Positions 1-64,000 of a stretch of DNA of 64,000 nucleotides are shown here, piece by piece. How positions within the stretch are numbered: the first letter of the stretch is position 1; every line of letters begins with the position of its first letter. The notes beneath the pieces were generated by a model. That model saw nothing but the letters and a program-made list of their open reading frames with translations. It ran no database searches and was not told the origin of the DNA. The position numbers and the translations under genes are program-made. Where the stretch lies: assembly GCA_001821015.1 (NCBI GenBank), contig MHRQ01000020.1, positions 44,977 to 108,976 on the forward strand. Direction: 5' to 3'. This stretch comes from Candidatus Taylorbacteria bacterium RIFCSPHIGHO2_02_FULL_46_13. GTDB lineage: Bacteria; Patescibacteriota; Minisyncoccia; Phycocordibacterales; DSPV01.

Positions 1-35
1 ATTGAAGGGAAAAGACAATCGACTAATCCTGCTAC

Positions 36-1658
36 ATGAGTAAAACAGTATCAATAAAGACTTGTGTCGGTATCGGTGACATCCTTCATATCAAAGCTCA
101 ATTGGATGCGGTTAAGCATCAATATGAAAAAATCAGTATCGGCCCCGATGACAGTGACATAACCCTTTACCGAAACAATGATGACCGGTATAGGAAGTTT
201 GTCCGAGGACTGTTTGATCTCTTGTTCACCGAGAAGCCGTACGTGATAGATCCACACGTTTCAGGCGACAGAAAAAATCCGTACGCACTATGGGCGGACG
301 GGTTTGAGCCCGTGATCCCGAGGTTGGCGCATCTGTTATGTGACGGAGTTTCCGTATCTGCCGAACCGTATGTGGTTGTGCACACAAAGCTTCGCGGTTT
401 TAGAAGGTCTCATTACAATGATTTTAGGGCTGATTTCTTGAGGTTGATTGCCACTCTTGCTTGTAAATATCGCGTCGTTTTGCTTGGGGAAAGGACGATT
501 GGTTCAAACGCAGAATACAGAATTCATGGCCCCGAGCTGATATTTTCAATCTATGAGGATTTGCTAACCTGTCTGCCAGAGGATAAAATCATTGACCGTA
601 CCGTTCCCGAATTGGGTTTTACGTCGCCGGAGTTACCAAGATTTCTGGAGGAGTGTTTGATACAAAACAAAGCCACGCATGTTATTACGCTCGGAAGCGG
701 GGGAAATGTTTCAATAGCGATGTCGGTCGGCAACAGTATCGGCTACTACGGACAGTCACAGATGGAAGCATTTTTTGATAGAATGTTAGAGAACGATAGC
801 GATAAAAATGTTTTCTTGACCACAGATTTGAATCGGTATTTTGAGAAACTCGCTTCGCTTTCGTCGGTACCGTATGTACGCCGTCAGGCACCCCCCTCTC
901 TGCCCCTTACACCTAACAAAGAAATGAAAAATATCAAACACATCATTGAAGAGAAAAGACAGTCACATAACCCCGTATGGAAAATACTCGTTCAAGCGAA
1001 GGATTTCGCGTGGCGACTGAAACGCGCGCTACGGAACAACCGGCTTACTCACGTTGGAAAAAGGATTATAACGGATCATTTTAAGGAGTGGGAACCGAAA
1101 GACGAAGAGGTTTATTTGGATGTTGGGGCAAGAACTGGAGATGTGATCGGAATTTTCAAGCAAAAATTTCCGGGAGTCAAAGTTAAAATAGTGGCCGTTG
1201 AAGCTAACCCTAATGCCGTTGCGGCAATGAAGCGAGGTTACCCTGACGTCTTTGTCATCCAGAAGGGCGCTTGGAATAAGCAGGGGAAAGCTTCTCTTTC
1301 ACTGCCGAAGAATCTAGATTTTCTTGGAGAGGTTTCAGAAAACAGAAATCCGGATACGAGTTTGCCTAGATTTGATATAGAAGTAGATACGCTTGACCAC
1401 ATGCTCTCCGGTTTGGGGATTTCAGCTGTAGACTTTGTAAAGATTGACACAGAAGGGGCAGAACCGCAGGTTTTAGAGGGATTTACCAAATATAAAAAAG
1501 GGACAAAGTTCCACATTGAGTTTCATCGGAATGAAAATCGGGTTCTTGATATTTTGAAATCCAAAGGAATAAAAATCAATAGCACGGTGCGTTGGCCGGC
1601 AGATGTCAATCAAAAAGTCACCGCGGGCCAAGGTGAGATTTTTGCACAGAAAGAATAG
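36..1658 (+). CDS. Two-domain protein: N-terminal glycosyltransferase-like domain (weak GT-B/heptosyltransferase-like GIGD motif) fused to C-terminal FkbM-family SAM methyltransferase
   Basis: C-terminal ~150 aa (VYLDVGARTGDVIG ... VDFVKIDTEGAEPQVLEG) fit the FkbM methyltransferase pattern. N-terminus has KTCVGIGDILHIKAQLDAV, ITLGSGGN. Complete ORF in track. Confidence 0.5.
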   Translation: MSKTVSIKTCVGIGDILHIKAQLDAVKHQYEKISIGPDDSDITLYRNNDDRYRKFVRGLFDLLFTEKPYVIDPHVSGDRKNPYALWADGFEPVIPRLAHLLCDGVSVSAEPYVVVHTKLRGFRRSHYNDFRADFLRLIATLACKYRVVLLGERTIGSNAEYRIHGPELIFSIYEDLLTCLPEDKIIDRTVPELGFTSPELPRFLEECLIQNKATHVITLGSGGNVSIAMSVGNSIGYYGQSQMEAFFDRMLENDSDKNVFLTTDLNRYFEKLASLSSVPYVRRQAPPSLPLTPNKEMKNIKHIIEEKRQSHNPVWKILVQAKDFAWRLKRALRNNRLTHVGKRIITDHFKEWEPKDEEVYLDVGARTGDVIGIFKQKFPGVKVKIVAVEANPNAVAAMKRGYPDVFVIQKGAWNKQGKASLSLPKNLDFLGEVSENRNPDTSLPRFDIEVDTLDHMLSGLGISAVDFVKIDTEGAEPQVLEGFTKYKKGTKFHIEFHRNENRVLDILKSKGIKINSTVRWPADVNQKVTAGQGEIFAQKE

Positions 1659-1796
1659 GCGTAAGACGGACGAAGAAACGCTTTCAGATTCTACGCGATG
1701 TAAGAAAGCGTTCCCTTTACTTTCAAAATAGAAGTCAATGAGCGATCGTTTTGTCCTCCTATGGTCATATGATAGGATGGTTTGTAATACCTTATT

Positions 1797-3560
1797 TTGT
1801 ATATGTATCAGAGCAAACGTCATAATATTTTAGGACTGCATTTTGGTCACGGGGCGGGGGCGGCCATCATGTGCGATGGCAAAGTGGTTGCGGATGTTGC
1901 TGAAGAGCGGTGGAATCATGTTAAACATTCCAGTGATTTGCCTCTGGCCTCCATTCGGTTTTGTCTCAAGACTGCGGGTATCTCCATTCGTGAAATTGAC
2001 GAAATTGCAGTTGCGGGGTTGGCGGTGGGGGATCAGATAGAATCTATATTTGGACAAAAAGTAGCACTACCACAGAAGCAAGCCGAGAATTTTAAAGAAA
2101 CAATTTATTTTGCGGGGAAAAAGATAGTACGGGGGTTTTTGTTCGGGAATCGCCCGCAAACAACGCTTCGGACACCCCTCTACTGTAGAGAATTTTTTCT
2201 TGATGTATTGCCTACAGTTACTTTCGTTGAACATCATCTTGCTCACGCCGCCGCTGCGTATCTCACCACAAATGATGACCGGAAGATGATTATTGCTACG
2301 GTAGATGGGGCGGGGGACTCTAAATCATCATGTATGTGGAAAGGAGAGAATGGGAAGATTGTTCCGTTAGTGAAATATGATTATACAAGCTCTATAGGCT
2401 GGTTTTACAGTAATGTGACGGAAGCTATTGGGTGGTGGCACGGAGATGGAGAAGGGAAAACTATGGGTCTGGCTCCCTATGGCGATTATAAAAAATGCAA
2501 AGGAGCGCTTGACGGATTCTATCCGCAATTCAAAAATGGAGAATTAGTGAAGCCCAGAAATTTTCCGCAGACGACAGAGTTTAAGCTTTCAGGATCAATC
2601 CACTGGCATTCTGCTGATGCAGAGGCAATTGCAAAAATGGTAAAACAATACGGAACAGAAGATATTTCTGCGGAAGCTCAGAGAATTCTGGAGGAGCAAG
2701 TGATGGAATTTGTGATGCCGTGGCTGGTTAAAGAAAATACAAAAATTTTGGCTACCTCGGGCGGCGTTTTTCTGAATGTAAAGTTGAATCAAAGAATCTG
2801 GGAGTCAGGAAAAGTGCAGTCTCATTATCCGTACCCCAACCCCGGCGACTCGGGGTTGCCTTTAGGTGCCGCGCTCTATGTTGCAAATGAAAATGGGAGT
2901 TTAGAGAAGCCTGTAGCGAACCATTTGTATTGGGGTCCAGAATATTCCAACGAAGAGATTGAAAAGATTATTAAAGGAAGGGGTTTGGCGTATCGTAAGT
3001 CTAACGATGTGTCAGCCGAAGCGGCAAAATTTTTATCAGAAGATAAAATCGTCGGCTGGTTTCAAGGGAGGATGGAGTCGGGTCCACGAGCACTGGGCAA
3101 TCGCTCTATCTTAATGAGCCCAAAAAAGGCCGAGAACAAAGATATCATAAATGCTCGAGTAAAGTTTCGTGAAGCCTTTCGGCCGTTTTGCCCGTCTTTA
3201 ATTGATGAAGCCAAAGAGAAATATTTGGTGAAAGCGCGAAAAGAGAGATTTATGGTGACTTCGTTTGATTGTAAGCCAGAACGAAGGGGCGAACTTCCTG
3301 CGGTGGTGCATGTTGATGGCACCTTGCGTCCGCAGACTGTTACCAAGGAAGATAATCCTCTATATTGGAAACTTATATCAGAATTCGGAAAATTGACTGG
3401 TACGCCAGTTGTTTTAAATACATCCATGAATAGTATGGGTGAACCTATCGCGTGTTCTCCGCGCGAAGCGATACGTTGCTTCTTTGATTCGGGAATAGAC
3501 GCCTTAATTCTTGGAGATTTTATTCTTGAAAAATCCGTCTCTCGGTCATCAAAAACGTAA
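1797..3560 (+). CDS. Carbamoyltransferase, NodU/CmcH/NovN family
   Basis: N-terminal ASKHA-like HFGHGAGAAIMCDGKVVADVAEERWNHVKHSSDLP and overall ~590 aa length are typical of O-carbamoyltransferases. Confidence 0.8.
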   Translation: MYMYQSKRHNILGLHFGHGAGAAIMCDGKVVADVAEERWNHVKHSSDLPLASIRFCLKTAGISIREIDEIAVAGLAVGDQIESIFGQKVALPQKQAENFKETIYFAGKKIVRGFLFGNRPQTTLRTPLYCREFFLDVLPTVTFVEHHLAHAAAAYLTTNDDRKMIIATVDGAGDSKSSCMWKGENGKIVPLVKYDYTSSIGWFYSNVTEAIGWWHGDGEGKTMGLAPYGDYKKCKGALDGFYPQFKNGELVKPRNFPQTTEFKLSGSIHWHSADAEAIAKMVKQYGTEDISAEAQRILEEQVMEFVMPWLVKENTKILATSGGVFLNVKLNQRIWESGKVQSHYPYPNPGDSGLPLGAALYVANENGSLEKPVANHLYWGPEYSNEEIEKIIKGRGLAYRKSNDVSAEAAKFLSEDKIVGWFQGRMESGPRALGNRSILMSPKKAENKDIINARVKFREAFRPFCPSLIDEAKEKYLVKARKERFMVTSFDCKPERRGELPAVVHVDGTLRPQTVTKEDNPLYWKLISEFGKLTGTPVVLNTSMNSMGEPIACSPREAIRCFFDSGIDALILGDFILEKSVSRSSKT

Positions 3561-3629
3561 GACGGGCTCTCGCTCTTAATTGGAGAGGGAGGTGTAGGGT
3601 TTTAAGTTCAGCGTAGTTGTTTTTCCGTT

Positions 3630-4556
3630 TCAGGATGAGCCTCTTTTTTGCAGACGAGTTCTCCAGCCCAAGGTCCTGTAAAGTTTGCGTGTAATTCTTT
3701 TAAAAAGAGGATGACCTAAAAATAAGTCCTCGGTTTTATCGAGCAGTACCGAGATAGAGGTGTTCTTTTTCGCTTGAGTATCGGTTAAAGTCAGAATATT
3801 CCAATTTTTCTTGAGAATCGGCAGCTTCCAGGTTTCATTCTCGCGTGCATACCTGTGCACATACAATTTTTGCTTCGGGTTTTCATAGCTGAGGCAGTCA
3901 ACAAGGAACATAAAAGAAGAGTCAATCACATGTATTTCTTTCGCCCGTTCTATGATCGTGCAGTAGTCAAAGATATTTTTGGTGAGTGCCGGATCCGGAG
4001 AGAAGGTGCGATATTTCTTGTCAATAAATTTTCTCTCAATGCGGTAGTTCCTCGGCGCATCCTCGTGGAGAAATAGGTACTCACTGTTAGGCGCAACTTG
4101 ATTAAAGAAGGCCGTTTCTTTTTGAAGGTCTCTCTCAACAAAAAAGCTGTCCCACTTTTTTGTGAAAGCTACTCCAGCGATATCATAAAACTGTTTTTCA
4201 AACGGGGTTCCTGATTGTCTGTCCAGGTATTGGAATCCTATGATTTTTACTTCATCATAGCGGCTGCCGTTGAGAGCAATAAATTCTTTTACCAGCGCCT
4301 CATCTTTGGCAATAATTTCAAGATTCTTCAGATCGTGATACATGAACGATATAGAAGGATAGTTTTGGGGGGTTGAAAAGAGCGAGACTTTTTCGTATTT
4401 TTTACAATACTCTCGAATGATTCCGTGGCAAATGATATGGTCGCCCAAGCCAGATTGGTGTCGTAGCAAGATATGAGACATGGTTGTTTCTTTTACCGGG
4501 TGAATGTAACGAAGCGTTGGATTAAGGTCCCCATCTAATTTGATGGAGTATAGCAT
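3630..4556 (-). CDS. Hypothetical glycosyltransferase-like protein (true start possibly internal Met near 4481)
   Basis: ORF in track. ILLRHQSGLGDHIICHG motif resembles the GxGD motif in the N-terminus of the 36..1658 protein. No confident family assignment. Confidence 0.35.
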   Translation of the reverse strand: MLYSIKLDGDLNPTLRYIHPVKETTMSHILLRHQSGLGDHIICHGIIREYCKKYEKVSLFSTPQNYPSISFMYHDLKNLEIIAKDEALVKEFIALNGSRYDEVKIIGFQYLDRQSGTPFEKQFYDIAGVAFTKKWDSFFVERDLQKETAFFNQVAPNSEYLFLHEDAPRNYRIERKFIDKKYRTFSPDPALTKNIFDYCTIIERAKEIHVIDSSFMFLVDCLSYENPKQKLYVHRYARENETWKLPILKKNWNILTLTDTQAKKNTSISVLLDKTEDLFLGHPLFKRITRKLYRTLGWRTRLQKRGSS

Positions 4557-4605
4557 TTTCTAAAATTTCATGGTAGATTGGCGAAAAACCTGCTAAAATA
4601 ATCAC

Positions 4606-5640
4606 ATGAAGGCGGCACTATTAGAGAAAATAAACGGTCCATTGACCGTTGGAGATGTTCAGTTGACTGATTTATTATTCGGTCAGGTTTTGGTCAAGGT
4701 TTTGGTGAGTGGCATTTGCGGAGCGCAATTACAGGAGATTGCGGGCAATAAAGGTAATGCAAAATTTGTTCCGCACCTCTTAGGTCATGAAGGCTGTGGC
4801 ATCGTAGAAGCTACGGGTGTCGGAGTAACGAACGTAAAGAAAGGCGACAAAGTCATCATGCATTGGCGAAAAGGGGACGGCATTGAGTCTGATTTTCCGA
4901 GCTATGTATTTAATGGAAAAGTCATCAAGAGCGGAAAAATCACGACTTTTAATGAATATTCTATTGTTTCCGAAAATAGGATTACTCCGGTTCCAGAGGA
5001 CACCCCGAATGAGTTCTGCGCTTTGCTTGGATGTGGGCTCTCCACAGCCCTTGGCACTATAAACGATGAAGCAAATGTAAAGTTTGGTGAGAGTGTCATG
5101 ATAATAGGGGCTGGTGGCCTCGGGCTCAACCTCGTGCGGGCGGCGACACTTGCAAGTGCGCACCCCATCATCTCCGTTGATATCTACGACCATAAAAAAG
5201 AAATGGCCGAGTCGCTTGGCGCGCATCTCTACATCAACGCCGCAACACACAATATTCAGAACGAACTACAGAAAAAATTCGGTATGAGAGAGGTTGATGT
5301 AATCGTTGAAACTTCAGGAAGCAAGCAGGCGTTAGAAAATTCACTGCCTCTCTTAAGCGGTAGTGGGAGATACATCATGATCGGGCAACCTCGTCCCGGT
5401 GAAAGTGTTGAGCTTTTAAACGCCAATCATTTATTTGGCGGAGAGGGAAAAATGATTAAAGCGACACAAGGCGGCAGGTTTTCACCGAGTAGGGATATTC
5501 CGAGATATGTGAAGCTATACAAGGCGGGGATATTGAACATAGACAATATTATTACGCATCGGGTGAAGTTGGATAAGATCAATGATGCCATTGAGTTAGT
5601 TAGAAAAGGACAAGCAAGCCGCATACTCATAGAGATGTAG
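4606..5640 (+). CDS. Zinc-dependent alcohol dehydrogenase (medium-chain dehydrogenase/reductase family)
   Basis: GICGAQLQEIAGNKGNAKFVPHLLGHEGCGIVEATG (catalytic Zn site pattern) and GAGGLGL Rossmann motif. Confidence 0.8.
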   Translation: MKAALLEKINGPLTVGDVQLTDLLFGQVLVKVLVSGICGAQLQEIAGNKGNAKFVPHLLGHEGCGIVEATGVGVTNVKKGDKVIMHWRKGDGIESDFPSYVFNGKVIKSGKITTFNEYSIVSENRITPVPEDTPNEFCALLGCGLSTALGTINDEANVKFGESVMIIGAGGLGLNLVRAATLASAHPIISVDIYDHKKEMAESLGAHLYINAATHNIQNELQKKFGMREVDVIVETSGSKQALENSLPLLSGSGRYIMIGQPRPGESVELLNANHLFGGEGKMIKATQGGRFSPSRDIPRYVKLYKAGILNIDNIITHRVKLDKINDAIELVRKGQASRILIEM

Positions 5641-5644
5641 TTGT

Positions 5645-6604
5645 ATGAGTACTCCACTACTTGAAGCGTATAAAAAGATGTTTCTTATTCGGTTCACCGA
5701 GCAGGCGCTTGTAGAGTTGTATTTGAAACACAAAATAATGAGCTTTGTGCATTTTTATGTTGGTCAGGAGGCGGTCGCGGTTGGTGTGTGCAACAACTTG
5801 CGGAAGGAAGATAGGGTGCTCGGTAACCATCGCTCTCACGGCCATTACCTTGCTAAAGGAGGAGATTTACGTGCCATGATTTCTGAATTACTTGGAAAGG
5901 AAGGCGGGTCAAGCAAAGGGAAGGGTGGTTCTATGCATATGATAGATACGTCCGTGAATTTTATCGGTTCAACTCCAATTCTGGGAAGTGTGGTTCCCCT
6001 TGCGTCGGGTGCCGCATTTGAGCAGAAATATAATAAAAGGAAAGATATCACCGCAGTCTTTTTTGGAGACGGTGCGTTTGAAGAGGGTGTTGTGTACGAA
6101 ACGCTTAATCTTTCTGCGCTGTTCGCGCTTCCTTTGCTCTTTGTGGTAGAGAATAATTTATACTCGGTTAATTCTACATTGAAAGAGAGGAGGTCTGCGA
6201 ATCATAATGTTGAAAAAATTGTTACGGGGTTTGGAGTAACGTATCTCAAAGCTGACGGCAATGATTACGAGGATGTGTTTGAGAAAGCGCGGATGCTTAC
6301 AAAAGGGATTCGTGCGGGCGCAGGTCCTGCAGTGCTTGAGTGCATGACCTATCGGCATATGGCCCACAGCGCGCCTATCTTTGATGATGCGGCGGGCTAT
6401 CGGCAAGAAGATCCATTGGAGCGGCGGTTGGAGAGAGATCCGATTAAAAAGGTAAGGCGCTCCCTGTTGGAAAGTGGCATACCTGAAAACACGTTGGTAA
6501 CTTTAGAAGAGAAGATTCGTACCAGTGTGGCCGAGAGCATTCAATGTGCAGTAGATGCGCCTTATCCGAAAAAAGAAACTCTCTATACCAATTTATATGC
6601 CTGA
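5645..6604 (+). CDS. Thiamine-diphosphate-dependent dehydrogenase E1 component, alpha subunit
   Basis: FYVGQEAVAVGVC, HRSHGHYLAKGGD, GGSMHM and TPP motif GDGAFEEG...VVENN. Confidence 0.8.
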   Translation: MSTPLLEAYKKMFLIRFTEQALVELYLKHKIMSFVHFYVGQEAVAVGVCNNLRKEDRVLGNHRSHGHYLAKGGDLRAMISELLGKEGGSSKGKGGSMHMIDTSVNFIGSTPILGSVVPLASGAAFEQKYNKRKDITAVFFGDGAFEEGVVYETLNLSALFALPLLFVVENNLYSVNSTLKERRSANHNVEKIVTGFGVTYLKADGNDYEDVFEKARMLTKGIRAGAGPAVLECMTYRHMAHSAPIFDDAAGYRQEDPLERRLERDPIKKVRRSLLESGIPENTLVTLEEKIRTSVAESIQCAVDAPYPKKETLYTNLYA

Positions 6605-7637
6605 GAGAATTATTAAATATTCCGAAGCGATACAAGAAGCAACCGACCAGATGATGGGCGCTGACCCAAGAGTTTTTATTATCGGGCTTGGTGTTTCATA
6701 CCCGAAGGGCGCGGACGGGACTACGGCGGGGCTAAAGAGTACATATCCAGAACGAGTATTTGATGTCTCGGTTTCCGAACACGGATTTACCGGCATGGCG
6801 GTTGGCGCCGCGATAAACGGGCTTCACCCCATTGTTCATCATGGCAGAGTTGAGTTCAGTCTTCTTGCGGCAGATCAGATATTCACCCAAGCGGCAAAAT
6901 GGAATTATATGTTCGGAGGAGGCCATCCCGTTCCTATTGTTTTTCGGATAAATGTCGGTAGGCAGTGGGGGAACGGACCACAACACACGCAAGCGTTGTA
7001 TGCGCTCTTCGGCAATGTTCCCGGTCTTAAAGTTGTCATTCCATCGTCACCAAAAATGGCCAAAGGCCTTCTGGTGTCGGCTCTTAAGGATAAAAATCCT
7101 GTGGTTATGCTTGAGCCAAGGTGGCTTTTCAATATAAAACAGAATGTGCCTGTTCAATTATTCTCCGAGCCACTTGATAAAGCGGTTATTATAAAAGAGG
7201 GCGCTGAGGTGACGGTTGTTGCGTATGGAGACGGTCTCTTCTCGGCGAGAGAGTCGCTCGCTCTCGTGGGCGACACGGTTGACATTGAGCTCATTGACAT
7301 CGTGAGCATCAATCCGATTGATTACAAGACGATCTTCCAGTCGGTCAAAAAAACAGGGAGGTTATTATGCGTTGATACTACGAACGGGGCATTTAATGTA
7401 GGGTCCGAGGTTATCGCACAGGTAGCAAGAAATAAATCTATAAAACTTAAAAGTAATCCGGTTGCGCTTTCTTGTCCAAATGTTCCTTGTCCGACCTCAA
7501 CGGCACTCACCGAATTTTTTTATCCCACAAAAGTTGACATTGCTAACGCGCTCCTTAGCACATTCAAGAAACCCTTGATTAATCAAACGCTGAGTTTTGA
7601 GGAGCTTCACTTGGCCCCGACCGATACCATACAATGA
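6597..7637 (+). CDS. Thiamine-diphosphate-dependent dehydrogenase E1 component, beta subunit (transketolase-like pyrimidine-binding and C-terminal domains)
   Basis: MPERIIKYSEAIQEATDQMMGADPRVFIIGLGV... Start moved to ATG 6597, which overlaps the alpha-subunit stop (ATGCCTGA). Track ORF starts 6555 in the same frame. Confidence 0.75.
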   Translation: MPERIIKYSEAIQEATDQMMGADPRVFIIGLGVSYPKGADGTTAGLKSTYPERVFDVSVSEHGFTGMAVGAAINGLHPIVHHGRVEFSLLAADQIFTQAAKWNYMFGGGHPVPIVFRINVGRQWGNGPQHTQALYALFGNVPGLKVVIPSSPKMAKGLLVSALKDKNPVVMLEPRWLFNIKQNVPVQLFSEPLDKAVIIKEGAEVTVVAYGDGLFSARESLALVGDTVDIELIDIVSINPIDYKTIFQSVKKTGRLLCVDTTNGAFNVGSEVIAQVARNKSIKLKSNPVALSCPNVPCPTSTALTEFFYPTKVDIANALLSTFKKPLINQTLSFEELHLAPTDTIQ

Positions 7638-8377
7638 AAAAAATATTGGTTATCGGTGAGAGCTGTCGGGATATATTCGTATATTGCAAAGCGGAGCGTT
7701 TGGCTCCTGATGTGCCGATTCCAGTGCTGAGTGTTGTTGAACAAAAAGATAATCCCGGTATGGCAAAGAATGTTGAGCGGAACATACGAAGTATTTACAA
7801 AGCATGTAAGATTCTGACAAATCCGGGCTGGCAGAAAGTTACTAAGACGCGGTATATGCATGCGAGTAGCAATCATGCATTTCTGAGAGTTGATACGGAT
7901 CACAGAATAAAGAGAATACATATCAGACAGGCACCGCTTCATACATATGAATTAATTGCCATTTCTGATTATAATAAAGGATACTTAACCGAGGGGGACA
8001 TTAGGTATATTTGCGAAAATCATAGCAATGTCTTTATTGATACCAAAAAAGTTTTAGGTGAGTGGGCTGCAAAGGCGAAATATATCAAAATAAATAACTA
8101 TGAATACGAACGGTCAAAATCACATATATCTGATGCGCTCAAAGATAAGATAATCGTTACAAAAGGGGCTCGGGGGGCTACTTTCCAGGGTAATCTTTAT
8201 CCGGTGCCAAGGAAGGTGGAAGTAAGAGATTCTTCCGGAGCGGGGGACAGTTTCTTTGCAGCCTTGGTAGTGCATTATGCTAAGTCTGGAGATATAGAAA
8301 AGGCAATAACATTTGCGAATACCTGCGCCTCTACTGTTGTTCAGTTGAAGGGAGTCTCAGTTATCGTCGAGCGTTGA
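7634..8377 (+). CDS. PfkB-family carbohydrate kinase (ribokinase-like; short form resembling heptose-7-phosphate kinase domain)
   Basis: C-terminal DSSGAGDSFFAAL (GAGD anion-hole motif). ATGA overlap with upstream gene. Confidence 0.65.
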   Translation: MKKILVIGESCRDIFVYCKAERLAPDVPIPVLSVVEQKDNPGMAKNVERNIRSIYKACKILTNPGWQKVTKTRYMHASSNHAFLRVDTDHRIKRIHIRQAPLHTYELIAISDYNKGYLTEGDIRYICENHSNVFIDTKKVLGEWAAKAKYIKINNYEYERSKSHISDALKDKIIVTKGARGATFQGNLYPVPRKVEVRDSSGAGDSFFAALVVHYAKSGDIEKAITFANTCASTVVQLKGVSVIVER

Positions 8378-8414
8378 AGATCTGGGGAACAAAGAAGGTA
8401 AGAAGATATACCAA

Positions 8415-9581
8415 ATGTCAGACCCATTAATCAATACATTGTATCTCATATTTCACGGGCGTTTCCCCGGAGAGAAGGCCGCGGCCGTGTTCGCGGCCGA
8501 GAGCGCGCAAGCCTTCGCCGATAACGGTTTTTCGGTAACGGTTGTCGTGCCTCGCCGCCTCGCTCGGTTGAAAGAATCGGTGGAACAGTGTTACGGTATC
8601 AAAGGCAACTTTAGAACCGTGTTTGTTCCCATACTTGATTTATTTGAGATCCCGCTCGTCAAGACAATGGCGTTTAAAATAAGCTATAGTACATTTTCCA
8701 TTTCAACATTCTTCTATATCTTATTCAGTGCAAAAAGACGCCACACCGTCATCTATTCAAATGAATCGCTCCCCCTGCTACTCCTTTCGTTTTTCTTTCC
8801 GAACACGTTTTATGAAGTGCACGATTTTCCTCGCCACTCGCTCTTACATCGCATCCTCCTGTCTTTGGTGAAGGGTGTGATAGTAACTAACCGTTCAAAG
8901 AAAGGAGAGCTTGCACGACAGTTTGGCCTTGCCGATAGAAAACTCTTCTATGAACCCAACGCTGTGGATGTGGAAGGATTTGCTAAGGCGATAGGCGTTA
9001 CGGTTCGCAAGAAGCTTAACCTTTCTCCGGGTACGGTGCTTGTCGGGTACGCCGGAGCACTGAAGACCATGGGGATGGAGAAGGGAATTGGGCTTTTGTT
9101 AGAGGCTGTTGCTTCCTTGCCACCGCGTTTTCGTCTGCTTATTGTCGGAGGGAATACTGATGACGTGTCTGCGTACAAAGCAGTATCTCGCACGCTTCAC
9201 ATAAGCGATCGGGTTGCATTTGTTGGGTGGGTGCGTCATAGCGAGGTGAGTGAATATTTGGCGGCCTGTGACATCCTCGTCGCTCCATTTCCTGACACAC
9301 CCCATTATCGGTTTCTCATGTCTCCGCTAAAAATTTTTGAGTATATGGCCGCGGGGAAGCCGATCGTGGCATCGCGTCTGGAGTCTATCACGGAGTTACT
9401 CAATGATGATTCGGCATATTTGGTAACACCCGGCGATGGTAAATTTCTTGCACAAGGGATTCAGACAGCCGCTTCTTCGCCAGATGCGCGCACAAAGGCA
9501 CTACATGCTAAGGAGTTGGTACAAAATCATTCTTGGAATAAACGAGCGAGGCGAATCATTGACTTTTTTGGTAAATATTGA
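8415..9581 (+). CDS. Glycosyltransferase family 4 (GT-B, Glycos_transf_1-type)
   Basis: C-terminal ILVAPFPDTPHYRFLMSPLKIFEYMAAGKPIVASRL matches the E-x7-E GT4 motif region. Confidence 0.75.
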   Translation: MSDPLINTLYLIFHGRFPGEKAAAVFAAESAQAFADNGFSVTVVVPRRLARLKESVEQCYGIKGNFRTVFVPILDLFEIPLVKTMAFKISYSTFSISTFFYILFSAKRRHTVIYSNESLPLLLLSFFFPNTFYEVHDFPRHSLLHRILLSLVKGVIVTNRSKKGELARQFGLADRKLFYEPNAVDVEGFAKAIGVTVRKKLNLSPGTVLVGYAGALKTMGMEKGIGLLLEAVASLPPRFRLLIVGGNTDDVSAYKAVSRTLHISDRVAFVGWVRHSEVSEYLAACDILVAPFPDTPHYRFLMSPLKIFEYMAAGKPIVASRLESITELLNDDSAYLVTPGDGKFLAQGIQTAASSPDARTKALHAKELVQNHSWNKRARRIIDFFGKY

Positions 9582-9596
9582 TACAGTTTTTCTCGT

Positions 9597-10169
9597 ATGA
9601 ACAAACAATCGGACACGCTTCAAGTAGTTTTAGCACGCAACATCAAAGCAGTGGTGTTTGACGGTGATGGTGTTATATTCACCAGTCAGGTCTTTTTCGA
9701 TGCCGCTGGCGAGGCTCTTAAAGAACGCAGTTTCATTGATGGGCAAGGTATTTCACTTTTGCGTTCGGCAGGTGTACAGGTGGCGTTGATAACGGCAGAA
9801 AAGTCAGCGTTTGCCGAGATCTTTGTGGCCAAGATGAACAGCTTGCCTTCCGTTAAATCCGGTATGTGGCAACCGATGGAGCTGGTGACTGACGTTATCG
9901 GTCAAGGGAAAGTTGATGCAGTAGAGAAGTGGATCAAGTCTCGAAATCTTTCATGGGACGAGTGCGCGTACATGGGTGATGACATTGGCGATTACAAAGT
10001 GATGGAGAAAGTAGCTTTTAGAGCATGCCCGATAGGGGCGGAAGAGGCCATCAAATCCTTTTCGCATTTTGTTGCTACGCGTGCAGGCGGACAAGGGGCT
10101 GTGCGAGATTTATGTAATTTCATTTTGAAAGCGAAGGGGATTGATCAGCTTTCTCTTGATTTGCGCTAG
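9597..10169 (+). CDS. HAD-superfamily phosphatase, KdsC family (KDO-8-P / nonulosonate-9-P phosphatase-like)
   Basis: AVVFDGDGVIF (DxD nucleophile motif), MGDDIGDY, GGQGAVRD tail typical of KdsC. Confidence 0.7.
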   Translation: MNKQSDTLQVVLARNIKAVVFDGDGVIFTSQVFFDAAGEALKERSFIDGQGISLLRSAGVQVALITAEKSAFAEIFVAKMNSLPSVKSGMWQPMELVTDVIGQGKVDAVEKWIKSRNLSWDECAYMGDDIGDYKVMEKVAFRACPIGAEEAIKSFSHFVATRAGGQGAVRDLCNFILKAKGIDQLSLDLR

Positions 10170-10173
10170 CGAA

Positions 10174-11193
10174 ATGACATCAAAGAAAAATAATTTCTGG
10201 CATGACAAACGCGTGCTTGTTACAGGAGCAACCGGCATGGTCGGTTTTTGGCTGGTGAAGGATTTAATTGCTGCGGGTGCGCGCGTTGTCGCGTTTGTGC
10301 GCGGAAGCGATTCACCGTCTGTTTTTTCGTACTCCGGAGATTTTCGAGGTGTTTTTCTGGTAAAGGGGAATGTAGAAGATTTTGCGAGCCTTGAGAGAGC
10401 AATCTCGTCGTACAAGGTGGAGACGGTTTTCCATCTAGCTGCGCAGTCCATTGTGGGCGTCGCGCACCAAAACCCCTTACCGACATTTGAAACGAATATT
10501 CGCGGCACCTACAATCTGCTTGAAGCATGCCGTCTTCATGGCGATATAGTGAAACGAGTTGTCATTGCCTCGAGTGAAAAAGCCTACGGCCTGCACGAAA
10601 CGCTGCCGTTTTCGGAACGCACGCCTTTGACCGGCAGACATCCCTACGAAGTATCAAAAAGTTGTGCAGACCTCATGGCTCAAGCGTATCATCATACGTA
10701 CGGTTTGCCGGTTGCTCTGTTGCGAAGCGGAAATATTTTCGGCGGAGCTGATCTTAATTGGGGTCGCCTCGTTCCTCACACGATTCGTAGTTTTCTTAAA
10801 AATCAGCGACCAATCATCCGTAGCGAAGGCCGGTTTGTGCGTGATTTTTTGCGTGATTACATGTACGTCAAAGATATCAGCCATTGTTACATGAAGATGG
10901 CAGAGGCTCTTTCCGATAAGAAAATACATGGCCAGGCCTTCAACGTAAGCCTTGAGCATCCTCTGACGGTTCTTGAGCTTGTCGGGATGATTCAGAAACT
11001 CATGAAGTGTAGTCACCTCACACCCAAGGTGCAGACGATCGCGCCGGGCGATATCCATTCGCGATATGTAAGTGCATCCAAAGCGCATACCGTTCTTGGC
11101 TGGAAGCCGAAATTTACCTTGGAGAAAGGTCTCGAGGAAACCATTGCGTGGTATCGCGATTATCTTTCTACGCATCCCGATTCGCTGGTTTAA
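10174..11193 (+). CDS. CDP-glucose 4,6-dehydratase-like extended SDR
   Basis: NNFWHDKRVLVTGATGMVGFWLV matches the characteristic RfbG N-terminus (FW-x-K-V-VTG-TGF-G-WL). YxxxK present. Start set to the Met after the track's 10141 start, which overlaps the upstream gene. Confidence 0.65.
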   Translation: MTSKKNNFWHDKRVLVTGATGMVGFWLVKDLIAAGARVVAFVRGSDSPSVFSYSGDFRGVFLVKGNVEDFASLERAISSYKVETVFHLAAQSIVGVAHQNPLPTFETNIRGTYNLLEACRLHGDIVKRVVIASSEKAYGLHETLPFSERTPLTGRHPYEVSKSCADLMAQAYHHTYGLPVALLRSGNIFGGADLNWGRLVPHTIRSFLKNQRPIIRSEGRFVRDFLRDYMYVKDISHCYMKMAEALSDKKIHGQAFNVSLEHPLTVLELVGMIQKLMKCSHLTPKVQTIAPGDIHSRYVSASKAHTVLGWKPKFTLEKGLEETIAWYRDYLSTHPDSLV

Positions 11194-11260
11194 TTCTTTT
11201 TAGAGAGAAAAACCCCAGACTCAAGTGTAAATAAATGTTGTCCCCCCACACACATATAGA

Positions 11261-11318
11261 CACTATACACACTATTAATAGTTACGCTATAGCGTAATTA
11301 TTAATAGTGTGTATAGTG
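11261..11318. repeat. 58-bp near-perfect palindrome (1 mismatch) with ACGCTATAGCGT core flanked by TATTAATAG arms
   Basis: CACTATACACACTATTAATAGTTACGCTA | TAGCGTAATTATTAATAGTGTGTATAGTG read directly from sequence. Confidence 0.85.
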
Positions 11319-11389
11319 GATAAGAAGGTTAGAAAAGCCTTCCTCGTAGCTTTATTGCAGGTTGGCTGATTAATTAATAGGGCAACACC

Positions 11390-11959
11390 ATGGGAACACT
11401 TGAACAGCAATCTAGAATACGAACCAGAAATACCAAGATTACACGCGCAATCATCACAACCTTAGCAGTTGCCGTTGCGGGTGCGCTCAATCCCCAAGGA
11501 CTAGTGCGAGGTGTATTGAAATCTCTGAATGCCCCCAATAACAAACGACTTTCGTCAGAGAACGCTATTTATGCGGCGCGCCGACGTTTAGCCAAGCGGG
11601 GATTGATTGTATACGAAGGTAATTTTTGGAAGATAACTGAGAGGGGGAAGCGTGAGCTTGAGATTATGCAAATCGGCAGTGTTCCTCTACCTCGTCCGAA
11701 AAAGTGGGATAAGAAGTGGAGGATACTAATTTTTGATATTAGAGAAGAAAAAAAGGTGACGCGGGACAAAGTTCGGCGCACGTTGGGTTCGATTGGTTTC
11801 CATCGGTTGCAAGACAGTGTGTGGGTTTACCCGTATGACTGCGAAGATCTGATCGCGCTTTTGAAGGCCGATTTCAAGATAGGGAAGGATTTACTCTACA
11901 TCATCGCGGACGAGATAGAGAATGATGTCTTTCTTAAAAAGGAGTTTCAGCTTGGCTAG
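11390..11959 (+). CDS. Putative PaaX-family-like transcriptional regulator (winged HTH plus C-terminal W...FDI...R..VRR.L...GF..LQ.SVW domain)
   Basis: C-terminal WDKKWRILIFDIREEKKVTRDKVRRTLGSIGFHRLQDSVWVYP resembles the PaaX C-terminal domain. Family call from memory of the motif only. Confidence 0.45.
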   Translation: MGTLEQQSRIRTRNTKITRAIITTLAVAVAGALNPQGLVRGVLKSLNAPNNKRLSSENAIYAARRRLAKRGLIVYEGNFWKITERGKRELEIMQIGSVPLPRPKKWDKKWRILIFDIREEKKVTRDKVRRTLGSIGFHRLQDSVWVYPYDCEDLIALLKADFKIGKDLLYIIADEIENDVFLKKEFQLG

Positions 11960-12039
11960 TGTGATGGAGCTCGAAATTCTTTAGTGGCCACACCCTTTAG
12001 GATTTGAGTGGGAGCTTGTATGCGAGAGTTATAAACTCT

Positions 12040-12085
12040 CTCCTATTAATAGATATGCTATAGCATAATTAAAGATAGGTACTGT
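12040..12085. repeat. Imperfect palindrome with TATGCTATAGCATA core, related to 11261..11318 and 50285..50328
   Basis: CCTATTAATAGATATGCTATAGCATAATTAAAGATAGG. Shares GCTATAGC core and TATTAATAG arm. Confidence 0.6.
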
Positions 12086-12255
12086 TTTTATTTTCTTCTA
12101 TACCCCGCTCCTTGGGGCGGGGAACCTTGTAGGAAAGTTTGAAAACCTTCGGTTTTCAAGACTCCTAATTTAGAGGCGGAGCCTCCTGACGATACCCCGT
12201 CAGCTCTGCTGCGGGGAGTTTCATTGGAGTTCGAAGAACGAACACACTTATGTGA

Positions 12256-13284
12256 CTATTTTTTCAAAACCGTTTTAAGTGCAAACTTTGCGATTTCCTT
12301 AAGATTTTTTCTAAGCGGAAGGGAATCCGCGAGAGGTGATTTCCAATAGCATTTCCACACGGAGAACCCTCCGCGTGCATTAAAGCTACAAGAAATGAGC
12401 CAGCGTTCGGCAAGAACTTCAGAAAAAAGCATTTCATCGTATATTTTTTTCATGATGTTTGCTTCGCGCAGGCGTGTTAGCCACCGTTCCCTTTTCTCCA
12501 AGAAGTCTATTATATCCGCTCTACCGTATCCGTAATTTGTCTTATGTATAAGATACTCCGGTGGCTCAGGGTTGATGCCTAATCGGGTAAGAGTATCGCG
12601 TGCCACTGTCTCTATCGCGGCATGATTGCGGTCTTTCGCCGTGCTGGTGATGCCTTCCGGATGCCTTCTGTATGCGGTAAGCACGGGCGGTAGGTTCGCG
12701 CACTTCCATTTTTCGGATATACGAATCCAGAGATCGTAGTCTTCCGCAAGTTCCACGCGCTGACGATATCCATCCGGTGGAATTGCAACTCTGCGGAGCA
12801 TAACTGACGACTGAGTAAAACAGTTGTGAAAGAGCAGCATCATCGGAATTTTCTCCGATGCAAACGTATCTTTCCACGCGATACCGGTGCGCGTTCCGTC
12901 TTTATCAATAACTTCGGTCCATGTCCCGAGTAACCCGAAGCTGGGATTTTTGTCTAAATACGCAACCTGTATTTCCAAACGTCGCTGATACGCGATGTCA
13001 TCTCCATCAAGTATCGCGATATAGGCGCCGCGCGCATAGGAGAGCAGTTGATTGCGAACATGCACGATTCCTTTGTTTTGGTGGTTTTGTACAAATCGGA
13101 TCCGCTCATCATGAATGCTTCGGATCACTGACGCACTGTCGTCAGCGGAGGCATCGTCTACCACAATCAGTTCAAAATCCGTGAAGGTTTGGTTTAAGAT
13201 GCTTTGGATTGCTTCCCTCACATAGAGAGATGCATTATAGACCGGCATGAGAACACTTACTTTGGGGACAGGTAAGTTCATCAC
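12256..13284 (-). CDS. Glycosyltransferase family 2
   Basis: VSVLMPVYNASLYVREAIQSILNQTFTDFELIVVDDASADDS (GT2 N-terminal signature with DxD). Confidence 0.8.
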   Translation of the reverse strand: MMNLPVPKVSVLMPVYNASLYVREAIQSILNQTFTDFELIVVDDASADDSASVIRSIHDERIRFVQNHQNKGIVHVRNQLLSYARGAYIAILDGDDIAYQRRLEIQVAYLDKNPSFGLLGTWTEVIDKDGTRTGIAWKDTFASEKIPMMLLFHNCFTQSSVMLRRVAIPPDGYRQRVELAEDYDLWIRISEKWKCANLPPVLTAYRRHPEGITSTAKDRNHAAIETVARDTLTRLGINPEPPEYLIHKTNYGYGRADIIDFLEKRERWLTRLREANIMKKIYDEMLFSEVLAERWLISCSFNARGGFSVWKCYWKSPLADSLPLRKNLKEIAKFALKTVLKK

Positions 13285-13450
13285 GTTTGTAAAGTTATAA
13301 AGTTCATAAAGTCCGTTACGTTATAAAGTTTTGATGAGGCCTGACAAGAGTCTGGAAATTTCTAAACACAATGAATGTAATTCGTCAAAATTCTCAATTT
13401 TCATTTTTTTGCTTGATACACTTGATGAACTTTAAAAACTTTATAACTTT

Positions 13451-14305
13451 TTATATTTTTACCCATGCTTCTGGTAAGAGGTCGCTGGTGTCTTTTGACG
13501 CATCGGCAAACCATTGTCGGGGAGCGATGACTGTCTTCAACGGATTTTCATTGAGCCACGCGGCCCACCATGAAAAGGTGGAGTTTGCGATAATAGTGTC
13601 GTTGCATCGGCTCATCAACACGAGCGCCTCGGTATTTTTGATTTCAGTGTCAGAAATAAAATTTAGGGGGACGTTGAGACGCAGGTTTTCTTTAACCCAT
13701 GCGATATCGTCTGAAAACACGAAGAATTCTACCCCGGGTCTCTTTTTTGAAATCAGTTCGGTAGCTTTTTGATAATATGCAGTGGGCAGATTGCCGTGCG
13801 TTCGCTGGATTTTTTTGTTCGTTACATAATCGCCACGGCGCACATGCAACGAGCAGCTTTTCACTGTTTTTATTTTTTCACTCCACGTTCCTGCGAGCTT
13901 GCTCAACGGTTGCGTGAGGTTCAACTCTTTTTTAAGCGTTCGTTCAATTGATTTAAAGTATCGTTCATTTTGCCAGTACCCGACAACATAATGGCCATCT
14001 TTCAGAGCACGTATTCGTTCATCAAAGACGAATTCTTCTTGTTCTCGGATGATGAGTCGTGCATAAGAATTTCGGAAACGATCCATGATTTTGCTGACGG
14101 GCGAGAGGAATCTCTGTATTTCGTCATCATCAGCCACGCGCGCGGCGATATTGAAGTTATCAAGTTCGTAGGCTCGGTTGGGACTTGTTTTATAGTAGGA
14201 AGTATCTAAGGTAAGCTCTGTAGAAAGTGCAGACGAGAGAGCGCGTCCCAGCGCATACTGGAACAGTTGATTTCCCAAGCCCCCCTCAAGTTTCATGATA
14301 ATCAT
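13451..14305 (-). CDS. Glycosyltransferase family 11 (alpha-1,2-fucosyltransferase-like)
   Basis: N-terminal GGLGNQLFQYA is the hallmark GT11 motif. Size ~285 aa. Confidence 0.75.
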   Translation of the reverse strand: MIIMKLEGGLGNQLFQYALGRALSSALSTELTLDTSYYKTSPNRAYELDNFNIAARVADDDEIQRFLSPVSKIMDRFRNSYARLIIREQEEFVFDERIRALKDGHYVVGYWQNERYFKSIERTLKKELNLTQPLSKLAGTWSEKIKTVKSCSLHVRRGDYVTNKKIQRTHGNLPTAYYQKATELISKKRPGVEFFVFSDDIAWVKENLRLNVPLNFISDTEIKNTEALVLMSRCNDTIIANSTFSWWAAWLNENPLKTVIAPRQWFADASKDTSDLLPEAWVKI

Positions 14306-14306
14306 A

Positions 14307-15356
14307 TTAGTTTAATTCTCCTCTCACAAACGAACGATAGAGCGCGTCAATGATGTTTGCAGCCGTCTGGTTGCCTTTACGCGACCAATGCAAGTCTCTC
14401 GGCAGGAAATCATCAAGCGAGAATTCGTCAAAACATGATTTGCATACGATACCATTGCGTTTGCATATTATTGCTGCCTGCTCGTCGGGATATTTGACCG
14501 AAAAATCGTCTGGCTTTGATGCGTGGCGTTTTATTTTGAACGTATAATTTCCATCTAAAAACCATCGAACGGGTGTGGTAATAATAACAAATTTTGCACC
14601 ATGCGTATCACAATGTTTCTGTGCTTCTTTTGCCAGGTATTCAAATGCAGCGTATGCGTATTCTGACAGGTGATTTTTAGAAAATAAATCAGCAAGTTCC
14701 GGTATGGATACGTTGTAGCTCTTTTCAAAATTGAACGGCAACCTCTGGGGGTTAATATGGTCCGTCTGTATTTCCCACTGCCCTCTCTTTCTGTTGTAAA
14801 AGACATAGGGAGATTTATTACCGTATGAACTCGGACGGATACTTTCTCTAAAGTCGTTTCCCGTATAGACAAACCAGATCACCAGCTTTCCTTTTAATTC
14901 AGTGGTCAGACTCTGCAACAGCAGTAAGTAGTGAGTTGCGCCATAGCCCGGTGCTCCAAGCGGCTTGACGTGGGCGCTGTGCGTTAGATTGGCAAAATAG
15001 TCTTTATCATCCACGCCTTGTCCAAAGACAAAGGAGTCTCCAACGGCAACCACCGTGCTTTCTTTCAGGTTGAAATTTCCTCGCCACCCTTCTTCGCCGG
15101 TGGTGAGGTGATATACATTGTCTACTTCCATGTGGGCATCCACCTTCGGTTTGACGCGCCAGCCTAATCGCTGATCAAATTGAATGATATCTTCCCAGAC
15201 TACTATCTTTGGCTTGAGTTTCTCGGAAATTTTTACAAGCACAGAGATGTACCAGAATGGAAAAAGCAGCGCCGCCATGGGAATCATGAATACAATCCCT
15301 ACCAGGGATGCGAGCAGTGACAAGATAAATCTTACAAAAGCCATTTGAGAACTCAA
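14307..15356 (-). CDS. Membrane-anchored SGNH/GDSL-type hydrolase (possible glycan O-acyl esterase/transferase)
   Basis: N-terminal hydrophobic segment, then VAVGDSFVFGQG (GDS motif). Confidence 0.5.
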   Translation of the reverse strand: MSSQMAFVRFILSLLASLVGIVFMIPMAALLFPFWYISVLVKISEKLKPKIVVWEDIIQFDQRLGWRVKPKVDAHMEVDNVYHLTTGEEGWRGNFNLKESTVVAVGDSFVFGQGVDDKDYFANLTHSAHVKPLGAPGYGATHYLLLLQSLTTELKGKLVIWFVYTGNDFRESIRPSSYGNKSPYVFYNRKRGQWEIQTDHINPQRLPFNFEKSYNVSIPELADLFSKNHLSEYAYAAFEYLAKEAQKHCDTHGAKFVIITTPVRWFLDGNYTFKIKRHASKPDDFSVKYPDEQAAIICKRNGIVCKSCFDEFSLDDFLPRDLHWSRKGNQTAANIIDALYRSFVRGELN

Positions 15357-15886
15357 TATAAGGTATATAGTAAAAGCGCTTCTGGCGGCTGGTCATCGGG
15401 TGATTCTTCAAGATTTCTCAATATGGTTATAAAAGGAAGAAGAAATAGAGCCCATAGATTTCTTGAGCGGTATGCCCACGTTATGTAGTGCACAAGCCAG
15501 TGATTGCCGCTTTGTTTTGAGATGACCTGTTGGTTTTTTTGTTCCCAATTCTGCCATAGGGTAGCCATAGTGGTTTTTTGTACCGTAAGGTTAGTGCCGG
15601 CTAATCTGATTAATGGCAAGACAATGCTATATATTACTCGGAGCGTATATTTTTTCCCAAATTTGGACACCCTTGATGAGACCTTAGGCCATACTTTATA
15701 AGCAAATTTCTTTATTGAATAAGGAACACCGAAAAAGAGTACGGTGAGAATCACTAGCGTCCAAAATGGATAGGGGATTGGAAATGTCAGGCAGATTGCT
15801 ATCAGGTAGAGTAAGAGCAGAAAGATAAATACCGAAAACCAGAGCGCTCTGACATTTCTTTTATTTAGAACAGGAAGGGGATGCAT
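15353..15886 (-). CDS. Hypothetical small membrane protein (start uncertain; track ORF extends to 15943)
   Basis: Two predicted hydrophobic helices (LWFSVFIFLLLLYLIAICL..., WTLVILTVLFFGV). No recognisable motif. Confidence 0.4.
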   Translation of the reverse strand: MHPLPVLNKRNVRALWFSVFIFLLLLYLIAICLTFPIPYPFWTLVILTVLFFGVPYSIKKFAYKVWPKVSSRVSKFGKKYTLRVIYSIVLPLIRLAGTNLTVQKTTMATLWQNWEQKNQQVISKQSGNHWLVHYITWAYRSRNLWALFLLPFITILRNLEESPDDQPPEALLLYTLY

Positions 15887-15893
15887 ATATTTT

Positions 15894-17759
15894 TTAATCC
15901 AGTGCATACAGCGCCTTGTGCATCTCACCGCGTATGCGCGCATAGGCGAGGAGACTTTTGTCCTGCTGTTCTTTTCTAATCACAAAATTTTCAAGGACGA
16001 GGCAGTCCATATCAGTCGCTAAGAAACAAAGAATCGCGTCTTCAGGGTCACAAACGATCGGTTCACCTCGGATGTTGAAACTCGTGTTGACGATGAGGGG
16101 GCAACCCGTCTGGTCGTAAAATCTTTTTAACAATCGGTAGTAGCGCCCATGACGTTCTTCGTCCACGGTTTGTATCCTTGCTGAATAATCAACATGAGTG
16201 ATTGCCGGCACGCTTGAACGGGGGACTGATACGCGTATCCGTAAGTCCGTGTTTTTCATATCCAGCTTATCTTGTGGGGAAAGAACAGAGCGTAACTGCT
16301 TTTTTAGGTTGGCTACAAACAACATATAAGGGTCATCGCTATTTTTAGCAACCTCAAAGAATTCATGCACGTGTTCGTGCAGTACGCTGGGGGCAAAGGG
16401 CCGAAATGATTCACGGAATTTTATTTTAAGATTCATAATCTGTTGCATCTTTTTTGAACGCGCATCGCCGATAATACTTCGGCATCCAAGTGAGCGTGGG
16501 CCGTATTCCATTCTGCCCTGAAACCATCCTATTATTTTTTCATCCGTAAGCATCTCTGTAACTTCGCTTAGAAGTTTTGATTCGTCACGCTGGTACTCAT
16601 ACATAAGGGCACGGCTGTTCAAAAGACTCTCTATTTCACTGTTTGAAAAACGTGGTCCGAGAAGAGAACCTTTTTGAGAATCGCTTTTTAAGGGCTTTCT
16701 ATCGTTGCCCAATTCCTGATACCAAAGCAATAACGCCCCTCCTAAAGACCCCCCGGCGTCACCGGCTGCAGGCTGGATCCAGATATTTTTAAATGGTCCT
16801 TCACGCAGTAAGATACCGTTTGCTACGCAGTTTAAAGCAACTCCGCCAGCCAGCACCAAGTTTTTTGAGCCAGTCTCTGTATGGGCAAAAGTGGCCGCCT
16901 TTAAGACGATTTCTTCAGTTACCACTTGAATGGAAGCCGCCAAGTCCATTTCTTTCTCAGTGATTTCTGTTTCAGGTTTACGAGGTTCTCCCGCGAATAA
17001 GGCATGAAATTTCGGTGAAGTCATCGTAGAGCCGTGGCCGTAATTGAAATACGTCATATCCATGAACATGGAGCCGTCTTCATATATGTTGACGAGATGT
17101 CTTTTTATCAAATCGGCGTATCTTGGTTTTCCGTAAGGTGCGAGTCCCATAAGCTTATATTCTCCAGAATTCACTTTAAATCCACTGTAATAGGTAAATG
17201 CCGAATAGAGCATTCCTAGGGAGTGGGGGAAGCGCATCTCTTTTAATATTCTAATTTTGTTGCCCGTGCCATAGCCGAGAGAGCTGGTGGACCACTCTCC
17301 AACCGCATCTAGGGTGAGTATCGCTGCTTCTTGGTATGGGGAGGGGAAGAACGCGCTTGCTGCGTGGGCAGCATGATGGTGCGTAAAATAAAATTCTCCC
17401 CGAAACGCAGACCCCAACTCGCCTAGGATCTGGGATTTCATATCTATCTTGGATGTTGACCACGCATAAAAAGAATCACTGAAGAATTTAAAACCCTTAG
17501 GAAGGAATTGTAAATAGGATTCACAAAGACGGTTGAATTTTTTAAGCGAGTCTTCATAAAATACAACATACGTAACGTCGCTTATCTTGATTCCAGCTTC
17601 TGCAAGGCAGTATTCAACTGAAGATTTTGGGAATCTGTGGTCAGCTTTTTTTCTTGAGAACCTCTCTTCTTGCGCGCAGGCTACAATTTCTCCGTCACAA
17701 ACAAGTGCCGCCGAGGAATCGTGATAGTAGGCAGAAATTCCGAGAATGTAAGTTTTCAT
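15894..17759 (-). CDS. Carbamoyltransferase, NodU/CmcH/NovN family (second copy)
   Basis: MKTYILGISAYYHDSSAALVCDGEIVACAQEERFSRKKADHRFP N-terminus; 621 aa. Confidence 0.8.
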   Translation of the reverse strand: MKTYILGISAYYHDSSAALVCDGEIVACAQEERFSRKKADHRFPKSSVEYCLAEAGIKISDVTYVVFYEDSLKKFNRLCESYLQFLPKGFKFFSDSFYAWSTSKIDMKSQILGELGSAFRGEFYFTHHHAAHAASAFFPSPYQEAAILTLDAVGEWSTSSLGYGTGNKIRILKEMRFPHSLGMLYSAFTYYSGFKVNSGEYKLMGLAPYGKPRYADLIKRHLVNIYEDGSMFMDMTYFNYGHGSTMTSPKFHALFAGEPRKPETEITEKEMDLAASIQVVTEEIVLKAATFAHTETGSKNLVLAGGVALNCVANGILLREGPFKNIWIQPAAGDAGGSLGGALLLWYQELGNDRKPLKSDSQKGSLLGPRFSNSEIESLLNSRALMYEYQRDESKLLSEVTEMLTDEKIIGWFQGRMEYGPRSLGCRSIIGDARSKKMQQIMNLKIKFRESFRPFAPSVLHEHVHEFFEVAKNSDDPYMLFVANLKKQLRSVLSPQDKLDMKNTDLRIRVSVPRSSVPAITHVDYSARIQTVDEERHGRYYRLLKRFYDQTGCPLIVNTSFNIRGEPIVCDPEDAILCFLATDMDCLVLENFVIRKEQQDKSLLAYARIRGEMHKALYALD

Positions 17760-17763
17760 TGGG

Positions 17764-18723
17764 TTAGGTGCGGAACATCTTTTTAAAAATCAAGATGTTG
17801 TAATATTTTTCAGAAGAAAAATCAAAATTCTTACCGATGTGTGCGTCTAGTTCATCCAAAATAGACTGGACTGTTCCTTTTGCTTTAATACCAAGCTCAC
17901 GCTCAATCTTTTTTGTAGACATTGCGTAGTCGCGCAGGTCATTCGTGTGATTCAGATGTATGTCTAACGTGACACCATGAGTCTGTTTGAAGTGTTTCGC
18001 GAGAGCTTTCCCTACCTCGCCTACCGAGAAATTTCCAGAACTTAGATTGTACACCCCGCTTATTTCTTGTGGCATTGATACTGCTTTCGCATACGCATCT
18101 ACCGAGTCTGAAATAGCGAGGATTGGACGCCAAATACTAGGGTTATTAATGATCAATTTGCCTTCAGTCATGGCCCGCATATACATGGTATTGATGATGA
18201 GATCAAAGCGCATCCGCGGGCTAAAACCTGAAATAGTCCCATGACGGAAACTGATTACTGAAAAGTTTTTATCTTGGAGATGCATCACACCATATTCTCC
18301 TTGTGCTTTTGAAATACCATACGGATTGGTACTTGCGGGAAGTGTGTCTTCAGTCAGCAGTTTTTTTCCGGTCATGCCGTAGACCGAACCGGAACTTGCG
18401 TAGATGAATCTTTTCACTCCAGCTTTTTTAGACATATATGCAAGATAGGCTGGGCCGGCAGCATTTGACACGAAGTTCATAGCGGGAGAAAATTCGGCCA
18501 TCGGATCGTTTGAAAGTCCTGCAACAAAAATCACCTGATCATACTCTTGTAGAAATGCTTCGTCTGCTTCAATCACATCTTTTTTATGTACGGGTACACC
18601 CTTTGGTAAATAATTGCCAAACCAAAAGAGGTCAAGCACTTCTACTTGATGTTTTTCTTCAATAAGTTTTGATACCAGTCTCGTACCTAAATATCCACCA
18701 CCACCTGCAACAAGAATTTTCAT
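17764..18723 (-). CDS. NAD-dependent sugar epimerase/dehydratase (SDR)
   Basis: MKILVAGGGGYLGTRLVSKL Rossmann motif. Contiguous with DegT gene. Confidence 0.7.
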   Translation of the reverse strand: MKILVAGGGGYLGTRLVSKLIEEKHQVEVLDLFWFGNYLPKGVPVHKKDVIEADEAFLQEYDQVIFVAGLSNDPMAEFSPAMNFVSNAAGPAYLAYMSKKAGVKRFIYASSGSVYGMTGKKLLTEDTLPASTNPYGISKAQGEYGVMHLQDKNFSVISFRHGTISGFSPRMRFDLIINTMYMRAMTEGKLIINNPSIWRPILAISDSVDAYAKAVSMPQEISGVYNLSSGNFSVGEVGKALAKHFKQTHGVTLDIHLNHTNDLRDYAMSTKKIERELGIKAKGTVQSILDELDAHIGKNFDFSSEKYYNILIFKKMFRT

Positions 18724-19839
18724 TTACGTAAAGTCATTAATAATTTGTATAACATGGTCGACCTCTTCTTCAGTAAGCTCGGGGAATAAAGGTAATGAGA
18801 CAATCTTTCCCGCGTTTGCTTCTGTGCGAGGCAGCGAACCCTCTGCATACCCGAGGAAGTTGTATGCTTTTTGCAGGTGGATGGGGGTGGGGTAGTGGAT
18901 GCCGTAGCCGATGCCTTTTGTTTTGAGGTATTCAAGAAATCTTTCTCGCGTGTCAACCTTAATCACGAAGAGATGGAAGATATGTGATGCGTTTGGCCTC
19001 GTGCGCGGGAGTTCTATCAGAGGGTTTTTTATTTCTTTGCTATAGCGACTTGCAATCTCTTGACGTTTTTGATTATACACATCAAGGTGTGGCAATTTTA
19101 CTCGAAGTATTGCGGCTTGTATCTCATCAAGGCGGCTGTTGTATCCTTCAAAATTTGCGTGATACGAACCCTCCATGCCGTACATTCTAAGCGCCCGGCA
19201 TTTATCCGCGGTTAGTTTGTCATGGGTGAGTATCAGGCCACCATCCCCCAACGCTCCCAAGTTTTTAGTCGGGTAAAAACTGAAACAGGCGGCATCTCCA
19301 AAACTTCCGACTTTTTTATTTCCAATCATCGCTCCGCTTGATTGAGCGCAATCCTCCACGACTTTCAAATGATGTTTGTGTGCGATTTTCATCACCGCTT
19401 CCATATCTGCTCCTTGCCCATACAGATGTACAGGAACGATAGCCCTCGTTTTTTTTGTTATGGCAGCTTCAAGTTTTAAGACGTCCATCAGAAAATATTC
19501 ATCAACGTCTACAAATACAGGTGTGGCCTCTACTTCTCTGATTGCGCTTGCGGTTGGGGTTGCTGTGTTTGAGACCGTGATGACTTCATCTCCCGTGCCT
19601 ATTCCCAATGCCTTGAGAGCGATTTTAAGGGCGTCAGTGCAGGAATTCACCCCAACCCCATATTGCATGCCTATATACGAACTAAATTCAGTCTCAAACG
19701 CTTCCACTTCTTTTCCCATGACGAATTTTCCTGAGTCTAGCACTCTTTGTATCGCGGAAGTAAGCTCATAGCCGAGCTCCTTGATTTGTCTGGTTGCGTT
19801 GAAAAATGGAACTGCCGTTAAGACGGAAGGATTAAACAT
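18724..19839 (-). CDS. DegT/DnrJ/EryC1/StrS-family PLP-dependent sugar aminotransferase
   Basis: [16 protein letters not shown]..., [16 protein letters not shown]..., lysine region. Track ORF (to 20043) has a 68-aa N-terminal extension that is just the translated intergenic repeat; start moved to MFNPSV. Confidence 0.75.
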
Positions 19840-19871
19840 ACGCCCGTTCTCCGCACGTGTCTTTTTTGAGT

Positions 19872-20030
19872 TTATTGCCAAGCGAGTGAGCGGAGAGAAA
19901 AAGTATCTTCTTTTTATCTCCCGAGCGAGCGATGGCAACAAAGGGTTTACTACCCCACGGCTTGCCGCGGGTGAGTACGCGGGGAGCGTGTCCCTCATGC
20001 GGGGCTTGCCCCGCGGTATAATACCCTTTA
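19872..20030. repeat. Hairpin repeat family, copy A (long form with GC-rich palindromic insert)
   Basis: TTATTGCCAAGCGAGTGAGCGGAGAGAAAAAGTATCTTCTTTTTATCTCCCGAGCGAGCGATGGCAACAAAGGGTTTACTACC...GGTATAATACCCTTTA. Near-identical to 24095..24253. Confidence 0.85.
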
Positions 20031-20441
20031 TTTTTTTAGGCATTTTTTGAATTCCTCGTAGTTTCTAATGTAATCTTTTTCATCATAGAGACTGTCAAAG
20101 AGGGCGAGTGTGACGGTATCTTTTTTGAAATTTTTCATAACGTGCCATACATACGGTTCAAGCACGAGACCTTCTTCCGGATGTGAAAGCGTCACGGTGG
20201 TTTTTTCAGCGCCGTTGTCCAATTCTACATCACATCCTCCTGAAAGAACCATAAAAACCTGTCTGCTCTGGTGATGAGTGTGAGCACCTCTCGGCTCGCT
20301 ACTTTCTGTGCATTTAGTTACGAGAGTTCTCTTTATGGTAAACGGAACCTCGCCCGCGTTCTTTCCTTCTTGAAACATAGTGAGAGCTCCATTTTTGGTT
20401 TCAAAGGATGGGAATTTTATTATGGTATAGAGTTTTTTCAT
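20028..20441 (-). CDS. FdtA/WxcM-like cupin sugar 3,4-ketoisomerase
   Basis: [27 protein letters not shown] ... YVWHVMKNF ... [20 protein letters not shown] fits the FdtA pattern (His pair, cupin fold, C-terminal YDE.DYIR). Confidence 0.6.
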
Positions 20442-21463
20442 AGTAATTGTTTAGTTTTTATTTTTTTCAACAGGGGCGACAAGATTGTTTTTACTAATCT
20501 GCGGCCTGGGTAGTATATTGAGTTGTTAAAAAATTGTTCGCTGTTCTGCTTGAATCCGGGCCGTACTATTACTCCATACTGCCAGTCAGGTTCTACCGTT
20601 CTTACGCTCTCAAGCATTTGGTAGAGGCATTGTGCATAGGGTTTGTACATGAGATCTTTCGCAGGCGATGAGCGTGTATACTCACGAAACGTTTGTGGCC
20701 CATAGGGCAGAATCATTGATCTCGGGTATAGTCCAAAGCCTGAAAAATGGAAGAATACAAGCTTGTCTGGGCCCACATACACCTCTTTTTCTTTCGTGTA
20801 GATGGGCATTCCCTGAATGTTCCATGGTGCCACATTTGCCCCTCGGTTTTTTAATATATACACGCCCTTGAATTTCTCTTCAAAATAATCAAGATACCCT
20901 TGGTCGTCATAGTGTCCAGGTCTTTCCGTGTCGTCACAGTATAAGTTACATTGCATACGCCACCAATGGAGGCACTCAAGCGCGTATGTGTCATTTCGAA
21001 AGATGAGCATGCCAACATTGTATGTACCCACCTCTTTTTCTTTTGCTTTACGTGTAGCCACAAGATTGTGTGGAATTATCATAATGGAATGAGCTCCCAT
21101 TTCTTTGTAAATAATTTCTGGTGAAGAAAAGAAATATAAATCAGCATCAAGATAGGTAATATGTTCAACATTTTTGTAGGTGAGGATATAAAGCGGGAGG
21201 GAGGGGGAGATGGTAAAGAAGTATTTTCTTTGACTACGAGTTTTTTTAATTTCTTTCAACTCGTCATCTTCAAATTCTTTTAGCGTTATCAACTGAACGT
21301 TTTGCAAACGTAATTTTTCAAGTGTCTGGTAGGTGAGGTCATCCATGCACAAAATCCAGAGGGTAAATTTTCCTATGTGTGTACTCAAAGAGTGATGAAG
21401 AGCCAAGCCTTTTATAAGAAAGCCTTTATCAAAAAGCGTACAAAAATTGAGATGTGCATTCAT
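20438..21463 (-). CDS. Putative GT-A nucleotide-diphospho-sugar transferase-like protein
   Basis: YLDADLYFF (DxD) and YDDQGYLDYF motifs. Weak family-level guess. Confidence 0.4.
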   Translation of the reverse strand: MNAHLNFCTLFDKGFLIKGLALHHSLSTHIGKFTLWILCMDDLTYQTLEKLRLQNVQLITLKEFEDDELKEIKKTRSQRKYFFTISPSLPLYILTYKNVEHITYLDADLYFFSSPEIIYKEMGAHSIMIIPHNLVATRKAKEKEVGTYNVGMLIFRNDTYALECLHWWRMQCNLYCDDTERPGHYDDQGYLDYFEEKFKGVYILKNRGANVAPWNIQGMPIYTKEKEVYVGPDKLVFFHFSGFGLYPRSMILPYGPQTFREYTRSSPAKDLMYKPYAQCLYQMLESVRTVEPDWQYGVIVRPGFKQNSEQFFNNSIYYPGRRLVKTILSPLLKKIKTKQLL

Positions 21464-22428
21464 TGTTGTAGAATCCCTTTTAACATCTTTTTTGTGGTAT
21501 GTAGTACCCTCAATATCTTTCCAGCAACACGATTGTAGCGATATCGTTGATTGACGAGCTTTTTGCTTTCAGCGGCGAGTTCTTGGAACAGAGGGTCATT
21601 AAATAAGGCGCTTCCTCTTTCTGCAATCTCAAGAGCGAACCCGTCTTGTCTTTTCAATGTGGCAAAAATCCACATCAGTAAATATTCTCGAATGGTAAAG
21701 CTTTTGTCAGTCATTTCATTTACAAATGACATTTCTATCCAGCCCGGAGCTTCAGAGGTCGCAGTACTCAGTGCTCTGTTTTCTGATGCGGAGAGTGATT
21801 TTTTTATCTCATTCTTTAGGCGTCTGACACCCATCACTCTCATAGTAGTCATCCAAAAAGGCATCTTTTCCATATACCGCAAAACCTGCCAAGCCTTGTC
21901 TTCACCATGGTACGCGTCAATAATCCCGGGTTCAAAGTCAGCCACCATCACTGTATAGGCGAGCGACCCTATGCTCTGGAAAAGACTTAAATCGGTTCCC
22001 TGTGAGTCAGTTTTGAACCAATCAATCCTATCAAGCTTGATTTCGGAGAGCACGTCGTTTATATTTTCAGCCTTACGCGTGACTCTTTTTTCTACTTCAA
22101 ACCGTGGACCTATGATCCAGTGCGCAGTTTTTTCGGTATCTGGTTTCAAGGTGCTTGAACAGAAAGGTGAGGCGGTAAGATAAAAGTCAGCTGTTTTTTC
22201 TTTACCAGGGATAACAACTGAATCGCGAATGTAGAGCTCTTTGAAAGGGGAAGTGTTTTCGGTAAGGTGTTTCATTTCTCGGCTATCGGGATCAAAGGCA
22301 ATACAAATGGAATAGGGAGCGATTTCTTTCCAAGGGCCATATACTTCTCCCGACGCTCCAATATCAAGCAACACAGGCGGTCTCGCTCTCAATTCATTTC
22401 TATTGAGTATGGTTTGAATGATGTTCAT
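21460..22428 (-). CDS. FkbM-family SAM-dependent methyltransferase
   Basis: VLLDIGASGEVYGPW and IDWFKTDSQGTDLSLF resemble FkbM motifs (DxGAxxG; KiDvEGxE). Confidence 0.5.
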   Translation of the reverse strand: MNIIQTILNRNELRARPPVLLDIGASGEVYGPWKEIAPYSICIAFDPDSREMKHLTENTSPFKELYIRDSVVIPGKEKTADFYLTASPFCSSTLKPDTEKTAHWIIGPRFEVEKRVTRKAENINDVLSEIKLDRIDWFKTDSQGTDLSLFQSIGSLAYTVMVADFEPGIIDAYHGEDKAWQVLRYMEKMPFWMTTMRVMGVRRLKNEIKKSLSASENRALSTATSEAPGWIEMSFVNEMTDKSFTIREYLLMWIFATLKRQDGFALEIAERGSALFNDPLFQELAAESKKLVNQRYRYNRVAGKILRVLHTTKKMLKGILQQ

Positions 22429-23252
22429 TTTATTTTAAATATAAAACCTTTGTCAGTTGCGGTTTCTTTACCAAGGTTGATATCTCCGGCGAGTGCTTTC
22501 CAATCGGCAACTATTTCATAGTCTGACGTAAAGAAACGAAGAAACTTTCTTTCATTAAGAAACCGCGCAGGATAGCTTGCATCATAGACTTTTGGTGAAG
22601 ATTTTTGAATCGTAATGCGGTCTGGTGTATTTCCTGTAAAGAAAGGGGTTCTATCCACAATAATGTATTGCGGGCGCAACTCTTTGATTGTATGCAGGAG
22701 GTCGTACGGTTTTTCAAGATATGGAAGCACGCTCGAAAGCAGTATCACCTGTGGGTGTACTACAGCAGCGCAATTTTTTAAGTCATCATAAAATTTCAAA
22801 TGTTCATCAGCGAGGTGTTGGTTTCCGAATTGGACGAAATGTTTCTGCTCAACGATACTCCAGGTAAGAGGTCTCACGTGTGAGAGGAAGTTTTTGTTTT
22901 GGTAATAACTGGAACCTAATGATCCTCCAATATCAATGGCGCTTAAGGTGTTTTCATTCACACTGGCAATCCACAGTAGTCCCGCAAGCACAGGCCATGA
23001 ATATTCTATGTGATCAAAATTAACCGAGTCGCGTTCAAAGGCGGCTTCACCATGTTTGACTCTTAGTGCCGCATTTTTCACTTTCTCCAGAATGAGAGGT
23101 GTATCATAGCCAGTGGTTAGGGTTCGTGCCTCGCTCCATGTCTTGTAGTCCCCGCTGTATTGTTTGGGTTGCGGATGTGCAATAGAATGAGCCATATCCC
23201 AGATTATTGGAGGTGTCATCGCCTTTATGATTTTTAATGGATATCGTTTCAT
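22425..23252 (-). CDS. Putative SAM-dependent methyltransferase (uncharacterised family common in glycan/flagellin-glycosylation clusters)
   Basis: GYDTPLILEKV...GEAAFERDSV...IDIGGSLGSSYYQNK...WSIVEQKHFV pattern. Assignment from motif memory only. Confidence 0.4.
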   Translation of the reverse strand: MKRYPLKIIKAMTPPIIWDMAHSIAHPQPKQYSGDYKTWSEARTLTTGYDTPLILEKVKNAALRVKHGEAAFERDSVNFDHIEYSWPVLAGLLWIASVNENTLSAIDIGGSLGSSYYQNKNFLSHVRPLTWSIVEQKHFVQFGNQHLADEHLKFYDDLKNCAAVVHPQVILLSSVLPYLEKPYDLLHTIKELRPQYIIVDRTPFFTGNTPDRITIQKSSPKVYDASYPARFLNERKFLRFFTSDYEIVADWKALAGDINLGKETATDKGFIFKIK

Positions 23253-24082
23253 TTTTTATTTAATACTTCATCCAGATTTTTGCGAGGGAAAACATCCAAA
23301 AGTCCTCCCCGAGTAGCATTCATAACGAGCACCTCGCGCACAGTTGCATACCGCTTGATTTCTTTGTAGATATTCCAGAGTCTTACATAGGATTCAAATT
23401 CTGTTCCCAGATCGGTACCCCACTGGTTTAGGCCCGTTCGAGTAAGCTCGCTCTCATTTTCGGCGTAAAAATGTCGGTTTTCTCCATAGTGTAATATCCA
23501 GTCATGGTCGCAACCTACTAGATAGATTTCTTTCGCTCCGCTATAGAGTGCTAAGTATATTGCTTGGTGTGCAACTGTCTGTATAAGTGGAATTTGTTTT
23601 GTGTACTCAATAGGACTCTCCGCTGAAATTTGGCTTTGTGAAAACACATAAAAATAAATCCGTTGTTTCTTGAGCAGTTTGAATTCTTGCGACAAGGAGC
23701 GGTCATGTACAGACATCATGACTTTTTGCCCCTCGGGCAGGTGTCTTTCGGCATCCTCCAGCCACGCCTTCATTTGTTCTTTTGTGATCGGAGCATGTGA
23801 TTCTGAAAAGACATGATATTCCGGTTTAATAATCTTAAAATCAGGATGCACAAAGAAATTACTGACGCTAATACAGAATTCTCCCTCTAGTTTCTTAAGG
23901 TCTTGCGTTTTTATTGAGGGGCCGCAGGCGAGAATAAAGCACCGCTTTCCGAGAAACTTGTTTTTAAGCTCGGCGTTTGGTTTGAGTTTCTGTCGGTGGC
24001 GAAGATAGAACAGGTATTTGCGCAGAGCATGTTTCTGTGTTCGGTAGAAATCTGCAAGTTCAATGAACAGTGGCCCAACCAC
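23249..24082 (-). CDS. DUF115/Maf-like (motility-accessory-factor type) putative nonulosonic-acid transferase; start uncertain (possible GTG)
   Basis: FILACGPSI and YLVGCDHDW motifs. Track ORF (to 24286) N-terminus is the translated repeat copy B; no ATG lies between the repeat and the conserved region. Confidence 0.4.
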   Translation of the reverse strand: MVGPLFIELADFYRTQKHALRKYLFYLRHRQKLKPNAELKNKFLGKRCFILACGPSIKTQDLKKLEGEFCISVSNFFVHPDFKIIKPEYHVFSESHAPITKEQMKAWLEDAERHLPEGQKVMMSVHDRSLSQEFKLLKKQRIYFYVFSQSQISAESPIEYTKQIPLIQTVAHQAIYLALYSGAKEIYLVGCDHDWILHYGENRHFYAENESELTRTGLNQWGTDLGTEFESYVRLWNIYKEIKRYATVREVLVMNATRGGLLDVFPRKNLDEVLNKK

Positions 24083-24094
24083 GGTAAGTCTTTT

Positions 24095-24253
24095 TATTGC
24101 CAAGCGAGTGAGTGGAGAGAAAAAGTATCTTCTTTTTCTCTCCCGAGCGAGCGACGGCAACAAAGGGTTTACTACCCCACGGCTTGCCGCGGGTGAGTAC
24201 GCGCACAGCGCGTTTTTCATGCGGGGCTTGCCCCGCGGTATAATACCCTTTAT
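24095..24253. repeat. Hairpin repeat family, copy B (long form)
   Basis: TTATTGCCAAGCGAGTGAGTGGAGAGAAAAAGTATCTTCTTTTTCTCTCCCGAGCGAGCGACGGCAACAAAGGGTTTACTACCCCACGGCTTGCCGCGGG...GGTATAATACCCTTTAT. Confidence 0.85.
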
Positions 24254-24295
24254 AAATCCTCGAATAGTCGGGTTTTTTTCAGTCATGGGGTTTTT

Positions 24296-24988
24296 CTATT
24301 TTTTGTGACATACACCATAAAAACAGGTAGTCAGCACTCCGGTACTCAAGGTTGCTTTGTGGGTGAGTAACTCTACGTTTCCAGCTCCAAAGTGGTCTGT
24401 AAGAAGAGCCAAGAAATCATTTCGCGTGAGCTCGTACTTGTGATACGGATTATGCATGCTGGGGCCGGATTTCCCGGTAGGGTTTTCAGGCGAACTTACA
24501 ATAAGTGTGCCGCCAGGCTTAAGAGCGTTTAAAAAAGCTTTGATAAGTGGCCCTTGGTATTTTGATTCTATGTGTTCAATCCCCTCAATACAGCCGATGA
24601 CGTTAAACTGTGCGGAGGGCAATTCAGGATTTGTTAGATCTCCCGACAAGAACGAAGTTGTCTTATTTCCGTATATCCGACGCGCGTATTCAATCGTAAT
24701 AGCATCGTCATCCATGCCTTTATACACGATTCCAAACGGCGCAAGTATCTCTGCCGCGTATCCGCTCCCGCATGGGAAGTCTAAGACATGGTCGTTGGGG
24801 CGGCAGTAAAAACCCACGAGCGAATACCGTCCTTTATGCCGCACCACTGAATCTTTCATGTCGGCTGACGGGACGTCGCTTTTTTGTACAGAAACATGTG
24901 TGCCGTCAGGCATATCAAATTCAAGGCCTCTAAGGTAGAGTCGTTCGGGGTCAGCCGCAGTCCGTATGATGTTCTCTGTGCGCTTCAT
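24296..24988 (-). CDS. Class I SAM-dependent methyltransferase
   Basis: HVLDFPCGSGYAAEIL (motif I) and LKPGGTLIVS (post-motif II). Confidence 0.65.
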   Translation of the reverse strand: MKRTENIIRTAADPERLYLRGLEFDMPDGTHVSVQKSDVPSADMKDSVVRHKGRYSLVGFYCRPNDHVLDFPCGSGYAAEILAPFGIVYKGMDDDAITIEYARRIYGNKTTSFLSGDLTNPELPSAQFNVIGCIEGIEHIESKYQGPLIKAFLNALKPGGTLIVSSPENPTGKSGPSMHNPYHKYELTRNDFLALLTDHFGAGNVELLTHKATLSTGVLTTCFYGVCHKK

Positions 24989-24995
24989 ACGATAG

Positions 24996-25658
24996 TTATG
25001 GTTTTACAATAAAAGATGGAATATGGCTCCATGGAAATTTCTCAATTCTGACGTTCATTTTCGCAAAGAAATCATCCACAGCCTTTGTCTCCCCGGGGAA
25101 CGTTCCATAGTCGTCAAAGGCGATGATTCCGCCTCTCACCACACGCAGGTAGAGCGTTTCAAGGATTGTTTTGGCTGGTTCATAAATGTCAGTGTCTATA
25201 TGCAGTAAGGCAATTTTGAGGTGGGGATTGTCGCGCAGATAGCGCGGCACGGTCTTTACAACATCGCCGGCTACCAGTTCTACGTTTGTGATTTTTTTCG
25301 CATCAAGGATATGCTCGAGTGCCGTGGTGCTCAACGCTTCGTTGCCGGCACTAGAGACAAAACGTTGCAAGTATTTTTTATCGTCCTTGAATTTTGTTGG
25401 GGGTACTTTGCCAAACGTATCAAATCCGATGATCTTTCGGCTGTGGGGAGTTTCCACTAGATTTCTAAACGTCGCGAATTGAATGAGAGAGTTTCCCTTA
25501 AAAACCCCGCATTCAACGACTGCACCCGGCAGGTCGGCGATTTTCTTATACAACTCATAGTGTGCGAGAATTTTCCCCATACGGTCAATGCCGCTGGTCA
25601 TCATGAATCCATTTTCATATTCAAACACCGAATTATTTTTTACTACGGGTTTTTTCAT
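24996..25658 (-). CDS. TylF/MycF-family sugar O-methyltransferase
   Basis: LPGAVVECGVFKGNSLIQFA ... IIGFDTFGKVPP ... IAFDDYG fits the macrocin-O-methyltransferase family pattern. Confidence 0.65.
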   Translation of the reverse strand: MKKPVVKNNSVFEYENGFMMTSGIDRMGKILAHYELYKKIADLPGAVVECGVFKGNSLIQFATFRNLVETPHSRKIIGFDTFGKVPPTKFKDDKKYLQRFVSSAGNEALSTTALEHILDAKKITNVELVAGDVVKTVPRYLRDNPHLKIALLHIDTDIYEPAKTILETLYLRVVRGGIIAFDDYGTFPGETKAVDDFFAKMNVRIEKFPWSHIPSFIVKP

Positions 25659-26527
25659 TTTGGTTTGTATTTTAATTTCTTTCTTTGTTCTTTTTCGACC
25701 GGAAGAATAGGTTCACGTTTAAAGGAGAGGGAAATGTGCGTAGCATGTAAATTGCGAGCCAGTTTGGATAATCCTTGTGGTTCAAGCGATGCGGCATGGT
25801 CGGTACCTTTCCATGTTCTATTTTTAGTAAAGTGTCGTTCAACCCACACTGCTCCGAGGGTGTATGCCGCTATGTCTATCGCAATGCCATTATGATGTCC
25901 CGAGAACCCGATTTCTTTTACGCGTTCCCCATAGGTTTCCTTTAGCCGTGTTATTTCAAGCAGGCTCACGTCTTTAAAATCAACAGGGTATCCCGACGTA
26001 CATGCATAGAGCACCAGGCGTTTCTTTGCCGCTCCGGTTTTCTCAAAGAAGGCGACGAGCGCTTCTTCTTCTTTCGGCGTTGTCATTCCGACCGACACAT
26101 GGATATCTCCTTTATATGTATCGCGCAAGAGCTCTAGCATCTTGAAATGATTGTTACTTGCGGAAGGGACTTTTATAAATCGGGGATTAAGACGGATTAT
26201 TTCTTTTGCCGATGTTACGTCCCAGACTGATGATGAATATTCAATACCGATTTTTTGAGCATACGTTAGCAGTTTTTCATGGTCTGCGACGCTAAACTCA
26301 AGATATTCGCGATGGGCTCCGTAGGTATTTCCAAATGAATTTTGCGGGTTTGGATGGGGGGTTTGGTACTGTTTTTTTGTCAGAAGTTCTCTTGGATTTC
26401 TCTTTTGGAATTTGACGACGTCCGCGCCAGAATCTTTTGCAAGCTTAATAAGTTCTTTGGCAATCTCAATATCGCCCATATGGTTGCATCCGATTTCCGC
26501 GATTACGTTAGGTTTTTTGTATTTCAT
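25655..26527 (-). CDS. NeuB-family nonulosonic acid (sialic/pseudaminic/legionaminic-like) synthase, short form without C-terminal SAF domain
   Basis: VIAEIGCNHMGDIEIAKELIKLAKDSGADVVKFQKRNPRELL. 290 aa, shorter than canonical ~340-aa NeuB. Confidence 0.7.
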   Translation of the reverse strand: MKYKKPNVIAEIGCNHMGDIEIAKELIKLAKDSGADVVKFQKRNPRELLTKKQYQTPHPNPQNSFGNTYGAHREYLEFSVADHEKLLTYAQKIGIEYSSSVWDVTSAKEIIRLNPRFIKVPSASNNHFKMLELLRDTYKGDIHVSVGMTTPKEEEALVAFFEKTGAAKKRLVLYACTSGYPVDFKDVSLLEITRLKETYGERVKEIGFSGHHNGIAIDIAAYTLGAVWVERHFTKNRTWKGTDHAASLEPQGLSKLARNLHATHISLSFKREPILPVEKEQRKKLKYKPK

Positions 26528-27198
26528 AACCCTTTAATTTTTTTGAATAGTTCTTCTGCGCCCGCCCAGTCTTCGGGAGTATCAATATCAATTGATTGTT
26601 CAGGTTTCATTTCAAACATGCCGATTGAGCCCCCAAGAAAATTCTTATGATTTTGCAAGGTTGATTTCCTGGTGATGTAGAACGCACCATTCTCGGTGAT
26701 AGTTCCTTCAAAATCTTGCGTTCGGGGCCGTTCGTTCGGGTTGTAATTGAGAGGCTTTCCATTTTTTGTCCAATAGAACCGTTTGTGCAAAGTCCCGGTA
26801 ACTAAGGCGTCATTTTTTTTCTCTTCAAGTGTTTCAATGGCGCGGTCTATGTCGTCTCTCGTAGTGAGGGGGTTGGTTGCGTGCAGGATTACCAATATAT
26901 CAAACGGGACTTGTGTCATGAAGTGTAGGTGGACGAGCTCTTCGGGGGTGGTATCTTGCGCTAGTTCTTTAGGGCGGTGGCTGATCGTAAGATTCAGTCC
27001 TTGTGCGGCCATGGTTTGTTTAATCTTTTCATCTTCTGTAGAGACGTGGATCGCATCAATATATTTTGATTGTTTTGCGGCATGCGCAACCCAATAGGCC
27101 AAAGGTCTTCCGTGGAAGGTTTTAATGTTTTTACCGGGAATCCTTTTTGAATTTCCCCGAAGCGGGATGATCGCGACGACTTTTTTATTATTAATCAT
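26524..27198 (-). CDS. CMP-nonulosonate (acylneuraminate) cytidylyltransferase, NeuA/KdsB family
   Basis: KVVAIIPLRGNSKRIPGKNIKTFHGRPLAYWVAHAA...IDAIHVSTEDEKI. Start set to MINNKK; ATGA-type overlap with neuB-like gene. Confidence 0.7.
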   Translation of the reverse strand: MINNKKVVAIIPLRGNSKRIPGKNIKTFHGRPLAYWVAHAAKQSKYIDAIHVSTEDEKIKQTMAAQGLNLTISHRPKELAQDTTPEELVHLHFMTQVPFDILVILHATNPLTTRDDIDRAIETLEEKKNDALVTGTLHKRFYWTKNGKPLNYNPNERPRTQDFEGTITENGAFYITRKSTLQNHKNFLGGSIGMFEMKPEQSIDIDTPEDWAGAEELFKKIKGL

Positions 27199-28258
27199 GG
27201 TGTTTTTTGATTTGTTTACGGTACATCCATCGGGCCACGTGATAGATACCGGGTAGAGAGCGTAACGTTTCCGCAACAATCTGTGGGACTGCGCGTCGTT
27301 TCATTTCCGGCTTAAGCATTACCCGTTCTGCAACACATGGGGTATCAGCGTTTGCGTTGCAAAAGTCAGCCATAACCGCGAATATATTGTATGTGTTGAG
27401 CGTGAGTTCTCGCGCTATTTTGATCGCTTTAGTCCGCTTTTCATATACATGTTCAATAATCGCTTGTTCAATGATTTCAATTGATTTGTGGGGGTCATCC
27501 ACGTCTACTCTGATAAATGCTTCCGGGCTGTAATATGTTTCTAGATCCGGGCATCCATAGTAGAAGGGGAACGTATGTCCAAGATACACGTCTCCAATTC
27601 CAGTGACATACCCAGGCACATACGCGTTCTCAATCATTACATAGTATTGGTAAGGAGCAATGCCGTCCATTTTATCGCTAATGCGATTGATTCCATTACC
27701 AAATACATCCATCGTATCTTTAAAGTGTTCTTTCAACGCGCTGATGAATGCATGGCGTTTGCGTTGGCCAGGCGCGCGATTTTTTGATGCATTAACAACG
27801 GCAAGAAGCTTTGTTTTTTCTGGCACGCGCATGGTCTTATAGGTATTATACGTGGTGAAATATCTTTTAAAATCTTTCGGGTCTACTCCAGAGCCTGTGC
27901 CGAAATGTCCAACCATCCATGGTGCTACTTGGCGGCGTATAAGGTGTGGGTGGTGTATCTCTGGGTGAGCACTGATAATATACCCAAATTGCTCAATAAA
28001 CTTCCGTGCGTATTTTTTGATGTCCGGGTTTCCTTCTCCCGTCATCAATACCGTGCGGTTTTTTGGTCCGTATGCACGGGTCGGTTTTTCTAAGTTGTTC
28101 CACACGAACCACCAGTCAAACGCTGTTTCAGATTCATCAGTGATAAACTCGCAGTTCCCCCATACTCCCTTGGAACCAGGCGTTTGTCGTAGGTACGGTA
28201 TGTCAGGATACTGACTGCTGAATTTTACTCTTATTTTTTTATGTGTGAGAGTCTCCAT
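27191..28258 (-). CDS. Putative glycosyltransferase with GT10/WecF-like fucosyltransferase C-terminal motif
   Basis: YQYYVMIENAYVPGYVTGIGDVYLGHTFPFYYGCPDLETYYSPEAFIRVDVDDP parallels the GT10 motif (FENS...DYITEK...VPVV.G...AFIHVDDF). Moderate/low. Confidence 0.4.
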   Translation of the reverse strand: METLTHKKIRVKFSSQYPDIPYLRQTPGSKGVWGNCEFITDESETAFDWWFVWNNLEKPTRAYGPKNRTVLMTGEGNPDIKKYARKFIEQFGYIISAHPEIHHPHLIRRQVAPWMVGHFGTGSGVDPKDFKRYFTTYNTYKTMRVPEKTKLLAVVNASKNRAPGQRKRHAFISALKEHFKDTMDVFGNGINRISDKMDGIAPYQYYVMIENAYVPGYVTGIGDVYLGHTFPFYYGCPDLETYYSPEAFIRVDVDDPHKSIEIIEQAIIEHVYEKRTKAIKIARELTLNTYNIFAVMADFCNANADTPCVAERVMLKPEMKRRAVPQIVAETLRSLPGIYHVARWMYRKQIKKHHD

Positions 28259-28261
28259 ACG

Positions 28262-29608
28262 TTAGCTTGCCTTCTTGTGTTGCATATTCCACGCGGTTGG
28301 TATGAGAAAATATCCTCTCGTACCGCTTTTTGAGGCTAGCTCATGATATTCTTTCGGGCTATGAACCGTTACCGTCTTCTGGACAGGTGTGTCGGCAAAA
28401 TAATCTTTACTTCTGAAACAGAAGAGTTTTATCTCTATTAGATATTCGCCCGCCATGAAGAGCCGAGCGGGGATCAAAAGGTTTGCGTTATAGTGCCCCG
28501 CCGTGATTTCCTCAAGCTCCGGTTCCCAATCTTGAACAAATGAGCGCGAGATAAGCGTCCCCGAGCTGTTCTTAATTAACACGCCGACCCGAAATGATTG
28601 CAGGTTGCGAGCGATTGAAAAACCGATATGTATTCCAAAGGGGTCGCTACCATCAATGCTCTCTGTTTGCTTCCCGCGTTGGGTGATGGAGAATTCTGTA
28701 AGCGTCACGTTTTCGTCGGTCATAGGAAGGGGGAGCGGCGTGTCATGTTGCGGTCCGCCTTTGAGGTACAGCTCTATGATTTTATCCGTATCGCCGATCG
28801 CCGAAATCTTTCCTTGTTCAAGGAGTACGGTCGTTTTGCATAAACGAGAGACCGCATCCATGTTATGGCTTACGAAGAGGATCGTGCGGCCCTGTGTTTT
28901 TGTGACCTCATCCATTTTTCCGAGACATTTTTTCTGAAAATCCGCATCGCCGACCGCCAGCACTTCATCCACTAAGAGGATATCCGGTTCAAGATGAGCG
29001 GCGACGGAAAATGCCAGTCGCACATACATGCCGCTTGAGTAGCGTTTTACCGGCGTATCTATAAAACGCTCAATGCCAGAGAATGCGACAATCTTGTCAA
29101 AGTTCTTTTCAATTTGTCGCTTAGTCATTCCAAGGATAGCTCCGTTTAAGAATATATTCTCACGGCCAGTGAGCTCCGGATGAAATCCGGTCCCGACCTC
29201 AAGGAGTGACACTACTTTTCCTTTAATTTTTATCTCTCCTTCCGTAGGCGGGGTGATGCCCGTGAGGATTTTTAGCAAGGTTGATTTTCCCGCGCCATTT
29301 CTCCCGATAATGCCGATGACCTCTCCTTTCTTAACATCAAGATTGATATTTTTGAGCGCCCAGAACTCCTCCTTCGTTTCTCGGGCGAGGATTTTTTTCA
29401 TCTGGTTTTTTATGGTTTGGAATGGGGATAAGAGTGCGTACGTGATATTGTCTCGCAAGGCCGTATACCTCGCCGATCTATGTGCAATACGGTATTTCTT
29501 TGAGATATTTTTTATTGATATAACCGTTTCTATCCCGTTAGAGACAGGAAGCGCTTCGCTCGCCTGGCGGGATTGTGGTGGGGGTAATTTTTCTTTTATG
29601 TGAGTCAT
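28262..29608 (-). CDS. ABC transporter ATP-binding protein, Wzt/TagH type with C-terminal extension (possible glycan-binding domain)
   Basis: Walker A GIIGRNGAGKSTLLKIL, signature YSSGMYVRLAF, Walker B ILLVDE. ~200-aa C-terminal extra domain. Confidence 0.8.
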   Translation of the reverse strand: MTHIKEKLPPPQSRQASEALPVSNGIETVISIKNISKKYRIAHRSARYTALRDNITYALLSPFQTIKNQMKKILARETKEEFWALKNINLDVKKGEVIGIIGRNGAGKSTLLKILTGITPPTEGEIKIKGKVVSLLEVGTGFHPELTGRENIFLNGAILGMTKRQIEKNFDKIVAFSGIERFIDTPVKRYSSGMYVRLAFSVAAHLEPDILLVDEVLAVGDADFQKKCLGKMDEVTKTQGRTILFVSHNMDAVSRLCKTTVLLEQGKISAIGDTDKIIELYLKGGPQHDTPLPLPMTDENVTLTEFSITQRGKQTESIDGSDPFGIHIGFSIARNLQSFRVGVLIKNSSGTLISRSFVQDWEPELEEITAGHYNANLLIPARLFMAGEYLIEIKLFCFRSKDYFADTPVQKTVTVHSPKEYHELASKSGTRGYFLIPTAWNMQHKKAS

Positions 29609-29674
29609 ATCGTTTATTTTAAAATTTCAGTGCTACCGTAGCGAAGCGGTCTCTAACGGGATCCATATATTTTT

Positions 29675-30502
29675 CTATACTATATCCGCAAAGATACGTT
29701 CTGTTTTTTTAAAGACAAAAACACCGATAATGAATAGCACGATGCCAATGAGCGCTGATGTTGCCAGCGCTGTCCAGTCAAGCGAGCCTGTGCCTAAAAG
29801 GCCGATGCGCGCGTTATTGATGACTCCGGTCATGGGATTGAGATACAGTATCCATGCATATTTGCCGGCTATGGAGGTAGGGTAAATGACAGGTGTTATG
29901 AAGATGAGTAACTGCAAAAAAAATGGGAGCACGTATCGGACATCGCGATATCGCACATTAATTGATGACAGTATTAATCCAGTACCGACTGCGGGTAAAA
30001 ATGCCAACAGTAACAGTAGCGGTACGAGTAAGACTCCCACAATTGTGGGGAGGATCTGGTAGTACACCATCAGTCCTGCCATAATGAGCGCCGCGAAGGA
30101 GAAATCAACCAACTTGGTTACGGTATCCGCTAGGGGGAGGAGCAGACGCGGAAAGTAGACTTTGGTAACGATTGAAGCATTTGAAATTAGCGTGTTGGAG
30201 CTTTCTGACAGGGAGCTGGTAAAGAATTGCCAGAATAAAAGACCGCTATAGACAAACACCGGATAGGGGACGCCTTCGGAAGGAAGGTGTGCGAGTTTTC
30301 CGAAGATTACGGTAAACACCACCATGGTGATGAATGGTTGGAACACTGCCCACATGATTCCGACGACGGTTTGCTTATAGCGTACTTTAATGTCGCGCCA
30401 TGCAAAAAAGTAGAGTAGTTCTCGATACTCCCACAGCTCTGTAAGGTCAGCGGTACTGAACGATTTCTTCGGTCGGATGATTTTTGTATATACGGTGGAC
30501 AT
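29675..30502 (-). CDS. ABC-2 type polysaccharide export permease (Wzm-like)
   Basis: Six hydrophobic segments; position immediately downstream of Wzt-like ATPase. Confidence 0.75.
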   Translation of the reverse strand: MSTVYTKIIRPKKSFSTADLTELWEYRELLYFFAWRDIKVRYKQTVVGIMWAVFQPFITMVVFTVIFGKLAHLPSEGVPYPVFVYSGLLFWQFFTSSLSESSNTLISNASIVTKVYFPRLLLPLADTVTKLVDFSFAALIMAGLMVYYQILPTIVGVLLVPLLLLLAFLPAVGTGLILSSINVRYRDVRYVLPFFLQLLIFITPVIYPTSIAGKYAWILYLNPMTGVINNARIGLLGTGSLDWTALATSALIGIVLFIIGVFVFKKTERIFADIV

Positions 30503-30510
30503 GGCAGTGC

Positions 30511-31608
30511 TTATTTTTTAATCTGCGTGAGGTCATGGTGTACCATTCGTTTGACGAGTTGCTCAAATGAAATTTCTGGCTTCCAACCGAGTTCGCGGCG
30601 AGCTTTATTCGCATTTCCCCGCAGAGACCGTACTTCGTTGGGGCGAAAATATTTTAAATCAATAACCACGCGAGTCTTTTTTGTTTTAGCGTCAATGCCA
30701 CGCTCGGTGAGCCCCCTACCTTTCCAGATAAGTTTGACCTCGGCTTCTTTAAATGCGCGTTCACAGAACTCACGGACACTGTGTTTTCTGCCAGTGGCGA
30801 TGACGTAGTCTTTGGGTGTTTTCTGTTGGAGCATCAAATGCATTGCACGCACAAAGTCTTCAGCGTGCCCCCAATCACGCTCTGCATCAAGGTTGCCGAG
30901 CCGGATGTGCTCGCGTTTACCGGCAAGAATCTCCGCAATGCCGATGGTAATCTTGCGTGTGACGAAATTCTCACCCCGGCGCTCGCTTTCATGGTTGAAA
31001 AGGATCCCGTTCACGATGAACATCTCGTATGACTCTCTATAGATACGACCAATGTGGTAGGCGTATAATTTTGCCGCTCCATACGGACTGCGCGGTTGAA
31101 AAGGCGTTTCTTCATTGAGTTCCGAGACGTTTATGTCACCGGGGAACATTTCAGAGGTTGATGCTTGGTAGATCTTTGCGGGTAATTTCAAATGTCTCAC
31201 TGCTTCCAATATATTTAAAAGTCCGATCGCGTCGGCGTGTGCCGTGTAGACCGGTTTTTCAAATGAAACCTGAACGTGACTTTGTGCTGCGAGGTTGTAT
31301 ATCTCGTCGGGTCTGACTGCCGCGATAGTAGAAAGCATTGAGATGGGGTCCGTGAGATCGCCATAGTGCAATTTCAAATTGCCTGGATTAACGTAATCGT
31401 AAATATGTTCAATTCGTTGGTGGTTGAACGTAGAGGCACGGCGAACAATACCATGTACCTCGTACCCTTTTTCCAAAAGATGTTCCGCAAGATAAGATCC
31501 ATCTTGTCCCGTGATGCCGGTGATAATGGCCTTTTTTCGTTTAGCGCGGTTTCCCGTTCGCTTTGTTTTTTTGTATTTTTTTGGCATGAGTTCTCTTTCT
31601 ATAATCAC
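30511..31608 (-). CDS. gmd: GDP-mannose 4,6-dehydratase
   Basis: KAIITGITGQDGSYLAEHLLEKGYEVHGIVRRASTFNHQRIEHIY closely matches the conserved Gmd N-terminus. Lys-rich N-terminal extension suggests true start may be internal. Confidence 0.85.
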   Translation of the reverse strand: MIIERELMPKKYKKTKRTGNRAKRKKAIITGITGQDGSYLAEHLLEKGYEVHGIVRRASTFNHQRIEHIYDYVNPGNLKLHYGDLTDPISMLSTIAAVRPDEIYNLAAQSHVQVSFEKPVYTAHADAIGLLNILEAVRHLKLPAKIYQASTSEMFPGDINVSELNEETPFQPRSPYGAAKLYAYHIGRIYRESYEMFIVNGILFNHESERRGENFVTRKITIGIAEILAGKREHIRLGNLDAERDWGHAEDFVRAMHLMLQQKTPKDYVIATGRKHSVREFCERAFKEAEVKLIWKGRGLTERGIDAKTKKTRVVIDLKYFRPNEVRSLRGNANKARRELGWKPEISFEQLVKRMVHHDLTQIKK

Positions 31609-31621
31609 TATAAGGTGATAA

Positions 31622-31870
31622 CTACCACTTGTTGATTTTACGTACCACTTTTCGTTTCAGATTCAAGTATGATCGGGTTGCTCTCTGTTCAAGCTCAGGA
31701 GAGAGGACATGCAAAAGCTCACGCCCGAGGATTCGGTATTGACCACCGACCTTATTGGCGCGTATCATCCCGTTTTTAAGAAGTCGCTTCATAGTGCTCT
31801 TGCTCACTTTGAGAAGCTTCTGGGTTTCTGCGGTTGTATAGACCACTCCTGGCCTTATCTCTTCGTTCAT
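31622..31870 (-). CDS. Small excisionase-type (HTH_17-like) DNA-binding protein
   Basis: YTTAETQKLLKVSKSTMKRLLKNGMIRANKVGGQYRILGREL. 82 aa. Confidence 0.6.
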   Translation of the reverse strand: MNEEIRPGVVYTTAETQKLLKVSKSTMKRLLKNGMIRANKVGGQYRILGRELLHVLSPELEQRATRSYLNLKRKVVRKINKW

Positions 31871-31876
31871 AACCCT

Positions 31877-31905
31877 AGTATAGGGCAGGTGTCAAAAGGT
31901 GTCAA
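31877..31905 (-). promoter_or_regulatory. Sigma70-like promoter (TTGACA-N17-TATACT, minus strand) with duplicated TTGACACC box, 6 nt upstream of the HTH gene start codon (leaderless-type transcript)
   Basis: Minus strand reads CCTAC TTGACA CCTTTTGACACCTGCCC TATACT AGGGTT ATG. Plus strand shows GGTGTCAA at 31888..31895 and 31898..31905. Confidence 0.45.
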
Positions 31906-32058
31906 GTAGGTTCACATCTATAGAGACACATGATTAAGTATCAGTCAATTATTTTTTTCGTGTTTTCTTTATTGGGTGTGGTAGGGTGTATTCGGACAAA
32001 CAGTTTCCCACGCGGATGCGTGACTTTAAACTGTGTTTGAACTTTAACAAGGAGTGTT

Positions 32059-33054
32059 ATGTTGAATAAAATTATACCTTTCAAGCGCGTGCTGATCACG
32101 GGCATCTCTGGGTCTGGCGGCAGTTATCTCGCCGAGTACATAGTCCAGAATCATCCGGAGGTTGAAATTCACGGATTGTCACGCTGGCACAGCACGACAA
32201 ACCATGACAATCTGCATGCGGTACGTGATCGTGTAGTCATACACGAATGTGATTTGCTGGACTCTTTATCCATCTTAGCTGCGCTTGAGAAGAGCCAGCC
32301 TGACGCCATTTTTCATTTGGCCTCGCACGCCAATGTTCGTGCCTCGTTTCAGACACCGGTGGCTGTCTTGGAAAATAATATTCTCGGTACCGTCAACCTA
32401 TTTGAGGCAGTTCGTTCCGTCGGTGTCCTGCCGCGGTTCTTGCTGTGTAGCAGTTCGGAAGTGTACGGCCAGGTAAGCCGGGAGAATGGACCGATTAACG
32501 AGGATACGCGTATACGCCCCGTGAGTCCCTATGCCGTTTCAAAAGCGACACAGGACATGTTGGGATACTACTACTTCGTTGCCTACAAGATTCCCGTTAT
32601 CATCACTCGCATGTATGCATATCTGAATATGCTACGTGCCGACCTATTTGCTACCGCTTTTGCGCGACAGATTGCCCGCATAGAGCTTGGTTTGCAAAAG
32701 GAGCTTGTGCATGGGAATCTTGACTCCATTCGGACCATCATTGACGTGCGCGATGCGATGCGCGCATACTGGGAAGCACTACTTCACTGTGAGCCTGGCG
32801 AGGCTTACAACATCGGAGGCGATACGGTGAAATCAGTGCGCGAAGTGTTGAATGACCTGGTATCGTTAGCTAAGGTTCCTATACCGATGCGTGAGGAACA
32901 AACGCTTCTGCGTCCGGCTGACGTTACTAATCAAATCCCGAACACAAAGAAATTTCGGGACGCGACGGGCTGGAAGCCGCACTACTCTTTCCAAGAGAGT
33001 CTCACGGACTTGCTCGCGCACGTTCGTACTGAAGTTGCAAAGGAAGAACGGTAG
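32059..33054 (+). CDS. Gmd-paralogous NAD(P)-dependent reductase/dehydratase, Rmd-like (possible GDP-4-keto-6-deoxy-D-mannose reductase)
   Basis: RVLITGISGSGGSYLAEYIV..., PVSPYAVSKATQDML (YxxxK), FARQIARIELGLQKELVHGNLDSIRTIIDVRD. Architecture resembles Rmd rather than Fcl; from memory. Confidence 0.5.
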   Translation: MLNKIIPFKRVLITGISGSGGSYLAEYIVQNHPEVEIHGLSRWHSTTNHDNLHAVRDRVVIHECDLLDSLSILAALEKSQPDAIFHLASHANVRASFQTPVAVLENNILGTVNLFEAVRSVGVLPRFLLCSSSEVYGQVSRENGPINEDTRIRPVSPYAVSKATQDMLGYYYFVAYKIPVIITRMYAYLNMLRADLFATAFARQIARIELGLQKELVHGNLDSIRTIIDVRDAMRAYWEALLHCEPGEAYNIGGDTVKSVREVLNDLVSLAKVPIPMREEQTLLRPADVTNQIPNTKKFRDATGWKPHYSFQESLTDLLAHVRTEVAKEER

Positions 33055-33060
33055 ATTGAA

Positions 33061-33088
33061 GGGTGGACACCAAGTCCACCCTTTTTTA
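33061..33088 (+). terminator. Rho-independent terminator (GGGTGGAC-ACCAA-GTCCACCC + T6)
   Basis: Perfect 8-bp GC-rich stem followed by TTTTTT directly after stop of 32059..33054. Confidence 0.65.
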
Positions 33089-33174
33089 ATGCGTGCGACA
33101 TGGTGATGGAGAGTTTAGAAACAAACTCCCTCTTGTCCTACCCCGCACCTCTGGCGCGGGTCAAGACGAGTACT

Positions 33175-33696
33175 TTACGGGTCCAAGACTCCGCCCTGCG
33201 GTTTAATACTCTTTATTTTTTCAATAATCTTTGTGGTTGAAATTGCTTCAAACTCCGGTGGGCAAGCTCGCTCAAGTATAACGAGCTTTGTTGGAGAACT
33301 TTTCAGCAGTTCACGTCGCTTCGGTATATCAAATGCGTCGGTAGTGATGACGTAGTAATCTGGCTTAAGCGTGCTGAACACTGAATTGAGTCCACTTAAA
33401 AGGTCCGTACTGAGAAGATTTTGATCAAGAAGAGCGTACGTCACTGATTTTATAGAGGAAACCATCTTAAGCCGTATATGTTGGTTTAAAACAGGGCGTT
33501 CCGCTCCTTTATATATGCGCAAAATGGAATCATTTCCGACCATTACGACAAGAATATCGCCGTATTTTTTACAATCTTCAAAGAAAAGAACATGGCCGGC
33601 ATGTGTCAGGTCAAAGCTACCAGAGCAAAATACAATCTTCTCATCCTTATGTTTCTCTCTGATAGAAGAGAGCTCTTTACCATCAATGATACTCAT
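33175..33696 (-). CDS. Cytidylyltransferase-like nucleotidyltransferase (HxGH family; glycerol-3-P cytidylyltransferase/RfaE-domain-II-like)
   Basis: KIVFCSGSFDLTHAGHVLFFEDCKKYGDILVVMVGND. Start set to internal Met MSIIDG; track ORF to 33777. Confidence 0.6.
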   Translation of the reverse strand: MSIIDGKELSSIREKHKDEKIVFCSGSFDLTHAGHVLFFEDCKKYGDILVVMVGNDSILRIYKGAERPVLNQHIRLKMVSSIKSVTYALLDQNLLSTDLLSGLNSVFSTLKPDYYVITTDAFDIPKRRELLKSSPTKLVILERACPPEFEAISTTKIIEKIKSIKPQGGVLDP

Positions 33697-33933
33697 GATA
33701 GGTATGTAGTATAGGACAGGCGGGCCTTCTTTAAAAGAGTGTGTGAAAATAATTGCAGGTATGCTTTTGTATAACACGACCGCGCGAGAAAGTCTTCTCT
33801 GTCTGTAGTGCGCAGGGATTTGACTGTGGGTTGCAAGAAATGGTAGGTTGACTCCAGATTTGCATGTTGTTGTGCAACATTAGATTGATGGTTCAACTAA
33901 CACACCAACGATAACTACCCAACAAAAAGGTGG

Positions 33934-34491
33934 ATGATGAAAATCCGAAAAGCACACGAGGTGAAAACTATTCTGGAGAGAAGGGACCAGAAGGTTTTTG
34001 AACAGTTGTTTACGCTTGAAGATGGTAGCTCGTATAACCCTCTTATGTATGGCGTTACGTTAGAGAACTATCCTGTTCTCATTATGCCTGTTACGAAAGA
34101 TAAACAGGTAATCGTGCTCAAGCAGTTTCGGTATGCAGCAGAAAAGGTGATACTGGAATTTCCAGGAGGGTGGCCAAAATCAGGAGAAACACCCCAGCAA
34201 GCTCTTCGCTCCGAGCTCGTTGAAGAGTCGGGGTATAAAGCGGGAAGGGTGATCCAGTTAACCAAAAAGCTTTGGTTTGAACCCGCGCACACTCGAGTGT
34301 TCTATGTTCCATTTCTTGCGTTGGACTGCGTGTTAGAAAGAAATCCGAAACCTGACCGATTGGAACACATTGAGGTGCTCAAGATTCCCCTTGATACGTG
34401 GATTGCCATGATTCAGAACGGGGAAGTTGAAGACGACAAGAGCATCGCCATCACCTTTCTGGCACTGACGCATTTGAAAGGTGCGGTCTAA
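33934..34491 (+). CDS. NUDIX hydrolase (position next to gmd/rmd-like genes suggests a GDP-sugar hydrolase such as GDP-mannose mannosyl hydrolase)
   Basis: Nudix box GGWPKSGETPQQALRSELVEESGY. Confidence 0.65.
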   Translation: MMKIRKAHEVKTILERRDQKVFEQLFTLEDGSSYNPLMYGVTLENYPVLIMPVTKDKQVIVLKQFRYAAEKVILEFPGGWPKSGETPQQALRSELVEESGYKAGRVIQLTKKLWFEPAHTRVFYVPFLALDCVLERNPKPDRLEHIEVLKIPLDTWIAMIQNGEVEDDKSIAITFLALTHLKGAV

Positions 34492-34496
34492 AGTTA

Positions 34497-34533
34497 AATC
34501 TTGCAGCGAAACAAAGCTGCAAGATTTTTTATT
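34497..34533 (+). terminator. Rho-independent terminator (AAATCTTGCAGC-GAAACAA-GCTGCAAGATTT + TTTATT)
   Basis: 12-bp perfect stem immediately after the NUDIX gene stop. Confidence 0.6.
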
Positions 34534-34839
34534 GCCGAGGAGAACAGCAACAAAAGGTTGAGGAGCGAATGCGTAGCGCTCCGAAAGACATGGTGATGTA
34601 GTTTTGAATCTTTGACGAAAAAACTAGCCACAAGGTGTAGTGAGCCTGTACGGTTTAATATTCTTTATTTCTTTCCAATACTTACGTGTAGATTTGTACG
34701 CCATTCATCAGCATGGTATAGTCGCACCAGATTCACTAATGCTAATGACTTGTTCATATGGTTTTGCGTGCGCAGATGCGACATGTAAACGGGAATGAAT
34801 CCTATATGAAAGCACATTGACACTCAAAGAAAGGTTAGT

Positions 34840-36381
34840 ATGCAGCCTAGAAAACTTGACGTATTGTTCGTTAATCCTGACTCATCTTTCAAGGCGTATC
34901 AGGCATTAAGCAAAGATTTTTCGGCAATAGAGCCGCCCACGTGGGCGTTACTGTTAGCCCAGAGTTGTCGGGCCAAAGGTTTTGGTGTCGGTATTTTGGA
35001 CTGTGGTGCCGAACGACTGGGCATTAATGATTCAATTGAACGCATTATTGGCGCAGACCCACGATTAGTCTGTTTTGTGGTGTACGGTCAAAACCCGAAT
35101 TCTGGCACTACAAATATGGCCGGTGCGCACGATTTGTGTGCACAGCTAAAGGAACAGTATCCTCAATATGTCACCTGCTTCGTAGGTTCTCACACCAGTG
35201 CCTTGCCTAAAGAAGTGCTGGCGTGGGATTGCGTAGATTTCGTTCTCTTGAATGAAGGTGTCTATGCACTTCATAACGTGCTCCAAACAGATCTGAAAGA
35301 ACATATTGAGCAGGTTAAGGGCATCGGCTACAAAAAGCAGGGTGTCTTGATCTTGAATCCCCCCGAGCGTGTCGTGCCGCAAGATCGGATGGACGTAGAC
35401 CTGCCGGGGTATGCGTGGGATCTTCTTCCGTATCGTGAAAAACCTCTTGACTTGTATCGGTCGCATTTCTGGCATGCGGAGTTCAATCATGAACTTCGTA
35501 CTCCATTCGTTGCACTCTACACGGGACTTGGGTGCAAGTTCAAATGTGACTTCTGCATGGTTAACATTGTCAACCGTGTTGATAATACTGACGGAGTTGT
35601 CGCTTCTCACTCACCGACCGTGCGCTTCTGGTCGCCAGAGTTTATGATTGGAGAATTTGAGAAACTTGCTGAACTGGGGGTCAAGACGGTCAGGATTTCA
35701 GACGAAATGTTTTTCCTTAATCGGAAATTCTTTGAACCGTTGTTGAATCTGGTTGTGGAACGCGGTTTCAAATTCCGCATGTGGGCGTACTCTCGCATAG
35801 ATACTGTTCAACCACAGCATTTAGATCTGTTTAAACGCGCGGGTATTAATTGGCTCGCACTTGGAATTGAGGCTGCCAATCTGGTCATCCGACAAGAAGT
35901 CTCCAAGGGTTCTTTCAAGGATATGAGCATCCGCAAAGTAGTAAGCGAGATTGGTCGGCATGACATGAATATAATTGCCAATTATATTTTCGGTCTTCCT
36001 GACGACAGTCTTAAAACGATGCAAGAAACACTGGACTTATCCTTGGAGTTGAATACTGAAACCGCAAACATGTTTCCTTGTCAGGGCTTGCCTGGTAGCG
36101 CGCTGTACTACCTCGCGAAAAGCAACGGGTGGGCCTTGCCGGATTCTTATGCCGGGTATGCATTTCTTTCTTATGAGAGCCAACCGTTGCCTACGAAATA
36201 TTGTACGGCGGCAGAAGTGCTCCGTTTTCGGGATGATGCGTGGAAAAAATACTTCTCTAATCCTGCGTATCTCAGCCTTGTGGAACGCAAATTCGGTGCC
36301 AACCAACGACGCAACGTTGAGGCTATGTCAAAAATCAAGCTTCGTCGCAAGCTTCTCGGTGATCCGCCTCCAGGGCCGTAG
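34840..36381 (+). CDS. B12-binding (class B) radical SAM enzyme, probable methyltransferase
   Basis: N-terminal cobalamin-binding-like region (LDVLFVNPDS...VGILDCG) and radical SAM cluster motif GCKFKCDFC (Cx3Cx2C). Confidence 0.7.
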   Translation: MQPRKLDVLFVNPDSSFKAYQALSKDFSAIEPPTWALLLAQSCRAKGFGVGILDCGAERLGINDSIERIIGADPRLVCFVVYGQNPNSGTTNMAGAHDLCAQLKEQYPQYVTCFVGSHTSALPKEVLAWDCVDFVLLNEGVYALHNVLQTDLKEHIEQVKGIGYKKQGVLILNPPERVVPQDRMDVDLPGYAWDLLPYREKPLDLYRSHFWHAEFNHELRTPFVALYTGLGCKFKCDFCMVNIVNRVDNTDGVVASHSPTVRFWSPEFMIGEFEKLAELGVKTVRISDEMFFLNRKFFEPLLNLVVERGFKFRMWAYSRIDTVQPQHLDLFKRAGINWLALGIEAANLVIRQEVSKGSFKDMSIRKVVSEIGRHDMNIIANYIFGLPDDSLKTMQETLDLSLELNTETANMFPCQGLPGSALYYLAKSNGWALPDSYAGYAFLSYESQPLPTKYCTAAEVLRFRDDAWKKYFSNPAYLSLVERKFGANQRRNVEAMSKIKLRRKLLGDPPPGP

Positions 36382-36398
36382 GCCGAGATATATGTTCT

Positions 36399-36488
36399 TT
36401 ATTGCCTAGCGAGCGAGGGGGAGAGAAAAAGTATCTTCTTTTTCTCTCCCGAGCGAGCGACGGCAACAAAGGGTTTACTACCCTTTAT
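36399..36488. repeat. Hairpin repeat family, copy C (short form)
   Basis: TTATTGCCTAGCGAGCGAGGGGGAGAGAAAAAGTATCTTCTTTTTCTCTCCCGAGCGAGCGACGGCAACAAAGGGTTTACTACCCTTTAT. Confidence 0.85.
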
Positions 36489-36584
36489 GCACTATTCAAT
36501 GAGCCGCGTGATCCACATCGCGCGGCTTTTTTGTGTTCGTATAACCCGGTGTTCCTTGCTTACTAGATATGTTTTGGTATAGTA

Positions 36585-38849
36585 TTGCCTACATTCATGA
36601 CGGTCAATAAATATCTCAAGTATTTTATCATCGCGGGACTCCTGCTGTCTCTTTTCATTCCTTTTATTGTAACCACACATTCTTTCTTCCCGTTCATCAC
36701 GGGAAAAAATTTTGCATTCCGTATTATCACGGAAATTATTTTCGGTGTCTGGATCATCCTTGCTTTGTGTGACAGCACCTACCGCCCGAAGTTCTCGTGG
36801 CTCGCCGTATCAGTTGGGATGTTTGTTCTCGTAATCGGCATCGCTGACATTTTTAGCGCGAATCCATACAAGAGCTTTTGGTCAAACTTTGAGCGCATGG
36901 AGGGATACATCACGATTTTGCATTTGGCCGCCTATTTCCTTGTCGCGTCTTGCGTGCTGAACACTGAAAAGCTTTGGACATTCTTTTTGCAGACGAGTGT
37001 AGGGGCGAGCATCATTATGAGCGTGTACGGCATGTTGCAACTGGCTGGAAAGCTTACGATCAATCAAGGCGGTGTGCGTCTTGACGGTACACTCGGAAAC
37101 GCTTCCTACCTCGCGGTCTACATGATGTTGAATTTGTTCATCGTGCTCTTTTTGCTTGTGCGGCAGAGAAAAATCGTACTGTGGCGATGGGTGTACGGCG
37201 TGGCGATAGTTTCCCAGCTTTATATTCTTTACCACACCGCAACGCGAGGCGCGATATTGGGGTCGCTAGGAGGGGTGCTGATTGCTGGAATATTACTGAC
37301 GTTGTTTTCCCATATCAAAACACACCGCCGAATTGGGATGGTGGCACTGGGAGTTGTGGTGCTTTTGTTCGCGCTTGGCGCGACGCTGAAGAATACTGAT
37401 TTTGTGAAGAATCAACCTTCGTTGGTAAGGCTCACCGATATTTCAACCAGTGAAGCAAAGTCGCGTTTTCTAGTGTGGGGCATGGCGTGGGAAGGATTTA
37501 AAGAAAGCCCCAAAACCATGGTTATCGGCTGGGGGCAGGAGAGTTTTAACTATGTGTTCAACAAATATTACAACCCGGCCATGTATGCGCAGGAGCAGTG
37601 GTTTGACCGCACGCACGACATTTTCTTTGATTGGTTGGTTGCGGGCGGGGCACTCGGTCTGTTGGGATATCTTTCCATACTTTTCTTCGCGCTTTATTAT
37701 ATTTGGAAGCAGGGTGAGCTTGATTTTTCGCTGAAACACTGGTTTCGGCGATGGGTTCAATTTTCTAAGGGTCAGGAAATCCCGCATCTTTTGGAGAAGG
37801 TGGTGCTGACGGGCCTCTTGTTTGCGTACGTGTTTCAAAACATTTTCGTTTTTGACAATATCACGAGCTACCTTCTGTTTTTTGCGCTTCTCGCGTACCT
37901 TCATTCCATTTCCGGCCAGCCCATCAAGAAGCTTTCTAAAGACCATTTTCAAATTGAGCAGCGTACGGTCAATAGCATGCTGGTGCCGCTCGTCGTAGTC
38001 GCTACTATTTTTGTCGTTTATATCGCGAATGTAACGCCGATACGCGCGTCCACGAGTCTCATTGACGCGCTCCGCCCGCAACAAGCGGGTCCGGCAACGA
38101 ATCTAGATTATTTTAAAAAGACCCTTGCACTCAATTCATTGGGGAACCCCGAGGTTCGCGAACAACTCGCGCAGGCCACCATTCAAGTCATCTCTGGGCA
38201 GTCGGTGGACCTCACGCTTAAACAGCAGTTCTACGATCTGACGCGAAGTGAATTGTTGAAGCAAGTTGATAAAACGCCGAATGATGCGCGCTATTATCTT
38301 TTTCTTGGATCATTTCTCAACCGTGTGCACAATTATGATGAAGCGCTCACCGCGCTTACGAAAGCCTTTGAGCTTTCTCCAAAGAAACAGACGATTATGT
38401 TTGAGCTCGGTTCAACATACATCAATAAAGGCGACAACGCCAAGGCGCTTGCCCTCATGAAAGCTGCGTTTGATCTTGATCAAAGTTTTGCCGAAGCACG
38501 AATTATTTATGCGGTTGCTTTGGTGTATGCGAAAGATTTCGCGACTGCCGAGGAGCTGATGCAACCTCTCGCCGGGACTGCGCGGGAATATGATGATCGG
38601 CTGGTAAACGCGTATTCAGCCACAGGACGCCTCAGCACGGTCGTTGATCTTTTAGGCAAGCGGGTTGAACACAACCCAAAAGACTCGCAAGCACGATTTA
38701 GTCTTGCGGCGGCATATTTGGCGTCAGGTGCGCGAGCGAAAGCGGTTGGGGTATTGCGAACAGTGGTTAAAGATTTTTCAGATCAAAAAGATAAAGTAGA
38801 TCAGGCCAATTATTACATTCAGGAAATTCAGGCGGGGAGAAACCCCTAA
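36585..38849 (+). CDS. Polytopic membrane protein with O-antigen ligase/polymerase (Wzy_C-like) domain fused to C-terminal TPR repeats
   Basis: About 10 hydrophobic helices; TATRGAILGSLGG and THDIFFDWLVAGGALG motifs (Wzy_C-like); C-terminal 250 aa with TPR-like A/L/Y periodicity. Confidence 0.55.
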   Translation: MPTFMTVNKYLKYFIIAGLLLSLFIPFIVTTHSFFPFITGKNFAFRIITEIIFGVWIILALCDSTYRPKFSWLAVSVGMFVLVIGIADIFSANPYKSFWSNFERMEGYITILHLAAYFLVASCVLNTEKLWTFFLQTSVGASIIMSVYGMLQLAGKLTINQGGVRLDGTLGNASYLAVYMMLNLFIVLFLLVRQRKIVLWRWVYGVAIVSQLYILYHTATRGAILGSLGGVLIAGILLTLFSHIKTHRRIGMVALGVVVLLFALGATLKNTDFVKNQPSLVRLTDISTSEAKSRFLVWGMAWEGFKESPKTMVIGWGQESFNYVFNKYYNPAMYAQEQWFDRTHDIFFDWLVAGGALGLLGYLSILFFALYYIWKQGELDFSLKHWFRRWVQFSKGQEIPHLLEKVVLTGLLFAYVFQNIFVFDNITSYLLFFALLAYLHSISGQPIKKLSKDHFQIEQRTVNSMLVPLVVVATIFVVYIANVTPIRASTSLIDALRPQQAGPATNLDYFKKTLALNSLGNPEVREQLAQATIQVISGQSVDLTLKQQFYDLTRSELLKQVDKTPNDARYYLFLGSFLNRVHNYDEALTALTKAFELSPKKQTIMFELGSTYINKGDNAKALALMKAAFDLDQSFAEARIIYAVALVYAKDFATAEELMQPLAGTAREYDDRLVNAYSATGRLSTVVDLLGKRVEHNPKDSQARFSLAAAYLASGARAKAVGVLRTVVKDFSDQKDKVDQANYYIQEIQAGRNP

Positions 38850-38882
38850 AAAGCCTAGCGCTTATAGCTTAGGGCTTTGAAA

Positions 38883-38906
38883 ACGAAGGTTGAACCTTCG
38901 TTTTTA
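38883..38906 (+). terminator. Rho-independent terminator (ACGAAGGTT-GA-ACCTTCGT + TTTTTAT)
   Basis: Perfect 8-9 bp stem followed by T-tract, 35 nt after stop of 36585..38849. Confidence 0.65.
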
Positions 38907-39154
38907 TGGTTTAGGGTACAGGGGAGAGGGTAGAGCATGGTGTTAATAGGCGCGCATTCGGTGAGCGCATTTCCAAGCTATTGAACCATAACGATTCATT
39001 TGACTTTATTAAGCATATATGCTAAGCTCTCCAGTGTGAGTGCTAGCCGACGCTAGCCCTAACGAATGTCTGCGAAAAACCCAGCGAAAGCGGGGTTTTT
39101 CGTTTCTGTTTTTAGCCTTTCTGCTATACTATAAGTTGCAACCCAAACAAATTT

Positions 39155-39242
39155 TATTGCCTAGCGAGTGAGCGAAGAGAAAAAGTATACTCTTTTTCTC
39201 TCCCGAGCGAGCGACGGCAACAAAGGGTTTAATACCCTTTAA
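39155..39242. repeat. Hairpin repeat family, copy D (short form)
   Basis: TTATTGCCTAGCGAGTGAGCGAAGAGAAAAAGTATACTCTTTTTCTCTCCCGAGCGAGCGACGGCAACAAAGGGTTTAATACCCTTTAAT. Confidence 0.85.
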
Positions 39243-39268
39243 TCAAAATTTGAAAACGGGTACATTGC

Positions 39269-39343
39269 GCCAAACTATGGCCGGCGGTTGCACTCATATA
39301 AGACATTAGTTTTAGGAGCTGGCCCCGCCGGCCATAGTTTGGC
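39269..39343. repeat. Perfect 19-bp inverted repeat (GCCAAACTATGGCCGGCGG ... CCGCCGGCCATAGTTTGGC) with 37-nt loop, 20 nt upstream of murB
   Basis: Read directly; arms at 39269..39287 and 39325..39343. Confidence 0.9.
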
Positions 39344-39362
39344 GGAATAGCCTTGTATCCCA

Positions 39363-40382
39363 ATGACCGTTGAAGAAAACGTCTCGTTAGCATCTTTAAC
39401 TACCTTTAAAATTGGCGGCCCAGCACGCTATTTTTGTCGTGTACAATCGTTACCTGATCTTAAAGAGGCTGTAGCATTTGGCAAAAAGAACCGTTTGCCG
39501 TTCCTTATACTTGGTGGAGGTTCAAATATCCTGTTGCCTGATAACGGATTTCCCGGGCTTGTAGTTAAAATAGATATTCTTGGTCTTGAATTTAAAGAAG
39601 AAATGAAGATTTTGGAAGTTGTCGCAGGTGCGGGAGAAATTTGGGACGATCTGGTCGCGCTTTCTGTCCAGAAAGATTTATGGGGGATGGAAAACCTTTC
39701 AGGTATTCCAGGCACAGTCGGTGGCGCACCTGTCCAAAATATTGGTGCCTACGGAATGGAGCTTGCGAAGCTTGTGGAGTGGGTAGAAGTGTATGATTCT
39801 AAAACAGGTAAGGTTCGTCAGCTTTCCGTGCGTGAGTGTAAGTTTGGATATCGCGACAGTCTTTTTAAAAAGCCTGAAGGTAAGCATTTGATTGTTGTAC
39901 GAGTAGCATTTTCTCTTTCAAAAACTGCTCGCCCAGAACTTTCCTATAAAGATCTTAAGGAATTTTTCAAAAAAAAGAATAAAGATCCAAATCTTGCTGA
40001 AATTCGCTCGGCGGTGCTTTCTATTAGAAGCAAGAAATTTCCCGACCTGACCCGTGTTGGCACGGCTGGTTCCTTTTTTAAGAACCCCGTAGTTAGCCAA
40101 TCTGTATATGAGAAATTACAAAGCGAACATCCAGATTTACCAGGATTCCCGACAGGCAAAGGGCACGTTAAACTTTCGCTTGCGTGGATCATTGACCATA
40201 TCTGCAAGTTTAAAAATCTCCGTGTTGGCGATGCGATTGTGTCAGAGAAGCAAGCGCTCGTGATCTGTAATGATGGTCATGCGCGAGCCGAAGATGTAAC
40301 CGCACTTGCGAAAAGTATTTTTCATGCAGTAAAGAACGCGACCGGAATTGAAATTGAGCCAGAGGTTCGATTATTTTTTTAG
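39363..40382 (+). CDS. murB: UDP-N-acetylenolpyruvoylglucosamine reductase
   Basis: LTTFKIGGPARYF..., FLILGGGSNIL, FAD-binding and C-terminal MurB patterns. Confidence 0.85.
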   Translation: MTVEENVSLASLTTFKIGGPARYFCRVQSLPDLKEAVAFGKKNRLPFLILGGGSNILLPDNGFPGLVVKIDILGLEFKEEMKILEVVAGAGEIWDDLVALSVQKDLWGMENLSGIPGTVGGAPVQNIGAYGMELAKLVEWVEVYDSKTGKVRQLSVRECKFGYRDSLFKKPEGKHLIVVRVAFSLSKTARPELSYKDLKEFFKKKNKDPNLAEIRSAVLSIRSKKFPDLTRVGTAGSFFKNPVVSQSVYEKLQSEHPDLPGFPTGKGHVKLSLAWIIDHICKFKNLRVGDAIVSEKQALVICNDGHARAEDVTALAKSIFHAVKNATGIEIEPEVRLFF

Positions 40383-40606
40383 CCTATCTTGATGAAATAT
40401 TTTTTCTCTCAAGAAAGTTGTCCACAGTTTAGCTACAGAAAATATTGTATTTCAATTTGTAGGCCTCATAATGATATATAGGTTAACGCGATAATTTTCT
40501 CTGGGAAATTCTCTGGACTCTCGGTCGGTAGGTTATCGCTCTTTATTATTCGTTTGTAAGATGTACGCGTTTTGCATTTGTATGCATAACACGCTCCAAA
40601 ATCACT

Positions 40607-40687
40607 ATGGCTAAAAAAAGAAAAGCTAAAAAAGCAAAAAAGGCAAAGAAATCAAAGAAGCGAAAATCTTCTAAGCGCCGCAGGTAA
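40607..40687 (+). CDS. Very small Lys/Arg-rich ORF (MAKKRKAKKAKKAKKSKKRKSSKRRR); possibly spurious or a leader/basic peptide
   Basis: 26 codons in an A-rich stretch with no clear RBS, followed by a terminator hairpin. Confidence 0.25.
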   Translation: MAKKRKAKKAKKAKKSKKRKSSKRRR

Positions 40688-40695
40688 AGCGGACA

Positions 40696-40728
40696 AAAAG
40701 AAACCTCTACAAAGGTTTCTTTTTTTGT
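40696..40728 (+). terminator. Rho-independent terminator (AAAGAAACCT-CTACAA-AGGTTTCTTT + T-tract)
   Basis: Stem-loop plus TTTTTTTG immediately upstream of secA start. Confidence 0.6.
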
Positions 40729-40745
40729 GTTATTATACCCAGTCT

Positions 40746-43250
40746 ATGTCGCTATTGACCCGTATTTTCGGAGATGAGAACGCAAAAACGGTAGGGAAAT
40801 TCCAGCCCACAGTTGTGGCAATTAATGCACTTGAGCCTGACTTTGTTAAGCTCTCCGATGACCAGCTGAAAGCAAAGACGGATGAATTTAAAAAACGTCT
40901 CGTGTCAGGCGAGATGCTTGACTCGTTTCTCCCCGAAGCTTTTGCCGTAGTGCGTGAAGCCGCGAAGCGCACACTTAAACAACGGCACTTTGACGTACAG
41001 TTGGTTGGAGGAATGGTGTTGCACTATGGAAATATTGCCGAAATGAGGACCGGAGAAGGAAAGACGCTTGTGGCAACACTGCCTGCCTACCTTAACGCGC
41101 TTCTAGGTAAAGGAGTGCATGTAGTTACGGTCAACGACTACCTCTCACGTCGCGATGCGGTGTGGATGGGGCAAATTTACAATACGCTCGGACTTTCGGT
41201 TGGCGTACTCACGCATGATACGTCGTATCGCTATGACCCGGCGCACAAAGAACTTGATGAAAAACGTGATGAAGTTGCTTCGTTCCACGTTGTCTATGAG
41301 TTTTTGCGCCCCACGACGCGGCGCGAGGCCTATGAGGCTGACATCACGTATGGCACCAACAATGAGTTTGGTTTTGACTATTTAAGAGACAATCTTGAGT
41401 ATGAAGTAAAAGACCTTCGTCAGCGGCCATTTCACTATGCAGTGGTGGACGAAATTGACTCTATTTTAATTGACGAAGCGCGAACGCCCTTAATTATTTC
41501 AGCGATGACCTCTGAATCGGAGGATTTATACAGGACGTTTGCGGGTATTGTTAAAGATTTCCAAGACGGAGATGATTATGAAATAGACAAAAAATTAAAG
41601 GCCGTTACGCTCACTGACGCGGGTATTTCTAAAGCCGAGAAGAAGCTTGGGATAGAAAATATTTACACGGATGCTGGTATTAAATCTGTGCATCATTTAG
41701 AGACGGCGGTGAGGGCGAAGGCGCTGTTTCATAAAGATAAAGAGTATGTGGTACGAAATGGAGAAGTTGCTATCGTAGATGAGTTCACGGGGCGTCTGCA
41801 ACCGGGACGACGCTGGTCAGAGGGTTTGCATCAAGCGATTGAGGCGAAAGAAGGTGTAACGGTTCAGAAAGAATCTCGCACATTCGCGTCCATTACATTT
41901 CAAAATTATTTCAGGCTCTACAAAAAGCTTTCTGGTATGACCGGTACGGCGCTCACTTCTAAAGAAGAATTCTTCAAAGTGTACGGGCTGGATGTCGTCG
42001 CCATACCCACGAACACTCCTATGATCCGCGCCGACAAAAACGACCTCATTTTTCAGAGTGAAAAAGGGAAGTTTACGGCCGTGGCGCGTAAAATTAAAGA
42101 GCTCAATCAAAAGGGCCAGCCAGTTCTTGTTGGTACTGTTTCTATTGAGAAAAATGAGGTTTTGTCAGGCTATTTGACGCGTGAAGGGGTCGCGCATGAG
42201 GTTTTGAATGCTAAAAACCACGAACGTGAAGGAGAAATTATCGCGCAAGCGGGGCGAAAAGGAGCGGTAACCATAGCGACTAACCTCGCAGGACGAGGCG
42301 TTGATATAAAACTGGGAGGAAATCCATCTTCAGCTGAGGATCATGAAAAAGTAAAGCAAGCCGGAGGATTATTCGTGCTTGGCACAGAACGCCATGAAGC
42401 ACGTCGCATTGACAATCAGTTGCGCGGTCGCTCGGGCCGACAGGGTGACCCCGGCGAGACACAGTTTTTTGTTTCACTTGAAGATGAGCTGATGCGTGTG
42501 TTTCCCCGCGATATGATGATAAAGATGATGGGACGCTTAGGTGTTGCTGAAGATGAGCCGATTGAAAACCGCATGATCACACGTTCTATTGAGACCGCGC
42601 AGACGAAGATTGAAGGGTTTCATTTTGATGCGCGCAAACACGTGCTGGAATACGACGATGTCATGAATCATCAGAGAAAAATCGTATACGAACGCCGGCG
42701 TGCGGTTTTAATAGGCGATACCACTGCAATAGATGCGTACCTCGCAAATATTGCCGGTGGAGATGAGGCGGCCCAGAAAGCGATTGCCGATAAAAAGAAA
42801 GAATTGGGAGATACAGAGTTTTACACCGTCATGCGGCGTGTGATTTTGCAGGCGATAGATATGCTTTGGGTGGACCACTTGGAAATGATGGACTACATGC
42901 GCGGCAGTGTGAACTTGCGTGCCTACGGCCAGCGCGACCCGCTCGTGGAGTATAAAAGGGAAGGTTTAAAATTGTTCAAAGAAATGGAAGCGACGATCGG
43001 AGGGCAGATTTTGAGTGTCATTCCCAAAATTGTTCCAGGGGCATTTGCCACCAGAGACAAAGAAATGGAGCAGGTGCGCAAGCGCGCAGCCGAGATAACG
43101 TCTCGCACTACGGGCATAGTTGTTGGTGATAAGAAAAAAGAAATCGGTCGCAACGACCCATGTCCGTGCGGAGCGATTAATCCACAAACGAATCGGCCTT
43201 ATAAATATAAGCAGTGTGGTCTCATCAATGCTCCTCATCACAAGAAATAG
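40746..43250 (+). CDS. secA: Preprotein translocase ATPase SecA
   Basis: MSLLTRIFGDENAKTV..., Walker A MRTGEGKT, DEAD-like motifs, C-terminal Cys-rich zinc-binding tail (CPCGA...KYKQCG). Start placed at the Met after the terminator; track ORF begins 40725. Confidence 0.9.
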   Translation: MSLLTRIFGDENAKTVGKFQPTVVAINALEPDFVKLSDDQLKAKTDEFKKRLVSGEMLDSFLPEAFAVVREAAKRTLKQRHFDVQLVGGMVLHYGNIAEMRTGEGKTLVATLPAYLNALLGKGVHVVTVNDYLSRRDAVWMGQIYNTLGLSVGVLTHDTSYRYDPAHKELDEKRDEVASFHVVYEFLRPTTRREAYEADITYGTNNEFGFDYLRDNLEYEVKDLRQRPFHYAVVDEIDSILIDEARTPLIISAMTSESEDLYRTFAGIVKDFQDGDDYEIDKKLKAVTLTDAGISKAEKKLGIENIYTDAGIKSVHHLETAVRAKALFHKDKEYVVRNGEVAIVDEFTGRLQPGRRWSEGLHQAIEAKEGVTVQKESRTFASITFQNYFRLYKKLSGMTGTALTSKEEFFKVYGLDVVAIPTNTPMIRADKNDLIFQSEKGKFTAVARKIKELNQKGQPVLVGTVSIEKNEVLSGYLTREGVAHEVLNAKNHEREGEIIAQAGRKGAVTIATNLAGRGVDIKLGGNPSSAEDHEKVKQAGGLFVLGTERHEARRIDNQLRGRSGRQGDPGETQFFVSLEDELMRVFPRDMMIKMMGRLGVAEDEPIENRMITRSIETAQTKIEGFHFDARKHVLEYDDVMNHQRKIVYERRRAVLIGDTTAIDAYLANIAGGDEAAQKAIADKKKELGDTEFYTVMRRVILQAIDMLWVDHLEMMDYMRGSVNLRAYGQRDPLVEYKREGLKLFKEMEATIGGQILSVIPKIVPGAFATRDKEMEQVRKRAAEITSRTTGIVVGDKKKEIGRNDPCPCGAINPQTNRPYKYKQCGLINAPHHKK

Positions 43251-43345
43251 AGCACAGTCCAGCTCCAATATCCTTTGGGGGTGTGGTGGTTCTGGAAAGA
43301 AATATAAAAAATGTGGAATGCCCAATACGAAGAGTACTCGGATGG

Positions 43346-43732
43346 ATGGATTCAGTCGCTGACACCCCTCAAGAGCCCGCCGAAACAATGTCGCATGACA
43401 TCTTTCCATGTGTCGCATACAACGGCGACGTCGTGCTATTGTCCCCGGAGTTTCTCTTGTCAGAAACAGGTTCCTACCGGACTTTTGCGGTAGGAAATGT
43501 GCTTCGTGAGTCACTGAAACAGATCATCAATCGCGGAAAAAACAGTACCTACGTCTCTGACTTTACGGAAGGTGTCAGGGAATGTGCCGTAACGTGTGAT
43601 TATTTCGATTGCTGTCGCGGCGGGCAAGCGAGCAATAAGTTTTTTGAGCTTGGTACCACTAAAGGAACGGAAACTACGTACTGCAAAAATTCCGAGCAAC
43701 GACTTGTCAGGGCAATACTCAACAACATCTGA
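43346..43732 (+). CDS. Cys-rich ORF resembling only the C-terminal SPASM/twitch tail of radical SAM maturases; possible gene remnant or stand-alone domain
   Basis: FPCVAYNGDVVLLSPEF...RTFAVGNVLRESLKQIIN...ECAVTCDYFDCCRGG parallels the C-terminal (...GN..e.sl.eiw...C..C.....C.GG) end of SPASM proteins. No CxxxCxxC core. Track ORF starts 43214 inside secA. Confidence 0.3.
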   Translation: MDSVADTPQEPAETMSHDIFPCVAYNGDVVLLSPEFLLSETGSYRTFAVGNVLRESLKQIINRGKNSTYVSDFTEGVRECAVTCDYFDCCRGGQASNKFFELGTTKGTETTYCKNSEQRLVRAILNNI

Positions 43733-43753
43733 TATAGAAAGGAGGTGAGACAC

Positions 43754-43924
43754 ATGAATAGCGTAGTAACGGAAGTGCAGAGCAAGAAATCAAAAATACG
43801 AGAAGCTTTGCAACGAACAGCCAGTGCGCCTAATCCCGGCGCTGTGGTTGCGGGCCAGGTACAAACCTCGGTCACCAACTTCAAAAAGGGATGGAACAAG
43901 GGTTGGGGTAAACACGGAAGGTAA
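43754..43924 (+). CDS. Small ORF (56 aa, MNSVVTEVQSKKSKIREALQRTASAPNPGAVVAGQVQTSVTNFKKGWNKGWGKHGR) with strong Shine-Dalgarno; candidate small protein/peptide
   Basis: AAAGGAGGTGAGACAC precedes ATG; followed by strong terminator at 43943..43976. Below the ORF-track size cutoff. Confidence 0.4.
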   Translation: MNSVVTEVQSKKSKIREALQRTASAPNPGAVVAGQVQTSVTNFKKGWNKGWGKHGR

Positions 43925-43942
43925 ACGTCCCCGCCCGACACG

Positions 43943-43976
43943 CCGACTAGTAGTCATTTGCTAGTCGGTTTTTTTA
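43943..43976 (+). terminator. Rho-independent terminator (CCGACTAG-loop-CTAGTCGG + T7)
   Basis: 8-bp perfect stem followed by TTTTTTT. Confidence 0.7.
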
Positions 43977-44038
43977 ACACCCATTCTTAGTTCATAGCCT
44001 AAAAATGTTTAGGCTGTTATCATACTTGATACAAGAAC

Positions 44039-44575
44039 ATGCTCATTCCTAGAGCCAAAATAAAAGAATTTTGCCGAGAAAACAGCATTGCAGGAATTGT
44101 TGGTTTTTTTGCGCACCTCTCCAAACATTTTCAGAATTTCAAATCATTCTTAGGGCGTGCAGGTATTTCAACACCAAACCCACCGGTCTCGGTCCTTTTC
44201 CATGGTTCTCAGACACACCTTGATAATCTAGACCCAAGTATCTCCACCGGGGAAGGTAATTTAAATTACGAAAAATCTCTAGTCTATGCGACAGATAATC
44301 CTAACTACGCCGTATTTCTTGCAGTTATTGATCTCGCGGAGGGTAGCAACGCTTCGGTTTTGGTTGAAGATAATAAAACACTCTTGAGCATCGACATTGG
44401 TTTTGTGAATGGACACTCACAGATAAAAGACGGGTATGTCCATGTTGTTGACGGCACACAGTTTAAGCTAAATGACAATGACGAATACGTATCACAACAA
44501 CCCGCTCGAATTCTATTTTCTGTCAAAGTGAAACCGTCTGACCTTACCGAGAAAATCTATTTAAAGATAGACTGA
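44039..44575 (+). CDS. Hypothetical protein
   Basis: 178-aa complete ORF; no recognisable motif. Confidence 0.45.
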   Translation: MLIPRAKIKEFCRENSIAGIVGFFAHLSKHFQNFKSFLGRAGISTPNPPVSVLFHGSQTHLDNLDPSISTGEGNLNYEKSLVYATDNPNYAVFLAVIDLAEGSNASVLVEDNKTLLSIDIGFVNGHSQIKDGYVHVVDGTQFKLNDNDEYVSQQPARILFSVKVKPSDLTEKIYLKID

Positions 44576-44578
44576 ACT

Positions 44579-45034
44579 ATGACCAACTGCATCTTCTGTA
44601 AAATTGCAAAAGGAGAGGCGCCAAGCTATAAGATTTGGGAGAATGAGAAACACCTTGCGTTTCTTTCGATTTTCCCAAACACTGAAGGGTTCTCGGTGGT
44701 AATCACTAGGGAGCACAACCCAAGCTACGCGTTTGATAATCCCGACAAGATACTTTCGGGCTTAGTTTTGGCAGCCAAGAAAGTTGGCAAACTTATTGAT
44801 GAAAAACTTCCCGATGTTGGGAGAACAGGAATGATTCTTGAAGGTTTCGGCGTTGACCATTTACACGCTAAACTATTTCCTATGCACGGAACAGAGAATT
44901 TGAAGGAATGGAAGCCGATTAAATCTAAGGTCGACAAGTTTTTCGAGAAATACGAGGGCTACATCTCATCGCACGATTGGGAACGAGCTGATGATGCAAA
45001 ATTAGCTGAATTAGCAAGGAAAATACGTGAATAA
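44579..45034 (+). CDS. HIT-family (histidine triad) nucleotide hydrolase/transferase
   Basis: MTNCIFCKIAKGE N-terminus and HLHAKLFP histidine-triad variant. Confidence 0.7.
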   Translation: MTNCIFCKIAKGEAPSYKIWENEKHLAFLSIFPNTEGFSVVITREHNPSYAFDNPDKILSGLVLAAKKVGKLIDEKLPDVGRTGMILEGFGVDHLHAKLFPMHGTENLKEWKPIKSKVDKFFEKYEGYISSHDWERADDAKLAELARKIRE

Positions 45035-45036
45035 AA

Positions 45037-45092
45037 TTTTCCCATTAGTACGACATTTCAAGAAGTGCAGAATGTTGAATACCGAAGAGCAT
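45037..45092. repeat. 56-bp direct repeat, copy 1 (immediately upstream of pyrD)
   Basis: TTTTCCCATTAGTACGACATTTCAAGAAGTGCAGAATGTTGAATACCGAAGAGCAT; 53/56 identical to 46264..46319. Confidence 0.9.
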
Positions 45093-45141
45093 CAAAAGCT
45101 CATGACATAAAAAAACTAGAGGGCATGACGACAACGTTTGT

Positions 45142-46275
45142 ATGAAAAACATCCTCTTTGCTTTCAGAGATACCATACTTGCTTTTTGTTACAGGGCATT
45201 CGCACGCCCTATCTTCTTTCGTATAGATCCCGAAGTCGTGCATGACATGACGGTGCGCTTCGGCGCGTTCTTGGGAGAGCGCCGTATCACCCGATGCATC
45301 GTCAGAAGCCTTTTTTCGTACGAGCACCCTATGCTTGAGCAGACGATCCGAGGTGTCCATTTTCAAAACCCTTTGGGACTTGCGGCCGGTTTCGATAAAG
45401 ATGCCTATCTCACGAGTGTAATGGGAGCGGTCGGGTTCGGGTTTGAAGAAATCGGGTCGGTGACTGGGGAAGCTTGCGAGGGTAACCCTAAGCCGCGTCT
45501 CTGGCGCATGCAGAAATCCGAAGGTCTTGTCGTACACTATGGCCTCAAGTCGCAAGGGAGCCAGAAAGTTTCCGAGAGACTTCGTATGAAAACATTCAGC
45601 ATACCGGTGGGCATAAGTATCGCACGAACGAATTCGCAGGATACCATTGAAACTGAGGCGGGGATACAGGATTATCTGAAAGTCTACCAAGCTTTTTCTG
45701 ATAGTGGTGATTATTATACGATCAATATCAGTTGTCCCAATGTCTTTGGTGGCCAACCGTTCACCGACGCCCCCCGGCTTGCGAGGTTGCTCGATGCGAT
45801 AGATGCGTTGCCTAAGAAAAAGCCGATTTTCATAAAACTCTCTCCCGATCTGTCTGAAAAAGAGATTGACGGCATACTCATTGTTGCCTCAACGCATAAG
45901 ATTGACGGGTTTGTATGCACGAATCTTACCAAAGAGCGCAAAGGCAACGAATGTATCCTTGATAAAAACATTCCGAACGAAGGGGGAATGAGCGGGAAAG
46001 TGGTATCTGAAAAATCAGATCGTTTGATTCGGTATATATACCGGAAGTCCCGCGGTGTCTATGATATCATTGGTTGCGGCGGCGTGTTTTCAGCTGACGA
46101 CGCATACCGTAAGATAAAACTCGGAGCATCGCTCATCGAGCTTATAACCGGCATGGTCTACGAGGGTCCCCAAGTCATAAGCGAGATTAACCGAGGTTTG
46201 GTTCGATTGCTAGTAAAAGACGGGTATCGTCATATTTCGGAGGCGGTTGGTGTGGAGAATCGGTTTTCCCATTAG
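45142..46275 (+). CDS. pyrD: Dihydroorotate dehydrogenase, class 2 (quinone-type)
   Basis: GLAAGFDKDA, FGFEEIGSVT, NISCPN, and C-terminal glycine-rich FMN-binding region. Confidence 0.85.
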   Translation: MKNILFAFRDTILAFCYRAFARPIFFRIDPEVVHDMTVRFGAFLGERRITRCIVRSLFSYEHPMLEQTIRGVHFQNPLGLAAGFDKDAYLTSVMGAVGFGFEEIGSVTGEACEGNPKPRLWRMQKSEGLVVHYGLKSQGSQKVSERLRMKTFSIPVGISIARTNSQDTIETEAGIQDYLKVYQAFSDSGDYYTINISCPNVFGGQPFTDAPRLARLLDAIDALPKKKPIFIKLSPDLSEKEIDGILIVASTHKIDGFVCTNLTKERKGNECILDKNIPNEGGMSGKVVSEKSDRLIRYIYRKSRGVYDIIGCGGVFSADDAYRKIKLGASLIELITGMVYEGPQVISEINRGLVRLLVKDGYRHISEAVGVENRFSH

Positions 46276-46319
46276 TACGACATTTCAAGAAGTGCGGAAT
46301 GTTGAATATAGAAGAGCAT
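46264..46319. repeat. 56-bp direct repeat, copy 2 (overlaps pyrD stop codon)
   Basis: TTTTCCCATTAGTACGACATTTCAAGAAGTGCGGAATGTTGAATATAGAAGAGCAT. Confidence 0.9.
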
Positions 46320-46385
46320 TTTGGATTTAAGAAGAAATCGTTGGAACTTTAAATAATACCATTTGGATAACATCTTAAGGGCACT

Positions 46386-46820
46386 ATGGAAGATAAGAAA
46401 GATAACCTAACTAAGTATGACCTTCATAAAGTTGGGGGTATATTGCTAAAGGAGAGAAAGCTTCTTATATGCAGAACAAAAGGGAAAAAGTCTTTTATTG
46501 CACCTGGAGGAAAATTGAAGAAAGGAGAAGGTGTTATACAGGCATTACAGAGAGAATTAAAAGAAGAGTTGAGTATATCGGTTCTTGACAGTGATATATC
46601 AGAATTCGGAGTATTTTATGCTCCTGCGGCAGAAGATGAAAAAAATATATTACGAATGGATGTATTTTTGGTAAAGAGATGGGAGGGGGCACTTAAGCCG
46701 AGTAGTGAAATAGATGAAATCGCTTGGATTAGTACTAACTTTCCTGAAACCATGAGTATCGGGTCCATCTTCGAGCATCAGGTAATTCCTCGGCTTAAAC
46801 AACGGGGGATGATAGATTAG
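46386..46820 (+). CDS. NUDIX hydrolase (MutT-like)
   Basis: Nudix box GGKLKKGEGVIQALQRELKEELS. Confidence 0.7.
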   Translation: MEDKKDNLTKYDLHKVGGILLKERKLLICRTKGKKSFIAPGGKLKKGEGVIQALQRELKEELSISVLDSDISEFGVFYAPAAEDEKNILRMDVFLVKRWEGALKPSSEIDEIAWISTNFPETMSIGSIFEHQVIPRLKQRGMID

Positions 46821-46855
46821 TTTAGTAGTGCAGAGAAACATAAAAAGTACCAAGT

Positions 46856-47422
46856 ATGAAAATTATTTTGGGTTCAGCATCGAAGTGGCGCAAAGGGGTA
46901 ATTGATACGATGGGATTTGAGTATGAAGTTATGTCACCTGATATAGATGAAAAGGCGATACGACTTCGTGACCCTGATAAGCTCGTTTTAGCGCTGGCAG
47001 AGGCGAAGGCTAAGGCGCTTCTTACCAAAGTAAAAGAACCTGCGCTTATAATTACTGGCGATCAAGTGGTTGTCTGGAACGGACAAATTCGTGAGAAACC
47101 ACAAAATGAAAAGGAAGCCGGGTATTTTCTGGAATCTTATTGCGAGCACCCTGCAGAAACTCATAGCGCGGTCATGGTTACTAATACCGCAAACGGTAAA
47201 CATGCGATGGGCGTGGATGTGGCACGTGTCTACTTCAAAAATATACCAAAAGAAATAATAGATGAGGTTGTCAAAAAGGGTGCGATTTACACTACTGCAG
47301 GTGGAATCCAGATGGAAGACGCGCTTCTTGCTCCTTATATAGAGAGAATTGACGGAACCGTTGATAGCCTAAAAGGTTTGCCCAAAGCGTTGCTTACTAA
47401 GCTCATGGAGGAAGTAAAATGA
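46856..47422 (+). CDS. maf: Maf-family nucleoside triphosphate pyrophosphatase
   Basis: MKIILGSASKWRKGVIDTMGFEYEVMSPDIDEK..., LALAEAKAKAL. Confidence 0.75.
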   Translation: MKIILGSASKWRKGVIDTMGFEYEVMSPDIDEKAIRLRDPDKLVLALAEAKAKALLTKVKEPALIITGDQVVVWNGQIREKPQNEKEAGYFLESYCEHPAETHSAVMVTNTANGKHAMGVDVARVYFKNIPKEIIDEVVKKGAIYTTAGGIQMEDALLAPYIERIDGTVDSLKGLPKALLTKLMEEVK

Positions 47423-47883
47423 AAATAACGCTTTGCGGCAGTATTGCGTTCTATAAAGAGATGGAATCGGTGCGAGACCAGCTTTTAAAACTTGGTCACG
47501 TAGTAAAAATACCAGAATTAGCCCTTGAGGTTCCCCAAGAGTTTGGAAGTGGCAAGAAAGTATATTTTGGAAAATATATTGAAGAAAAAGGAGGCATGGA
47601 CGCGTTTCCTGTCGGGCATAAGATATGGAATCTCAAAGAAGGAGCTATTAGAGACCATTACGAGAAAATTGACTGGGCTGATGCCATTTTGGTCGTCAAT
47701 CACGAAAAGCGTGGGATTGAAGGTTATATCGGCGGTAATACACTTATTGAAATCGGTGTTTCCTTTTATTTGAAAAAACCGATTTATATTTTACATCCGG
47801 TGTCTTCTGAACTTTCTTACAAGCAGGAGATTTTAGGAATGAAGCCAATTATGCTGGATGGCGATATTTCAAAAATTAGTTAG
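47419..47883 (+). CDS. Putative nucleoside 2-deoxyribosyltransferase-like (NDT/Rcl/DNPH1 superfamily) protein
   Basis: MKITLCGSIAF N-terminus and GGNTLIEIGVSFYLKKPIYIL (resembles the ...GTAFEIGYAYALGKPV nucleophile region). Tentative. Confidence 0.35.
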   Translation: MKITLCGSIAFYKEMESVRDQLLKLGHVVKIPELALEVPQEFGSGKKVYFGKYIEEKGGMDAFPVGHKIWNLKEGAIRDHYEKIDWADAILVVNHEKRGIEGYIGGNTLIEIGVSFYLKKPIYILHPVSSELSYKQEILGMKPIMLDGDISKIS

Positions 47884-48331
47884 AATGAGAGGCATGCCAA
47901 AAGATTGCTCATTTTGCAGTAGCCAAGAAATTAAAGATCGTACTATTACGAAAACGGATTTGGTGCGTGTCTTTCCAACGAATATTCCTATTGTCCCGGG
48001 GCATATACTTATAACTTCGATCAGGCACGTCCAAACGATAAACGAGCTTACCATAGAAGAACGTGAAGCGATATTTGCATTAATTGCCACCTTACGGACA
48101 GCATTACAGAAAATATTTGGTGCCGAAGGATTTAATTTTGCGTGGAATGAAGGCGAGTTGGCAGGACAATCTATTCCGCATGTGCATTTACATATGTTGC
48201 CGAGAAAACCTGGTGATGGAGGAATTACTAAATATGAGCCACGCGATTTCTTATATAGGCCCGGTTCACGTGAAGTCTCGCCCGAGGCAGAACTTGCAGA
48301 CGTTGTATCGCTGATACAGAAGGCGTTGTAG
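47858..48331 (+). CDS. HIT-family protein (second copy); true start probably at MRGMPKDCSFC (47885) or MPKDC (47894)
   Basis: CSFCSSQEI N-terminus and HVHLHML histidine triad. Confidence 0.7.
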   Translation: MAIFQKLVRMRGMPKDCSFCSSQEIKDRTITKTDLVRVFPTNIPIVPGHILITSIRHVQTINELTIEEREAIFALIATLRTALQKIFGAEGFNFAWNEGELAGQSIPHVHLHMLPRKPGDGGITKYEPRDFLYRPGSREVSPEAELADVVSLIQKAL

Positions 48332-48367
48332 TTGCAAAAAGATAGCAAAGAAAGTTATCATGCCAGG

Positions 48368-49054
48368 ATGAAAGCAGTTATTTTAGCTGCGGGAGAAGGG
48401 AAGCGAATGGGACCGCTCACCGTTGATATACCCAAGCCGATGTTGCGCCTTGCAGGACGCCCGCTTCTTGAGCATTTATTGGAATCGCTTCCTGCATCGG
48501 TTGATGAGGTAATTTTGGTAGTGGGATATCGGGCTGACCAAATTAAAGCTCACTTCGGAGAGCACTTTGGTCGTTTCCGTATTCATTATGTACATCAAGA
48601 AAAACCTGAAGGGACGGCACGAGCGCTCGCACTGTCAAAACATTTGCTTGGTCAAGAAAGATTTCTGTCTTTATATGCTGATGATCTGCATGGCAGGGAT
48701 GACCTGGAGGCGCTTTTAAAGTATCCGCTTTCAGTACTTGTAAAAGAAGTCTCCAACCCGGAGCGTTTTGGTGTGGTGGAGCTTTCCGATAACGGTAAAG
48801 TTGTGTCTATCGTGGAGAAGCCATCAGAGCCGAAGAATAATCTTGTGGTAACTGGCCCTGCAGTGCTTGATAAACGGATTTTTGAATTTGAACCGCCCGA
48901 GCATGCAAGCGGTGAATTTTTTCTTGCTGAGGCTATCGGAAAACTGGTGGAGCATCATCCCGTCGTTGCGGTTGTCCAGAAATTCTGGATGCCGATAGGA
49001 TACCCAAAAGACTTGGAAAAAGCGCAGCTGTGGTTTAAGGTTAAACAAATATGA
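48368..49054 (+). CDS. Sugar-phosphate nucleotidyltransferase (short form, no LbH tail)
   Basis: MKAVILAAGEGKRMGPLTVDIPKPML. Start moved to the Met that begins the conserved G-rich motif. Confidence 0.7.
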   Translation: MKAVILAAGEGKRMGPLTVDIPKPMLRLAGRPLLEHLLESLPASVDEVILVVGYRADQIKAHFGEHFGRFRIHYVHQEKPEGTARALALSKHLLGQERFLSLYADDLHGRDDLEALLKYPLSVLVKEVSNPERFGVVELSDNGKVVSIVEKPSEPKNNLVVTGPAVLDKRIFEFEPPEHASGEFFLAEAIGKLVEHHPVVAVVQKFWMPIGYPKDLEKAQLWFKVKQI

Positions 49055-50271
49055 AATTATACACACCTCCAAAAAAGATTTTAGAACGATACGCCGATGT
49101 CTTGGTAAACTTTGCGCTTGGCGGCGGGAAGGGAATTAAAAAAGGTGAGGTGGTGCACCTGATTGCATATGAAGCAGCCAAACCTCTCTATCGGGAACTG
49201 AAGATTGCGATTCTGAAAGCCGGCGGGCACGTAATCGGAGACTACCGCCCCGACAGTGGAGACCGGTTCCCGTTTGATAGAGATTTTTTTGAGCACGCAA
49301 AACCGCACCAGCTCGCATTTTTCCCACGCCAATACGCAAAAGGCATGGTGAATCAAGTTGACCACTCAATATTTATTTTAAGCGAAATAGACAAGCACGA
49401 GCTTGAAGGGATTCCTCCGGCAAAAATTATGCAGAGAGGCCTTGCATGGAAGCCGTATATGGATTGGCGACGCGATAAAGAAGACCAAGGAAAGTACACT
49501 TGGACGTTAGCACTATATGGCACTGAAGCTGAAGCAAAAGAAGCGCGGATGTCACTGCCCGCGTATTGGCAGCAAATCATCAAAGCGTGTTTGTTGGATA
49601 AAAAAGATCCGATTGCGGCATGGAAAAAATTGTATCGCGAGCTAGAAAAGACGCGCGCGAAGCTTAATGCACTGCCGATAGAAAAATTGCATATCGTTGG
49701 GCCTGACGCAGACTTGTGGATTCACCTAGGCAAGAAACGAGCGTGGATGGGCGGTAGTGGCCGCAATATTCCAAGTTTTGAATTATTCACGTCGCCCGAT
49801 TGGCGCGGAACTGAAGGGTGGATTCGTTTCAATCAGCCGCTCTATCGCTATGGGGTGCTCATTGAAGGCGTGCAACTTTGGTTTAAAAACGGACATGTGA
49901 TTAAAGCTGCCGCAAAGAAAAATGAGAAAGTGCTCAAAGAAATGATAGCGACAAAGAATGCCGATCGGGTAGGCGAGTATTCTCTGACAGACCGGCGCTT
50001 CTCGCGCATCACGAAATTCATGGCAGAAACGCTCTTTGATGAAAATATCGGTGGGCCGAATGGCAATACGCACTTGGCGCTTGGCAATTCTTACCACGAC
50101 TGTTTTATTGATGACCCCGGCGAGCTTTCTCCAGAAGATTGGCAGGAGTTAGGCTATAACGAATCATCAGTGCACACCGACATCATCTCTACCGCACCTC
50201 GGACCGTCACCGCAGTCATGCGCGATGGTAAAACCAAAATCATCTACAAAAACGGCCAGTTTAAACTCTAA
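49051..50271 (+). CDS. Aminopeptidase, probable M29 (AmpS/PepS) family
   Basis: N-terminal ERYADVLVNFALGGGKGIKKGEVVHLIAYEAAKPLYREL pattern and ~400 aa size. Family call from memory. Confidence 0.55.
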   Translation: MKLYTPPKKILERYADVLVNFALGGGKGIKKGEVVHLIAYEAAKPLYRELKIAILKAGGHVIGDYRPDSGDRFPFDRDFFEHAKPHQLAFFPRQYAKGMVNQVDHSIFILSEIDKHELEGIPPAKIMQRGLAWKPYMDWRRDKEDQGKYTWTLALYGTEAEAKEARMSLPAYWQQIIKACLLDKKDPIAAWKKLYRELEKTRAKLNALPIEKLHIVGPDADLWIHLGKKRAWMGGSGRNIPSFELFTSPDWRGTEGWIRFNQPLYRYGVLIEGVQLWFKNGHVIKAAAKKNEKVLKEMIATKNADRVGEYSLTDRRFSRITKFMAETLFDENIGGPNGNTHLALGNSYHDCFIDDPGELSPEDWQELGYNESSVHTDIISTAPRTVTAVMRDGKTKIIYKNGQFKL

Positions 50272-50284
50272 GGTACAGTATTTT

Positions 50285-50328
50285 GCATATACATTAACTC
50301 TACGCTATAGCGTAGAGTTAATGTATAT
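50285..50328. repeat. Perfect 44-bp palindrome with ACGCTATAGCGT core
   Basis: CATATACATTAACTCTACGCTA|TAGCGTAGAGTTAATGTATATG. Confidence 0.9.
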
Positions 50329-50375
50329 GGAGTTTATAGAAGTTAGTGGAATAATTCTCTGGATGTGTGCCAAAG

Positions 50376-50407
50376 AAAAGGCCCAACACCGAAATGTTGG
50401 GCCTTTG
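50376..50407. terminator. Hairpin terminator (AAAAGGCCCAACA-CCGAAA-TGTTGGGCCTTTG), likely serving the convergent minus-strand gene and possibly bidirectional
   Basis: 13-bp stem; T-rich run on the minus-strand side. Confidence 0.55.
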
Positions 50408-50433
50408 CGAAAAGGACTCAGCTGAGTTCCCAG

Positions 50434-50961
50434 TTAGTGAGATTTTGTACTCAACTTTGGGTTCTTGGTTTTCCAACCGCTTGCGAGAAAGATTTCAGCG
50501 ACAGCATATTCGTCTCGCCCTCCCGATGAGGCTTTTGCCTTGAGGTGATCCACAAAGGCATGCGTTAGCAGAAGGTCGTAGGCTGCCGCGACAATCGTTG
50601 TGGCCGCCAACCACTCAAGTGCCAACCCACCACTGACTTCAGGTTCCAATGGAGAACCGTGCCAGGCGTCCTCCAAAGAGGTCCTGCGCAGAGGTATATC
50701 CTTGGAAGTTTCGCCTTTCCCCAGTCCATAGGCGACGATTTTACCAAGAGTGGTGGAATTCCACTCCTTGATATGGTGAAGCACGTTTTGGAAAACGTGC
50801 TGGGAAAAATCCTTCGCGCGAGGATGTTTTTCCAAATCAGTATGGGTGATTTCCAATTCACCCATAATGTTTCGCGTCACGTTGATGAGATACTGCTGAT
50901 CCATACGCTCTTGCGTTCGGATCACAGTTGCACGTGTTGATTGGGTTTTCAATGTTCTCAT
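50434..50961 (-). CDS. Hypothetical protein
   Basis: 175-aa ORF; no recognisable motif. Confidence 0.45.
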   Translation of the reverse strand: MRTLKTQSTRATVIRTQERMDQQYLINVTRNIMGELEITHTDLEKHPRAKDFSQHVFQNVLHHIKEWNSTTLGKIVAYGLGKGETSKDIPLRRTSLEDAWHGSPLEPEVSGGLALEWLAATTIVAAAYDLLLTHAFVDHLKAKASSGGRDEYAVAEIFLASGWKTKNPKLSTKSH

Positions 50962-51160
50962 GTTTATCTCCTTTCAAGAGATTTCCCATTACCTTTATGG
51001 ATCGCTATACCGAGACATTCGATATTCTGCGATATAAACCGAGAAGGTTTATTAATGGCCCAGCAAGCTTTTGGCAATGCTGATGGGAGAATCCTAGCAT
51101 ATATTAATATATATGTCAAATTAGAAGCCAAATTTAGACGATGTGCTATAATGCTTTTTC

Positions 51161-51898
51161 ATGGCAATTTTAGAGATTCAAAATCTGGTCAAGGAGTTCG
51201 GACCCGTCAAAGCGGTCAATGGCCTTTCTTTTGACGTACAAGAGGGCACTATCACGGGTCTTTTGGGTCCTAATGGTGCTGGCAAAACTACAACTATTCA
51301 GATGATTTTAGATCTCATCACGCCAACCTCTGGCGTTATAAAAATATTCGGCCTACCGATGCAAAAGCATCGGGAAGAGACGCTTGGCAAAATCAACTTT
51401 TCTTCTCCGTATGTTGCCCTACCAGGTAACCTGCGTGTCTGGGAAAATTTGTACACGTTTGCTCGTTTGTACGGTGTAAAAGACATCGCAAAGAAAATTG
51501 ATGACCTCGCCGATTTTTTCAACATTCGCAGTCTCCTTAGCCGCATGACATCCTCTCTTTCAACCGGCCAGCTGACGCGTCTCAACCTTACTAAAGCATT
51601 GCTTAACGACCCGAGACTCCTTTTGCTTGATGAGCCGACGGCTTCACTGGACCCTGACATTGCCGATAAAACGCGGCATATGCTAAAGCGCATACAGAAG
51701 GAGCGTGGAGTTTCTATTCTTTATACCTCGCATAACATGCAAGAAGTTGAGGAAATTTGCGATGAGGTTATTTTCATTGACCAAGGAAAGCTTAAAGATA
51801 GAGGAGTTCCTGCAGAGCTTGTGAAAAAATACGGCCACAAAGACCTCAACGACATATTTTTGGAAATTGCCCGCGCGAATGAACAAGAAGAACTGTAA
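51161..51898 (+). CDS. ABC transporter ATP-binding protein (ABC-2 subfamily type)
   Basis: Walker A GLLGPNGAGKTTT, signature LSTGQLTRLNL, Walker B LLLDEPTASLD. Confidence 0.8.
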   Translation: MAILEIQNLVKEFGPVKAVNGLSFDVQEGTITGLLGPNGAGKTTTIQMILDLITPTSGVIKIFGLPMQKHREETLGKINFSSPYVALPGNLRVWENLYTFARLYGVKDIAKKIDDLADFFNIRSLLSRMTSSLSTGQLTRLNLTKALLNDPRLLLLDEPTASLDPDIADKTRHMLKRIQKERGVSILYTSHNMQEVEEICDEVIFIDQGKLKDRGVPAELVKKYGHKDLNDIFLEIARANEQEEL

Positions 51899-52019
51899 AA
51901 TGTAAATCTCAAAATGCAAAATGACAATCTAAAATTCAAGATTACAGAACAAAGATACAACGTTTCGTCATTTTGCCGTGCAATTTTCCATTTTGATTTT
52001 TTAATTTTGAATTATTTCC

Positions 52020-52808
52020 ATGAAATGGCATAGAATCAACGCACTTCTGATACGTCACCTGTATCTCTTCAAGCGCAGTGTACCGCGCTTGATGGACATT
52101 TTCTTTTGGCCTGTGATGGAGCTTCTTTTGTGGGGTTTCATCAGCGTATACATCAGTAAATTAAATATTGCGGGGTTTAATGCGGTGACGGTTCTCCTCG
52201 GCGCAGTGATTTTCTGGGACTTAATGAGTCAGTCACAACGAGCAGTTTCCATCGCATTTTTGGAGGATGTATGGGAGCGCAATTTCTTAAATATTTTCGT
52301 GACCCCCTTGCGTTTAAGTGAGTTTCTCGCTTCAACCGTGATTCTGGCCTTTGTGCGTATTCTTATGGTGGGCGCCGTTATGAGTATTCTTGCAGCCTTG
52401 TTCTATCAATTCAACTTTCTTATGTTCGGACTCTATCTGGTGCCCTTTATGCTGAACCTCTTGATTTTTGGATCGGCAATCGGTTTGTTTACGACGGCTC
52501 TCATTCTTCGCTACGGAACATCGGCGCAAGTGCTCGCTTTCGGGCTGTTGTTTTTGGTTCAACCGTTCTCTGCCGTATTTTATCCTGTCTCAGCGCTTCC
52601 CTCTGCCGTGCAATGGATTTCATACTTGATCCCTTCCACCTATGTGTTTGAAGGAATGCGTGCAGTGATCGCAACCGGTATGTTGCCGACGAGTCTCCTT
52701 CTCGGAGCGATTATCGCAAACATTATTTATTTTGTCGGGCTCTCGTGGTATTTCTACCGGTCATTTGCGGTAGTGAAAAATAAAGGGAAGTTATTGAAGC
52801 TCGACTAG
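52020..52808 (+). CDS. ABC-2 type transporter permease
   Basis: Six hydrophobic segments; follows the ATPase gene. Confidence 0.7.
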   Translation: MKWHRINALLIRHLYLFKRSVPRLMDIFFWPVMELLLWGFISVYISKLNIAGFNAVTVLLGAVIFWDLMSQSQRAVSIAFLEDVWERNFLNIFVTPLRLSEFLASTVILAFVRILMVGAVMSILAALFYQFNFLMFGLYLVPFMLNLLIFGSAIGLFTTALILRYGTSAQVLAFGLLFLVQPFSAVFYPVSALPSAVQWISYLIPSTYVFEGMRAVIATGMLPTSLLLGAIIANIIYFVGLSWYFYRSFAVVKNKGKLLKLD

Positions 52809-52824
52809 ATCTCTGTGTTTCGTT

Positions 52825-53301
52825 ATGCGCAAGACTAAAAAGAAAGGAATCATCGTTACTGTCAGTGGGGGGTTCGATCCCTTGCATGTCGGTCACATAA
52901 GATATTTTGAAGTTGCCAAGAAGCTTGGCAGTACACTCGTGGTCATTCTCAACAACGATAATTGGCTCATGAAGAAGAAGGGCTATGTCTTTATGCCGGA
53001 GAGGGAGAGAAAGGAGATTATTGAGGCGCTTCGTGTCGTGGACAGAGTGGTGCTTACTTCTCACCGAAAGAATGATTCAGATGTAAGTGTCTGTAAAGAA
53101 CTCAGAAGGATTAAGCCTGATATTTTTGCCAATGGGGGTGACCGAAAGCCCGACGGTAATCCGGTACCCGAAGTTGGAGTATGTAAAGAGCTCGGTATCA
53201 AAATGGTGTACAACATTGGCAAAGGAGGCAAGATCCAATCCAGCTCGTGGCTTTCGGAAAGTGTAGCGAAAAGGGTGGGGAAGAAAAGTATTAAAAAGTG
53301 A
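52825..53301 (+). CDS. Cytidylyltransferase-like nucleotidyltransferase (HldE domain II / RfaE-like adenylyl- or cytidylyltransferase)
   Basis: IIVTVSGGFDPLHVGHIRYFEVAKKLG (HxGH motif). Confidence 0.65.
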   Translation: MRKTKKKGIIVTVSGGFDPLHVGHIRYFEVAKKLGSTLVVILNNDNWLMKKKGYVFMPERERKEIIEALRVVDRVVLTSHRKNDSDVSVCKELRRIKPDIFANGGDRKPDGNPVPEVGVCKELGIKMVYNIGKGGKIQSSSWLSESVAKRVGKKSIKK

Positions 53302-53318
53302 GGTATAATACCTAGCGT

Positions 53319-53744
53319 ATGCCACAAGAGAAAAAATCCATATTTGCCCGCTTAGATCACTTTTTTGACAGGTTTGAAGATCATTCTCGAGCGTTCTTAA
53401 GCCGTCATGTGATTATCTATAGTTTGGTAGGCGGTGTCGCGATTGTGTTGTTTTGGCGCGGTGTATGGATGTTGGCAGATGAGGTGGGCCTCTCGTCTAT
53501 TTCTTCAATTATTATCAGCGTTGTCATTTTACTTGCGACAGGCCTCTTCGTCTCATTTTTTGTAGGTGATCGCATTGTGTTGTCTGGATTGCGTCGCGAG
53601 AAAAAAGTCATTGATAAGACGGAGGAAGAACTGAAAGCCGAGTCGGTTACACTTGTTGAAGTGAAAGACGAACTAAAAAAGATAGAAAAGGAGATTGAGC
53701 ATCTAGACGGGAATCATCACGAATCCCACCATAGTTCCACATAA
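53319..53744 (+). CDS. Hypothetical membrane protein with C-terminal coiled-coil and His-rich tail
   Basis: Two hydrophobic helices then EEELKAESVTLVEVKDELKKIEKEIEHLDGNHHESHH. Confidence 0.45.
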   Translation: MPQEKKSIFARLDHFFDRFEDHSRAFLSRHVIIYSLVGGVAIVLFWRGVWMLADEVGLSSISSIIISVVILLATGLFVSFFVGDRIVLSGLRREKKVIDKTEEELKAESVTLVEVKDELKKIEKEIEHLDGNHHESHHSST

Positions 53745-53780
53745 GTAAGGGGCCCGGTATCGTACTGCCCGAAACCCACC

Positions 53781-54686
53781 GTGTTTGCATTGAATATGGA
53801 AAAACGCATCACTATTATTACGCACAGCGGAAGTTTCCATCCTGACGATGTCTTCGCGGTCGCGTCGCTTCTTTTATTGCACGAGGGAAAATCAGTTATG
53901 CCGGAAGTTGTGCGTACTCGCGATCCTCACATACTCCAGACGGGAGATTTCGTCCTTGATGTCGGGGGAGTGTATGATGCATCAACGAATAGGTTTGACC
54001 ATCATCAAATTGACGGAGCGGGGGTACGTCCGAATAGAATCCCGTATGCTTCATTTGGGTTGGTATGGAAAAAGTATGGCGCAGAGATAGCGGGTTCACC
54101 TGAAGTAGCCGGCGAGCTTGAACGACGCTTAGTTATACAGATAGACGCGCTTGATAACGGAGTTGAAGCAGTCGCCCCTCTTATAGAAGGAGTACGACCA
54201 TATTTGGTGAACCACGTTATTTTTTCCTACATACCAACGTGGAAATCAAGCGAGCCGCTTGACGAAGCATTTTTGGTAGCAGTTGGATTCGCAAAAGAAC
54301 TTCTTAAGCGCGAGATACGAAGTGCGGCTGACAAGATTGAAGGAGAGCGCTTTGTAGAAGAGGCTTATCAAAACGCTGTTGATAAGCGCCTCATCATGCT
54401 TGATAGAGAATATTTTTGGGCAGAGCAGCTCGCACGTCATCCTGAACCGCTTTTGGTCATCTATCCTCAAAGGGAGAACTATCATATCAAAGCAGTGCGT
54501 GATAGTCTTGTTTCTTTTAAGACGCGCGTCTCATTCCCAGAGAGTTGGGCGGGGAAACGGGATGTAGAGCTTGCCAAAGTAACCGGAGTGCCAGACGCTT
54601 TCTTTTGTCATAACAAACGGTTTATGGTGGTGGCAGGTTCAAAAGAGGGAGCGCTTGCGCTTGCCCAGAAAGCTCTAAAAGCTTAA
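53781..54686 (+). CDS. MYG1/UPF0160-family metal-dependent hydrolase
   Basis: ITIITHSGSFHPDDVFAVASLL ... RTRDPHIL ... DVGGVYDASTNRFDHHQ matches MYG1 conserved blocks. Confidence 0.6.
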   Translation: MFALNMEKRITIITHSGSFHPDDVFAVASLLLLHEGKSVMPEVVRTRDPHILQTGDFVLDVGGVYDASTNRFDHHQIDGAGVRPNRIPYASFGLVWKKYGAEIAGSPEVAGELERRLVIQIDALDNGVEAVAPLIEGVRPYLVNHVIFSYIPTWKSSEPLDEAFLVAVGFAKELLKREIRSAADKIEGERFVEEAYQNAVDKRLIMLDREYFWAEQLARHPEPLLVIYPQRENYHIKAVRDSLVSFKTRVSFPESWAGKRDVELAKVTGVPDAFFCHNKRFMVVAGSKEGALALAQKALKA

Positions 54687-54841
54687 CGCTTTGGGCTTAC
54701 GGGAGAACGAAAAGCTCTTATATTCGTGAATATCCAGCTGTCATCCTTGTAGGAGTCGAATGAGAAGAAGATGTCTTAATCTTTGCGTTTTTTTACGGAA
54801 AGCTCTAAGCTATAAGCTCTAAGCACCAAGCTTTTCTAACT

Positions 54842-55834
54842 ATGGCCCTTATTGATGAAATAAAAATACATATTACCGCGGGCCGTGGTGGTGATGGAGT
54901 TGTCCGTTGGCTCCAAGAGAAAAATAAAGACCACGGTGGCCCTTCAGGAGGAGATGGAGGTAAGGGAGGGAGTGTCTACGCGCGTGCTATTCGCGACATT
55001 GCCGCGCTTGCCCGTTATCGCAGTATCAAAGAGTTGCGTGCCGACGACGGTGAAGACGGGAAAGCGGACAACATGCACGGCAAAAGCGGGAAAGATTTAG
55101 TTTTTAATGTTCCTACCGGTTCAGTTATCACCAATCATCAAACTGACGAAAAATTTGAAGTTCTAAAAGAAGGCGATACCGTGCTTCTCCTTGCGGGCGG
55201 TGGCGGAGGACTTGGTAATTCGCATTTTAAAGGTTCGGTGAATCGTCGTCCCAGAGAATTTACTACAGGCAAAGCAGGGGAGACCGCGGATTTTACCATT
55301 GAACTTCAACTGATCGCTGACGCCGGGCTCATTGGACTTCCGAACGCGGGCAAGTCAAGTCTCTTAAATACTCTTACACATGCGAATGCTAAAATTGGTT
55401 CATATGCGTTTACGACACTTGAACCAAACTTAGGGGTCATGAATGGATATGTACTCGCTGACATCCCTGGACTTATAGAAGGTGCGGCAGAAGGGAGGGG
55501 TTTAGGCCACCGTTTTTTGCGGCATATTCGTCGCACTCGCGTATTGTTGCACTGTATTTCTCTTGAAAACGGAGATTTTGAAAAAGTATATAAGGTGGTT
55601 CGTGCCGAGCTTGGTAAGTATGATTCGGGACTGCTCAATAAAAGAGAGGTTATTGTTCTGACCAAAACTGATTTACTTGAAGAAAAGGCGCTCAAAGAGC
55701 GTATACAGGTACTTTCTAAGAAATTTGGAGACGTAATCGCAGTTTCTATCCTGGATGATGCCTCAATTAAGGGCTTCAAAGAATACCTCACAAGGCTCTT
55801 TGAGGGTCTCATGGAGGCTTCGAACGAATCTTAA
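54842..55834 (+). CDS. obg: GTPase Obg
   Basis: Glycine-rich Obg fold GGPSGGDGGKGGSVY, G1 GLPNAGKSSLL, G3 DIPGLIEGA. Confidence 0.85.
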   Translation: MALIDEIKIHITAGRGGDGVVRWLQEKNKDHGGPSGGDGGKGGSVYARAIRDIAALARYRSIKELRADDGEDGKADNMHGKSGKDLVFNVPTGSVITNHQTDEKFEVLKEGDTVLLLAGGGGGLGNSHFKGSVNRRPREFTTGKAGETADFTIELQLIADAGLIGLPNAGKSSLLNTLTHANAKIGSYAFTTLEPNLGVMNGYVLADIPGLIEGAAEGRGLGHRFLRHIRRTRVLLHCISLENGDFEKVYKVVRAELGKYDSGLLNKREVIVLTKTDLLEEKALKERIQVLSKKFGDVIAVSILDDASIKGFKEYLTRLFEGLMEASNES

Positions 55835-55867
55835 ACCCTTTATTTCTTTATGATATAGTAAAATCAC

Positions 55868-57301
55868 GTGGCAAAAGAGTATTATCCTACAATAGGTCTA
55901 GAAATCCACGCGGAGCTTAAAACGCAGACTAAAATGTTCTGCAATTCCAAGAATGACCCCGAAGAGAGTCGTCCTAACGTTAATATTTGCGCCGTCTGTC
56001 TTGGGCACCCTGGAACGCTTCCTACGGTCAATAAAGAGGCAGTCTTGCACGTTATTAAAGTTGGTCTCGCTGTAGGCGGCAAGATTGCCGATTATTCAGA
56101 GTTTGATCGGAAGAATTATTTTTATCCAGATATTCCCAAAGGCTATCAGATCAGTCAGTACAAGTATCCGCTCGTAGAAGGTGGAGAGCTTTCAGATGTA
56201 GCACTGACGAGAGTCCACTTGGAAGAAGATACCGCGCAGTCCTTTCATAAAGAAGGGGAGGAAGAAAATTTCAGTCTTGTAGATTTCAATCGTGCCGGAG
56301 TTCCACTGATGGAACTTGTAACCGAGCCAGTTATAAAGAGCGCGACGCAAGCGAAATATTTCGCGCAGGAACTTCAACTACTTTTAAAGTATCTCGGTGC
56401 CTCTGATGCCAACATGGAGAAAGGGGAGATGCGCGTTGAAGCGAATGTATCAATCAGTACTGATCCTAAAATACTAGGAAAGAAAGTTGAAGTAAAAAAT
56501 CTAAATTCGTTTCGCGCGGTAGAGGATGCAATTAATTTTGAACTTGCAAGACATAAGGTCCTCTTGGAAGAGGGGAAAGAGGTGATTCAAGAAACTCGTG
56601 GATGGAATGAAGATAAAGGAGAAACATTTTCTCAGCGGCGCAAAGAAGAGTCGCATGACTATCGTTATTTTCCAGATCCAGATATTCCTAAGCTTACCTT
56701 AAAAGAGGTAAAAGAATTTGACTTAGAAGAGCTTCGTATTGGTTTACCAGAGCTTCCTTCAGCAAAGCGCGATAGGTTGGAGAGGCGATACGGTCTTAAA
56801 AGAGAAGATATAGAATTGTATGTGCAAGATACGACGGTTGGGAATTTTTTTGAATCAGTCAGTACACTCTTGACTGACGCAGAGCAGATTAAATTAGGAT
56901 CTAATTACATTGCGTCTGATCTTGTGGGTCTCATGAATACAGGGAATGCAGACACACACATCAAACCAGTTGATTTTGCACAGCTTGTAATGATGATTAC
57001 AAGAGGCGAAGTGTCTTCCAGGGGGGCAAAAGATATTCTTAAGATTATGCACGATACGGGGGGTACTCCGAAAGCTATAGCAGAAGAACATGAGCTCTTC
57101 CAAGAGAGTAATGAAGAAGCTCTTTTGTCTGTGGTGAATAAAATTATTTCTGAAAATCAAACCGTTGTAGCAGACTATCACGCAGGCAAAACTGCTGCAC
57201 TTCAGTTCTTAGTAGGGCAGTGCATGAAAGCAACAAAAGGGAGCGCGAATCCGGGCATTTTGCAGCAGATCATAAAAAAAACTTTAAGTAAAGAGGTCTG
57301 A
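55868..57301 (+). CDS. gatB: Asp/Glu-tRNA(Asn/Gln) amidotransferase subunit B
   Basis: IGLEIHAELKTQTKMFC...ICAVCLGHPGTLP and C-terminal GatB/YqeY-type tail. Confidence 0.9.
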   Translation: MAKEYYPTIGLEIHAELKTQTKMFCNSKNDPEESRPNVNICAVCLGHPGTLPTVNKEAVLHVIKVGLAVGGKIADYSEFDRKNYFYPDIPKGYQISQYKYPLVEGGELSDVALTRVHLEEDTAQSFHKEGEEENFSLVDFNRAGVPLMELVTEPVIKSATQAKYFAQELQLLLKYLGASDANMEKGEMRVEANVSISTDPKILGKKVEVKNLNSFRAVEDAINFELARHKVLLEEGKEVIQETRGWNEDKGETFSQRRKEESHDYRYFPDPDIPKLTLKEVKEFDLEELRIGLPELPSAKRDRLERRYGLKREDIELYVQDTTVGNFFESVSTLLTDAEQIKLGSNYIASDLVGLMNTGNADTHIKPVDFAQLVMMITRGEVSSRGAKDILKIMHDTGGTPKAIAEEHELFQESNEEALLSVVNKIISENQTVVADYHAGKTAALQFLVGQCMKATKGSANPGILQQIIKKTLSKEV

Positions 57302-57830
57302 TTTGATGAAGTCCGAAGACCGACTAAAGAGCGTGTAACATCGATTCTTTTTTAATTTATATCATCTCGGGTATCCGAGATATAGCTCTAACAGAGGATA
57401 TTTACGCTCTCTTCCGAGATGATGCTCCTTTGAGAAACAAAATTGTATTTTTAACATACGCACATACATAGAAAATGCATTTTTTGAAAATGTTATAGAA
57501 AAATTAGTCCGAGTGATCTTTTTGCAGGTGTTTACCTTAAAACTCCAATAATTTTATTGGGGGCTATCTATGTTCCTTAACATAAGCCTACTCTTAGAAA
57601 GGTTTTCTATATTTTGGCTCTCTTCATCTGACCACGGTTCCCTTTTAACTGATGAGGGGAGATAGTTTTTGTTTAAAAATAGATCAATTTTCAGAAAATC
57701 GTATCGATTTTTCGATTGTTATTTTTTGTTTCACGAAAGTGAAATAAATAGACTCGGATATCCGAGATAGCCTTATTTATCCACATATTTTGGCCATCTC
57801 GGATGAAATAAATTGTTAAAATTATCTGTA
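57302..57830 (+). promoter_or_regulatory. 530-bp non-coding leader upstream of the giant ORF with nested palindromes built on ATCTCGG/CCGAGAT (for example 57364..57381, 57414..57423, 57753..57766, 57796..57804), plus TTTCAC-GAAA-GTGAAA and repeated GAAATAAAT boxes
   Basis: ATCATCTCGGGTATCCGAGAT ... CCGAGATGAT; perfect 14-bp CTCGGATATCCGAG; ATCTCGGATGAAATAAAT. Read directly. Confidence 0.4.
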
Positions 57831-60800
57831 ATGTCAGAAAATAACGGGCACATATTTCTACAAGGGAAAAAATATATTTCATCTCGTCTCTGTGCAGAGA
57901 TTTCAAAATATTCACATGACTACGTTGGTCAGCTTTGCCGTAGTGGCAAACTTGAGTGTACCCGTGTAGGAAGAGCCTGGTATGTAGGCGAAGCATCACT
58001 CTTTAATCACCTCAAAGAAAACTCTCCTTCAGAGTATGTGAAGCGCGTGAGTGCAAGAGCTGTCAGTAGTGATGCTGTGTATACCGAGATATCCACTGCG
58101 TCCAGAACCGAAGAAATAAAAAGTGCTGCCCGTTCTGCTGCCCGTGAAGAAATTAAATATTTCCACGATGACAGAGTACTGTTGCCCACGTTACCTCCAC
58201 TCGTAACTACCCAAGGGAGAGATACTTCCAAAAAAATTCCTCGTTTGCTTTCTCCCTACCACAAGAATTTTTCGCTCGCGACAATTTCACATCCAAATTC
58301 TGTTAATAAAGTCGGGGCTCTCATGCTCTCGGTGGTGCTTACGGTTGGGGTAGTAATGTTTAAAAATACGGTTGATGTCACCGAGGCGTTGCATGGAATT
58401 TCACGAACGGCAAAGTCTATCAGCACGCTCGCACCATATCTGACCGCGGATACGTTTGCCGATGGAGCACGTGTGTATGCACATGAAAGTCTTGAATCGT
58501 TTGGTAAGTTGCTGTCCGAATTTAGAACTCGCTCCACCCGATTTGCAAAAATTGTTGTGGACAGCGCGTTATCTCTGGAGCGTGAAGTTGCAAAAGATCC
58601 CATCGGTTTCGCGCGCGACGCTGGAAGTGCTTACCGTGCTACGGTCTTTGACGGGACACGTCAGGCATTTATATATAATACTGGCACGTTCGCGCTCGCC
58701 ATTAACGGTTTAGAACAGAAATCTGGATTTACATTTTCCTTAAGCTCCCTTGCGCGTAGTGTCAATCGGAGCATCAATGATTTTGTCGTAGGGCTCTTTA
58801 CCACACCGGCGACGTATGTATATCTACCTCCTGTTCAAAACAGCCAGAACAGTGCACCCGCTCCGTCAAGTCGCTTTATTGTTCAAAATATCTATCCAAG
58901 CACCGAGCACACGACGAATCAAGTCTCTGCCGGGGGTATCACACGGGCTGAATTTGAAACCCGCTTAAGCATTCTAAGCAACAAGTTCACTTCCGATTTG
59001 AGCCTATTTTCAGATCGGACTTTTGGGAGCACCATCTATGTGCCATCACCGAGTTTGTCCCAAGAAATTGCTCACTCTCAAAGAATTGACCACCTGACAG
59101 GGACGCTGATCACCACCCCATCCATTGTCGGGGGTTCCATTACAGACGCGAGTATCTCTGGAGGGACTCTTTCGGGTGTATCCATCACAGGACTCTCTAG
59201 TTCGTTTGGTTCACTCTCGGTTACCGGTACGGGTACCTCAACGTTTGTTGGAGGTGTTTCCAGCCAGACCATCTTCCAAGGTTCGACCTTGGAGGGTGGT
59301 CGTGGGCAGTTCGGTGTCATCGTTTCTACCTCCACTACTGCCACAAGTACATTTTCCGGTGATGTTGCTTTTGACAGTGACACTCTGTACGTAGATTCAC
59401 TGAACAACCGTGTTGGTGTTGGGACTTCATCACCGACTGATACATTCTCTGTTAACGGTCCGATTTTTCTCTCAAACGTAGCTCCGGCCAATACCTCCAA
59501 TCGCCTCTACGCAAATGCGAGCTCTCTTTATTGGGCCGGCAATTTAATCGGTGGAGCGACGACGGGCAACTGGACGACCGATGGTACGAATGCTTGGAGA
59601 GCAACCGGCAACGTCGGCATTGGCACCACCTCTCCTTACGCCAAGTTGTCGGTTGAACATCTCTCAACCACCGGCACAGTCATTGGCGCCGACGCGCTCA
59701 CGGGATTTACCGGAAATCTTTTGGATTTGAAAGTCGCCTCCACCACCAAGTTCTCAATCAATCAAAGTGGCGATCTTCTTACGATGGGCTCCACCACTCT
59801 CCAAGGTTTAACCTTTGTTAACGCGACGGGCACTAATGCGACGACTACCAATTTTTACGCCAGCAATTCTCTCTCTGTTCTAGGCGGAACCTTTCTTAGC
59901 GGAAGTCTGACTTCCACATACTCTGGCACCTCCACTTATTCTGGCGGTCTTTACGCTTCGCTTCTCTCCGCCCCATACTTCAATGCCACCTCCACCACTG
60001 TTGACTCAGTTTTAAATCGCTTCGTCAGCATCTTTGGCACGACCACCAACGCCACTTCAACCAATTTTTACGCAACCAACCTCGTTGCCGGAAACGCCAC
60101 CACCACCTCTTTCTTTGCCACTCTCGGACGGTTTGTGGATTCGTTCTTCTCGTCCTCCTCCGTTGGACAGTTGACGGTGGGCTCCATCACGGCCACGTCA
60201 ACGACGGCTACGTCCACGTTCCAGAATCTCTCCTTTGTCAGTGGCACGTCCACGAACAGCTTCTCCTCGTTCAACTTCACGGGTACGAATGCCACCACGA
60301 CCTCACTGTTTGCAAACATTGCACGAATCGTAGATTCGTTCTTTGCGTCAAGCTCGGTTGGGAACTCGACGGTAGGTTCACTGACCTCCACCTCCACCGC
60401 CACCTTCACCCAAGCTACGTCCACCTCCTTCTTCACCTCAATTTTCAACTCGGTCTCTTCGGTCTTCTCATCTGTCATCACCGGCACTTCCACAATCGGC
60501 GACCTTAACGCCACCTCCTCAATCAAACTAACTTACACCGGCGCCAATATGCTCATCACAACCGACGGGACAGGGAAGTTGGTTTCTTCTTCCACTCCAA
60601 CGGCGGCAAATTATCTTGCCACCTCAACTACAGCGACTTCAACATTTGCAGGGGGCTTGAGTGTCGCAGGCACTGCTGGACTGACCGTCTTGCAGAATGG
60701 GAATGTGGGGATTGGCGATGATTCTCCCCTATCTCTTCTCACGGTTGGCAACGGCGATCTTTTCCAGATCAATTCTTCTGGGCAAGTCGGTGTGCTGACA

Positions 60801-63800
60801 GCTCCTGTGTCTGACTATCTCATGACACTGAACGATTCTGTAAATAATAGTAGTAGTCGTATTATCGATATCACTCAAGCTGATAGTACAAATGAAAACA
60901 GTTATGGGATCTATTCAACTAACACTGTCAATCTCGGCACCCTTTCTTCTGGTGTATCTCGAACCCTTGCTGGTATGTATCAGAATTTAACCCCTACCGC
61001 TAATTTAAACTTCAGCTCGGGAATTACTGCGAATGTAACAGTTTCTGGCGTTAATAATAATATCAATTTAAGTAATATCTCTTTTGCTGATTCTAATAAA
61101 TCCACATCTGTTGTTACGTATGGAGATTATTCAGCTATTTCAGGATCACCAACAGTTACTGATATAAACAGTATTCAATCCAACTCACTATCAGTTTCTG
61201 GTACTTATAATACTGTCGGTGTTACACCGACGTGGAGCGGTTCTCTTAATGATGATATGACTTTTACTTCTCATGGAGGATATTTTGAAAATACATCCTC
61301 CAGTGCTGGCGATGCGCTTCTAACTTCAAGGGCGTATGGCGTATACGGAGTGTCAACCGGAAATCTGACCACCACCGGTGATACTATTCATTACGGCGGC
61401 TATTTTCAGGCCGGCGGAACTGCTGATACAAACTACGGACTTTATGTCGATTCGAGCGACGCTACTACGAACTATGGAATATATTCTGCGGCTACGGGAC
61501 AGAGTTATTTTGCCGGCAACGTCGGGATAGGCACCACTTCGCCATACGCCAAACTTTCAGTTGTGGGCCAAACAGTGGCGGCCTACTTCACGGCGACGAC
61601 GACCGCCACCTCCACCTTCCCCACACTCCTCACCACCAACGCAACCTCCTCCAGCTTCGCCATCACGAATCTTACCTCCACTCTCCTCAAAACTAATTCC
61701 TTCGGTTCAGTTATCCCAGCTGTAGCCGGCACTGACTACGCGCTAGGGAACGTTGCGTATCCGTTCACCCCTTCAGTCGCTTGGGGAGCGTTGGCACAAG
61801 CAACCACTTCTCTCTTGGCCTTTCCACAGGGGCTCATAGCTTCAGGAACGATAGGACGATTGACTGTCGGTTCTTTGACAGCAACCTCAACAGTGTCTTT
61901 CCCTGCTTCTTCTATTACGAATACAATGCTTCTAAACAGCACGATTTCAGGCGTGGCTTTGGGCGGGACACTCTTTGCTTTAACTAATAACGATACTCTG
62001 GGCGGCTCCTCGTATGACGGAAGCTCCGCTATTTCGGATTGGGGCATCAATCTTGGAAATGCAAACACATGGACAGCGGCTCAATTATTCAACTACACCG
62101 CGACCACTTCATTTTCAGGGGGACTGTATGCTTCCTTGATTTCCTCGCCTTACTTCCACGCCACCTCCACGACAGCCACTTCAACATTCTCTGGTGGAAT
62201 TTCAGGAGCGCACGCATCTCTTTCCGCAGGACTTATTGTTTCTGGCGGCAACGTCGGCATCGGGACTTCGACTCCGCAGAACAAGTTGAATGTTGTGGGG
62301 GATTTGAATGTGGTGACTTCTGGTAGTGCTTTGCCGACGCTTTATGCGAACACTTCAGGGAATGTTGGAATCGGGACGGCGGCGCCAGATTCAGGCTCAC
62401 GATTGCATGTAGTAGGTCCTTCTTTTGGACAACTAAGGGTAGAAACAGCCAACAGCGGTATAAATGGTCCTGGTATACTTATTATGAACTCAGCCGCTTC
62501 GGGTGCAAAAAACTGGGTAGTCGGTGCTAATCAGAATGCTAGCAATTTGTTTGAAATCACTCCCTCAACAGCAAATGACGGAACTACATTCTCAACGCCA
62601 AATTTGTCAATAGCAGGAGCAACCGGCAACGTCGGCATCGGGACGACGTCACCTGTCTCAAAATTGTCAGTGTCGGGGGGAGCGTCTGTGGGAGCAGACT
62701 ACAACATCGCGGCCCCGACGAATGGAATGATAATACAAGGCAACGTCGGCATCGGGACGACGTCACCTGTCTCAAAATTGTCAGTGTTAGGTGAATCAGC
62801 TTTCGCAGGAGGTGCTAGTGTCGGTATTGGTTACGCGGGAACTGCGGCTCCAACGGGAGGATTAATAATTCAAGGCAACGTCGGCATCGGGACAACAGGC
62901 CCCAGTCGCTCATTGCATATAGCTCAATCTGAATCGATTGCTTACCTAAACACAACCTCAACCAGCCCCGGGTTCCACTCCATGCTTATATTAGAGGCGC
63001 AAGGCTCTGCTAATAACTACTCCCAAGTTCGCTATATGAACCAGGGAACTTCCTACTTCTCGGCTGGCATTGATCCCCAGAATAGTTTTGCCTACTCCAT
63101 TGCTAACGGCTCAAATGTTAACGTCAATCCTCGTCTGACGATCACAACTGGCGGCAACGTCGGGATTGGGACGACGAGTCCGACGGCACGATTAGAAGTT
63201 GGTGATGGTGATGGGCTTGAGCTTCTTTATATTAACGGTGGAAATTCTGGTTCCGCAATGGGAGTAGGCATTTACTTAAACAATGCTGGCACACCACGCA
63301 ATGCTATAGGTAATTATAGCGCGATTGTGGGAGGAACTTTTAGTAGCGATTTGATGTTCTATAATGAGGGCTCTACAAATAATAAGATTCATTTTCACAA
63401 CAATGGCGGTGTAAAAATGGTAATAGATAGCTCCGGCAACGTCGGCATCGGGACGACCAGCCCCCTTTACAAATTATCAGTTGAGTCCACTTCCGAAGGA
63501 AACATGTTCCAAATTTACGACACCGATGGCAATTGTCTCCTAGATCCCGACTCCGGAGGCATCACCACCACCTGTTCATCAGACATCAGATTAAAGACAA
63601 ATATTACTGACGCACAACCTGTTCTGTCATATCTTGCAAACATTCCAATCAAAGATTACACCGTCATCGCTTCGGGAGATCAGAGAACCGGTGTGGTCGC
63701 CCAAGAACTTCTCGCTTCCGGCTACAGCGATCTCGTGCACATGGGTCCGGACGGCTATTATGGCGTCTCGGAAATCAGCTCATGGAAATTGATAAAAGGG

Positions 63801-64000
63801 ATTCAGGAGCTTGATTTACGCAGTGCCGACATTGCCCGAGCTTTAGCATCCACGACCTCAATTCTTTCTTCCTCCATTGCCGATATTGATGCCAAGCTTG
63901 CCCAGGTCCTCGCTTCAACTTTTGCTTCCTCAACCATTGACCAGATTATTGCGAGTACCACGGTAAATATTGTCGCTGGCCAATCCTTCATCGCGCGGAT
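57831..64000 (+). CDS. Giant (more than 2,050 aa, 3-prime end beyond window) predicted membrane-anchored surface protein: N-terminal HTH_17/excisionase-like domain, single TM helix, Thr/Ser-rich repeat region with recurring GNVGIGTTSP(Y/V)(A/S)KLSV motif, C-terminal peptidase S74-like intramolecular-chaperone motif SSDIRLKTNI
   Basis: Checked codon by codon: frame starting ATG 57831 has no stop through 64000 (TGA at 57804 in-frame upstream). Not in supplied ORF track, presumably because it lacks a stop within the window. Minus-strand ORFs 59078..59500, 60068..60526 and 61736..62068 are shadows of it. Confidence 0.75.
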   Translation, partial: MSENNGHIFLQGKKYISSRLCAEISKYSHDYVGQLCRSGKLECTRVGRAWYVGEASLFNHLKENSPSEYVKRVSARAVSSDAVYTEISTASRTEEIKSAARSAAREEIKYFHDDRVLLPTLPPLVTTQGRDTSKKIPRLLSPYHKNFSLATISHPNSVNKVGALMLSVVLTVGVVMFKNTVDVTEALHGISRTAKSISTLAPYLTADTFADGARVYAHESLESFGKLLSEFRTRSTRFAKIVVDSALSLEREVAKDPIGFARDAGSAYRATVFDGTRQAFIYNTGTFALAINGLEQKSGFTFSLSSLARSVNRSINDFVVGLFTTPATYVYLPPVQNSQNSAPAPSSRFIVQNIYPSTEHTTNQVSAGGITRAEFETRLSILSNKFTSDLSLFSDRTFGSTIYVPSPSLSQEIAHSQRIDHLTGTLITTPSIVGGSITDASISGGTLSGVSITGLSSSFGSLSVTGTGTSTFVGGVSSQTIFQGSTLEGGRGQFGVIVSTSTTATSTFSGDVAFDSDTLYVDSLNNRVGVGTSSPTDTFSVNGPIFLSNVAPANTSNRLYANASSLYWAGNLIGGATTGNWTTDGTNAWRATGNVGIGTTSPYAKLSVEHLSTTGTVIGADALTGFTGNLLDLKVASTTKFSINQSGDLLTMGSTTLQGLTFVNATGTNATTTNFYASNSLSVLGGTFLSGSLTSTYSGTSTYSGGLYASLLSAPYFNATSTTVDSVLNRFVSIFGTTTNATSTNFYATNLVAGNATTTSFFATLGRFVDSFFSSSSVGQLTVGSITATSTTATSTFQNLSFVSGTSTNSFSSFNFTGTNATTTSLFANIARIVDSFFASSSVGNSTVGSLTSTSTATFTQATSTSFFTSIFNSVSSVFSSVITGTSTIGDLNATSSIKLTYTGANMLITTDGTGKLVSSSTPTAANYLATSTTATSTFAGGLSVAGTAGLTVLQNGNVGIGDDSPLSLLTVGNGDLFQINSSGQVGVLTAPVSDYLMTLNDSVNNSSSRIIDITQADSTNENSYGIYSTNTVNLGTLSSGVSRTLAGMYQNLTPTANLNFSSGITANVTVSGVNNNINLSNISFADSNKSTSVVTYGDYSAISGSPTVTDINSIQSNSLSVSGTYNTVGVTPTWSGSLNDDMTFTSHGGYFENTSSSAGDALLTSRAYGVYGVSTGNLTTTGDTIHYGGYFQAGGTADTNYGLYVDSSDATTNYGIYSAATGQSYFAGNVGIGTTSPYAKLSVVGQTVAAYFTATTTATSTFPTLLTTNATSSSFAITNLTSTLLKTNSFGSVIPAVAGTDYALGNVAYPFTPSVAWGALAQATTSLLAFPQGLIASGTIGRLTVGSLTATSTVSFPASSITNTMLLNSTISGVALGGTLFALTNNDTLGGSSYDGSSAISDWGINLGNANTWTAAQLFNYTATTSFSGGLYASLISSPYFHATSTTATSTFSGGISGAHASLSAGLIVSGGNVGIGTSTPQNKLNVVGDLNVVTSGSALPTLYANTSGNVGIGTAAPDSGSRLHVVGPSFGQLRVETANSGINGPGILIMNSAASGAKNWVVGANQNASNLFEITPSTANDGTTFSTPNLSIAGATGNVGIGTTSPVSKLSVSGGASVGADYNIAAPTNGMIIQGNVGIGTTSPVSKLSVLGESAFAGGASVGIGYAGTAAPTGGLIIQGNVGIGTTGPSRSLHIAQSESIAYLNTTSTSPGFHSMLILEAQGSANNYSQVRYMNQGTSYFSAGIDPQNSFAYSIANGSNVNVNPRLTITTGGNVGIGTTSPTARLEVGDGDGLELLYINGGNSGSAMGVGIYLNNAGTPRNAIGNYSAIVGGTFSSDLMFYNEGSTNNKIHFHNNGGVKMVIDSSGNVGIGTTSPLYKLSVESTSEGNMFQIYDTDGNCLLDPDSGGITTTCSSDIRLKTNITDAQPVLSYLANIPIKDYTVIASGDQRTGVVAQELLASGYSDLVHMGPDGYYGVSEISSWKLIKGIQELDLRSADIARALASTTSILSSSIADIDAKLAQVLASTFASSTIDQIIASTTVNIVAGQSFIAR

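Follow-up and report, generated by a model that had tools for sequence, protein, structure and literature searches.

A probably modular cell-surface glycan locus in Candidatus Taylorbacteria, with several methyltransferase genes and a member of an uncharacterised radical SAM family

The loci for ABC transporter-dependent O-polysaccharides and S-layer glycans, such as those of Escherichia coli O8/O9a and of the common polysaccharide antigen of Pseudomonas aeruginosa, combine Wzm, Wzt with a C-terminal extension, gmd and an Rmd-like SDR, glycosyltransferases and methyltransferases in one locus. WbdD of E. coli O8/O9a and the methylated D-rhamnan of P. aeruginosa are the models for methyl capping of such chains. 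The nonulosonic-acid islands of the Campylobacterota adjoin flagellin genes. To our knowledge, a radical SAM enzyme is absent from every known pathway to colitose, to the 3,6-dideoxyheptose of Campylobacter jejuni or to yersiniose. The known route to branched sugars uses a 3,6-dideoxy-4-keto sugar and a thiamine-dependent carboligase (PMC9306805).

Several class B radical SAM enzymes, HpnJ, BchE and OxsB, are non-methylating. AprD4, the radical SAM 1,2-diol dehydratase of apramycin biosynthesis, works together with AprD3. The characterised B12-radical SAM enzymes are mostly methyltransferases, including GenK and GenD1 which act on sugars, while AprD4 falls within the similarity networks of this group yet binds no cobalamin (PMC12931638).

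The stretch of 64 kb analysed here (the window) comes from Candidatus Taylorbacteria, and the host is a groundwater bacterium of the CPR; its genome is small, as had been assumed from the sequence alone. The window probably belongs to a modular island, at least 49 kb in size, for a Wzm/Wzt-exported cell-surface glycan; the island continues 10 kb leftward beyond the window edge. That it is a sugar-polymer locus is supported. It differs from the O-polysaccharide and S-layer loci in its host, which presumably lacks an outer membrane, and in its additional ulosonic-acid, aminodeoxyhexose, carbamoyl and radical SAM modules. Strands are given below as + or - after the coordinates.

The exporter of the polymer would be formed by the ABC-2 permease Wzm (29675-30502, -; ABC2_membrane 58.2 bits) and the ATPase Wzt (28262-29608, -; ABC_tran 86.8 bits). 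They lie between a GDP-mannose 4,6-dehydratase (30511-31608, -; TIGR01472 gmd 497.9 bits, above the cut-off of 415) and a GT10-like transferase (27191-28258, -), and this order recurs in another CPR locus, L136. A GDP-sugar SDR (32059-33054, +) is related to GDP-heptose 4,6-dehydratase and GDP-6-deoxy-4-hexulose reductase (Rmd), with PDB matches to 7us5 (189 bits) and 2pk3 (181.5 bits). The dehydratase and this SDR, together with the GT10- and GT11-type transferases, are predicted to provide 6-deoxyhexose units. The GT11, of the alpha-1,2-fucosyltransferase type (13451-14305, -), was assigned using Pfam, as were a GT2 (12256-13284, -) and the first of two carbamoyltransferases (15894-17759, -). 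Two proteins without assignment (14307-15356 and 15353-15943, -) are found between the GT11 and the carbamoyltransferase, and the gene order from 12256 to 17759 is kept in the related CPR locus L087. The second carbamoyltransferase (1797-3560, +) matches Carbam_trans_C with 224 bits and Carbam_trans_N with 140 bits, while its NodU score of 138 bits is under the equivalog cut-off. Both are of the NodU/CmcH type, so the carbamoylation enzymes expected from the sequence-only reading are present. Together with an FkbM-domain protein they would give additional decorations. Profile searches further identified a Zn-alcohol dehydrogenase (4606-5640, +), a full-length thiamine-diphosphate E1 alpha/beta pair (5645-6604 and 6555-7637, +; E1_dh 223 bits, Transket_pyr, Transketolase_C), an RfaE-domain-I-like PfkB sugar kinase (7634-8377, +), a GT4 glycosyltransferase (8415-9581, +) and a CDP-glucose-4,6-dehydratase-like SDR (10141-11193, +). 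A Wzy_C membrane protein of the O-antigen ligase/polymerase type, fused to TPR repeats (Wzy_C 58 bits and many TPR families), is encoded at 36585-38849 (+).

Six methyltransferase-like genes, the radical SAM gene among them, had been proposed, and all six open reading frames are present exactly where they were placed. In Pfam and TIGRFAM searches five score above curated cut-offs, the sixth is a sub-threshold FkbM-like protein, and none was reassigned to a non-methyltransferase family. The 540-aa protein at 36-1658 (+) carries a C-terminal FkbM-family domain (aa ~359-498), scoring 38.1 bits for PF05050 (cut-off 22.7) and 64.7 for TIGR01444 (cut-off 37.7), while its N-terminal 350 aa match no family in the Pfam search. 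The product of 22425-23252 (-) belongs to the TIGR04325 (LIC12133) family (206 bits, cut-off 80), with no Pfam match. The gene at 24296-24988 (-) encodes a class I methyltransferase, with 47, 41 and 40 bits for Methyltransf_23, _25 and _11, each above its own cut-off, and that at 24996-25658 (-) a TylF-type O-methyltransferase (69.5 bits, cut-off 23). The protein from 21460-22428 (-) scores 21.1 bits against 22.7 for PF05050 and 22.6 against 37.7 for TIGR01444. It is a candidate for a divergent FkbM-like methyltransferase of the class I fold: PF05050 is matched by 37 of 40 homologs, and the top 50 fold matches of its AF2 model (pLDDT 93.5) are all class I SAM methyltransferases, even if these matches are weak (E 1e-4, TM about 0.3).

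The enrichment in methyltransferase-like genes is real but modest, with six among about 37 genes in 1-36.4 kb and none among about 25 in the remaining window (Fisher p = 0.038). With an assumed 2% background, such a count has a binomial probability of 9e-5. The enrichment reflects functional clustering within the glycan locus, and related loci carry the same genes together. The methyltransferases are probably distributed among the modules of the island and do not make up one single tailoring battery.

Two of them belong to a cassette that, according to Pfam and NCBIfam, also encodes an MptE-like/Maf-type putative transferase (23249-24286, -), a synthase of the NeuB family with no SAF domain (25655-26527, -) and a CMP-sugar synthetase (26524-27279, -; the true extent is probably 26524-27198, or 224 aa). 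No window protein reaches the equivalog cut-offs for NeuB, PseI, PseF or KdsC. A KdsC/KDN-9-P-phosphatase-like HAD protein, found by profile search at 9597-10169 (+), is 51% identical to the HAD protein of L136, where the observed order GMD-Wzm-Wzt-GT10-MT-NeuB-TylF-MptE-CTP3-HAD is syntenic with the window. It also shares 31-32% identity with the HAD part of a CMP-synthetase fusion in Aliarcobacter cryaerophilus. The counterpart in this organism, NeuB(293 aa)-TylF-class I MT-CTP_transf_3/HAD-Maf/MptE, adjoins three flagellin genes, and the identities to the window are 62-64% for NeuB, 61% for TylF and 41-42% for the CMP-synthetase. The set and order of genes are thus those of the Campylobacterota flagellin islands (41-64% identity), but the window cassette adjoins an ABC glycan exporter, its MptE-like protein has 345 aa and no Maf_flag10_N domain, and its NeuB lacks SAF. 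Based on the synteny with the Aliarcobacter island, the cassette probably makes a methylated Kdn-like acid, the label Kdn-like being taken from the type of phosphatase. The synthase, the HAD phosphatase and the CMP-synthetase would form the ulosonic acid, the TylF-type and class I methyltransferases would O-methylate it, and the MptE/Maf-like protein would attach it.

Another two methyltransferases are found with a module of the 3-amino-3,6-dideoxyhexose type. It consists of an SDR (17764-18723, -), a Lys-type sugar aminotransferase (18724-20043, -; DegT 390 bits), an FdtA 3,4-ketoisomerase (20028-20441, -; 119 bits) and a weakly matching GT8-like transferase (20438-21463, -; 21.5 bits, below cut-off). 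The aminotransferase has the motif FSFYPTKN and is closest in PDB sequence comparison to 7b0d (377 bits) and QdtB (333 bits). Of 39 metagenome loci with TIGR04325 genes, 11 have an FkbM-like gene directly 3' of the TIGR04325 gene, and GT8-like genes follow in 14, aminotransferases in nine and FdtA in six. As judged from these neighbourhoods, the TIGR04325 and FkbM-like genes appear to travel with the FdtA/aminotransferase/GT8-like module. Together with FdtA and the aminotransferase they would produce a methylated 3-amino-3,6-dideoxyhexose, which the GT8-like protein may attach.

The radical SAM gene (34840-36381, +) had been counted as a member of the methyltransferase block, but it is a separate gene in a distinct conserved nucleotide-sugar module. 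Terminator-like hairpins with 12-bp stems and T-runs lie between it and the NUDIX gene (34496-34527, +) and after it (36501-36528, +; seven GC pairs in the stem). The protein has 513 aa, and an N-terminal B12-binding-type Rossmann domain is detected above the Pfam cut-off (46.7 bits against 32.1, residues 30-147), followed by a Radical_SAM core (50.9 bits against 29.5). Its CxxxCxxC motif, GCKFKCDFC, spans residues 231-239 with the cysteines C232, C236 and C239. The family is uncharacterised, widespread and highly conserved. Verrucomicrobiota and Planctomycetota have relatives with 65-78% identity and SAR11-type genomes have ones with about 50%, and the CPR proteins group inside a Verrucomicrobiota clade in a neighbour-joining tree without support values. 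The module was probably acquired horizontally.

In a survey of 80 genomes encoding proteins 50-78% identical to it, a DegT-family gene adjoins the radical SAM gene in 64. The ColD-type Lys-to-His motif FSFY[YF]AHH is present in 62 of 67 such neighbours, whose best PDB match is ColD (174 bits), and 47 ColD-type genes share the strand of the radical SAM gene and end no more than 400 bp upstream of it. An HddA-like kinase, an HddC/ManC-like nucleotidyltransferase, an SDR, E1-like/transketolase-like thiamine enzymes and an Fcl-like reductase also recur. The relatives thereby resemble colitose, dideoxyheptose and yersiniose-type pathways, with a ColD-type PMP 3-dehydratase, an Fcl/ColC-like reductase, a heptose-type kinase, an isomerase, a nucleotidyltransferase and a thiamine-dependent enzyme, although the known carboligases are YerE-type and the E1 here is of the alpha/beta type. 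In other CPR loci ColD-like, GHMP kinase and SDR genes point away from the radical SAM gene, and CTP_transf_like, NUDIX and the E1 pair come after it, one locus also having SIS_2 and His_Phos_1. The same gene set occurs in cultured bacteria, on plasmids of Azospirillum lipoferum 4B (without ColD, as Fcl-radical SAM-kinase-NUDIX) and Solidesulfovibrio magneticus (pDMC1), the NUDIX gene adjoining the radical SAM gene in both.

The window has an RfaE-domain-II-like nucleotidyltransferase (33175-33777, -; CTP_transf_like 54.3 bits, rfaE_dom_II 73.6 bits) and a NUDIX hydrolase (33934-34491, +; 39.3 bits), which are 55-56% and 31-38% identical to their counterparts in other CPR loci. The SDR family of 32059-33054 is found near radical SAM relatives in five loci (tblastn, 53-70% identity). 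The E1 pair shares 40-44% identity with pairs that in four loci lie upstream of the radical SAM gene, separated from it only by the ColD-like gene, and 36-39% with the pair of pDMC1. In the window 27 kb separate the pair and the PfkB kinase from the radical SAM gene, so that their link to it is inferred. Neither in the window, unlike in colitose-type pathways, nor in the 10 kb to its left was a ColD-like gene found, nor a GHMP kinase or SIS isomerase. What is present here is an incomplete or rearranged module, perhaps with a different substrate. The radical SAM gene would be its own transcription unit in a module with the nucleotidyltransferase and NUDIX genes, while the E1 pair, sugar kinase and GDP-sugar SDR would be placed elsewhere in the island.

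The enzyme most likely functionalises a C-H bond by radical chemistry, its substrate being a 6-deoxy hexose or heptose in nucleotide-activated form. Cobalamin-dependent C-methylation would be the single most likely reaction, though at slightly less than an even chance. The sequence-only reading took it to be a class B C-methyltransferase acting on an unactivated sugar carbon, whose CPR host must scavenge cobalamin, and taken as a whole this is a tentative proposition, a shade weaker still. The B12-binding and Radical_SAM domains, the predominance of methyltransferases among characterised enzymes (PMC12931638) and the conserved nucleotide-sugar neighbours argue for it. The protein is, however, near the cut-off of no characterised NCBIfam subfamily model. 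The methylase models PhpK, KedN5 and MJ_0865 give 68 of 600, 27 of 700 and 39 of 360 bits, the best profiles are the non-methylating HpnJ (108 of 578 bits) and BchE, and AprD4 is the solved structure closest to it in both sequence and fold, with true B12 methylases nearly tied. Neither a cobalamin riboswitch nor a BtuFCD-type importer or other B12 gene was found within the window. C-methylation and B12 scavenging are thus plausible but unproven hypotheses, and in the form first given they are not supported.

A non-methylating sugar reaction, either an AprD4-like dehydration/deoxygenation or an HpnJ/OxsB-like rearrangement, possibly independent of cobalamin, is nearly as likely as C-methylation, if still somewhat doubtful; an enzyme with no need for cobalamin would imply no scavenging. 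It is favoured by the HpnJ match and by the association of the family with SDR reductases in deoxysugar cassettes, as for AprD4 with AprD3, and AprD4 is similar in size, acts on a sugar and takes part in a deoxygenation pathway. Against it, identity to AprD4 is 17% and the AprD4 model NF033070 gives 52 of 500 bits, in structure AprD4 is only narrowly ahead of true B12 enzymes, the N-terminal domain of the window protein scores above the B12-binding threshold, and 4,6- and 3-dehydratase steps would leave little vicinal diol for such a reaction. The substrates here are also probably nucleotide-sugars, while those of AprD4 are aminoglycosides. Compared with the class B enzymes GenK, GenD1, Fom3, TsrM, TokK, CysS and MgmA, and with BchE, HpnJ and OxsB (13-18% identity), the family is a conserved part of primary cell-surface glycan loci in different phyla and not of antibiotic clusters; its cobalamin binding is a prediction.

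Several of the methyltransferases could alternatively be chain terminators, one or two methyl groups or a methylated ulosonic acid capping the non-reducing end, setting chain length and licensing Wzt export, a reading under which heavy methylation of the glycan is not expected. Wzt is 448 aa long, of which about 170 aa form a C-terminal extension, the ulosonic-acid/methyltransferase block adjoins wzt, wzm and gmd in both the window and L136, and gmd with the Rmd-like SDR recalls D-rhamnan loci such as that of P. aeruginosa. We nevertheless regard this as less likely than not, as Wzt_C is under its cut-off (26.1 against 30.4 bits), neither a WbdD-like kinase nor a coiled-coil protein was recognised, and in Aliarcobacter the same cassette adjoins flagellin genes and not a polymer exporter. 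That the O-methylated acid may be a chain-end cap read by the Wzt extension is for the same low score a weak idea.

It is very improbable that the radical SAM gene was left stranded from a transferred cassette and adds nothing to the glycan here; its ColD-like, GHMP-kinase and SIS partners are missing, the hairpins isolate it transcriptionally and the related genome L087 lacks the entire 24-39 kb block, but the reading frame is intact, the residues invariant in 35 relatives, three cluster cysteines included, are by definition kept, the identical protein is found in 19 contigs from several samples, and A. lipoferum likewise has no ColD.

The preferred reading is thus that of a modular island in which five methyltransferases fall into recognisable sugar modules and the radical SAM gene into another, widespread nucleotide-sugar module. 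Family assignments, synteny and module membership are observed here, and the substrates, the role as a cap and the reaction and cofactor of the radical SAM enzyme are deduced from them. The locus is a large yet ordinary cell-surface sugar-polymer cluster with one worthwhile enzymology target.

A Candidatus Taylorbacteria MAG (Parcubacteria/CPR) encodes proteins identical or nearly identical to four from the window, the radical SAM protein (NCBI OHA26515.1), MurB, SecA and PyrD, so the premise of a small-genome host is correct. The window DNA is found repeatedly in aquifer metagenome assemblies. Glycan genes continue for a further 10 kb beyond the left edge of the window, so the island covers at least 49 kb. 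It adds a further example to a well-known type of locus, the ABC-transporter-dependent glycan clusters, and is built from modules that are also found in the flagellin glycosylation islands of Campylobacterota and in amino-deoxyhexose and colitose/dideoxyheptose-like pathways.

Profile searches identified the minus strand at 12256-31608 as a single long run of glycan genes. With rising coordinates it encodes a GT2, a GT11, two proteins without a family and a NodU/CmcH-type carbamoyltransferase, followed by an SDR, a Lys-type sugar aminotransferase (18724-20043; top PDB matches 7b0d and QdtB) and an FdtA 3,4-ketoisomerase. Next come a weak GT8-like protein, an FkbM-like protein (21460-22428), a TIGR04325 methyltransferase (22425-23252), an MptE-like (Maf-type) protein, a class I methyltransferase (24296-24988), a TylF protein (24996-25658), a NeuB-family synthase, a CMP-sugar synthetase and a GT10-like protein. 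The high-coordinate end of the run encodes the glycan export pair, Wzt (ATPase 86.8 bits; 448 aa, its C-terminal extension a weak match to Wzt_C) and then Wzm (ABC-2 permease, 58.2 bits), and a bona fide GDP-mannose 4,6-dehydratase (TIGR01472, 498 bits against a cut-off of 415). For two ORFs in this run the true start seems to lie further downstream. Compared with its PDB homologs, the aminotransferase has approximately 75-90 surplus N-terminal residues. The CMP-synthetase ORF (26524-27279) is called from a TTG and shares 89 bp with the GT10-like gene; in public gene calls it is 224 aa long.

The plus strand at 36-11193 starts with an FkbM-domain protein (36-1658) and a second carbamoyltransferase, and also encodes an alcohol dehydrogenase, a full-length thiamine E1 alpha/beta pair (5645-7637), an RfaE-I-like PfkB kinase (7634-8377), and after this a GT4, a KdsC/KDN-9-P-phosphatase-like HAD protein and an SDR. 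Between the two divergent glycan operons, a PaaX-middle/Cas2-like domain protein (11390-11959, plus strand; PF20803, 67 bits) may be a regulator. No significant Pfam or NCBIfam match was obtained for the N-terminal 350 aa of the FkbM-domain protein (36-1085), for 3630-4556 (minus strand, 308 aa) or for 14307-15356 (minus strand, 349 aa).

The sequence-only reading had named six methyltransferase-like genes, and all six are present at exactly the coordinates it reported. Five of them score above curated profile thresholds. The FkbM domain forms the C-terminal part of 36-1658 (PF05050, 38.1 bits against 22.7; TIGR01444, 64.7 against 37.7), the TIGR04325 (LIC12133) protein at 22425-23252 scores 206 bits against 80, the class I protein at 24296-24988 matches Methyltransf_23, 25 and 11 above cut-off (47.4, 41.3, and 40.5 bits), and the TylF/MycF/NovP O-methyltransferase at 24996-25658 scores 69.5 bits against 23 for PF05711. 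Homologs of the latter are named TylF/MycF/NovP-related at NCBI, and proteins of 60-70% identity occur across many phyla. The fifth is the radical SAM protein (34840-36381, plus strand), with B12-binding (PF02310, 46.7 bits against 32.1) and Radical_SAM domains (PF04055, 50.9 against 29.5). The FkbM-like ORF 21460-22428 is sub-threshold (PF05050, 21.1 bits against 22.7; TIGR01444, 22.6 against 37.7), and a PDB sequence search with it gave no match. It contains a motif-I-like stretch, LLDIGASGE, and 37 of 40 homologs match PF05050 (E≤0.01). The top 50 fold matches of its AlphaFold model (pLDDT 93.5) are all SAM-dependent class I methyltransferases, though with weak scores, the best being the sugar C3-methyltransferases TcaB9 and KijD1. 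The homolog and fold matches make it a probable divergent methyltransferase. Neither of the two outcomes named as refuting the earlier reading was seen: the profile searches did not move several of the six ORFs to non-methyltransferase families, and the radical SAM protein does have a B12-binding-type domain.

The enrichment is genuine: methyltransferase-like genes make up six of approximately 37 genes at 1-36.4 kb, and the remaining part of the window has none among approximately 25 (Fisher p = 0.038). Glycan loci bring genes of related function together, and an enrichment of this kind is to be expected from that; the density is accounted for by modularity. The methyltransferase genes (METHYLTRANSFERASE) are arranged by module: TylF and the class I enzyme are in the NeuB cassette, and the TIGR04325 and FkbM-like proteins go with the amino-deoxyhexose module.

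The first assignment is based on synteny. In Aliarcobacter cryaerophilus a run of mannose-P-isomerase/CBS, NeuB (293 aa), TylF, class I methyltransferase, CTP_transf_3/HAD fusion and Maf_flag10_N/MptE-like genes is followed by three flagellin genes. The identities to the window proteins are 62-64% for NeuB, 61% for TylF, 41-42% for the CMP-synthetase and 31-32% for the HAD protein. Another CPR genome has the gene order HTH, GMD, Wzm, Wzt, GT10, methyltransferase, NeuB, TylF, MptE-like, CMP-synthetase and HAD, with an FkbM-like gene further on. Judged from these gene orders, the cassette is predicted to make, methylate, CMP-activate and transfer a NeuB-derived ulosonic acid. The window proteins contain the corresponding domains (NeuB, 217.6 bits; CTP_transf_3, 95.5 bits), and the 290-aa synthase has no SAF match. 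A dedicated phosphatase and the lack of amino-sugar genes inside the cassette suggest a Kdn-type acid. This identity is kept tentative since the equivalog cut-offs for NeuB (192 against 400 bits), PseI (131 against 340), PseF (120 against 206) and, for the HAD protein, KdsC were missed.

The second assignment follows from co-occurrence. In 39 metagenome loci the TIGR04325 gene is followed by FkbM-like (11), GT8-like (14), DegT aminotransferase (9) or FdtA genes (6). In L087, a contig from a Taylorbacteria-like or related CPR bacterium whose SecA is 72% identical to that of the window, MurB and SecA directly adjoin a run of MptE, TIGR04325, GT8, FdtA and aminotransferase genes that extends to a carbamoyltransferase.

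The claim of a methyltransferase-rich locus thus stands, while that of a "heavily methylated" polymer does not follow, as density by itself does not predict this when some methyl groups or a methylated ulosonic acid may cap the chain ends. Such ends may be read by Wzt; the suggestion is a weak one because the C-terminal domain of Wzt falls below the cut-off for Wzt_C (PF14524, 26.1 bits against 30.4).

The radical SAM gene had been counted with this methyltransferase block, but it belongs to a nucleotide-sugar module of its own, distinct from the class I methyltransferases. It is found approximately 10 kb from the block and has strong terminator-like hairpins on both sides (34496-34527 and 36501-36528). 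In 80 related loci the gene is at the end of a cassette comprising an SDR, an HddC/ManC-like nucleotidyltransferase, an HddA-like GHMP kinase, a thiamine-dependent E1-like pair (short, full-length or split-transketolase forms) and a DegT-family gene, sometimes with an Fcl-like reductase and an FAD oxidase. In 47 loci the DegT-family gene is on the same strand as the radical SAM gene and ends no more than 400 bp before it. Its top PDB match is ColD (174 bits), and a histidine stands in place of the catalytic lysine (FSFY[YF]AHH) in 62 of 67 loci (62 of the 80 related loci). By these features it is a ColD-type PMP 3-dehydratase, not an aminotransferase.

In other CPR genomes ColD-like, GHMP kinase and SDR genes are divergent from the radical SAM gene, and then come CTP_transf_like (55-56% identical to 33175-33777) and NUDIX (31-38%) genes, a short E1 pair and a GT2. 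One CPR locus also has genes for a histidine phosphatase and an SIS isomerase, pointing to activation by a heptose-type route there. Homologs of 37-39% identity are found within the same gene set in cultured bacteria. The order is Fcl, radical SAM, kinase, NUDIX on plasmid AZO_p6 of Azospirillum lipoferum 4B, and GT2, GT2, radical SAM, NUDIX, kinase, E1 alpha, E1 beta, Fcl, His-type DegT, SDR, nucleotidyltransferase on pDMC1 of Solidesulfovibrio magneticus.

The window retains the nucleotidyltransferase-NUDIX-radical SAM core, 33175-34491 adjoining the radical SAM gene. It also retains the E1 pair and a sugar kinase, which is PfkB-type and not GHMP-type, and a GDP-sugar SDR (32059-33054) that matches GDP-heptose 4,6-dehydratase (7us5, 189 bits) and Rmd (2pk3, 181.5 bits) and shares 53-70% identity with SDRs encoded close to radical SAM relatives. 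No ColD-like, GHMP kinase or SIS isomerase gene is present in the window or in its 10-kb left flank, and the sole DegT-family gene in the window is the Lys-type aminotransferase, 15 kb from the radical SAM gene. From the shared core and these missing genes, the module is a distinct one that is rearranged or reduced here. The block at 24.3-38.8 kb, which begins with the class I methyltransferase, ends with a Wzy_C-TPR protein and includes NeuB, Wzt/Wzm, GMD and the radical SAM gene, is missing from L087, and this part of the island is therefore variable between relatives.

The radical SAM family is large and conserved. A search in which every library protein was scored, with no word index, gave 343 homolog clusters at 50% identity (E≤1e-30), and the best 120 database clusters are each at least 69% identical to the window protein. 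In one-genome-per-species data, relatives of 65-78% identity are found in Verrucomicrobiota and Planctomycetota. An OM43-type betaproteobacterium has one of 66%, and Pelagibacteraceae (SAR11), Gammaproteobacteria and Deltaproteobacteria have relatives of approximately 50% identity; no homolog was found in the phage collection. The three CPR sequences form a group within a Verrucomicrobiota clade of a neighbour-joining tree that has no support values, suggesting that CPR gained the gene through transfer.

Many homologs of 640-940 aa (P0252, P0254-P0258 and others) contain inteins, with Intein_splicing and LAGLIDADG or HNH endonuclease domains. In P0257, the one homolog read, the intein is inserted in the CxxxCxxC motif ('...GCNFKCNF|CIEEK...THN|CMIN'; window residues ~236-239), and its +1 cysteine is the third cluster ligand. 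The insertion site is not common to all homologs, as the intein domain of P0254 starts approximately 100 residues later (~349-358). In the left flank, approximately 7-9 kb before window position 1, a gene for a 681-aa NDP-sugar dehydratase/epimerase (L130:635-2680) is apparently split by a LAGLIDADG-type insertion (faint Pfam match), which may be a second intein of the same island.

Cobalamin-dependent C-methylation of the glycan, with scavenging of the cofactor, had been predicted for the radical SAM enzyme. An N-terminal B12-binding-type Rossmann domain is indeed found both by profile and by fold, and the cluster cysteines (GCKFKCDFC, residues 231-239) are unchanged among 35 relatives. C-methylation of a nucleotide-activated deoxy sugar with cobalamin could well be the reaction, although we would not yet call it probable. 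The protein belongs to no characterised subfamily, since all 20 NCBIfam matches are far below their cut-offs; the best are HpnJ (108 bits against 578), BchE (70), PhpK (68), ApyD (55), and AprD4 (52.4 against 500, NF033070). AprD4 is also the top solved-structure match; the model of the window protein has a pLDDT of 75 and is unreliable around the cluster loop. It has been reported that AprD4, which is placed inside B12-radical SAM sequence-similarity networks, has a remotely Rossmann-like domain but binds no cobalamin, and that HpnJ and BchE are non-methylating (PMC12931638). Given the AprD4 precedent, a B12-binding profile match is insufficient to prove cobalamin use, and cobalamin use is in turn insufficient to prove methylation. 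A non-methylating radical reaction, possibly independent of cobalamin, is a serious if doubtful candidate, and some other chemistry is unlikely. The occurrence of the family in SAR11 and OM43 was considered as an argument for cobalamin independence and dropped, since SAR11 is treated as a B12 auxotroph (PMC9296465) and the distribution does not discriminate. Addition of a terminal C-methyl group to a heptose, giving an erwiniose-type 3,6,8-trideoxy-4-C-branched octose, was rejected because the side chains of erwiniose and caryophyllose are built by YerE-type thiamine enzymes using longer keto-acid donors (PMC9306805). A limited literature search on B12-radical SAM enzymes in connection with O-antigens, nucleotide sugars, heptoses or Patescibacteria yielded no relevant work and no characterised member of the family.

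The 64-kb window contains no cobalamin riboswitch, BtuFCD-type importer or other B12 gene; Rfam at gathering thresholds and ARAGORN gave neither a cobalamin riboswitch nor any RNA gene. A check of the ORFs at 43-57 kb for B12 importers gave none; apart from housekeeping genes, they encode an ABC-2 exporter accompanied by a TagD-like cytidylyltransferase. This second polymer export set (51161-53301, plus strand: ABC ATPase, ABC-2 permease and the small cytidylyltransferase) suggests a separate teichoic-acid-like polymer. A single open frame of more than 2064 codons runs off the window end (57807-64000, plus strand) and encodes a giant repetitive protein with ten 'GNVGIGTTSP'-type repeats; its C-terminal 'SSDIRLKTNI' stretch may be akin to the intramolecular-chaperone/S74 peptidase domains that tail-fibre-like surface proteins carry.

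The earlier interpretation is thus supported in part. Tentatively, this large and unusually conserved family may carry out a new radical step, such as C-methylation or a rearrangement, on a nucleotide-activated deoxy-hexose or deoxy-heptose in an undescribed pathway for a primary cell-surface sugar. The parts of such a pathway could be a kinase, a nucleotidyltransferase, a NUDIX protein, a ColD-type dehydratase, a thiamine-dependent E1 pair and the radical SAM enzyme, a conserved module that is apparently undescribed. Family members in the cultured organisms Azospirillum lipoferum 4B (WP_014189868.1), A. argentinense and Solidesulfovibrio magneticus (WP_012750628.1) make it directly testable whether the biosynthesis of primary cell-surface sugars employs a B12-type radical SAM enzyme and which reaction this enzyme catalyses. 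Cobalamin dependence, and hence cofactor scavenging, should not be read from the profile match alone; should the enzyme prove to need cobalamin, CPR and other streamlined bacteria would rely on scavenged B12 to make their surface glycans. In this CPR bacterium, at least 49 kb of a very small genome are devoted to an elaborate surface glycan, probably methylated and carbamoylated, and the modules of the island are common to distant phyla, which bears on how episymbiotic and ultra-small bacteria meet their hosts and phages.

Follow-up and report, generated by a model that had tools for sequence, protein, structure and literature searches.

Which nonulosonic acid is made by the sialic-acid-like genes of Candidatus Taylorbacteria bacterium RIFCSPHIGHO2_02_FULL_46_13, and where does it end up? 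These genes lie in a window of 64,000 nt, which is the whole stretch of DNA analysed (contig MHRQ01000020.1, GCA_001821015.1, positions 44,977-108,976 of the forward strand). The host, Candidatus Taylorbacteria (CPR/Patescibacteria), is a monoderm-type groundwater bacterium with a tiny genome. An earlier note on this DNA had proposed a nonulosonic acid (NulO) module for Kdn, pseudaminic (Pse) or legionaminic (Leg) acid, consisting of a NeuB-like protein without SAF domain, a NeuA-type CMP-synthetase, a DUF115/Maf-like protein and a remote KdsC-like phosphatase. Every element was upheld in testing: the four reading frames lie where they had been placed, the first three on the minus strand and the phosphatase on the plus strand, with family matches well beyond chance. 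The gene set, within an ABC-transporter surface-glycan operon, is likely to make Kdn, a relative of sialic acid, by the full pathway proposed below, and Kdn is probably attached to an exported cell-surface glycan. The candidate pathway genes are:

25655..26527, minus strand: predicted Kdn-9-phosphate synthase, a SAF-less NeuB-family PEP aldolase (290 aa; PF03102, E 2e-64)
26524..27198, minus strand: predicted CMP-Kdn synthetase, a NeuA-type cytidylyltransferase (224 aa; PF02348, CTP_transf_3, E 3.5e-27)
9597..10169, plus strand: KdsC/YrbI-type HAD phosphatase, candidate Kdn-9-P phosphatase (190 aa)
23249..24082, minus strand: putative Kdn transferase, a stand-alone MptE-like (DUF115) protein built on a Maf/GT42 sialyltransferase-like core (277 aa)

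Proposed synthesis of Kdn-9-phosphate

PF03102 is the sole domain of the 290-aa NeuB-like protein, spanning residues 26-267, and no match to a SAF domain was obtained in the Pfam search, in agreement with the earlier description. This absence is the normal state of the short-NeuB family and not a truncation. Homologs of the synthase are 287-313 aa long and 64-80% identical across phyla, and the reference Kdn-9-P synthetase of Prymnesium parvum (CAMPEP_0191217894; sequence taken from the supplement of PMC6200933) is also SAF-less (312 aa). The two proteins are 65% identical over the full length (185/286 residues, E 2e-142). In vitro, the P. parvum enzyme makes Kdn-9-P from Man-6-P and PEP and accepts no substrate other than Man-6-P, refusing ManNAc, ManNAc-6-P, Man, Ara-5-P and others (PMC6200933).

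The PDB relatives are much weaker (NmNeuB 78 bits, CjPseI 73, SpsE 62), and the NCBIfam models score 192 against a cut-off of 400 for NeuB and 131 against 340 for PseI. The protein does not cluster with SpsE (61.8 bits) or KDO-8-P synthase; clustering with these alone had been named as evidence against the module. When aligned with NmNeuB, the protein keeps the KxQ, K..S, S.H and ExH positions, which we take to be the PEP- and metal-binding positions of that enzyme. It is strongly supported, with the specificity extrapolated from the 65%-identical eukaryotic ortholog, that the short NeuB would condense PEP and mannose-6-phosphate to Kdn-9-P. A proposed check for a PseB/PseC-type set revealed no PseB, PseC, LegB or LegC equivalogs at the locus, and this lack of upstream Pse/Leg enzymes, together with the identity to a Man-6-P-specific synthetase, narrows the sugar to Kdn.

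Proposed activation and dephosphorylation

The cytidylyltransferase gene and the start of the NeuB gene share 4 nt, and the PF02348 match of the cytidylyltransferase bears out the NeuA-type assignment. The protein is 36% identical to the Kdn-specific CMP-Kdn synthetase of P. parvum, and its top PDB match is 9T4Z 'PpNeuA' (122 bits). Homology and adjacency support its predicted role in making CMP-Kdn. Of the 80 related loci, 70 carry a CMP synthetase no more than 3 kb from the synthase, and 62 of the 80 hold a BT1713-type Kdn-9-P phosphatase (~50% identical to BT1713).

The HAD protein scores 90.7 bits with KdsC, 84.4 bits with KDN-9-P phosphatase and 78.8 bits with TIGR01670, all under the curated cut-offs, and among PDB entries it is closest to KdsC/YrbI proteins. 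It shares only 27% identity with BT1713, its gene lies 16 kb off the module on the opposite strand, and it neighbours a PfkB-like, heptose-7-P-kinase-like gene; for these reasons, and because of the sub-cut-off scores, a different substrate is possible. Comparative context ties it to the pathway. In the CPR locus L090, a 53.6%-identical ortholog has the CMP synthetase on one side and the Kdn-9-P synthase on the other, and orthologs with 51-55% identity adjoin NeuB genes in L093 and L094, where the CPR-type HAD pairs with other NeuB subfamilies (35% identity in L093, a NeuB+SAF protein in L094). This gene context supports removal of the 9-phosphate of Kdn-9-P by the HAD protein, and such a partner implies a phosphorylated intermediate.

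The MptE-like protein

With 41.1 bits, the match to PF01973 (MptE-like, formerly DUF115) clears the gathering cut-off of 34.6, so the DUF115/Maf-like assignment stands. In the public annotation, and as a mechanical ORF, the gene runs to 24286 (345 aa), across the following element:

24093..24253, no strand: intergenic structured repeat, outside the pathway (161 nt; copy at 19871-20031; fold z-score -6.1)

The 345-aa ORF was rejected, as its extension is a read-through of the repeat that inflates the frame, and the homologs are 277-293 aa. The start at 24082 (GTG) given in the earlier note is thus approximately correct, with a TTG at 24103 as a second option.

The AF2 model (pLDDT 94) has an NulO transferase (Maf) as its best structural match, followed by CMP-sialic-acid transferases, and the protein is confidently predicted to be a bare Maf/CstI-II sialyltransferase-like core. 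Homologs directly adjoin NeuB-type NulO cassettes in Flavobacteriales (L088), in Methanoculleus (L087, next to a more distant short NeuB), in the CPR loci L012, L090 and L091, and in 7 of the 80 scanned loci; those of the CPR bacteria and Flavobacteriales are Kdn cassettes. Fold and conserved adjacency suggest that the MptE-like protein may transfer Kdn.

The surface-glycan operon

The module is housed in an ABC-transporter-dependent (Wzm/Wzt) operon of ~20 kb on one strand, with stop/start overlaps between genes. The coordinates of the NeuB/NeuA/DUF115 grouping were right, but the MptE-like gene, described as 2.4 kb away, is not dispersed: the intervening space is filled by two methyltransferase genes, and the three genes of the grouping form one co-directional, tightly packed unit. 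The neighbouring genes are:

24996..25658, minus strand: TylF-family sugar O-methyltransferase (PF05711, E 3.5e-19), overlapping the synthase stop
24296..24988, minus strand: class I SAM methyltransferase (Methyltransf_23/25/11 matches)
22425..23252, minus strand: TIGR04325-family methyltransferase (206 bits, cut-off 80)
21460..22428, minus strand: FkbM-like methyltransferase, weak match (PF05050 21 bits, TIGR01444 22.6 bits, both sub-cut-off)
20438..21463, minus strand: GT8-like glycosyltransferase, weak match (PF01501 21.5 bits, sub-cut-off)
27191..28258, minus strand: GT10-like (fucosyltransferase-like) glycosyltransferase (PF00852 25.3 bits, cut-off 23.9), overlapping the cytidylyltransferase start
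28262..29608, minus strand: Wzt-type ABC transporter ATPase with extended C-terminal domain (ABC_tran E 2.7e-24; Wzt_C 26.1 bits, below the cut-off of 30.4)
29675..30502, minus strand: Wzm-type ABC-2 permease (PF01061, E 1.1e-15)
30511..31608, minus strand: GDP-mannose 4,6-dehydratase (Gmd), first gene of the operon (TIGR01472 497.9 bits, cut-off 415)
36585..38849, plus strand: Wzy_C (O-antigen ligase/O-oligosaccharyltransferase family) and TPR protein (PF04932 E 1.2e-15, plus TPR repeats)

The whole locus is syntenic with the Patescibacteria locus L012 (50-75% identity). The TylF-type gene lies directly 3' of the Kdn-9-P synthase in L007, L012, L090 and L091 (65-90% identity), and orthologs of the class I SAM methyltransferase are found in L007 (73%) and L091 (53%). 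In L012, an ortholog of the TIGR04325 gene occupies the corresponding place (67% identity); this locus also keeps the FkbM-like (51%) and GT8-like (63%) genes, which are found in L089 as well (37%, adjoining an MptE-like gene, and 43%, respectively). The methyltransferases may O-methylate Kdn. Wzm/Wzt flank the Kdn cassette in 10 of the 80 other loci, immediately adjacent in several. The Wzy_C and TPR gene makes glycan transfer to protein or wall conceivable, and its product could perform the final transfer step for the glycan of the module. A link to the giant Thr/Ser-rich protein, put forward in the earlier note, is still speculative.

Comparison with known systems

The module has the same three enzyme types as the Kdn pathways of P. 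parvum and Bacteroides thetaiotaomicron (BT1713-BT1715), with the closest likeness to P. parvum in the SAF-less synthase and a more distant one in the cytidylyltransferase. Most bacterial Kdn loci have the order synthase, cytidylyltransferase, phosphatase, whereas here the cytidylyltransferase precedes the synthase, and the phosphatase is, unlike that of B. thetaiotaomicron, a divergent CPR-type KdsC-like HAD encoded remotely on the other strand. Also, in contrast to both organisms, the module forms part of an operon that holds four methyltransferases, the MptE-like protein and Wzm/Wzt as well, in a CPR host.

The MptE-like protein shares with Magnetospirillum Maf (PDB 5MU5) the DUF115/MptE-like catalytic core, the GPSI and LxG.D motifs and the link to NulO biosynthesis genes, but it lacks the N- and C-terminal Maf domains and a flagellar context. 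It is predicted to use CMP-Kdn as donor instead of CMP-Pse/Leg and probably has a glycan, rather than flagellin, as acceptor. Campylobacter CstI/CstII (CAZy GT42), which act on glycan acceptors, are similar in size (~260-290 aa), and a CMP-activated 3-deoxy-2-ulosonic acid donor is expected in both cases; however, the likeness is at the fold level, with 13-18% identity in structural alignments and no sequence similarity detectable by HMMER.

The C-terminal domain of Wzt reads terminal caps, such as methyl or phospho-methyl in E. coli O8/O9a, Kdo in Klebsiella O12 and O-methyl-rhamnose in the Geobacillus S-layer glycan. The Taylorbacteria locus resembles such capped O-antigen and S-layer-glycan systems in having Wzm with an extended Wzt, an ulosonic-acid module and methyltransferases in one operon, and a Wzy_C-family enzyme nearby. 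It differs in that the Wzt_C match is sub-threshold, a terminal Kdn is speculative and the host presumably has no LPS.

Alternative explanations

That another nonulosonic acid (Neu5Ac, pseudaminic, legionaminic or an undescribed 9-phospho-NulO) is made instead of Kdn is improbable. The top NCBIfam models are NeuB and PseI/PseF, the locus encodes a DegT aminotransferase along with several dehydratases/epimerases of the SDR type, and the CPR-type HAD also partners other NeuB subfamilies. However, the NeuB, PseI, PseF, PseB, PseC, LegB and LegC equivalog models all score far under their cut-offs at the locus, where a NeuC/PseG-type enzyme was not found either. DegT adjoins FdtA, a pairing that is characteristic of the dTDP-3-amino-6-deoxyhexose route and not of that to Pse/Leg. 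In NmNeuB, the N-acetyl group is contacted by an arginine of the SAF domain; this domain is absent here, and the closest characterized relative refuses ManNAc and ManNAc-6-P.

Somewhat less unlikely, although still doubtful, is that Kdn is made as proposed but transferred by the GT10-like protein or another glycosyltransferase, with a different role for the MptE-like protein, for example, a pyrophosphokinase-type reaction as in archaeal MptE. Many bacterial sialyltransferases have a GT-B fold, and the GT10-like protein could in principle be the Kdn transferase. Its gene shows the same degree of conservation in CPR loci, immediately upstream of the cytidylyltransferase (orthologs in L090 and L091, a clear GT10 in L012). 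Against this, it matches a fucosyltransferase family and Gmd is encoded in the same operon, and a search of the 80 non-CPR Kdn loci gave no homolog at E<1e-5. MptE-like genes, in contrast, adjoin NulO cassettes in Flavobacteriales, Cytophagales and an archaeon, and the top structural matches of the MptE-like model are a NulO transferase and then CMP-sialic-acid transferases. The MptE-like protein could also work like Maf in the cytoplasm and, without involving the Wzm/Wzt glycan, O-glycosylate Ser/Thr of a protein directly with Kdn, with a pilin or the Thr/Ser-rich surface protein (>2056 aa, start 57831) encoded 30 kb away as acceptor. Maf enzymes are reported to place NulOs, and promiscuously Neu5Ac or Kdo, directly on Ser/Thr. 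This mode is improbable too: the protein has only 277 aa against 632-666 aa in the solved Maf chain, its gene sits among Wzm/Wzt and numerous glycosyltransferase genes in a polysaccharide operon, an arrangement shared by Bacteroidota O-antigen-like loci, and no flagellin gene was seen. The extra Maf domains bind flagellin.

Proposed pathway

In the preferred reading, transfer of Kdn by the MptE-like protein to an exported glycan, the SAF-less NeuB-family enzyme would form Kdn-9-P from PEP and mannose-6-phosphate, the KdsC-type HAD would strip the 9-phosphate and the NeuA-type enzyme would yield CMP-Kdn. The MptE-like protein may then move Kdn from CMP-Kdn, most likely to a lipid-linked glycan at the cytoplasmic face, and the TylF-type and other SAM methyltransferases may O-methylate Kdn and/or neighbouring sugars. 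Wzm/Wzt would export the finished glycan, with fucose/6-deoxyhexose; more speculatively, Kdn could sit at the non-reducing end as a cap recognised by the C-terminal domain of Wzt, and the Wzy_C and TPR enzyme might join the glycan to a surface protein or the wall. Although the Kdn pathway is known from other organisms, it is previously undescribed in the group of Candidatus Taylorbacteria, and the likely Kdn transferase belongs to an uncharacterised family.

Probable Kdn synthesis genes

The genes considered here probably make up the known Kdn pathway, as it occurs in Bacteroides thetaiotaomicron (BT1713-BT1715) and Prymnesium parvum, in a rearranged layout specific to CPR bacteria and with a divergent phosphatase. 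They belong to a Candidatus Taylorbacteria (CPR/Patescibacteria) genome assembled from a groundwater metagenome. They form one long minus-strand operon, in which many stop and start codons overlap by 4-8 nt, and the phosphatase candidate is encoded apart from it on the plus strand (9597..10169).

Genes of the minus-strand operon, from the first gene onward
30511..31608, minus, Gmd (498 bits against an equivalog cut-off of 415)
29675..30502, minus, Wzm (clear permease match)
28262..29608, minus, Wzt (clear ATPase match; Wzt_C 26.1 bits against a gathering threshold of 30.4)
27191..28258, minus, GT10-like protein
26524..27198, minus, cytidylyltransferase
25655..26527, minus, NeuB-like synthase
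24996..25658, minus, TylF-type O-methyltransferase
24296..24988, minus, class-I SAM methyltransferase
23249..24082, minus, MptE-like protein
22425..23252, minus, TIGR04325 methyltransferase
21460..22428, minus, FkbM-like protein
20438..21463, minus, GT8-like protein
20028..20441, minus, FdtA
18724..about 19800, minus, DegT
17764..18723, minus, SDR
15894..17759, minus, carbamoyltransferase
14307..15943, minus, two proteins of unknown function
13451..14305, minus, GT11
12256..13284, minus, GT2

The NeuB-like protein (OHA26506.1; locus tags A3C06_029xx) had been described in the earlier note as a 290-aa synthase without SAF domain, and this description holds, as PF03102 is matched alone (E 2e-64, residues 26-267) and a SAF match is absent. 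Its closest characterized relative is the Kdn-9-P synthetase of P. parvum (CAMPEP_0191217894), which its authors found through similarity to BT1714 and of which the sequence was translated from the supplement of PMC6200933. The two proteins share 65% identity and 78% positives over 286 residues with one gap (E 2e-142). The P. parvum enzyme is itself SAF-less, with 312 aa, and the alignment ends at most 10 residues from its C-terminus. Since the homologs also form a tight family of short proteins, the absence of SAF is not a truncation; it is the normal architecture of Kdn-9-P synthases. A truncated or pseudogenised NeuB was ruled out, as homologs in the thousands share the short length (287-313 aa) at 64-80% identity.

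Other members of the NeuB family are far more distant. The best-scoring of these structures is 6NCS, a 290-aa 'sialic acid synthetase' (82 bits), followed among the PDB relatives by Neisseria meningitidis NeuB (78 bits), Campylobacter jejuni PseI (73 bits) and Bacillus subtilis SpsE (62 bits). The class assignment is based on this gap in bit score (391 bits versus at most 82) and on identity, in place of a NeuB/PseI/LegI tree. The synthase also stays below the NCBIfam equivalog cut-offs for NeuB (TIGR03569, 192 versus 399.65 bits) and PseI (TIGR03586, 130.9 versus 340.25 bits). Residues K39/Q41, K119/S122, S145, S209/H211, E230/H232 and D243 are invariant in the family alignment and are kept relative to N. 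meningitidis NeuB, where we take them to be the PEP- and metal-binding residues.

Wagstaff et al. (2018) expressed the P. parvum homolog of BT1714, which forms Kdn-9-P from Man-6-P and PEP only, with 0% conversion of ManNAc-6-P, Ara-5-P, Man, ManNAc, ManN and Ara (PMC6200933). By analogy with this ortholog, the only one for which the specificity has been demonstrated, the window synthase would use Man-6-P and PEP and would reject ManNAc and ManNAc-6-P.

The overlapping gene encodes, as had been proposed, a NeuA-type CMP synthetase (PF02348, E 3.5e-27, 96 bits). Its identity with the Kdn-specific CMP-Kdn synthetase of P. parvum is 36%, and among solved structures 9T4Z 'PpNeuA' (122 bits) and murine CMAS (103 bits) score above bacterial NeuA (58-78 bits) and KdsB (at most 35 bits). 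Judged by sequence, the cytidylyltransferase resembles CMP-Kdn/CMP-Sia synthetases more than it resembles KdsB.

Among the best 80 of at least 591 loci, the canonical bacterial cassette consists of synthase, CMP synthetase and BT1713-type phosphatase, in that order. The CMP synthetase lies less than 3 kb from the synthase in 70 of these 80 loci, and 62 of them contain the phosphatase, about 50% identical to BT1713. In the window, in contrast, the cytidylyltransferase comes first and the phosphatase is not adjacent. The KdsC-like phosphatase that the earlier note placed at 9597..10169 does belong to the KdsC/YrbI HAD group; however, it falls below every curated cut-off (BT1713-type NF058599, 84.4 of 180; KdsC NF007019, 90.7 of 208; TIGR01670, 78.8 of 106.95) and is only 27% identical to BT1713. 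It is a member of a divergent, CPR-centred YrbI/KdsC branch of about 187 aa, of which orthologs sit within the nonulosonic acid cassettes of other loci, and loci from Flavobacteriales and Methanoculleus encode fusions of the cytidylyltransferase with a HAD protein.

Context of HAD orthologs and fusions in related loci
L090 (CPR): cytidylyltransferase, HAD (53.6% identical), Kdn-9-P synthase (69%), TylF, MptE-like
L093: cytidylyltransferase, HAD, short NeuB
L094: HAD, NeuB with SAF
L092: closest HAD ortholog (69%), preceded by a GT4 gene, the same order as in the window
L087 (Methanoculleus), 3938-5128: cytidylyltransferase-HAD phosphatase fusion (396 aa), adjoining short NeuB and MptE-like
L088 (Flavobacteriales), 4845-6008: cytidylyltransferase-HAD phosphatase fusion (387 aa), adjoining short NeuB and MptE-like

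The fusions imply a phosphorylated intermediate. Together with the orthologs inside nonulosonic acid cassettes, they make the HAD protein a likely Kdn-9-P phosphatase, by context and not by sequence. The pairing of Kdn-9-P synthases with a CMP-sugar synthetase and a C0-type HAD phosphatase is thereby seen for the window synthase as well, through gene overlap for the cytidylyltransferase and through the L090 cassette for the remote HAD. A role as a GmhB-like heptose phosphatase is suggested by the PfkB/heptose-7-P-kinase-like gene next door, but is less supported, as the orthologs of the HAD protein occur in a NeuB-linked context.

Kdn versus other nonulosonic acids

The earlier note left Kdn, Pse and Leg side by side as possible products. 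A search of the locus for the upstream enzymes of the other sugars (PseB, PseC, LegB, LegC and NeuC types) found none, with only sub-threshold similarities in SDR and DegT proteins, and Gmd was the sole equivalog-level call. A Pse/Leg pathway was therefore rejected. The DegT protein of the operon is paired with FdtA, a combination which we take to indicate a 3-amino-6-deoxyhexose route.

A candidate Kdn transferase

The DUF115/Maf-like assignment of the open reading frame at 23249..24082 was confirmed by its match to the MptE-like family, formerly DUF115 (41.1 bits; Pfam gathering threshold 34.6). Its proposed GTG start at 24082 is reasonable, since the homologs are 277-293 aa long, compared to an inflated public model of 345 aa; every one of these homologs is annotated as 'hypothetical'. 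MptE-like homologs number 324, and residues S56, N75, D192/H193, H204 and Y206 are invariant. The central DUF115/MptE-like domain is shared with the Maf flagellin nonulosonic acid glycosyltransferases. However, Maf proteins are multi-domain proteins of at least 600 aa from flagellar glycosylation islands (632-666 aa in the solved chain), whereas the 277-aa window protein consists of the catalytic core alone and has polysaccharide genes as neighbors, and no flagellar genes are present in the window. The nonulosonic acid transferases of Tannerella forsythia were dropped as a Maf-like comparison, having been published as GT-B/TagB-like.

In the PDB, neither the single sequence nor a 33-sequence profile had a significant match (E 0.17-1 for the matches obtained), and no GT42 chain (CstI/CstII) was found by phmmer or profile search. 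An AlphaFold model built from the 33-sequence alignment (pLDDT 94.3, pTM 0.92) was compared with known structures using Foldseek, which ranked the CstII sialyltransferase first and placed archaeal MptE pyrophosphokinase, human ST8SiaIII and a Pasteurella sialyltransferase in the top ten. The likeness to GT42 thus exists at the fold level only.

Homologs of the MptE-like protein recur beside the same genes. In Flavobacteriales locus L088, one directly follows a Kdn-9-P synthase (65% identical) and a cytidylyltransferase-HAD fusion, and in Methanoculleus locus L087, one follows a more distant short NeuB (34%). Homologs are also found in the nonulosonic acid cassettes of CPR loci L012, L090 and L091, and of the 80 loci scanned, 7 have a homolog adjoining the cassette. 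Contigs of equal length among the NeuB, MptE-like and HAD matches point to possible additional co-occurrences. One 356-aa homolog (P0218, 43% identical) carries a precomputed PF03102 (NeuB) annotation, and may represent either a fusion of NeuB with an MptE-like protein or an error in gene calling. The main rival for Kdn transfer is the GT10-like protein at 27191..28258, which is equally conserved in CPR loci and is encoded just upstream of the cytidylyltransferase; however, its family match and the Gmd gene assign it to fucose or 6-deoxyhexose transfer. The MptE-like protein is a good candidate for a CMP-Kdn-dependent glycosyltransferase, on guilt-by-association and a predicted fold, which do not amount to proof.

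Proposed glycan assembly and export

The whole operon, from Gmd, Wzm and Wzt through the carbamoyltransferase, is syntenic with locus L012 of another member of the Patescibacteria at 50-75% identity. In all CPR loci examined (L007, L012, L090 and L091; 65-90% identity), the gene after the synthase encodes a TylF-type O-methyltransferase. Wzm/Wzt are located within the regions flanking the Kdn cassette in 10 of 80 other loci and immediately adjoin it in several. In one of the related loci (L048, 9995-15124), Kdn-9-P synthase, cytidylyltransferase, a GFO/IDH/MocA oxidoreductase, an SDR and a BT1713-type phosphatase follow each other, with Wzm and Wzt bracketing the whole gene set. The same spacing of tblastn matches is seen in L068, L073, L026, L055, L058 and L009, with annotation in L048 only; this layout could mean that glycans exported by ABC transporters carry a modified form of Kdn, for example an epimerised or an oxidised one.

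In the most economical reading, a glycan that contains Kdn and a 6-deoxyhexose and bears several methyl and carbamoyl groups would be assembled on a lipid carrier, with export through Wzm/Wzt and final ligation to an acceptor on the surface. A plus-strand gene 5 kb past the operon (36585-38849) encodes a 754-aa protein with a Wzy_C domain, of the O-antigen ligase/O-oligosaccharyltransferase family, and C-terminal TPR repeats in an organism presumed to have no LPS; this protein might couple the glycan, once exported, to protein or cell wall. Kdn may be O-methylated and may form a terminal cap recognized by Wzt, and the acceptor is likewise a matter of inference.

A possible acceptor had been pointed out in the giant Thr/Ser-rich protein (more than 2056 aa) encoded at 57831-63998 on the plus strand and running past the window end, with nothing tying it to the Kdn module. 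The protein is HTH-like at its N-terminus and contains one predicted membrane-spanning segment, long Thr/Ser-rich regions with a recurring 'GNVGIGTTSP..KLSV' motif and, near the window end, a 'SSDIRLKTNI' motif reminiscent of Peptidase_S74, the intramolecular-chaperone domain that occurs in tail-spike proteins. The protein resembles a surface fibre.

These elements can be joined, though such a combined account is improbable as a whole. Stand-alone MptE-like proteins would be dedicated bacterial and archaeal Kdn transferases, a minimal Maf/GT42-like core acting on glycans; in CPR bacteria, an O-methylated Kdn would end the chains of a glycan that is heavily methylated and carbamoylated and exported by the ABC transporter, as a cap read by the extended Wzt; and the Wzy_C-TPR protein would couple this glycan to the giant Thr/Ser-rich fibre. 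We know of no characterized dedicated bacterial Kdn transferase of the short stand-alone MptE-like class.

Surrounding genes and an intergenic repeat

A second sugar sub-cluster (4606-11193, plus strand) contains a Zn-ADH, an E1 alpha/beta thiamine-diphosphate enzyme, GT1/GT4, the KdsC-like HAD, a shortened PfkB-like, heptose-7-P-kinase-like gene (107 bits, sub-threshold) and a CDP-glucose-4,6-dehydratase-like SDR. In related CPR glycan loci, thiamine-dependent enzymes are again present, as a split transketolase (L012) or as E1-like genes (L091), which hints at a branched or chain-extended sugar. Between the two sub-clusters lies a gene (11390-11959, plus strand) for a 189-aa protein with a PaaX central/Cas2-like domain. 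Two carbamoyltransferases (1797..3560, plus; 15894..17759, minus) and an extra FkbM-domain protein (36..1658, plus) extend the glycan gene region to about 36..38849, well over half of the window. A B12-binding radical-SAM enzyme (34840-36381, plus) borders the glycan locus and also adjoins the HAD ortholog in L092 (8605-10134); one may speculate that it is a sugar C-methyltransferase.

An intergenic repeat occurs in four copies of the same orientation (19871-20031, 24093-24253, 36422-36496 and 39153-39313), located between genes of either transcription direction. Two copies of 161 nt are 94% identical, and the other two have a common 75-nt core. The repeat is strongly structured, with several hairpins (fold z-score -6.1), and matches no known RNA family, as an Rfam scan of the whole window returned nothing. 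Its placement next to genes of either direction fits a MITE/REP-like element better than a dedicated regulatory RNA. Through a common 'IPRGKPRM...SPLTRLAI' peptide, it inflates the annotated DegT (19871-20031) and MptE-like (24093-24253) reading frames, and the syntenic locus L012 has no repeat spacers.

Distribution and significance

By the usual description, Kdn is rare in bacteria. The synthase family is very tight and very large, with more than 8000 database matches scored. The best 120 of these are 287-317 aa long, except for one of 444 aa and one of 274 aa, are 64-77% identical to the window synthase (100% for its own cluster), and come from Bacteroidota, Spirochaeta, Patescibacteria and one marine-eukaryote transcript. 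A 444-aa homolog from a marine eukaryote transcriptome catalogue (P0002, 64% identical) fits the reported occurrence of Kdn-9-P synthases in haptophytes and dinoflagellates. In a species-representative collection with one genome per species, at least 591 stretches contain synthase relatives, and the best 80, used for the neighborhood analysis, include Bacteroidota, Bdellovibrio, Alphaproteobacteria, Rickettsiales symbionts, Planctomycetota, Spirochaetia and CPR lineages. Given this number and range of phyla, Kdn may be a common microbial surface sugar. The breadth of the family may be new in view of the literature, in which bacterial Kdn is seen as uncommon, the word used for Kdn-containing capsules in a 2022 paper (PMC9000132).

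In the literature searched, no paper linking Patescibacteria/CPR to nonulosonic acids was found, and the occurrence in CPR bacteria may therefore also be new, as may the uncharacterized stand-alone MptE-like subfamily as a Kdn-transferase candidate. CPR bacteria have genomes of about 1 Mb and live as episymbionts that rely on surface contacts. The locus suggests that they have a surface glycan which is acidic, sialic-acid-like and heavily methylated, and its conserved MptE-like neighbor provides a concrete candidate for a Kdn transferase, an enzyme that would also be useful for glyco-engineering.

Follow-up and report, generated by a model that had tools for sequence, protein, structure and literature searches.

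A pyrD gene bracketed by 56-nt direct repeats in a nucleotide-metabolism gene cluster of a Candidatus Taylorbacteria genome

The window analyzed here is a 64,000-nt stretch of a Candidatus Taylorbacteria genome. It contains a co-directional cluster of nucleotide-metabolism genes that runs from p178 and a HIT gene, past the site occupied by pyrD, to NUDIX, Maf, p154 and a second HIT gene and onwards. The only gene bracketed by the direct repeat TTTTCCCATTAGTACGACATTTCAAGAAGTGC(A/G)GAATGTTGAATA(CC/TA)GAAGAGCAT is pyrD (Table 1). The two 56-nt copies are identical at 53 of 56 positions and are spaced 1227 nt from start to start. Their first 32 nt are the same in both, and the three differences, at repeat positions 33, 46 and 47, represent two or three mutational events. 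When the 32-mer was searched with up to 3 mismatches (<=3), just 2 copies were found in the 64 kb, against 0.00 expected from 100 shuffles.

Table 1 Features at the pyrD locus, in window positions
Feature	Position	Strand	Remarks
HIT-family hydrolase, resident left flank	44579..45034	+	PF01230; SecA lies upstream here and in L024
Repeat copy 1, 56 nt	45037..45092	+	starts 2 nt past HIT stop codon
Left part of repeat, ancestral HIT 3' flank	45037..45067	+	27/30 match with L024, window 45038-45067
Inter-repeat segment, 1171 nt (49-nt leader + pyrD codons 1-374)	45093..46263	+	putative inserted DNA
pyrD ORF, 377 aa, class-2-type dihydroorotate dehydrogenase	45142..46275	+	PF01180, E=1.4e-62
Repeat copy 2, 56 nt	46264..46319	+	followed by a 66-nt spacer, then NUDIX
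NUDIX-144, resident right flank	46386..46820	+	PF00293; orthologues downstream of SecA in L189/L190 and L191

The first-pass annotation had described 56-bp repeats with the same degree of identity around pyrD alone, one copy just past the HIT stop codon and the other over the pyrD stop codon. We recovered the same coordinates and sequence, and measured the offsets as 2 nt from the HIT stop codon (TAA, 45032-45034) to copy 1 and 9 nt from the start of copy 2 to the pyrD stop codon. Because copy 2 starts 9 nt before that stop, the last three codons of pyrD (FSH) and its TAG (46273-46275) are repeat sequence, and the 1171-nt segment between the repeats carries no stop codon of its own. Homologues of pyrD terminate at ...AVGxxN(K/R)(F) followed by the stop, and the repeat begins at the natural C-terminus of pyrD. 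The edges of the repeat are sharp: neither the 60 nt before the copies nor the 49 and 66 nt after them show residual similarity, which rules out a longer, decayed duplication.

The best PDB matches of the pyrD product are quinone-dependent dihydroorotate dehydrogenases (DHODHs; 8ofw at 7e-55, the human enzyme at about 7e-53), against about 1e-14 for class 1. The catalytic base in the N-x-S-S-P-N motif is a serine in class 2 DHODHs and a cysteine in class 1. By its DHO_dh fold, its N-terminal extension and its closest similarity to class-2 enzymes, the predicted protein would belong to the quinone-dependent class 2, with the qualification that the class-2 catalytic serine is not present, NISCPN aligning with NVSSPN of 8ofw. 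C198 of pyrD is invariant in 19 CPR/DPANN homologues. The two length calls for this protein (314 and 377 aa) are gene-caller differences and not mutations.

The first-pass annotation had suggested that pyrD may have been recently acquired since CPR bacteria often lack pyr genes, and had proposed GC content and codon usage as a check. This suggestion did not hold up: members of the pyrD family occur widely across CPR and DPANN genomes, and pyrD itself is typical of the genome in GC (z=+1.4) and codon divergence (z=-0.7). The native-like codon usage does not support a distant, recent horizontal transfer. The compositional outlier is instead the neighboring NUDIX gene, though synteny marks it as resident. 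As that annotation had also proposed, we looked for other pyr genes, and found none among the 55 ORFs scanned (1-57.3 kb). The nearest pyrD relative is just 61% identical, and thus a donor cannot be named. The contrast between HIT relatives (85-91% identical) and pyrD (61%) is not a valid sign of horizontal transfer. The conservation of HIT is unusual and extends to DPANN archaea (67-86%), SecA of the closest relative found (locus L024) is just 69% identical, and no relative of NUDIX-144 exceeds 61% either; sampling of the lineage is simply sparse. Our literature search returned no papers on pyrD in CPR bacteria or Parcubacteria.

The state of the site without pyrD can be partly read from relatives. 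In L024, SecA and HIT are followed directly by 27 of 30 nt of the left half of the repeat; there is no pyrD, and a different gene lies downstream. Homology between the window and L024 is continuous from HIT and stops at 45067 (blastn, 78.8% identity over 165 nt, window 44903-45067). The downstream gene of L024 encodes a NUDIX protein that is not orthologous to NUDIX-144 (28% identity), and the idea that the right half of the repeat is a remnant of its 5' end was discarded, the similarity being not significant. L189 has the order SecA...NUDIX-144-type...ABC-ABC2-MYG1-Obg and L191 has SecA-NUDIX-144-type, both without pyrD, and the NUDIX-144 orthologues in L189/L190 and L191 are 57-59% identical. 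By this gene order, both flanking genes, HIT and NUDIX-144, are resident. More broadly, pyrD was found within about 6 kb of HIT at 0 of 90 HIT-anchored loci, and HIT, NUDIX-144 or Maf stood beside pyrD at 0 of 75 pyrD-anchored loci. In relatives, synteny is broken at the site downstream of HIT.

The 56-mer was in none of about 190 other loci, except for the homologous site in L024, which has no second copy within its 14 kb. A motif scan of viral contigs gave no match, nor did one of a metagenome contig collection, which carries little weight because the collection evidently does not include the window's own contig. The first-pass annotation had suggested comparing synteny with relatives and had named a generic repeat as the finding that would speak against an insertion. 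Sites without pyrD do exist in L024, L189 and L191, and in no sequence searched does the 56-mer behave as a generic repeat.

Together, the L024 flank, the synteny without pyrD and the counts at the HIT- and pyrD-anchored loci argue that the repeat is a duplicated host spacer. For the left 30 nt, the host origin is seen directly in L024. The right 24 nt are not demonstrably ancestral, as they occur in no fetched locus and are not similar to the downstream gene of L024, and a truly empty site (HIT-56mer-NUDIX-144) was not found among the loci searched; that all 56 nt stood in the ancestral spacer is thus what we suppose. Over the 30 nt in which 3 positions separate the window from L024, the two copies do not differ from each other, in keeping with a duplication that postdates the split between the two lineages.

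We then propose, with moderate confidence, that pyrD entered by a single, lineage-specific, duplicative illegitimate insertion into the roughly 124-nt spacer between HIT and NUDIX, and that the repeat is host spacer. A fragment of 1171 nt, made up of a 49-nt leader followed by pyrD as far as its last conserved codon, would have been joined into the spacer, with 56 nt of host spacer duplicated. One possible mechanism is that a break with 56-nt staggered ends was filled in on both sides of the captured fragment. Alternatively, a replicative template switch may have copied pyrD and re-entered the original template 56 nt upstream. In either version, the inserted ORF would be promoterless, and pyrD would have lost its own stop codon; it now ends at a TAG that is reached four codons inside the duplicated stretch of spacer. 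Since then, the two copies would have gained their three differences, and the structure is fixed in the sampled population.

Another explanation, which we regard as unlikely, is site-specific or Campbell-type integration. A circular pyrD cassette with a 56-nt attP-like copy would have recombined with an attB-like site after HIT, through a recombinase encoded elsewhere and acting in trans or through RecA on short homology, and the repeats would be attL and attR. The direct repeat that brackets exactly one ORF with minimal flanks would fit this, and so would the synteny break point downstream of HIT. The three differences between the copies all lie in the right 24 nt, as if a crossover had taken place in the identical 32-nt core with arms from different molecules; however, by simple counting this clustering is not significant (about 0.08-0.18). 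A GTTGAAT heptamer inside the repeat fits the integron core GTTRRRY, but the boundaries of the duplication do not match it. In addition, a circle of foreign origin would have to share 56 nt of homology with a spacer private to the host, and the 56-mer is absent from the other loci and collections described above.

The search for mobile-element hallmarks also argues against integration. No integrase, transposase or other recombinase, and no Phage_integrase-type domain, was found in the 55 scanned ORFs; the window has no tRNA or tmRNA that could have served as a target, and no terminal inverted repeats pair the ends of 45093-46263. We folded both copies as DNA, on both strands, with and without flanks, and the minimum free energies were -1.1 to -2.1 kcal/mol on either strand (z -0.2 to +0.6 against shuffles). 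Rfam gave no match to the repeat, whether at gathering score or with the cutoff relaxed to E<=1, and a scan for promoter and terminator consensus sequences found none inside it. With a fold z of about 0 and these scans empty, we rejected a reading of the repeat as an attC site, a terminator or a riboswitch. At 26 other testable pyrD loci, no flanking repeat longer than 12 nt was found and the best upstream/downstream matches were 9-12 nt, which dismisses a recurring pyrD cassette; no viral contig carried this type of pyrD. The first-pass annotation had read the locus as a gene cassette insertion. The insertion part of that reading is borne out by the relatives without pyrD, while the att-like, cassette part finds no structure, inverted repeat, tRNA, recurrence or, in the scanned ORFs, recombinase to rest on.

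The locus shares with integron gene cassettes a lone promoterless ORF, tightly flanked and oriented with transcription, and similar sequence at both boundaries. In extent, the insert comes close to exactly one ORF, which is somewhat cassette-like. In contrast to integron cassettes, there is no attC-type imperfect hairpin, no IntI in the scanned ORFs and no array, and the repeat derives from host spacer and not from an element. Integron cassettes have their boundary at G/TT of GTTRRRY, whereas here the heptamer occupies repeat positions 38-44 and the boundaries lie at 1 and 56. The att sites of genomic islands, prophages and ICEs (15-60+ bp, restoring a tRNA or the 3' end of a gene) cover the length of the repeat, and resemble it in that one copy lies directly at the 3' end of HIT, a conserved gene, and in that the differences lie outside an identical core. 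However, the repeat begins after the HIT stop codon and thus restores nothing, unlike att sites. Moreover, in contrast to islands, prophages, ICEs and CIMEs, the insert is 1.2 kb long and consists of pyrD alone, with no integrase or element genes, and its target is not a tRNA.

Target-site duplications of transposable elements typically measure 2-15 bp. The locus is like those of IS elements, transposons and casposons in that host target sequence is duplicated around an insert, as L024 attests for the left 30 nt. It differs from IS elements, transposons and MITEs in its 56-nt duplication around a bare ORF, with neither terminal inverted repeats nor, in the scanned ORFs, a transposase. Multiple copies are likewise not seen, as this pyrD protein occurs in one context and the 26 other pyrD loci have no flanking repeats. 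REP/BIME-like dispersed repeat families have many copies at unrelated intergenic sites; the 56-mer has 2 copies in the 64 kb and none in about 190 loci beyond the homologous site of L024, and further copies may lie elsewhere in the genome.

An alternative somewhat less probable than integration is that the arrangement repeat-pyrD-repeat is ancestral, and that relatives lost pyrD by recombination between the repeats, their pyrD-less sites being deletion products. The 32 nt of perfect identity would be a plausible substrate for RecA-mediated or slippage-mediated deletion, after which a single copy of the repeat would remain downstream of HIT, the state seen in L024. The native codon usage of pyrD and the commonness of its family in CPR genomes would also agree with an old resident. 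However, independent losses would be needed in L024, in L189/L190, in L191 and in all 90 HIT-anchored loci, against one gain, and the first origin of the repeats would be left unexplained. An old duplication would also need gene conversion, given that the copies are identical over the 30 nt in which the window and L024 differ at 3 positions. We therefore favor gain over loss.

The 56-mer might instead be a functional cis-element, such as a leader, an operator or a translation signal for nucleotide-metabolism genes, kept in two copies by selection or gene conversion, with its position around pyrD incidental. Each copy does stand ahead of a gene, and the genes of the cluster (HIT, pyrD, NUDIX, Maf, second HIT) belong together in function. 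The repeat contains an SD-like AAGAAG and then an ATG where the downstream gene of L024 starts. Its left 30 nt are 90% conserved in L024, against about 79% for the adjacent HIT coding DNA, but 27/30 compared with an expected 24/30 is no significant excess. The folding, Rfam and consensus searches revealed no such element. Furthermore, copy 2 overlaps the pyrD stop codon and is thus not a clean leader, the 32-nt perfect identity and sharp edges resemble a recent duplication rather than a conserved motif, and the two copies stand alone in the 64 kb, with no further copy in the 14 kb of L024. Therefore, we consider a cis-element improbable.

The same structure was found in more than 10 (>10) independent assemblies of the Rifle-aquifer (groundwater) population, including k=141 assemblies, and we conclude that assembly did not create it. 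Both copies lie within single contigs from JGI, IDBA-type (ANAN16) and MEGAHIT k=141 assemblies of different samples, and the three differences between them recur in each. All contigs from this population are 99.9-100% identical to the window, so that the close sequences represent one clonal population, and every contig with this exact pyrD protein has one and the same genomic context. Among the assembled contigs we found neither strain variants nor a pyrD-less site in this population, and every contig that spans the site has pyrD. Logan contigs, which we take to be built at k=31, break exactly at the shared 32-mer (45066; 45039-46295; 46266), as expected of a true two-copy repeat. That the structure is an artefact, or a collapsed tandem amplification of pyrD, is barely credible: the 32-mer does make a loop in the Logan de Bruijn graphs, and an array of repeat-pyrD-repeat-pyrD-repeat would collapse to the form seen, but the long-k, JGI and IDBA-type contigs agree across many samples down to the three differences, and a chimeric join would not recur independently across samples.

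The single duplicative insertion of pyrD that we favor is like insertions made by template switching (FoSTeS/MMBIR) or fill-in end joining, which share with this locus an A-R-insert-R-B arrangement, sharp junctions, the lack of recombinase signals and a one-off nature. Insertions with flanking duplication by these routes have been described mostly in eukaryotes, and we know of no work that establishes FoSTeS/MMBIR-type templated insertion as a route of gene gain in bacteria. Our literature search found no documented case of bacteria making a 56-bp target duplication through break repair or template switching, and the mechanism is thus reached by exclusion. If the donor pyrD ended in ...CGG TTT stop, the right junction could hold a TTTT microhomology; some homologues do end in F. 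Homology-facilitated illegitimate recombination in naturally transformable bacteria is alike in combining one short homologous anchor with one illegitimate junction and in using no mobile element. However, it usually replaces or deletes recipient DNA and does not duplicate it, and the donor would already need the repeat beside pyrD.

It is tempting to speculate that CPR bacteria have an undescribed route, trans-acting or recombinase-independent, by which promoterless single ORFs are inserted into operon spacers with about 50 nt of spacer duplicated, although we consider this very unlikely. If true, insertion would leave both the incoming gene and the downstream gene that it displaces with one and the same upstream context, and in this pyrD we would have the first recognized footprint of the route.

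We read the pyrD locus as a clean scar of one gene insertion; it bears no sign of a mobile cassette system and does not by itself amount to a new system. In the small CPR genomes, with their patchy gene content, recognizable mobile elements explain little of the turnover of single metabolic genes. This locus is unusually legible, as the pre-insertion sequence can be partly rebuilt from a relative, the insert corresponds almost exactly to one ORF and its junctions have been preserved, and it thus indicates that a metabolic gene can enter an operon without mobile-element machinery. The 32-nt perfect direct repeat left behind could later delete pyrD again. As a single event, the insertion of pyrD offers a case study and a template for scanning genomes for single genes flanked by duplicated host spacer.

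A 56-nt sequence that begins just downstream of the HIT-family gene recurs across the end of pyrD. The two copies are identical at 53 of 56 positions, with a start-to-start distance of 1227 nt. They differ at repeat positions 33 (A/G) and 46-47 (CC/TA), and the first 32 nt are identical. This 32-mer occurs twice in the 64-kb window when up to 3 mismatches are allowed, while shuffled sequences give an expectation of 0.00. No similarity above shuffled controls was detected beyond the copies, in the 60 nt upstream or the 49/66 nt downstream, and the edges of the duplication are sharp. The last three codons of pyrD (F-S-H) and its TAG stop are copy 2 sequence. In an alignment of 19 members, proteins of the pyrD family end in ...AVGxxN(K/R), followed in some by F, which indicates that the insert ends at the natural C-terminus of pyrD and misses just the stop codon. 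That stop codon is now provided by the duplicated spacer.

Coordinates of the pyrD locus and other features of the window
Feature	Position	Length	Remarks
HIT-family gene	44579-45034		stop TAA
Repeat copy 1	45037-45092	56 nt	starts 2 nt past HIT TAA
DNA between copies	45093-46263	1171 nt	49-nt leader and pyrD codons 1-374
pyrD	45142-46275		stop TAG
Repeat copy 2	46264-46319	56 nt	starts 9 nt before pyrD end
NUDIX gene (NUDIX-144)	46386-46820		after 66-nt spacer
Co-directional cluster	44039-50271		p178, HIT, pyrD, NUDIX, Maf, p154, second HIT, NTP-transferase, M29 peptidase
Surface-glycan biosynthesis island	1-39000		two NodU/CmcH-type carbamoyltransferases, NeuB, CMP-sugar cytidylyltransferase, DegT aminotransferase, FdtA, several epimerases/dehydratases, glycosyltransferases, Wzt/Wzm-type ABC exporter, Wzy-TPR protein
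Four-copy dispersed element	19871-20031, 24093-24253, 36398-36496, 39153-39313		intergenic
Palindrome	11261-11318	29+29 nt	no spacer
PaaX-like regulator gene	11390-11959
Irregular repeat units	59577-63481	35-75 nt each	contain GGCAACGTCGGCATCGGGAC

The closest relative found, contig L024 (JGI 3300001199; identity 69% for SecA, 54% for MurB and 89% for HIT), encodes SecA followed by HIT, and carries TTTCCCATTAGTACCGCATATCAAGAAGTG right after the HIT stop. This stretch matches positions 45038-45067 of the repeat at 27/30 nt, and a different gene begins with its start codon directly 3' of it. The DNA alignment between the window and L024 runs unbroken from the HIT 3' end across the stop codon and ends at 45067. 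Thus, the repeat is ancestral HIT-flanking sequence over its left 30 nt at least, as these are present in L024 with no pyrD there. The right 24 nt were found in no other fetched locus, and their similarity to the downstream gene of L024 is not significant; we infer that they also lay in the ancestral spacer. Copies 1 and 2 are identical within these left 30 nt, although L024 departs from the window at three positions there, which fits, on small numbers, a duplication younger than the window/L024 split. In other genomes whose HIT is 83-87% identical, neither the sequence nor the genes 3' of it are related to those of the window. The 151-aa HIT protein itself is unusually conserved, with 67-89% identity in DPANN archaea and across many CPR phyla against only 69% for the closest relative's SecA, which points to very strong constraint on the gene or to its frequent exchange. 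The gene 3' of HIT varies in almost every genome examined (HIT-anchored loci L024-L113).

What has to be explained is a 56-nt host spacer segment duplicated so that it flanks a 1.17-kb fragment left and right, with sharp junctions, no recombination signals and a single event. We consider a duplicative illegitimate insertion the most likely explanation, and judge the statement as a whole to be evenly balanced between right and wrong; we are more confident of insertion with duplication of the host spacer, and less so of any specific molecular mechanism. In one version, a captured fragment would have been ligated into a break with ends staggered by 56 nt, and the gaps then filled in. In another, a replicative template switch onto a pyrD template would have returned to a point 56 nt upstream. 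With a donor gene ending in ...CGG TTT stop, the right junction would offer TTTT microhomology, and the pyrD homologues that end in F are compatible with such a donor. That the insert corresponds so nearly to one ORF may reflect a selection effect. From p178 (44039) through to the M29 peptidase, all genes point the same way and the gaps between them are short, and a terminator-like hairpin lies upstream, at 43942-43969. An insertion would persist only if downstream genes stayed expressed and pyrD was translatable. The best analogues are template-switch or fill-in end-joining insertions with flanking duplications, described mainly in eukaryotes; our literature search found no bacterial precedent.

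The first-pass annotation had proposed a gene cassette insertion, att-like or by target duplication. The left 30 nt in L024 support insertion with duplication of the host spacer, but the cassette or att reading is not supported. The repeat does not fold on either strand (MFE -1.1 to -2.1 kcal/mol, z -0.2 to +0.6) and contains no promoter-like or terminator-like site. Rfam gave no match in the window at gathering score and none for 44500-46900 at E<=1, and the 64-kb window holds no tRNA or tmRNA gene. A Pfam scan of 55 ORFs (1-57.3 kb) detected glycan-biosynthesis genes, SecA, MurB, nucleotide house-cleaning enzymes, ABC transporters, Obg and GatB, and no integrase, transposase or other recombinase. 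The insert lacks terminal inverted repeats. A search of the viral collection did not find the repeat motif, nor does any viral contig searched encode this pyrD type. When the upstream flank was compared with the downstream flank in 26 testable other pyrD loci, the best direct matches were 9-12 nt long, versus 56 nt here by the same test, so flanking repeats are not a property of a "pyrD cassette". In the main rival reading, a small circle would have integrated at an att-like site through the action of RecA or of a recombinase whose gene lies elsewhere. Such integration would suit an insert of one ORF and copy differences that cluster outside the identical 32-nt core; however, neither recombinase, structure, recurrence nor second copy was found, and a foreign circle would have to carry the host's private spacer. 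We regard it as unlikely. The locus behaves as a target-site duplication like those of IS elements and transposons, but it has no inverted repeats or transposase, and its duplication is 56 nt, not 2-15. It differs from integron cassettes in having no attC hairpin or IntI and boundaries that are not at the core site, and from integrative elements in having no integrase, element genes or tRNA target. We classify it as an insertion scar with target duplication, not a new system.

Synteny in relatives marks pyrD as the inserted piece. Decidedly unlikely is the rival that pyrD was ancestral at the site and repeatedly lost in relatives, which would need many losses against one gain. Contigs L189/L190 (SecA 68%) keep the window's gene order, SecA ... 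NUDIX-144-type (59%) ... ABC (69%), ABC2 (53%), MYG1 (42%) and Obg (53%), with no HIT or pyrD, and in contig L191 (SecA 58%) the NUDIX-144 type directly follows SecA. HIT is thus 3' of SecA in the window and L024, NUDIX-144 in the window, L189 and L191, and pyrD stands between the two in the window only. Of 90 loci anchored on HIT, 80 of them in GTDB species genomes and 10 in metagenome assemblies, none has pyrD within ~6 kb, nor does any of 75 pyrD-anchored loci have HIT, NUDIX-144 or Maf nearby. A single gain in the window's lineage is far more parsimonious than many losses. The suspected insertion of pyrD is borne out by the pyrD-less arrangement in L024, L189/L190 and L191.

That the repeat is a conserved cis-element we find quite improbable. 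An artefact or collapsed amplification is hardly credible, since both copies show the same three differences in every contig spanning the site, including MEGAHIT k=141 assemblies. Exact-protein look-ups with pyrD (OHA26522.1) retrieved >20 contigs from JGI, ENA (MEGAHIT k=141, ANAN16 scaffolds) and Logan, and the identity of these contigs to the window is 99.9-100% throughout; the source population is from the Rifle aquifer (NCBI name Candidatus Taylorbacteria bacterium RIFCSPHIGHO2_02_FULL). Logan assembles at k=31, and its contigs end or start exactly at the common 32-mer (45066; 45039-46295; 46266), the de Bruijn graph behaviour expected of a genuine two-copy repeat. The repeats are real, and the repeat-pyrD-repeat structure is not an assembly artefact. 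The sampled population is clonal, and its contigs therefore show no polymorphic empty site. In two contigs (L003, L004) pyrD is called at 314 aa, which reflects a difference between gene callers and not a mutation.

A foreign origin of pyrD, as first suspected, is not upheld: its composition is ordinary for the genome (GC 0.486, z=+1.4; GC3 z=+1.3; synonymous-codon divergence z=-0.7), and a recent transfer from a distant donor is not supported. The premise that CPR bacteria lack pyrD was too broad, as the gene is common in CPR genomes. Among the 55 genes, the strongest compositional outlier is instead NUDIX-144 (GC 0.379, z=-2.4; codon divergence z=+4.1), which synteny in L189 and L191 nevertheless shows to be resident. 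Outside the population itself, the closest pyrD has 60-61% identity, and the best 120 matches are all 55-61%, several CPR phyla and DPANN archaea among them. We do not read this distance as evidence of horizontal transfer, since HIT is unusually conserved and the lineage is thinly sampled (nearest relatives 69% for SecA, 61% for NUDIX). The comparisons support a lineage-specific placement of pyrD, whose source would be either compositionally similar (another CPR bacterium) or elsewhere in the same genome. This CPR/DPANN DHODH family is class-2-like by length, N-terminal extension and PDB similarity. Residues 195-200 read NISCPN, with Cys at the catalytic-base position, which is Ser in class-2 enzymes (NVSSPN in 8ofw). 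All 19 homologues compared share this Cys, and the electron acceptor may thus not be quinone.

Other features were observed in the window. The cluster around pyrD has mostly nucleotide house-cleaning functions; p178 and p154 have no Pfam match, and an unrelated contig from Rifle, L116, carries a p154 homologue (29% identical; 1461-1865) directly 3' of its pyrD. The four-copy element, with no Rfam family match, has a sharp left edge and an invariant core of ~86 nt, TTTATTGCC...GGAGAGAAAAAGTATCTTCTTTTTCTCTCCC (a near-perfect hairpin), then GAGCGAGCGACGGCAACAAAGGGTTTACTACCC. Its copies 1 and 2 share ~170 nt at 94% and lie 4.2 kb apart, around five genes of the large glycan island. The perfect-type palindrome, 97% complementary and ~70 nt upstream of the PaaX-like regulator gene, could be an operator. 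The many repeat units near the window's end, irregularly spaced at ~110-280 nt, probably encode a repeat-rich protein continuing past it.

pyrD is the sole pyr gene that Pfam identified in the 55 ORFs scanned (1-57.3 kb), and is embedded among nucleotide-hydrolysing enzymes. It is very doubtful that the locus reflects a general way in which genes are inserted with spacer duplication in CPR bacteria; it is a clean, instructive single event. With a perfect 32-nt direct repeat around it, pyrD could plausibly be lost precisely at a later stage.
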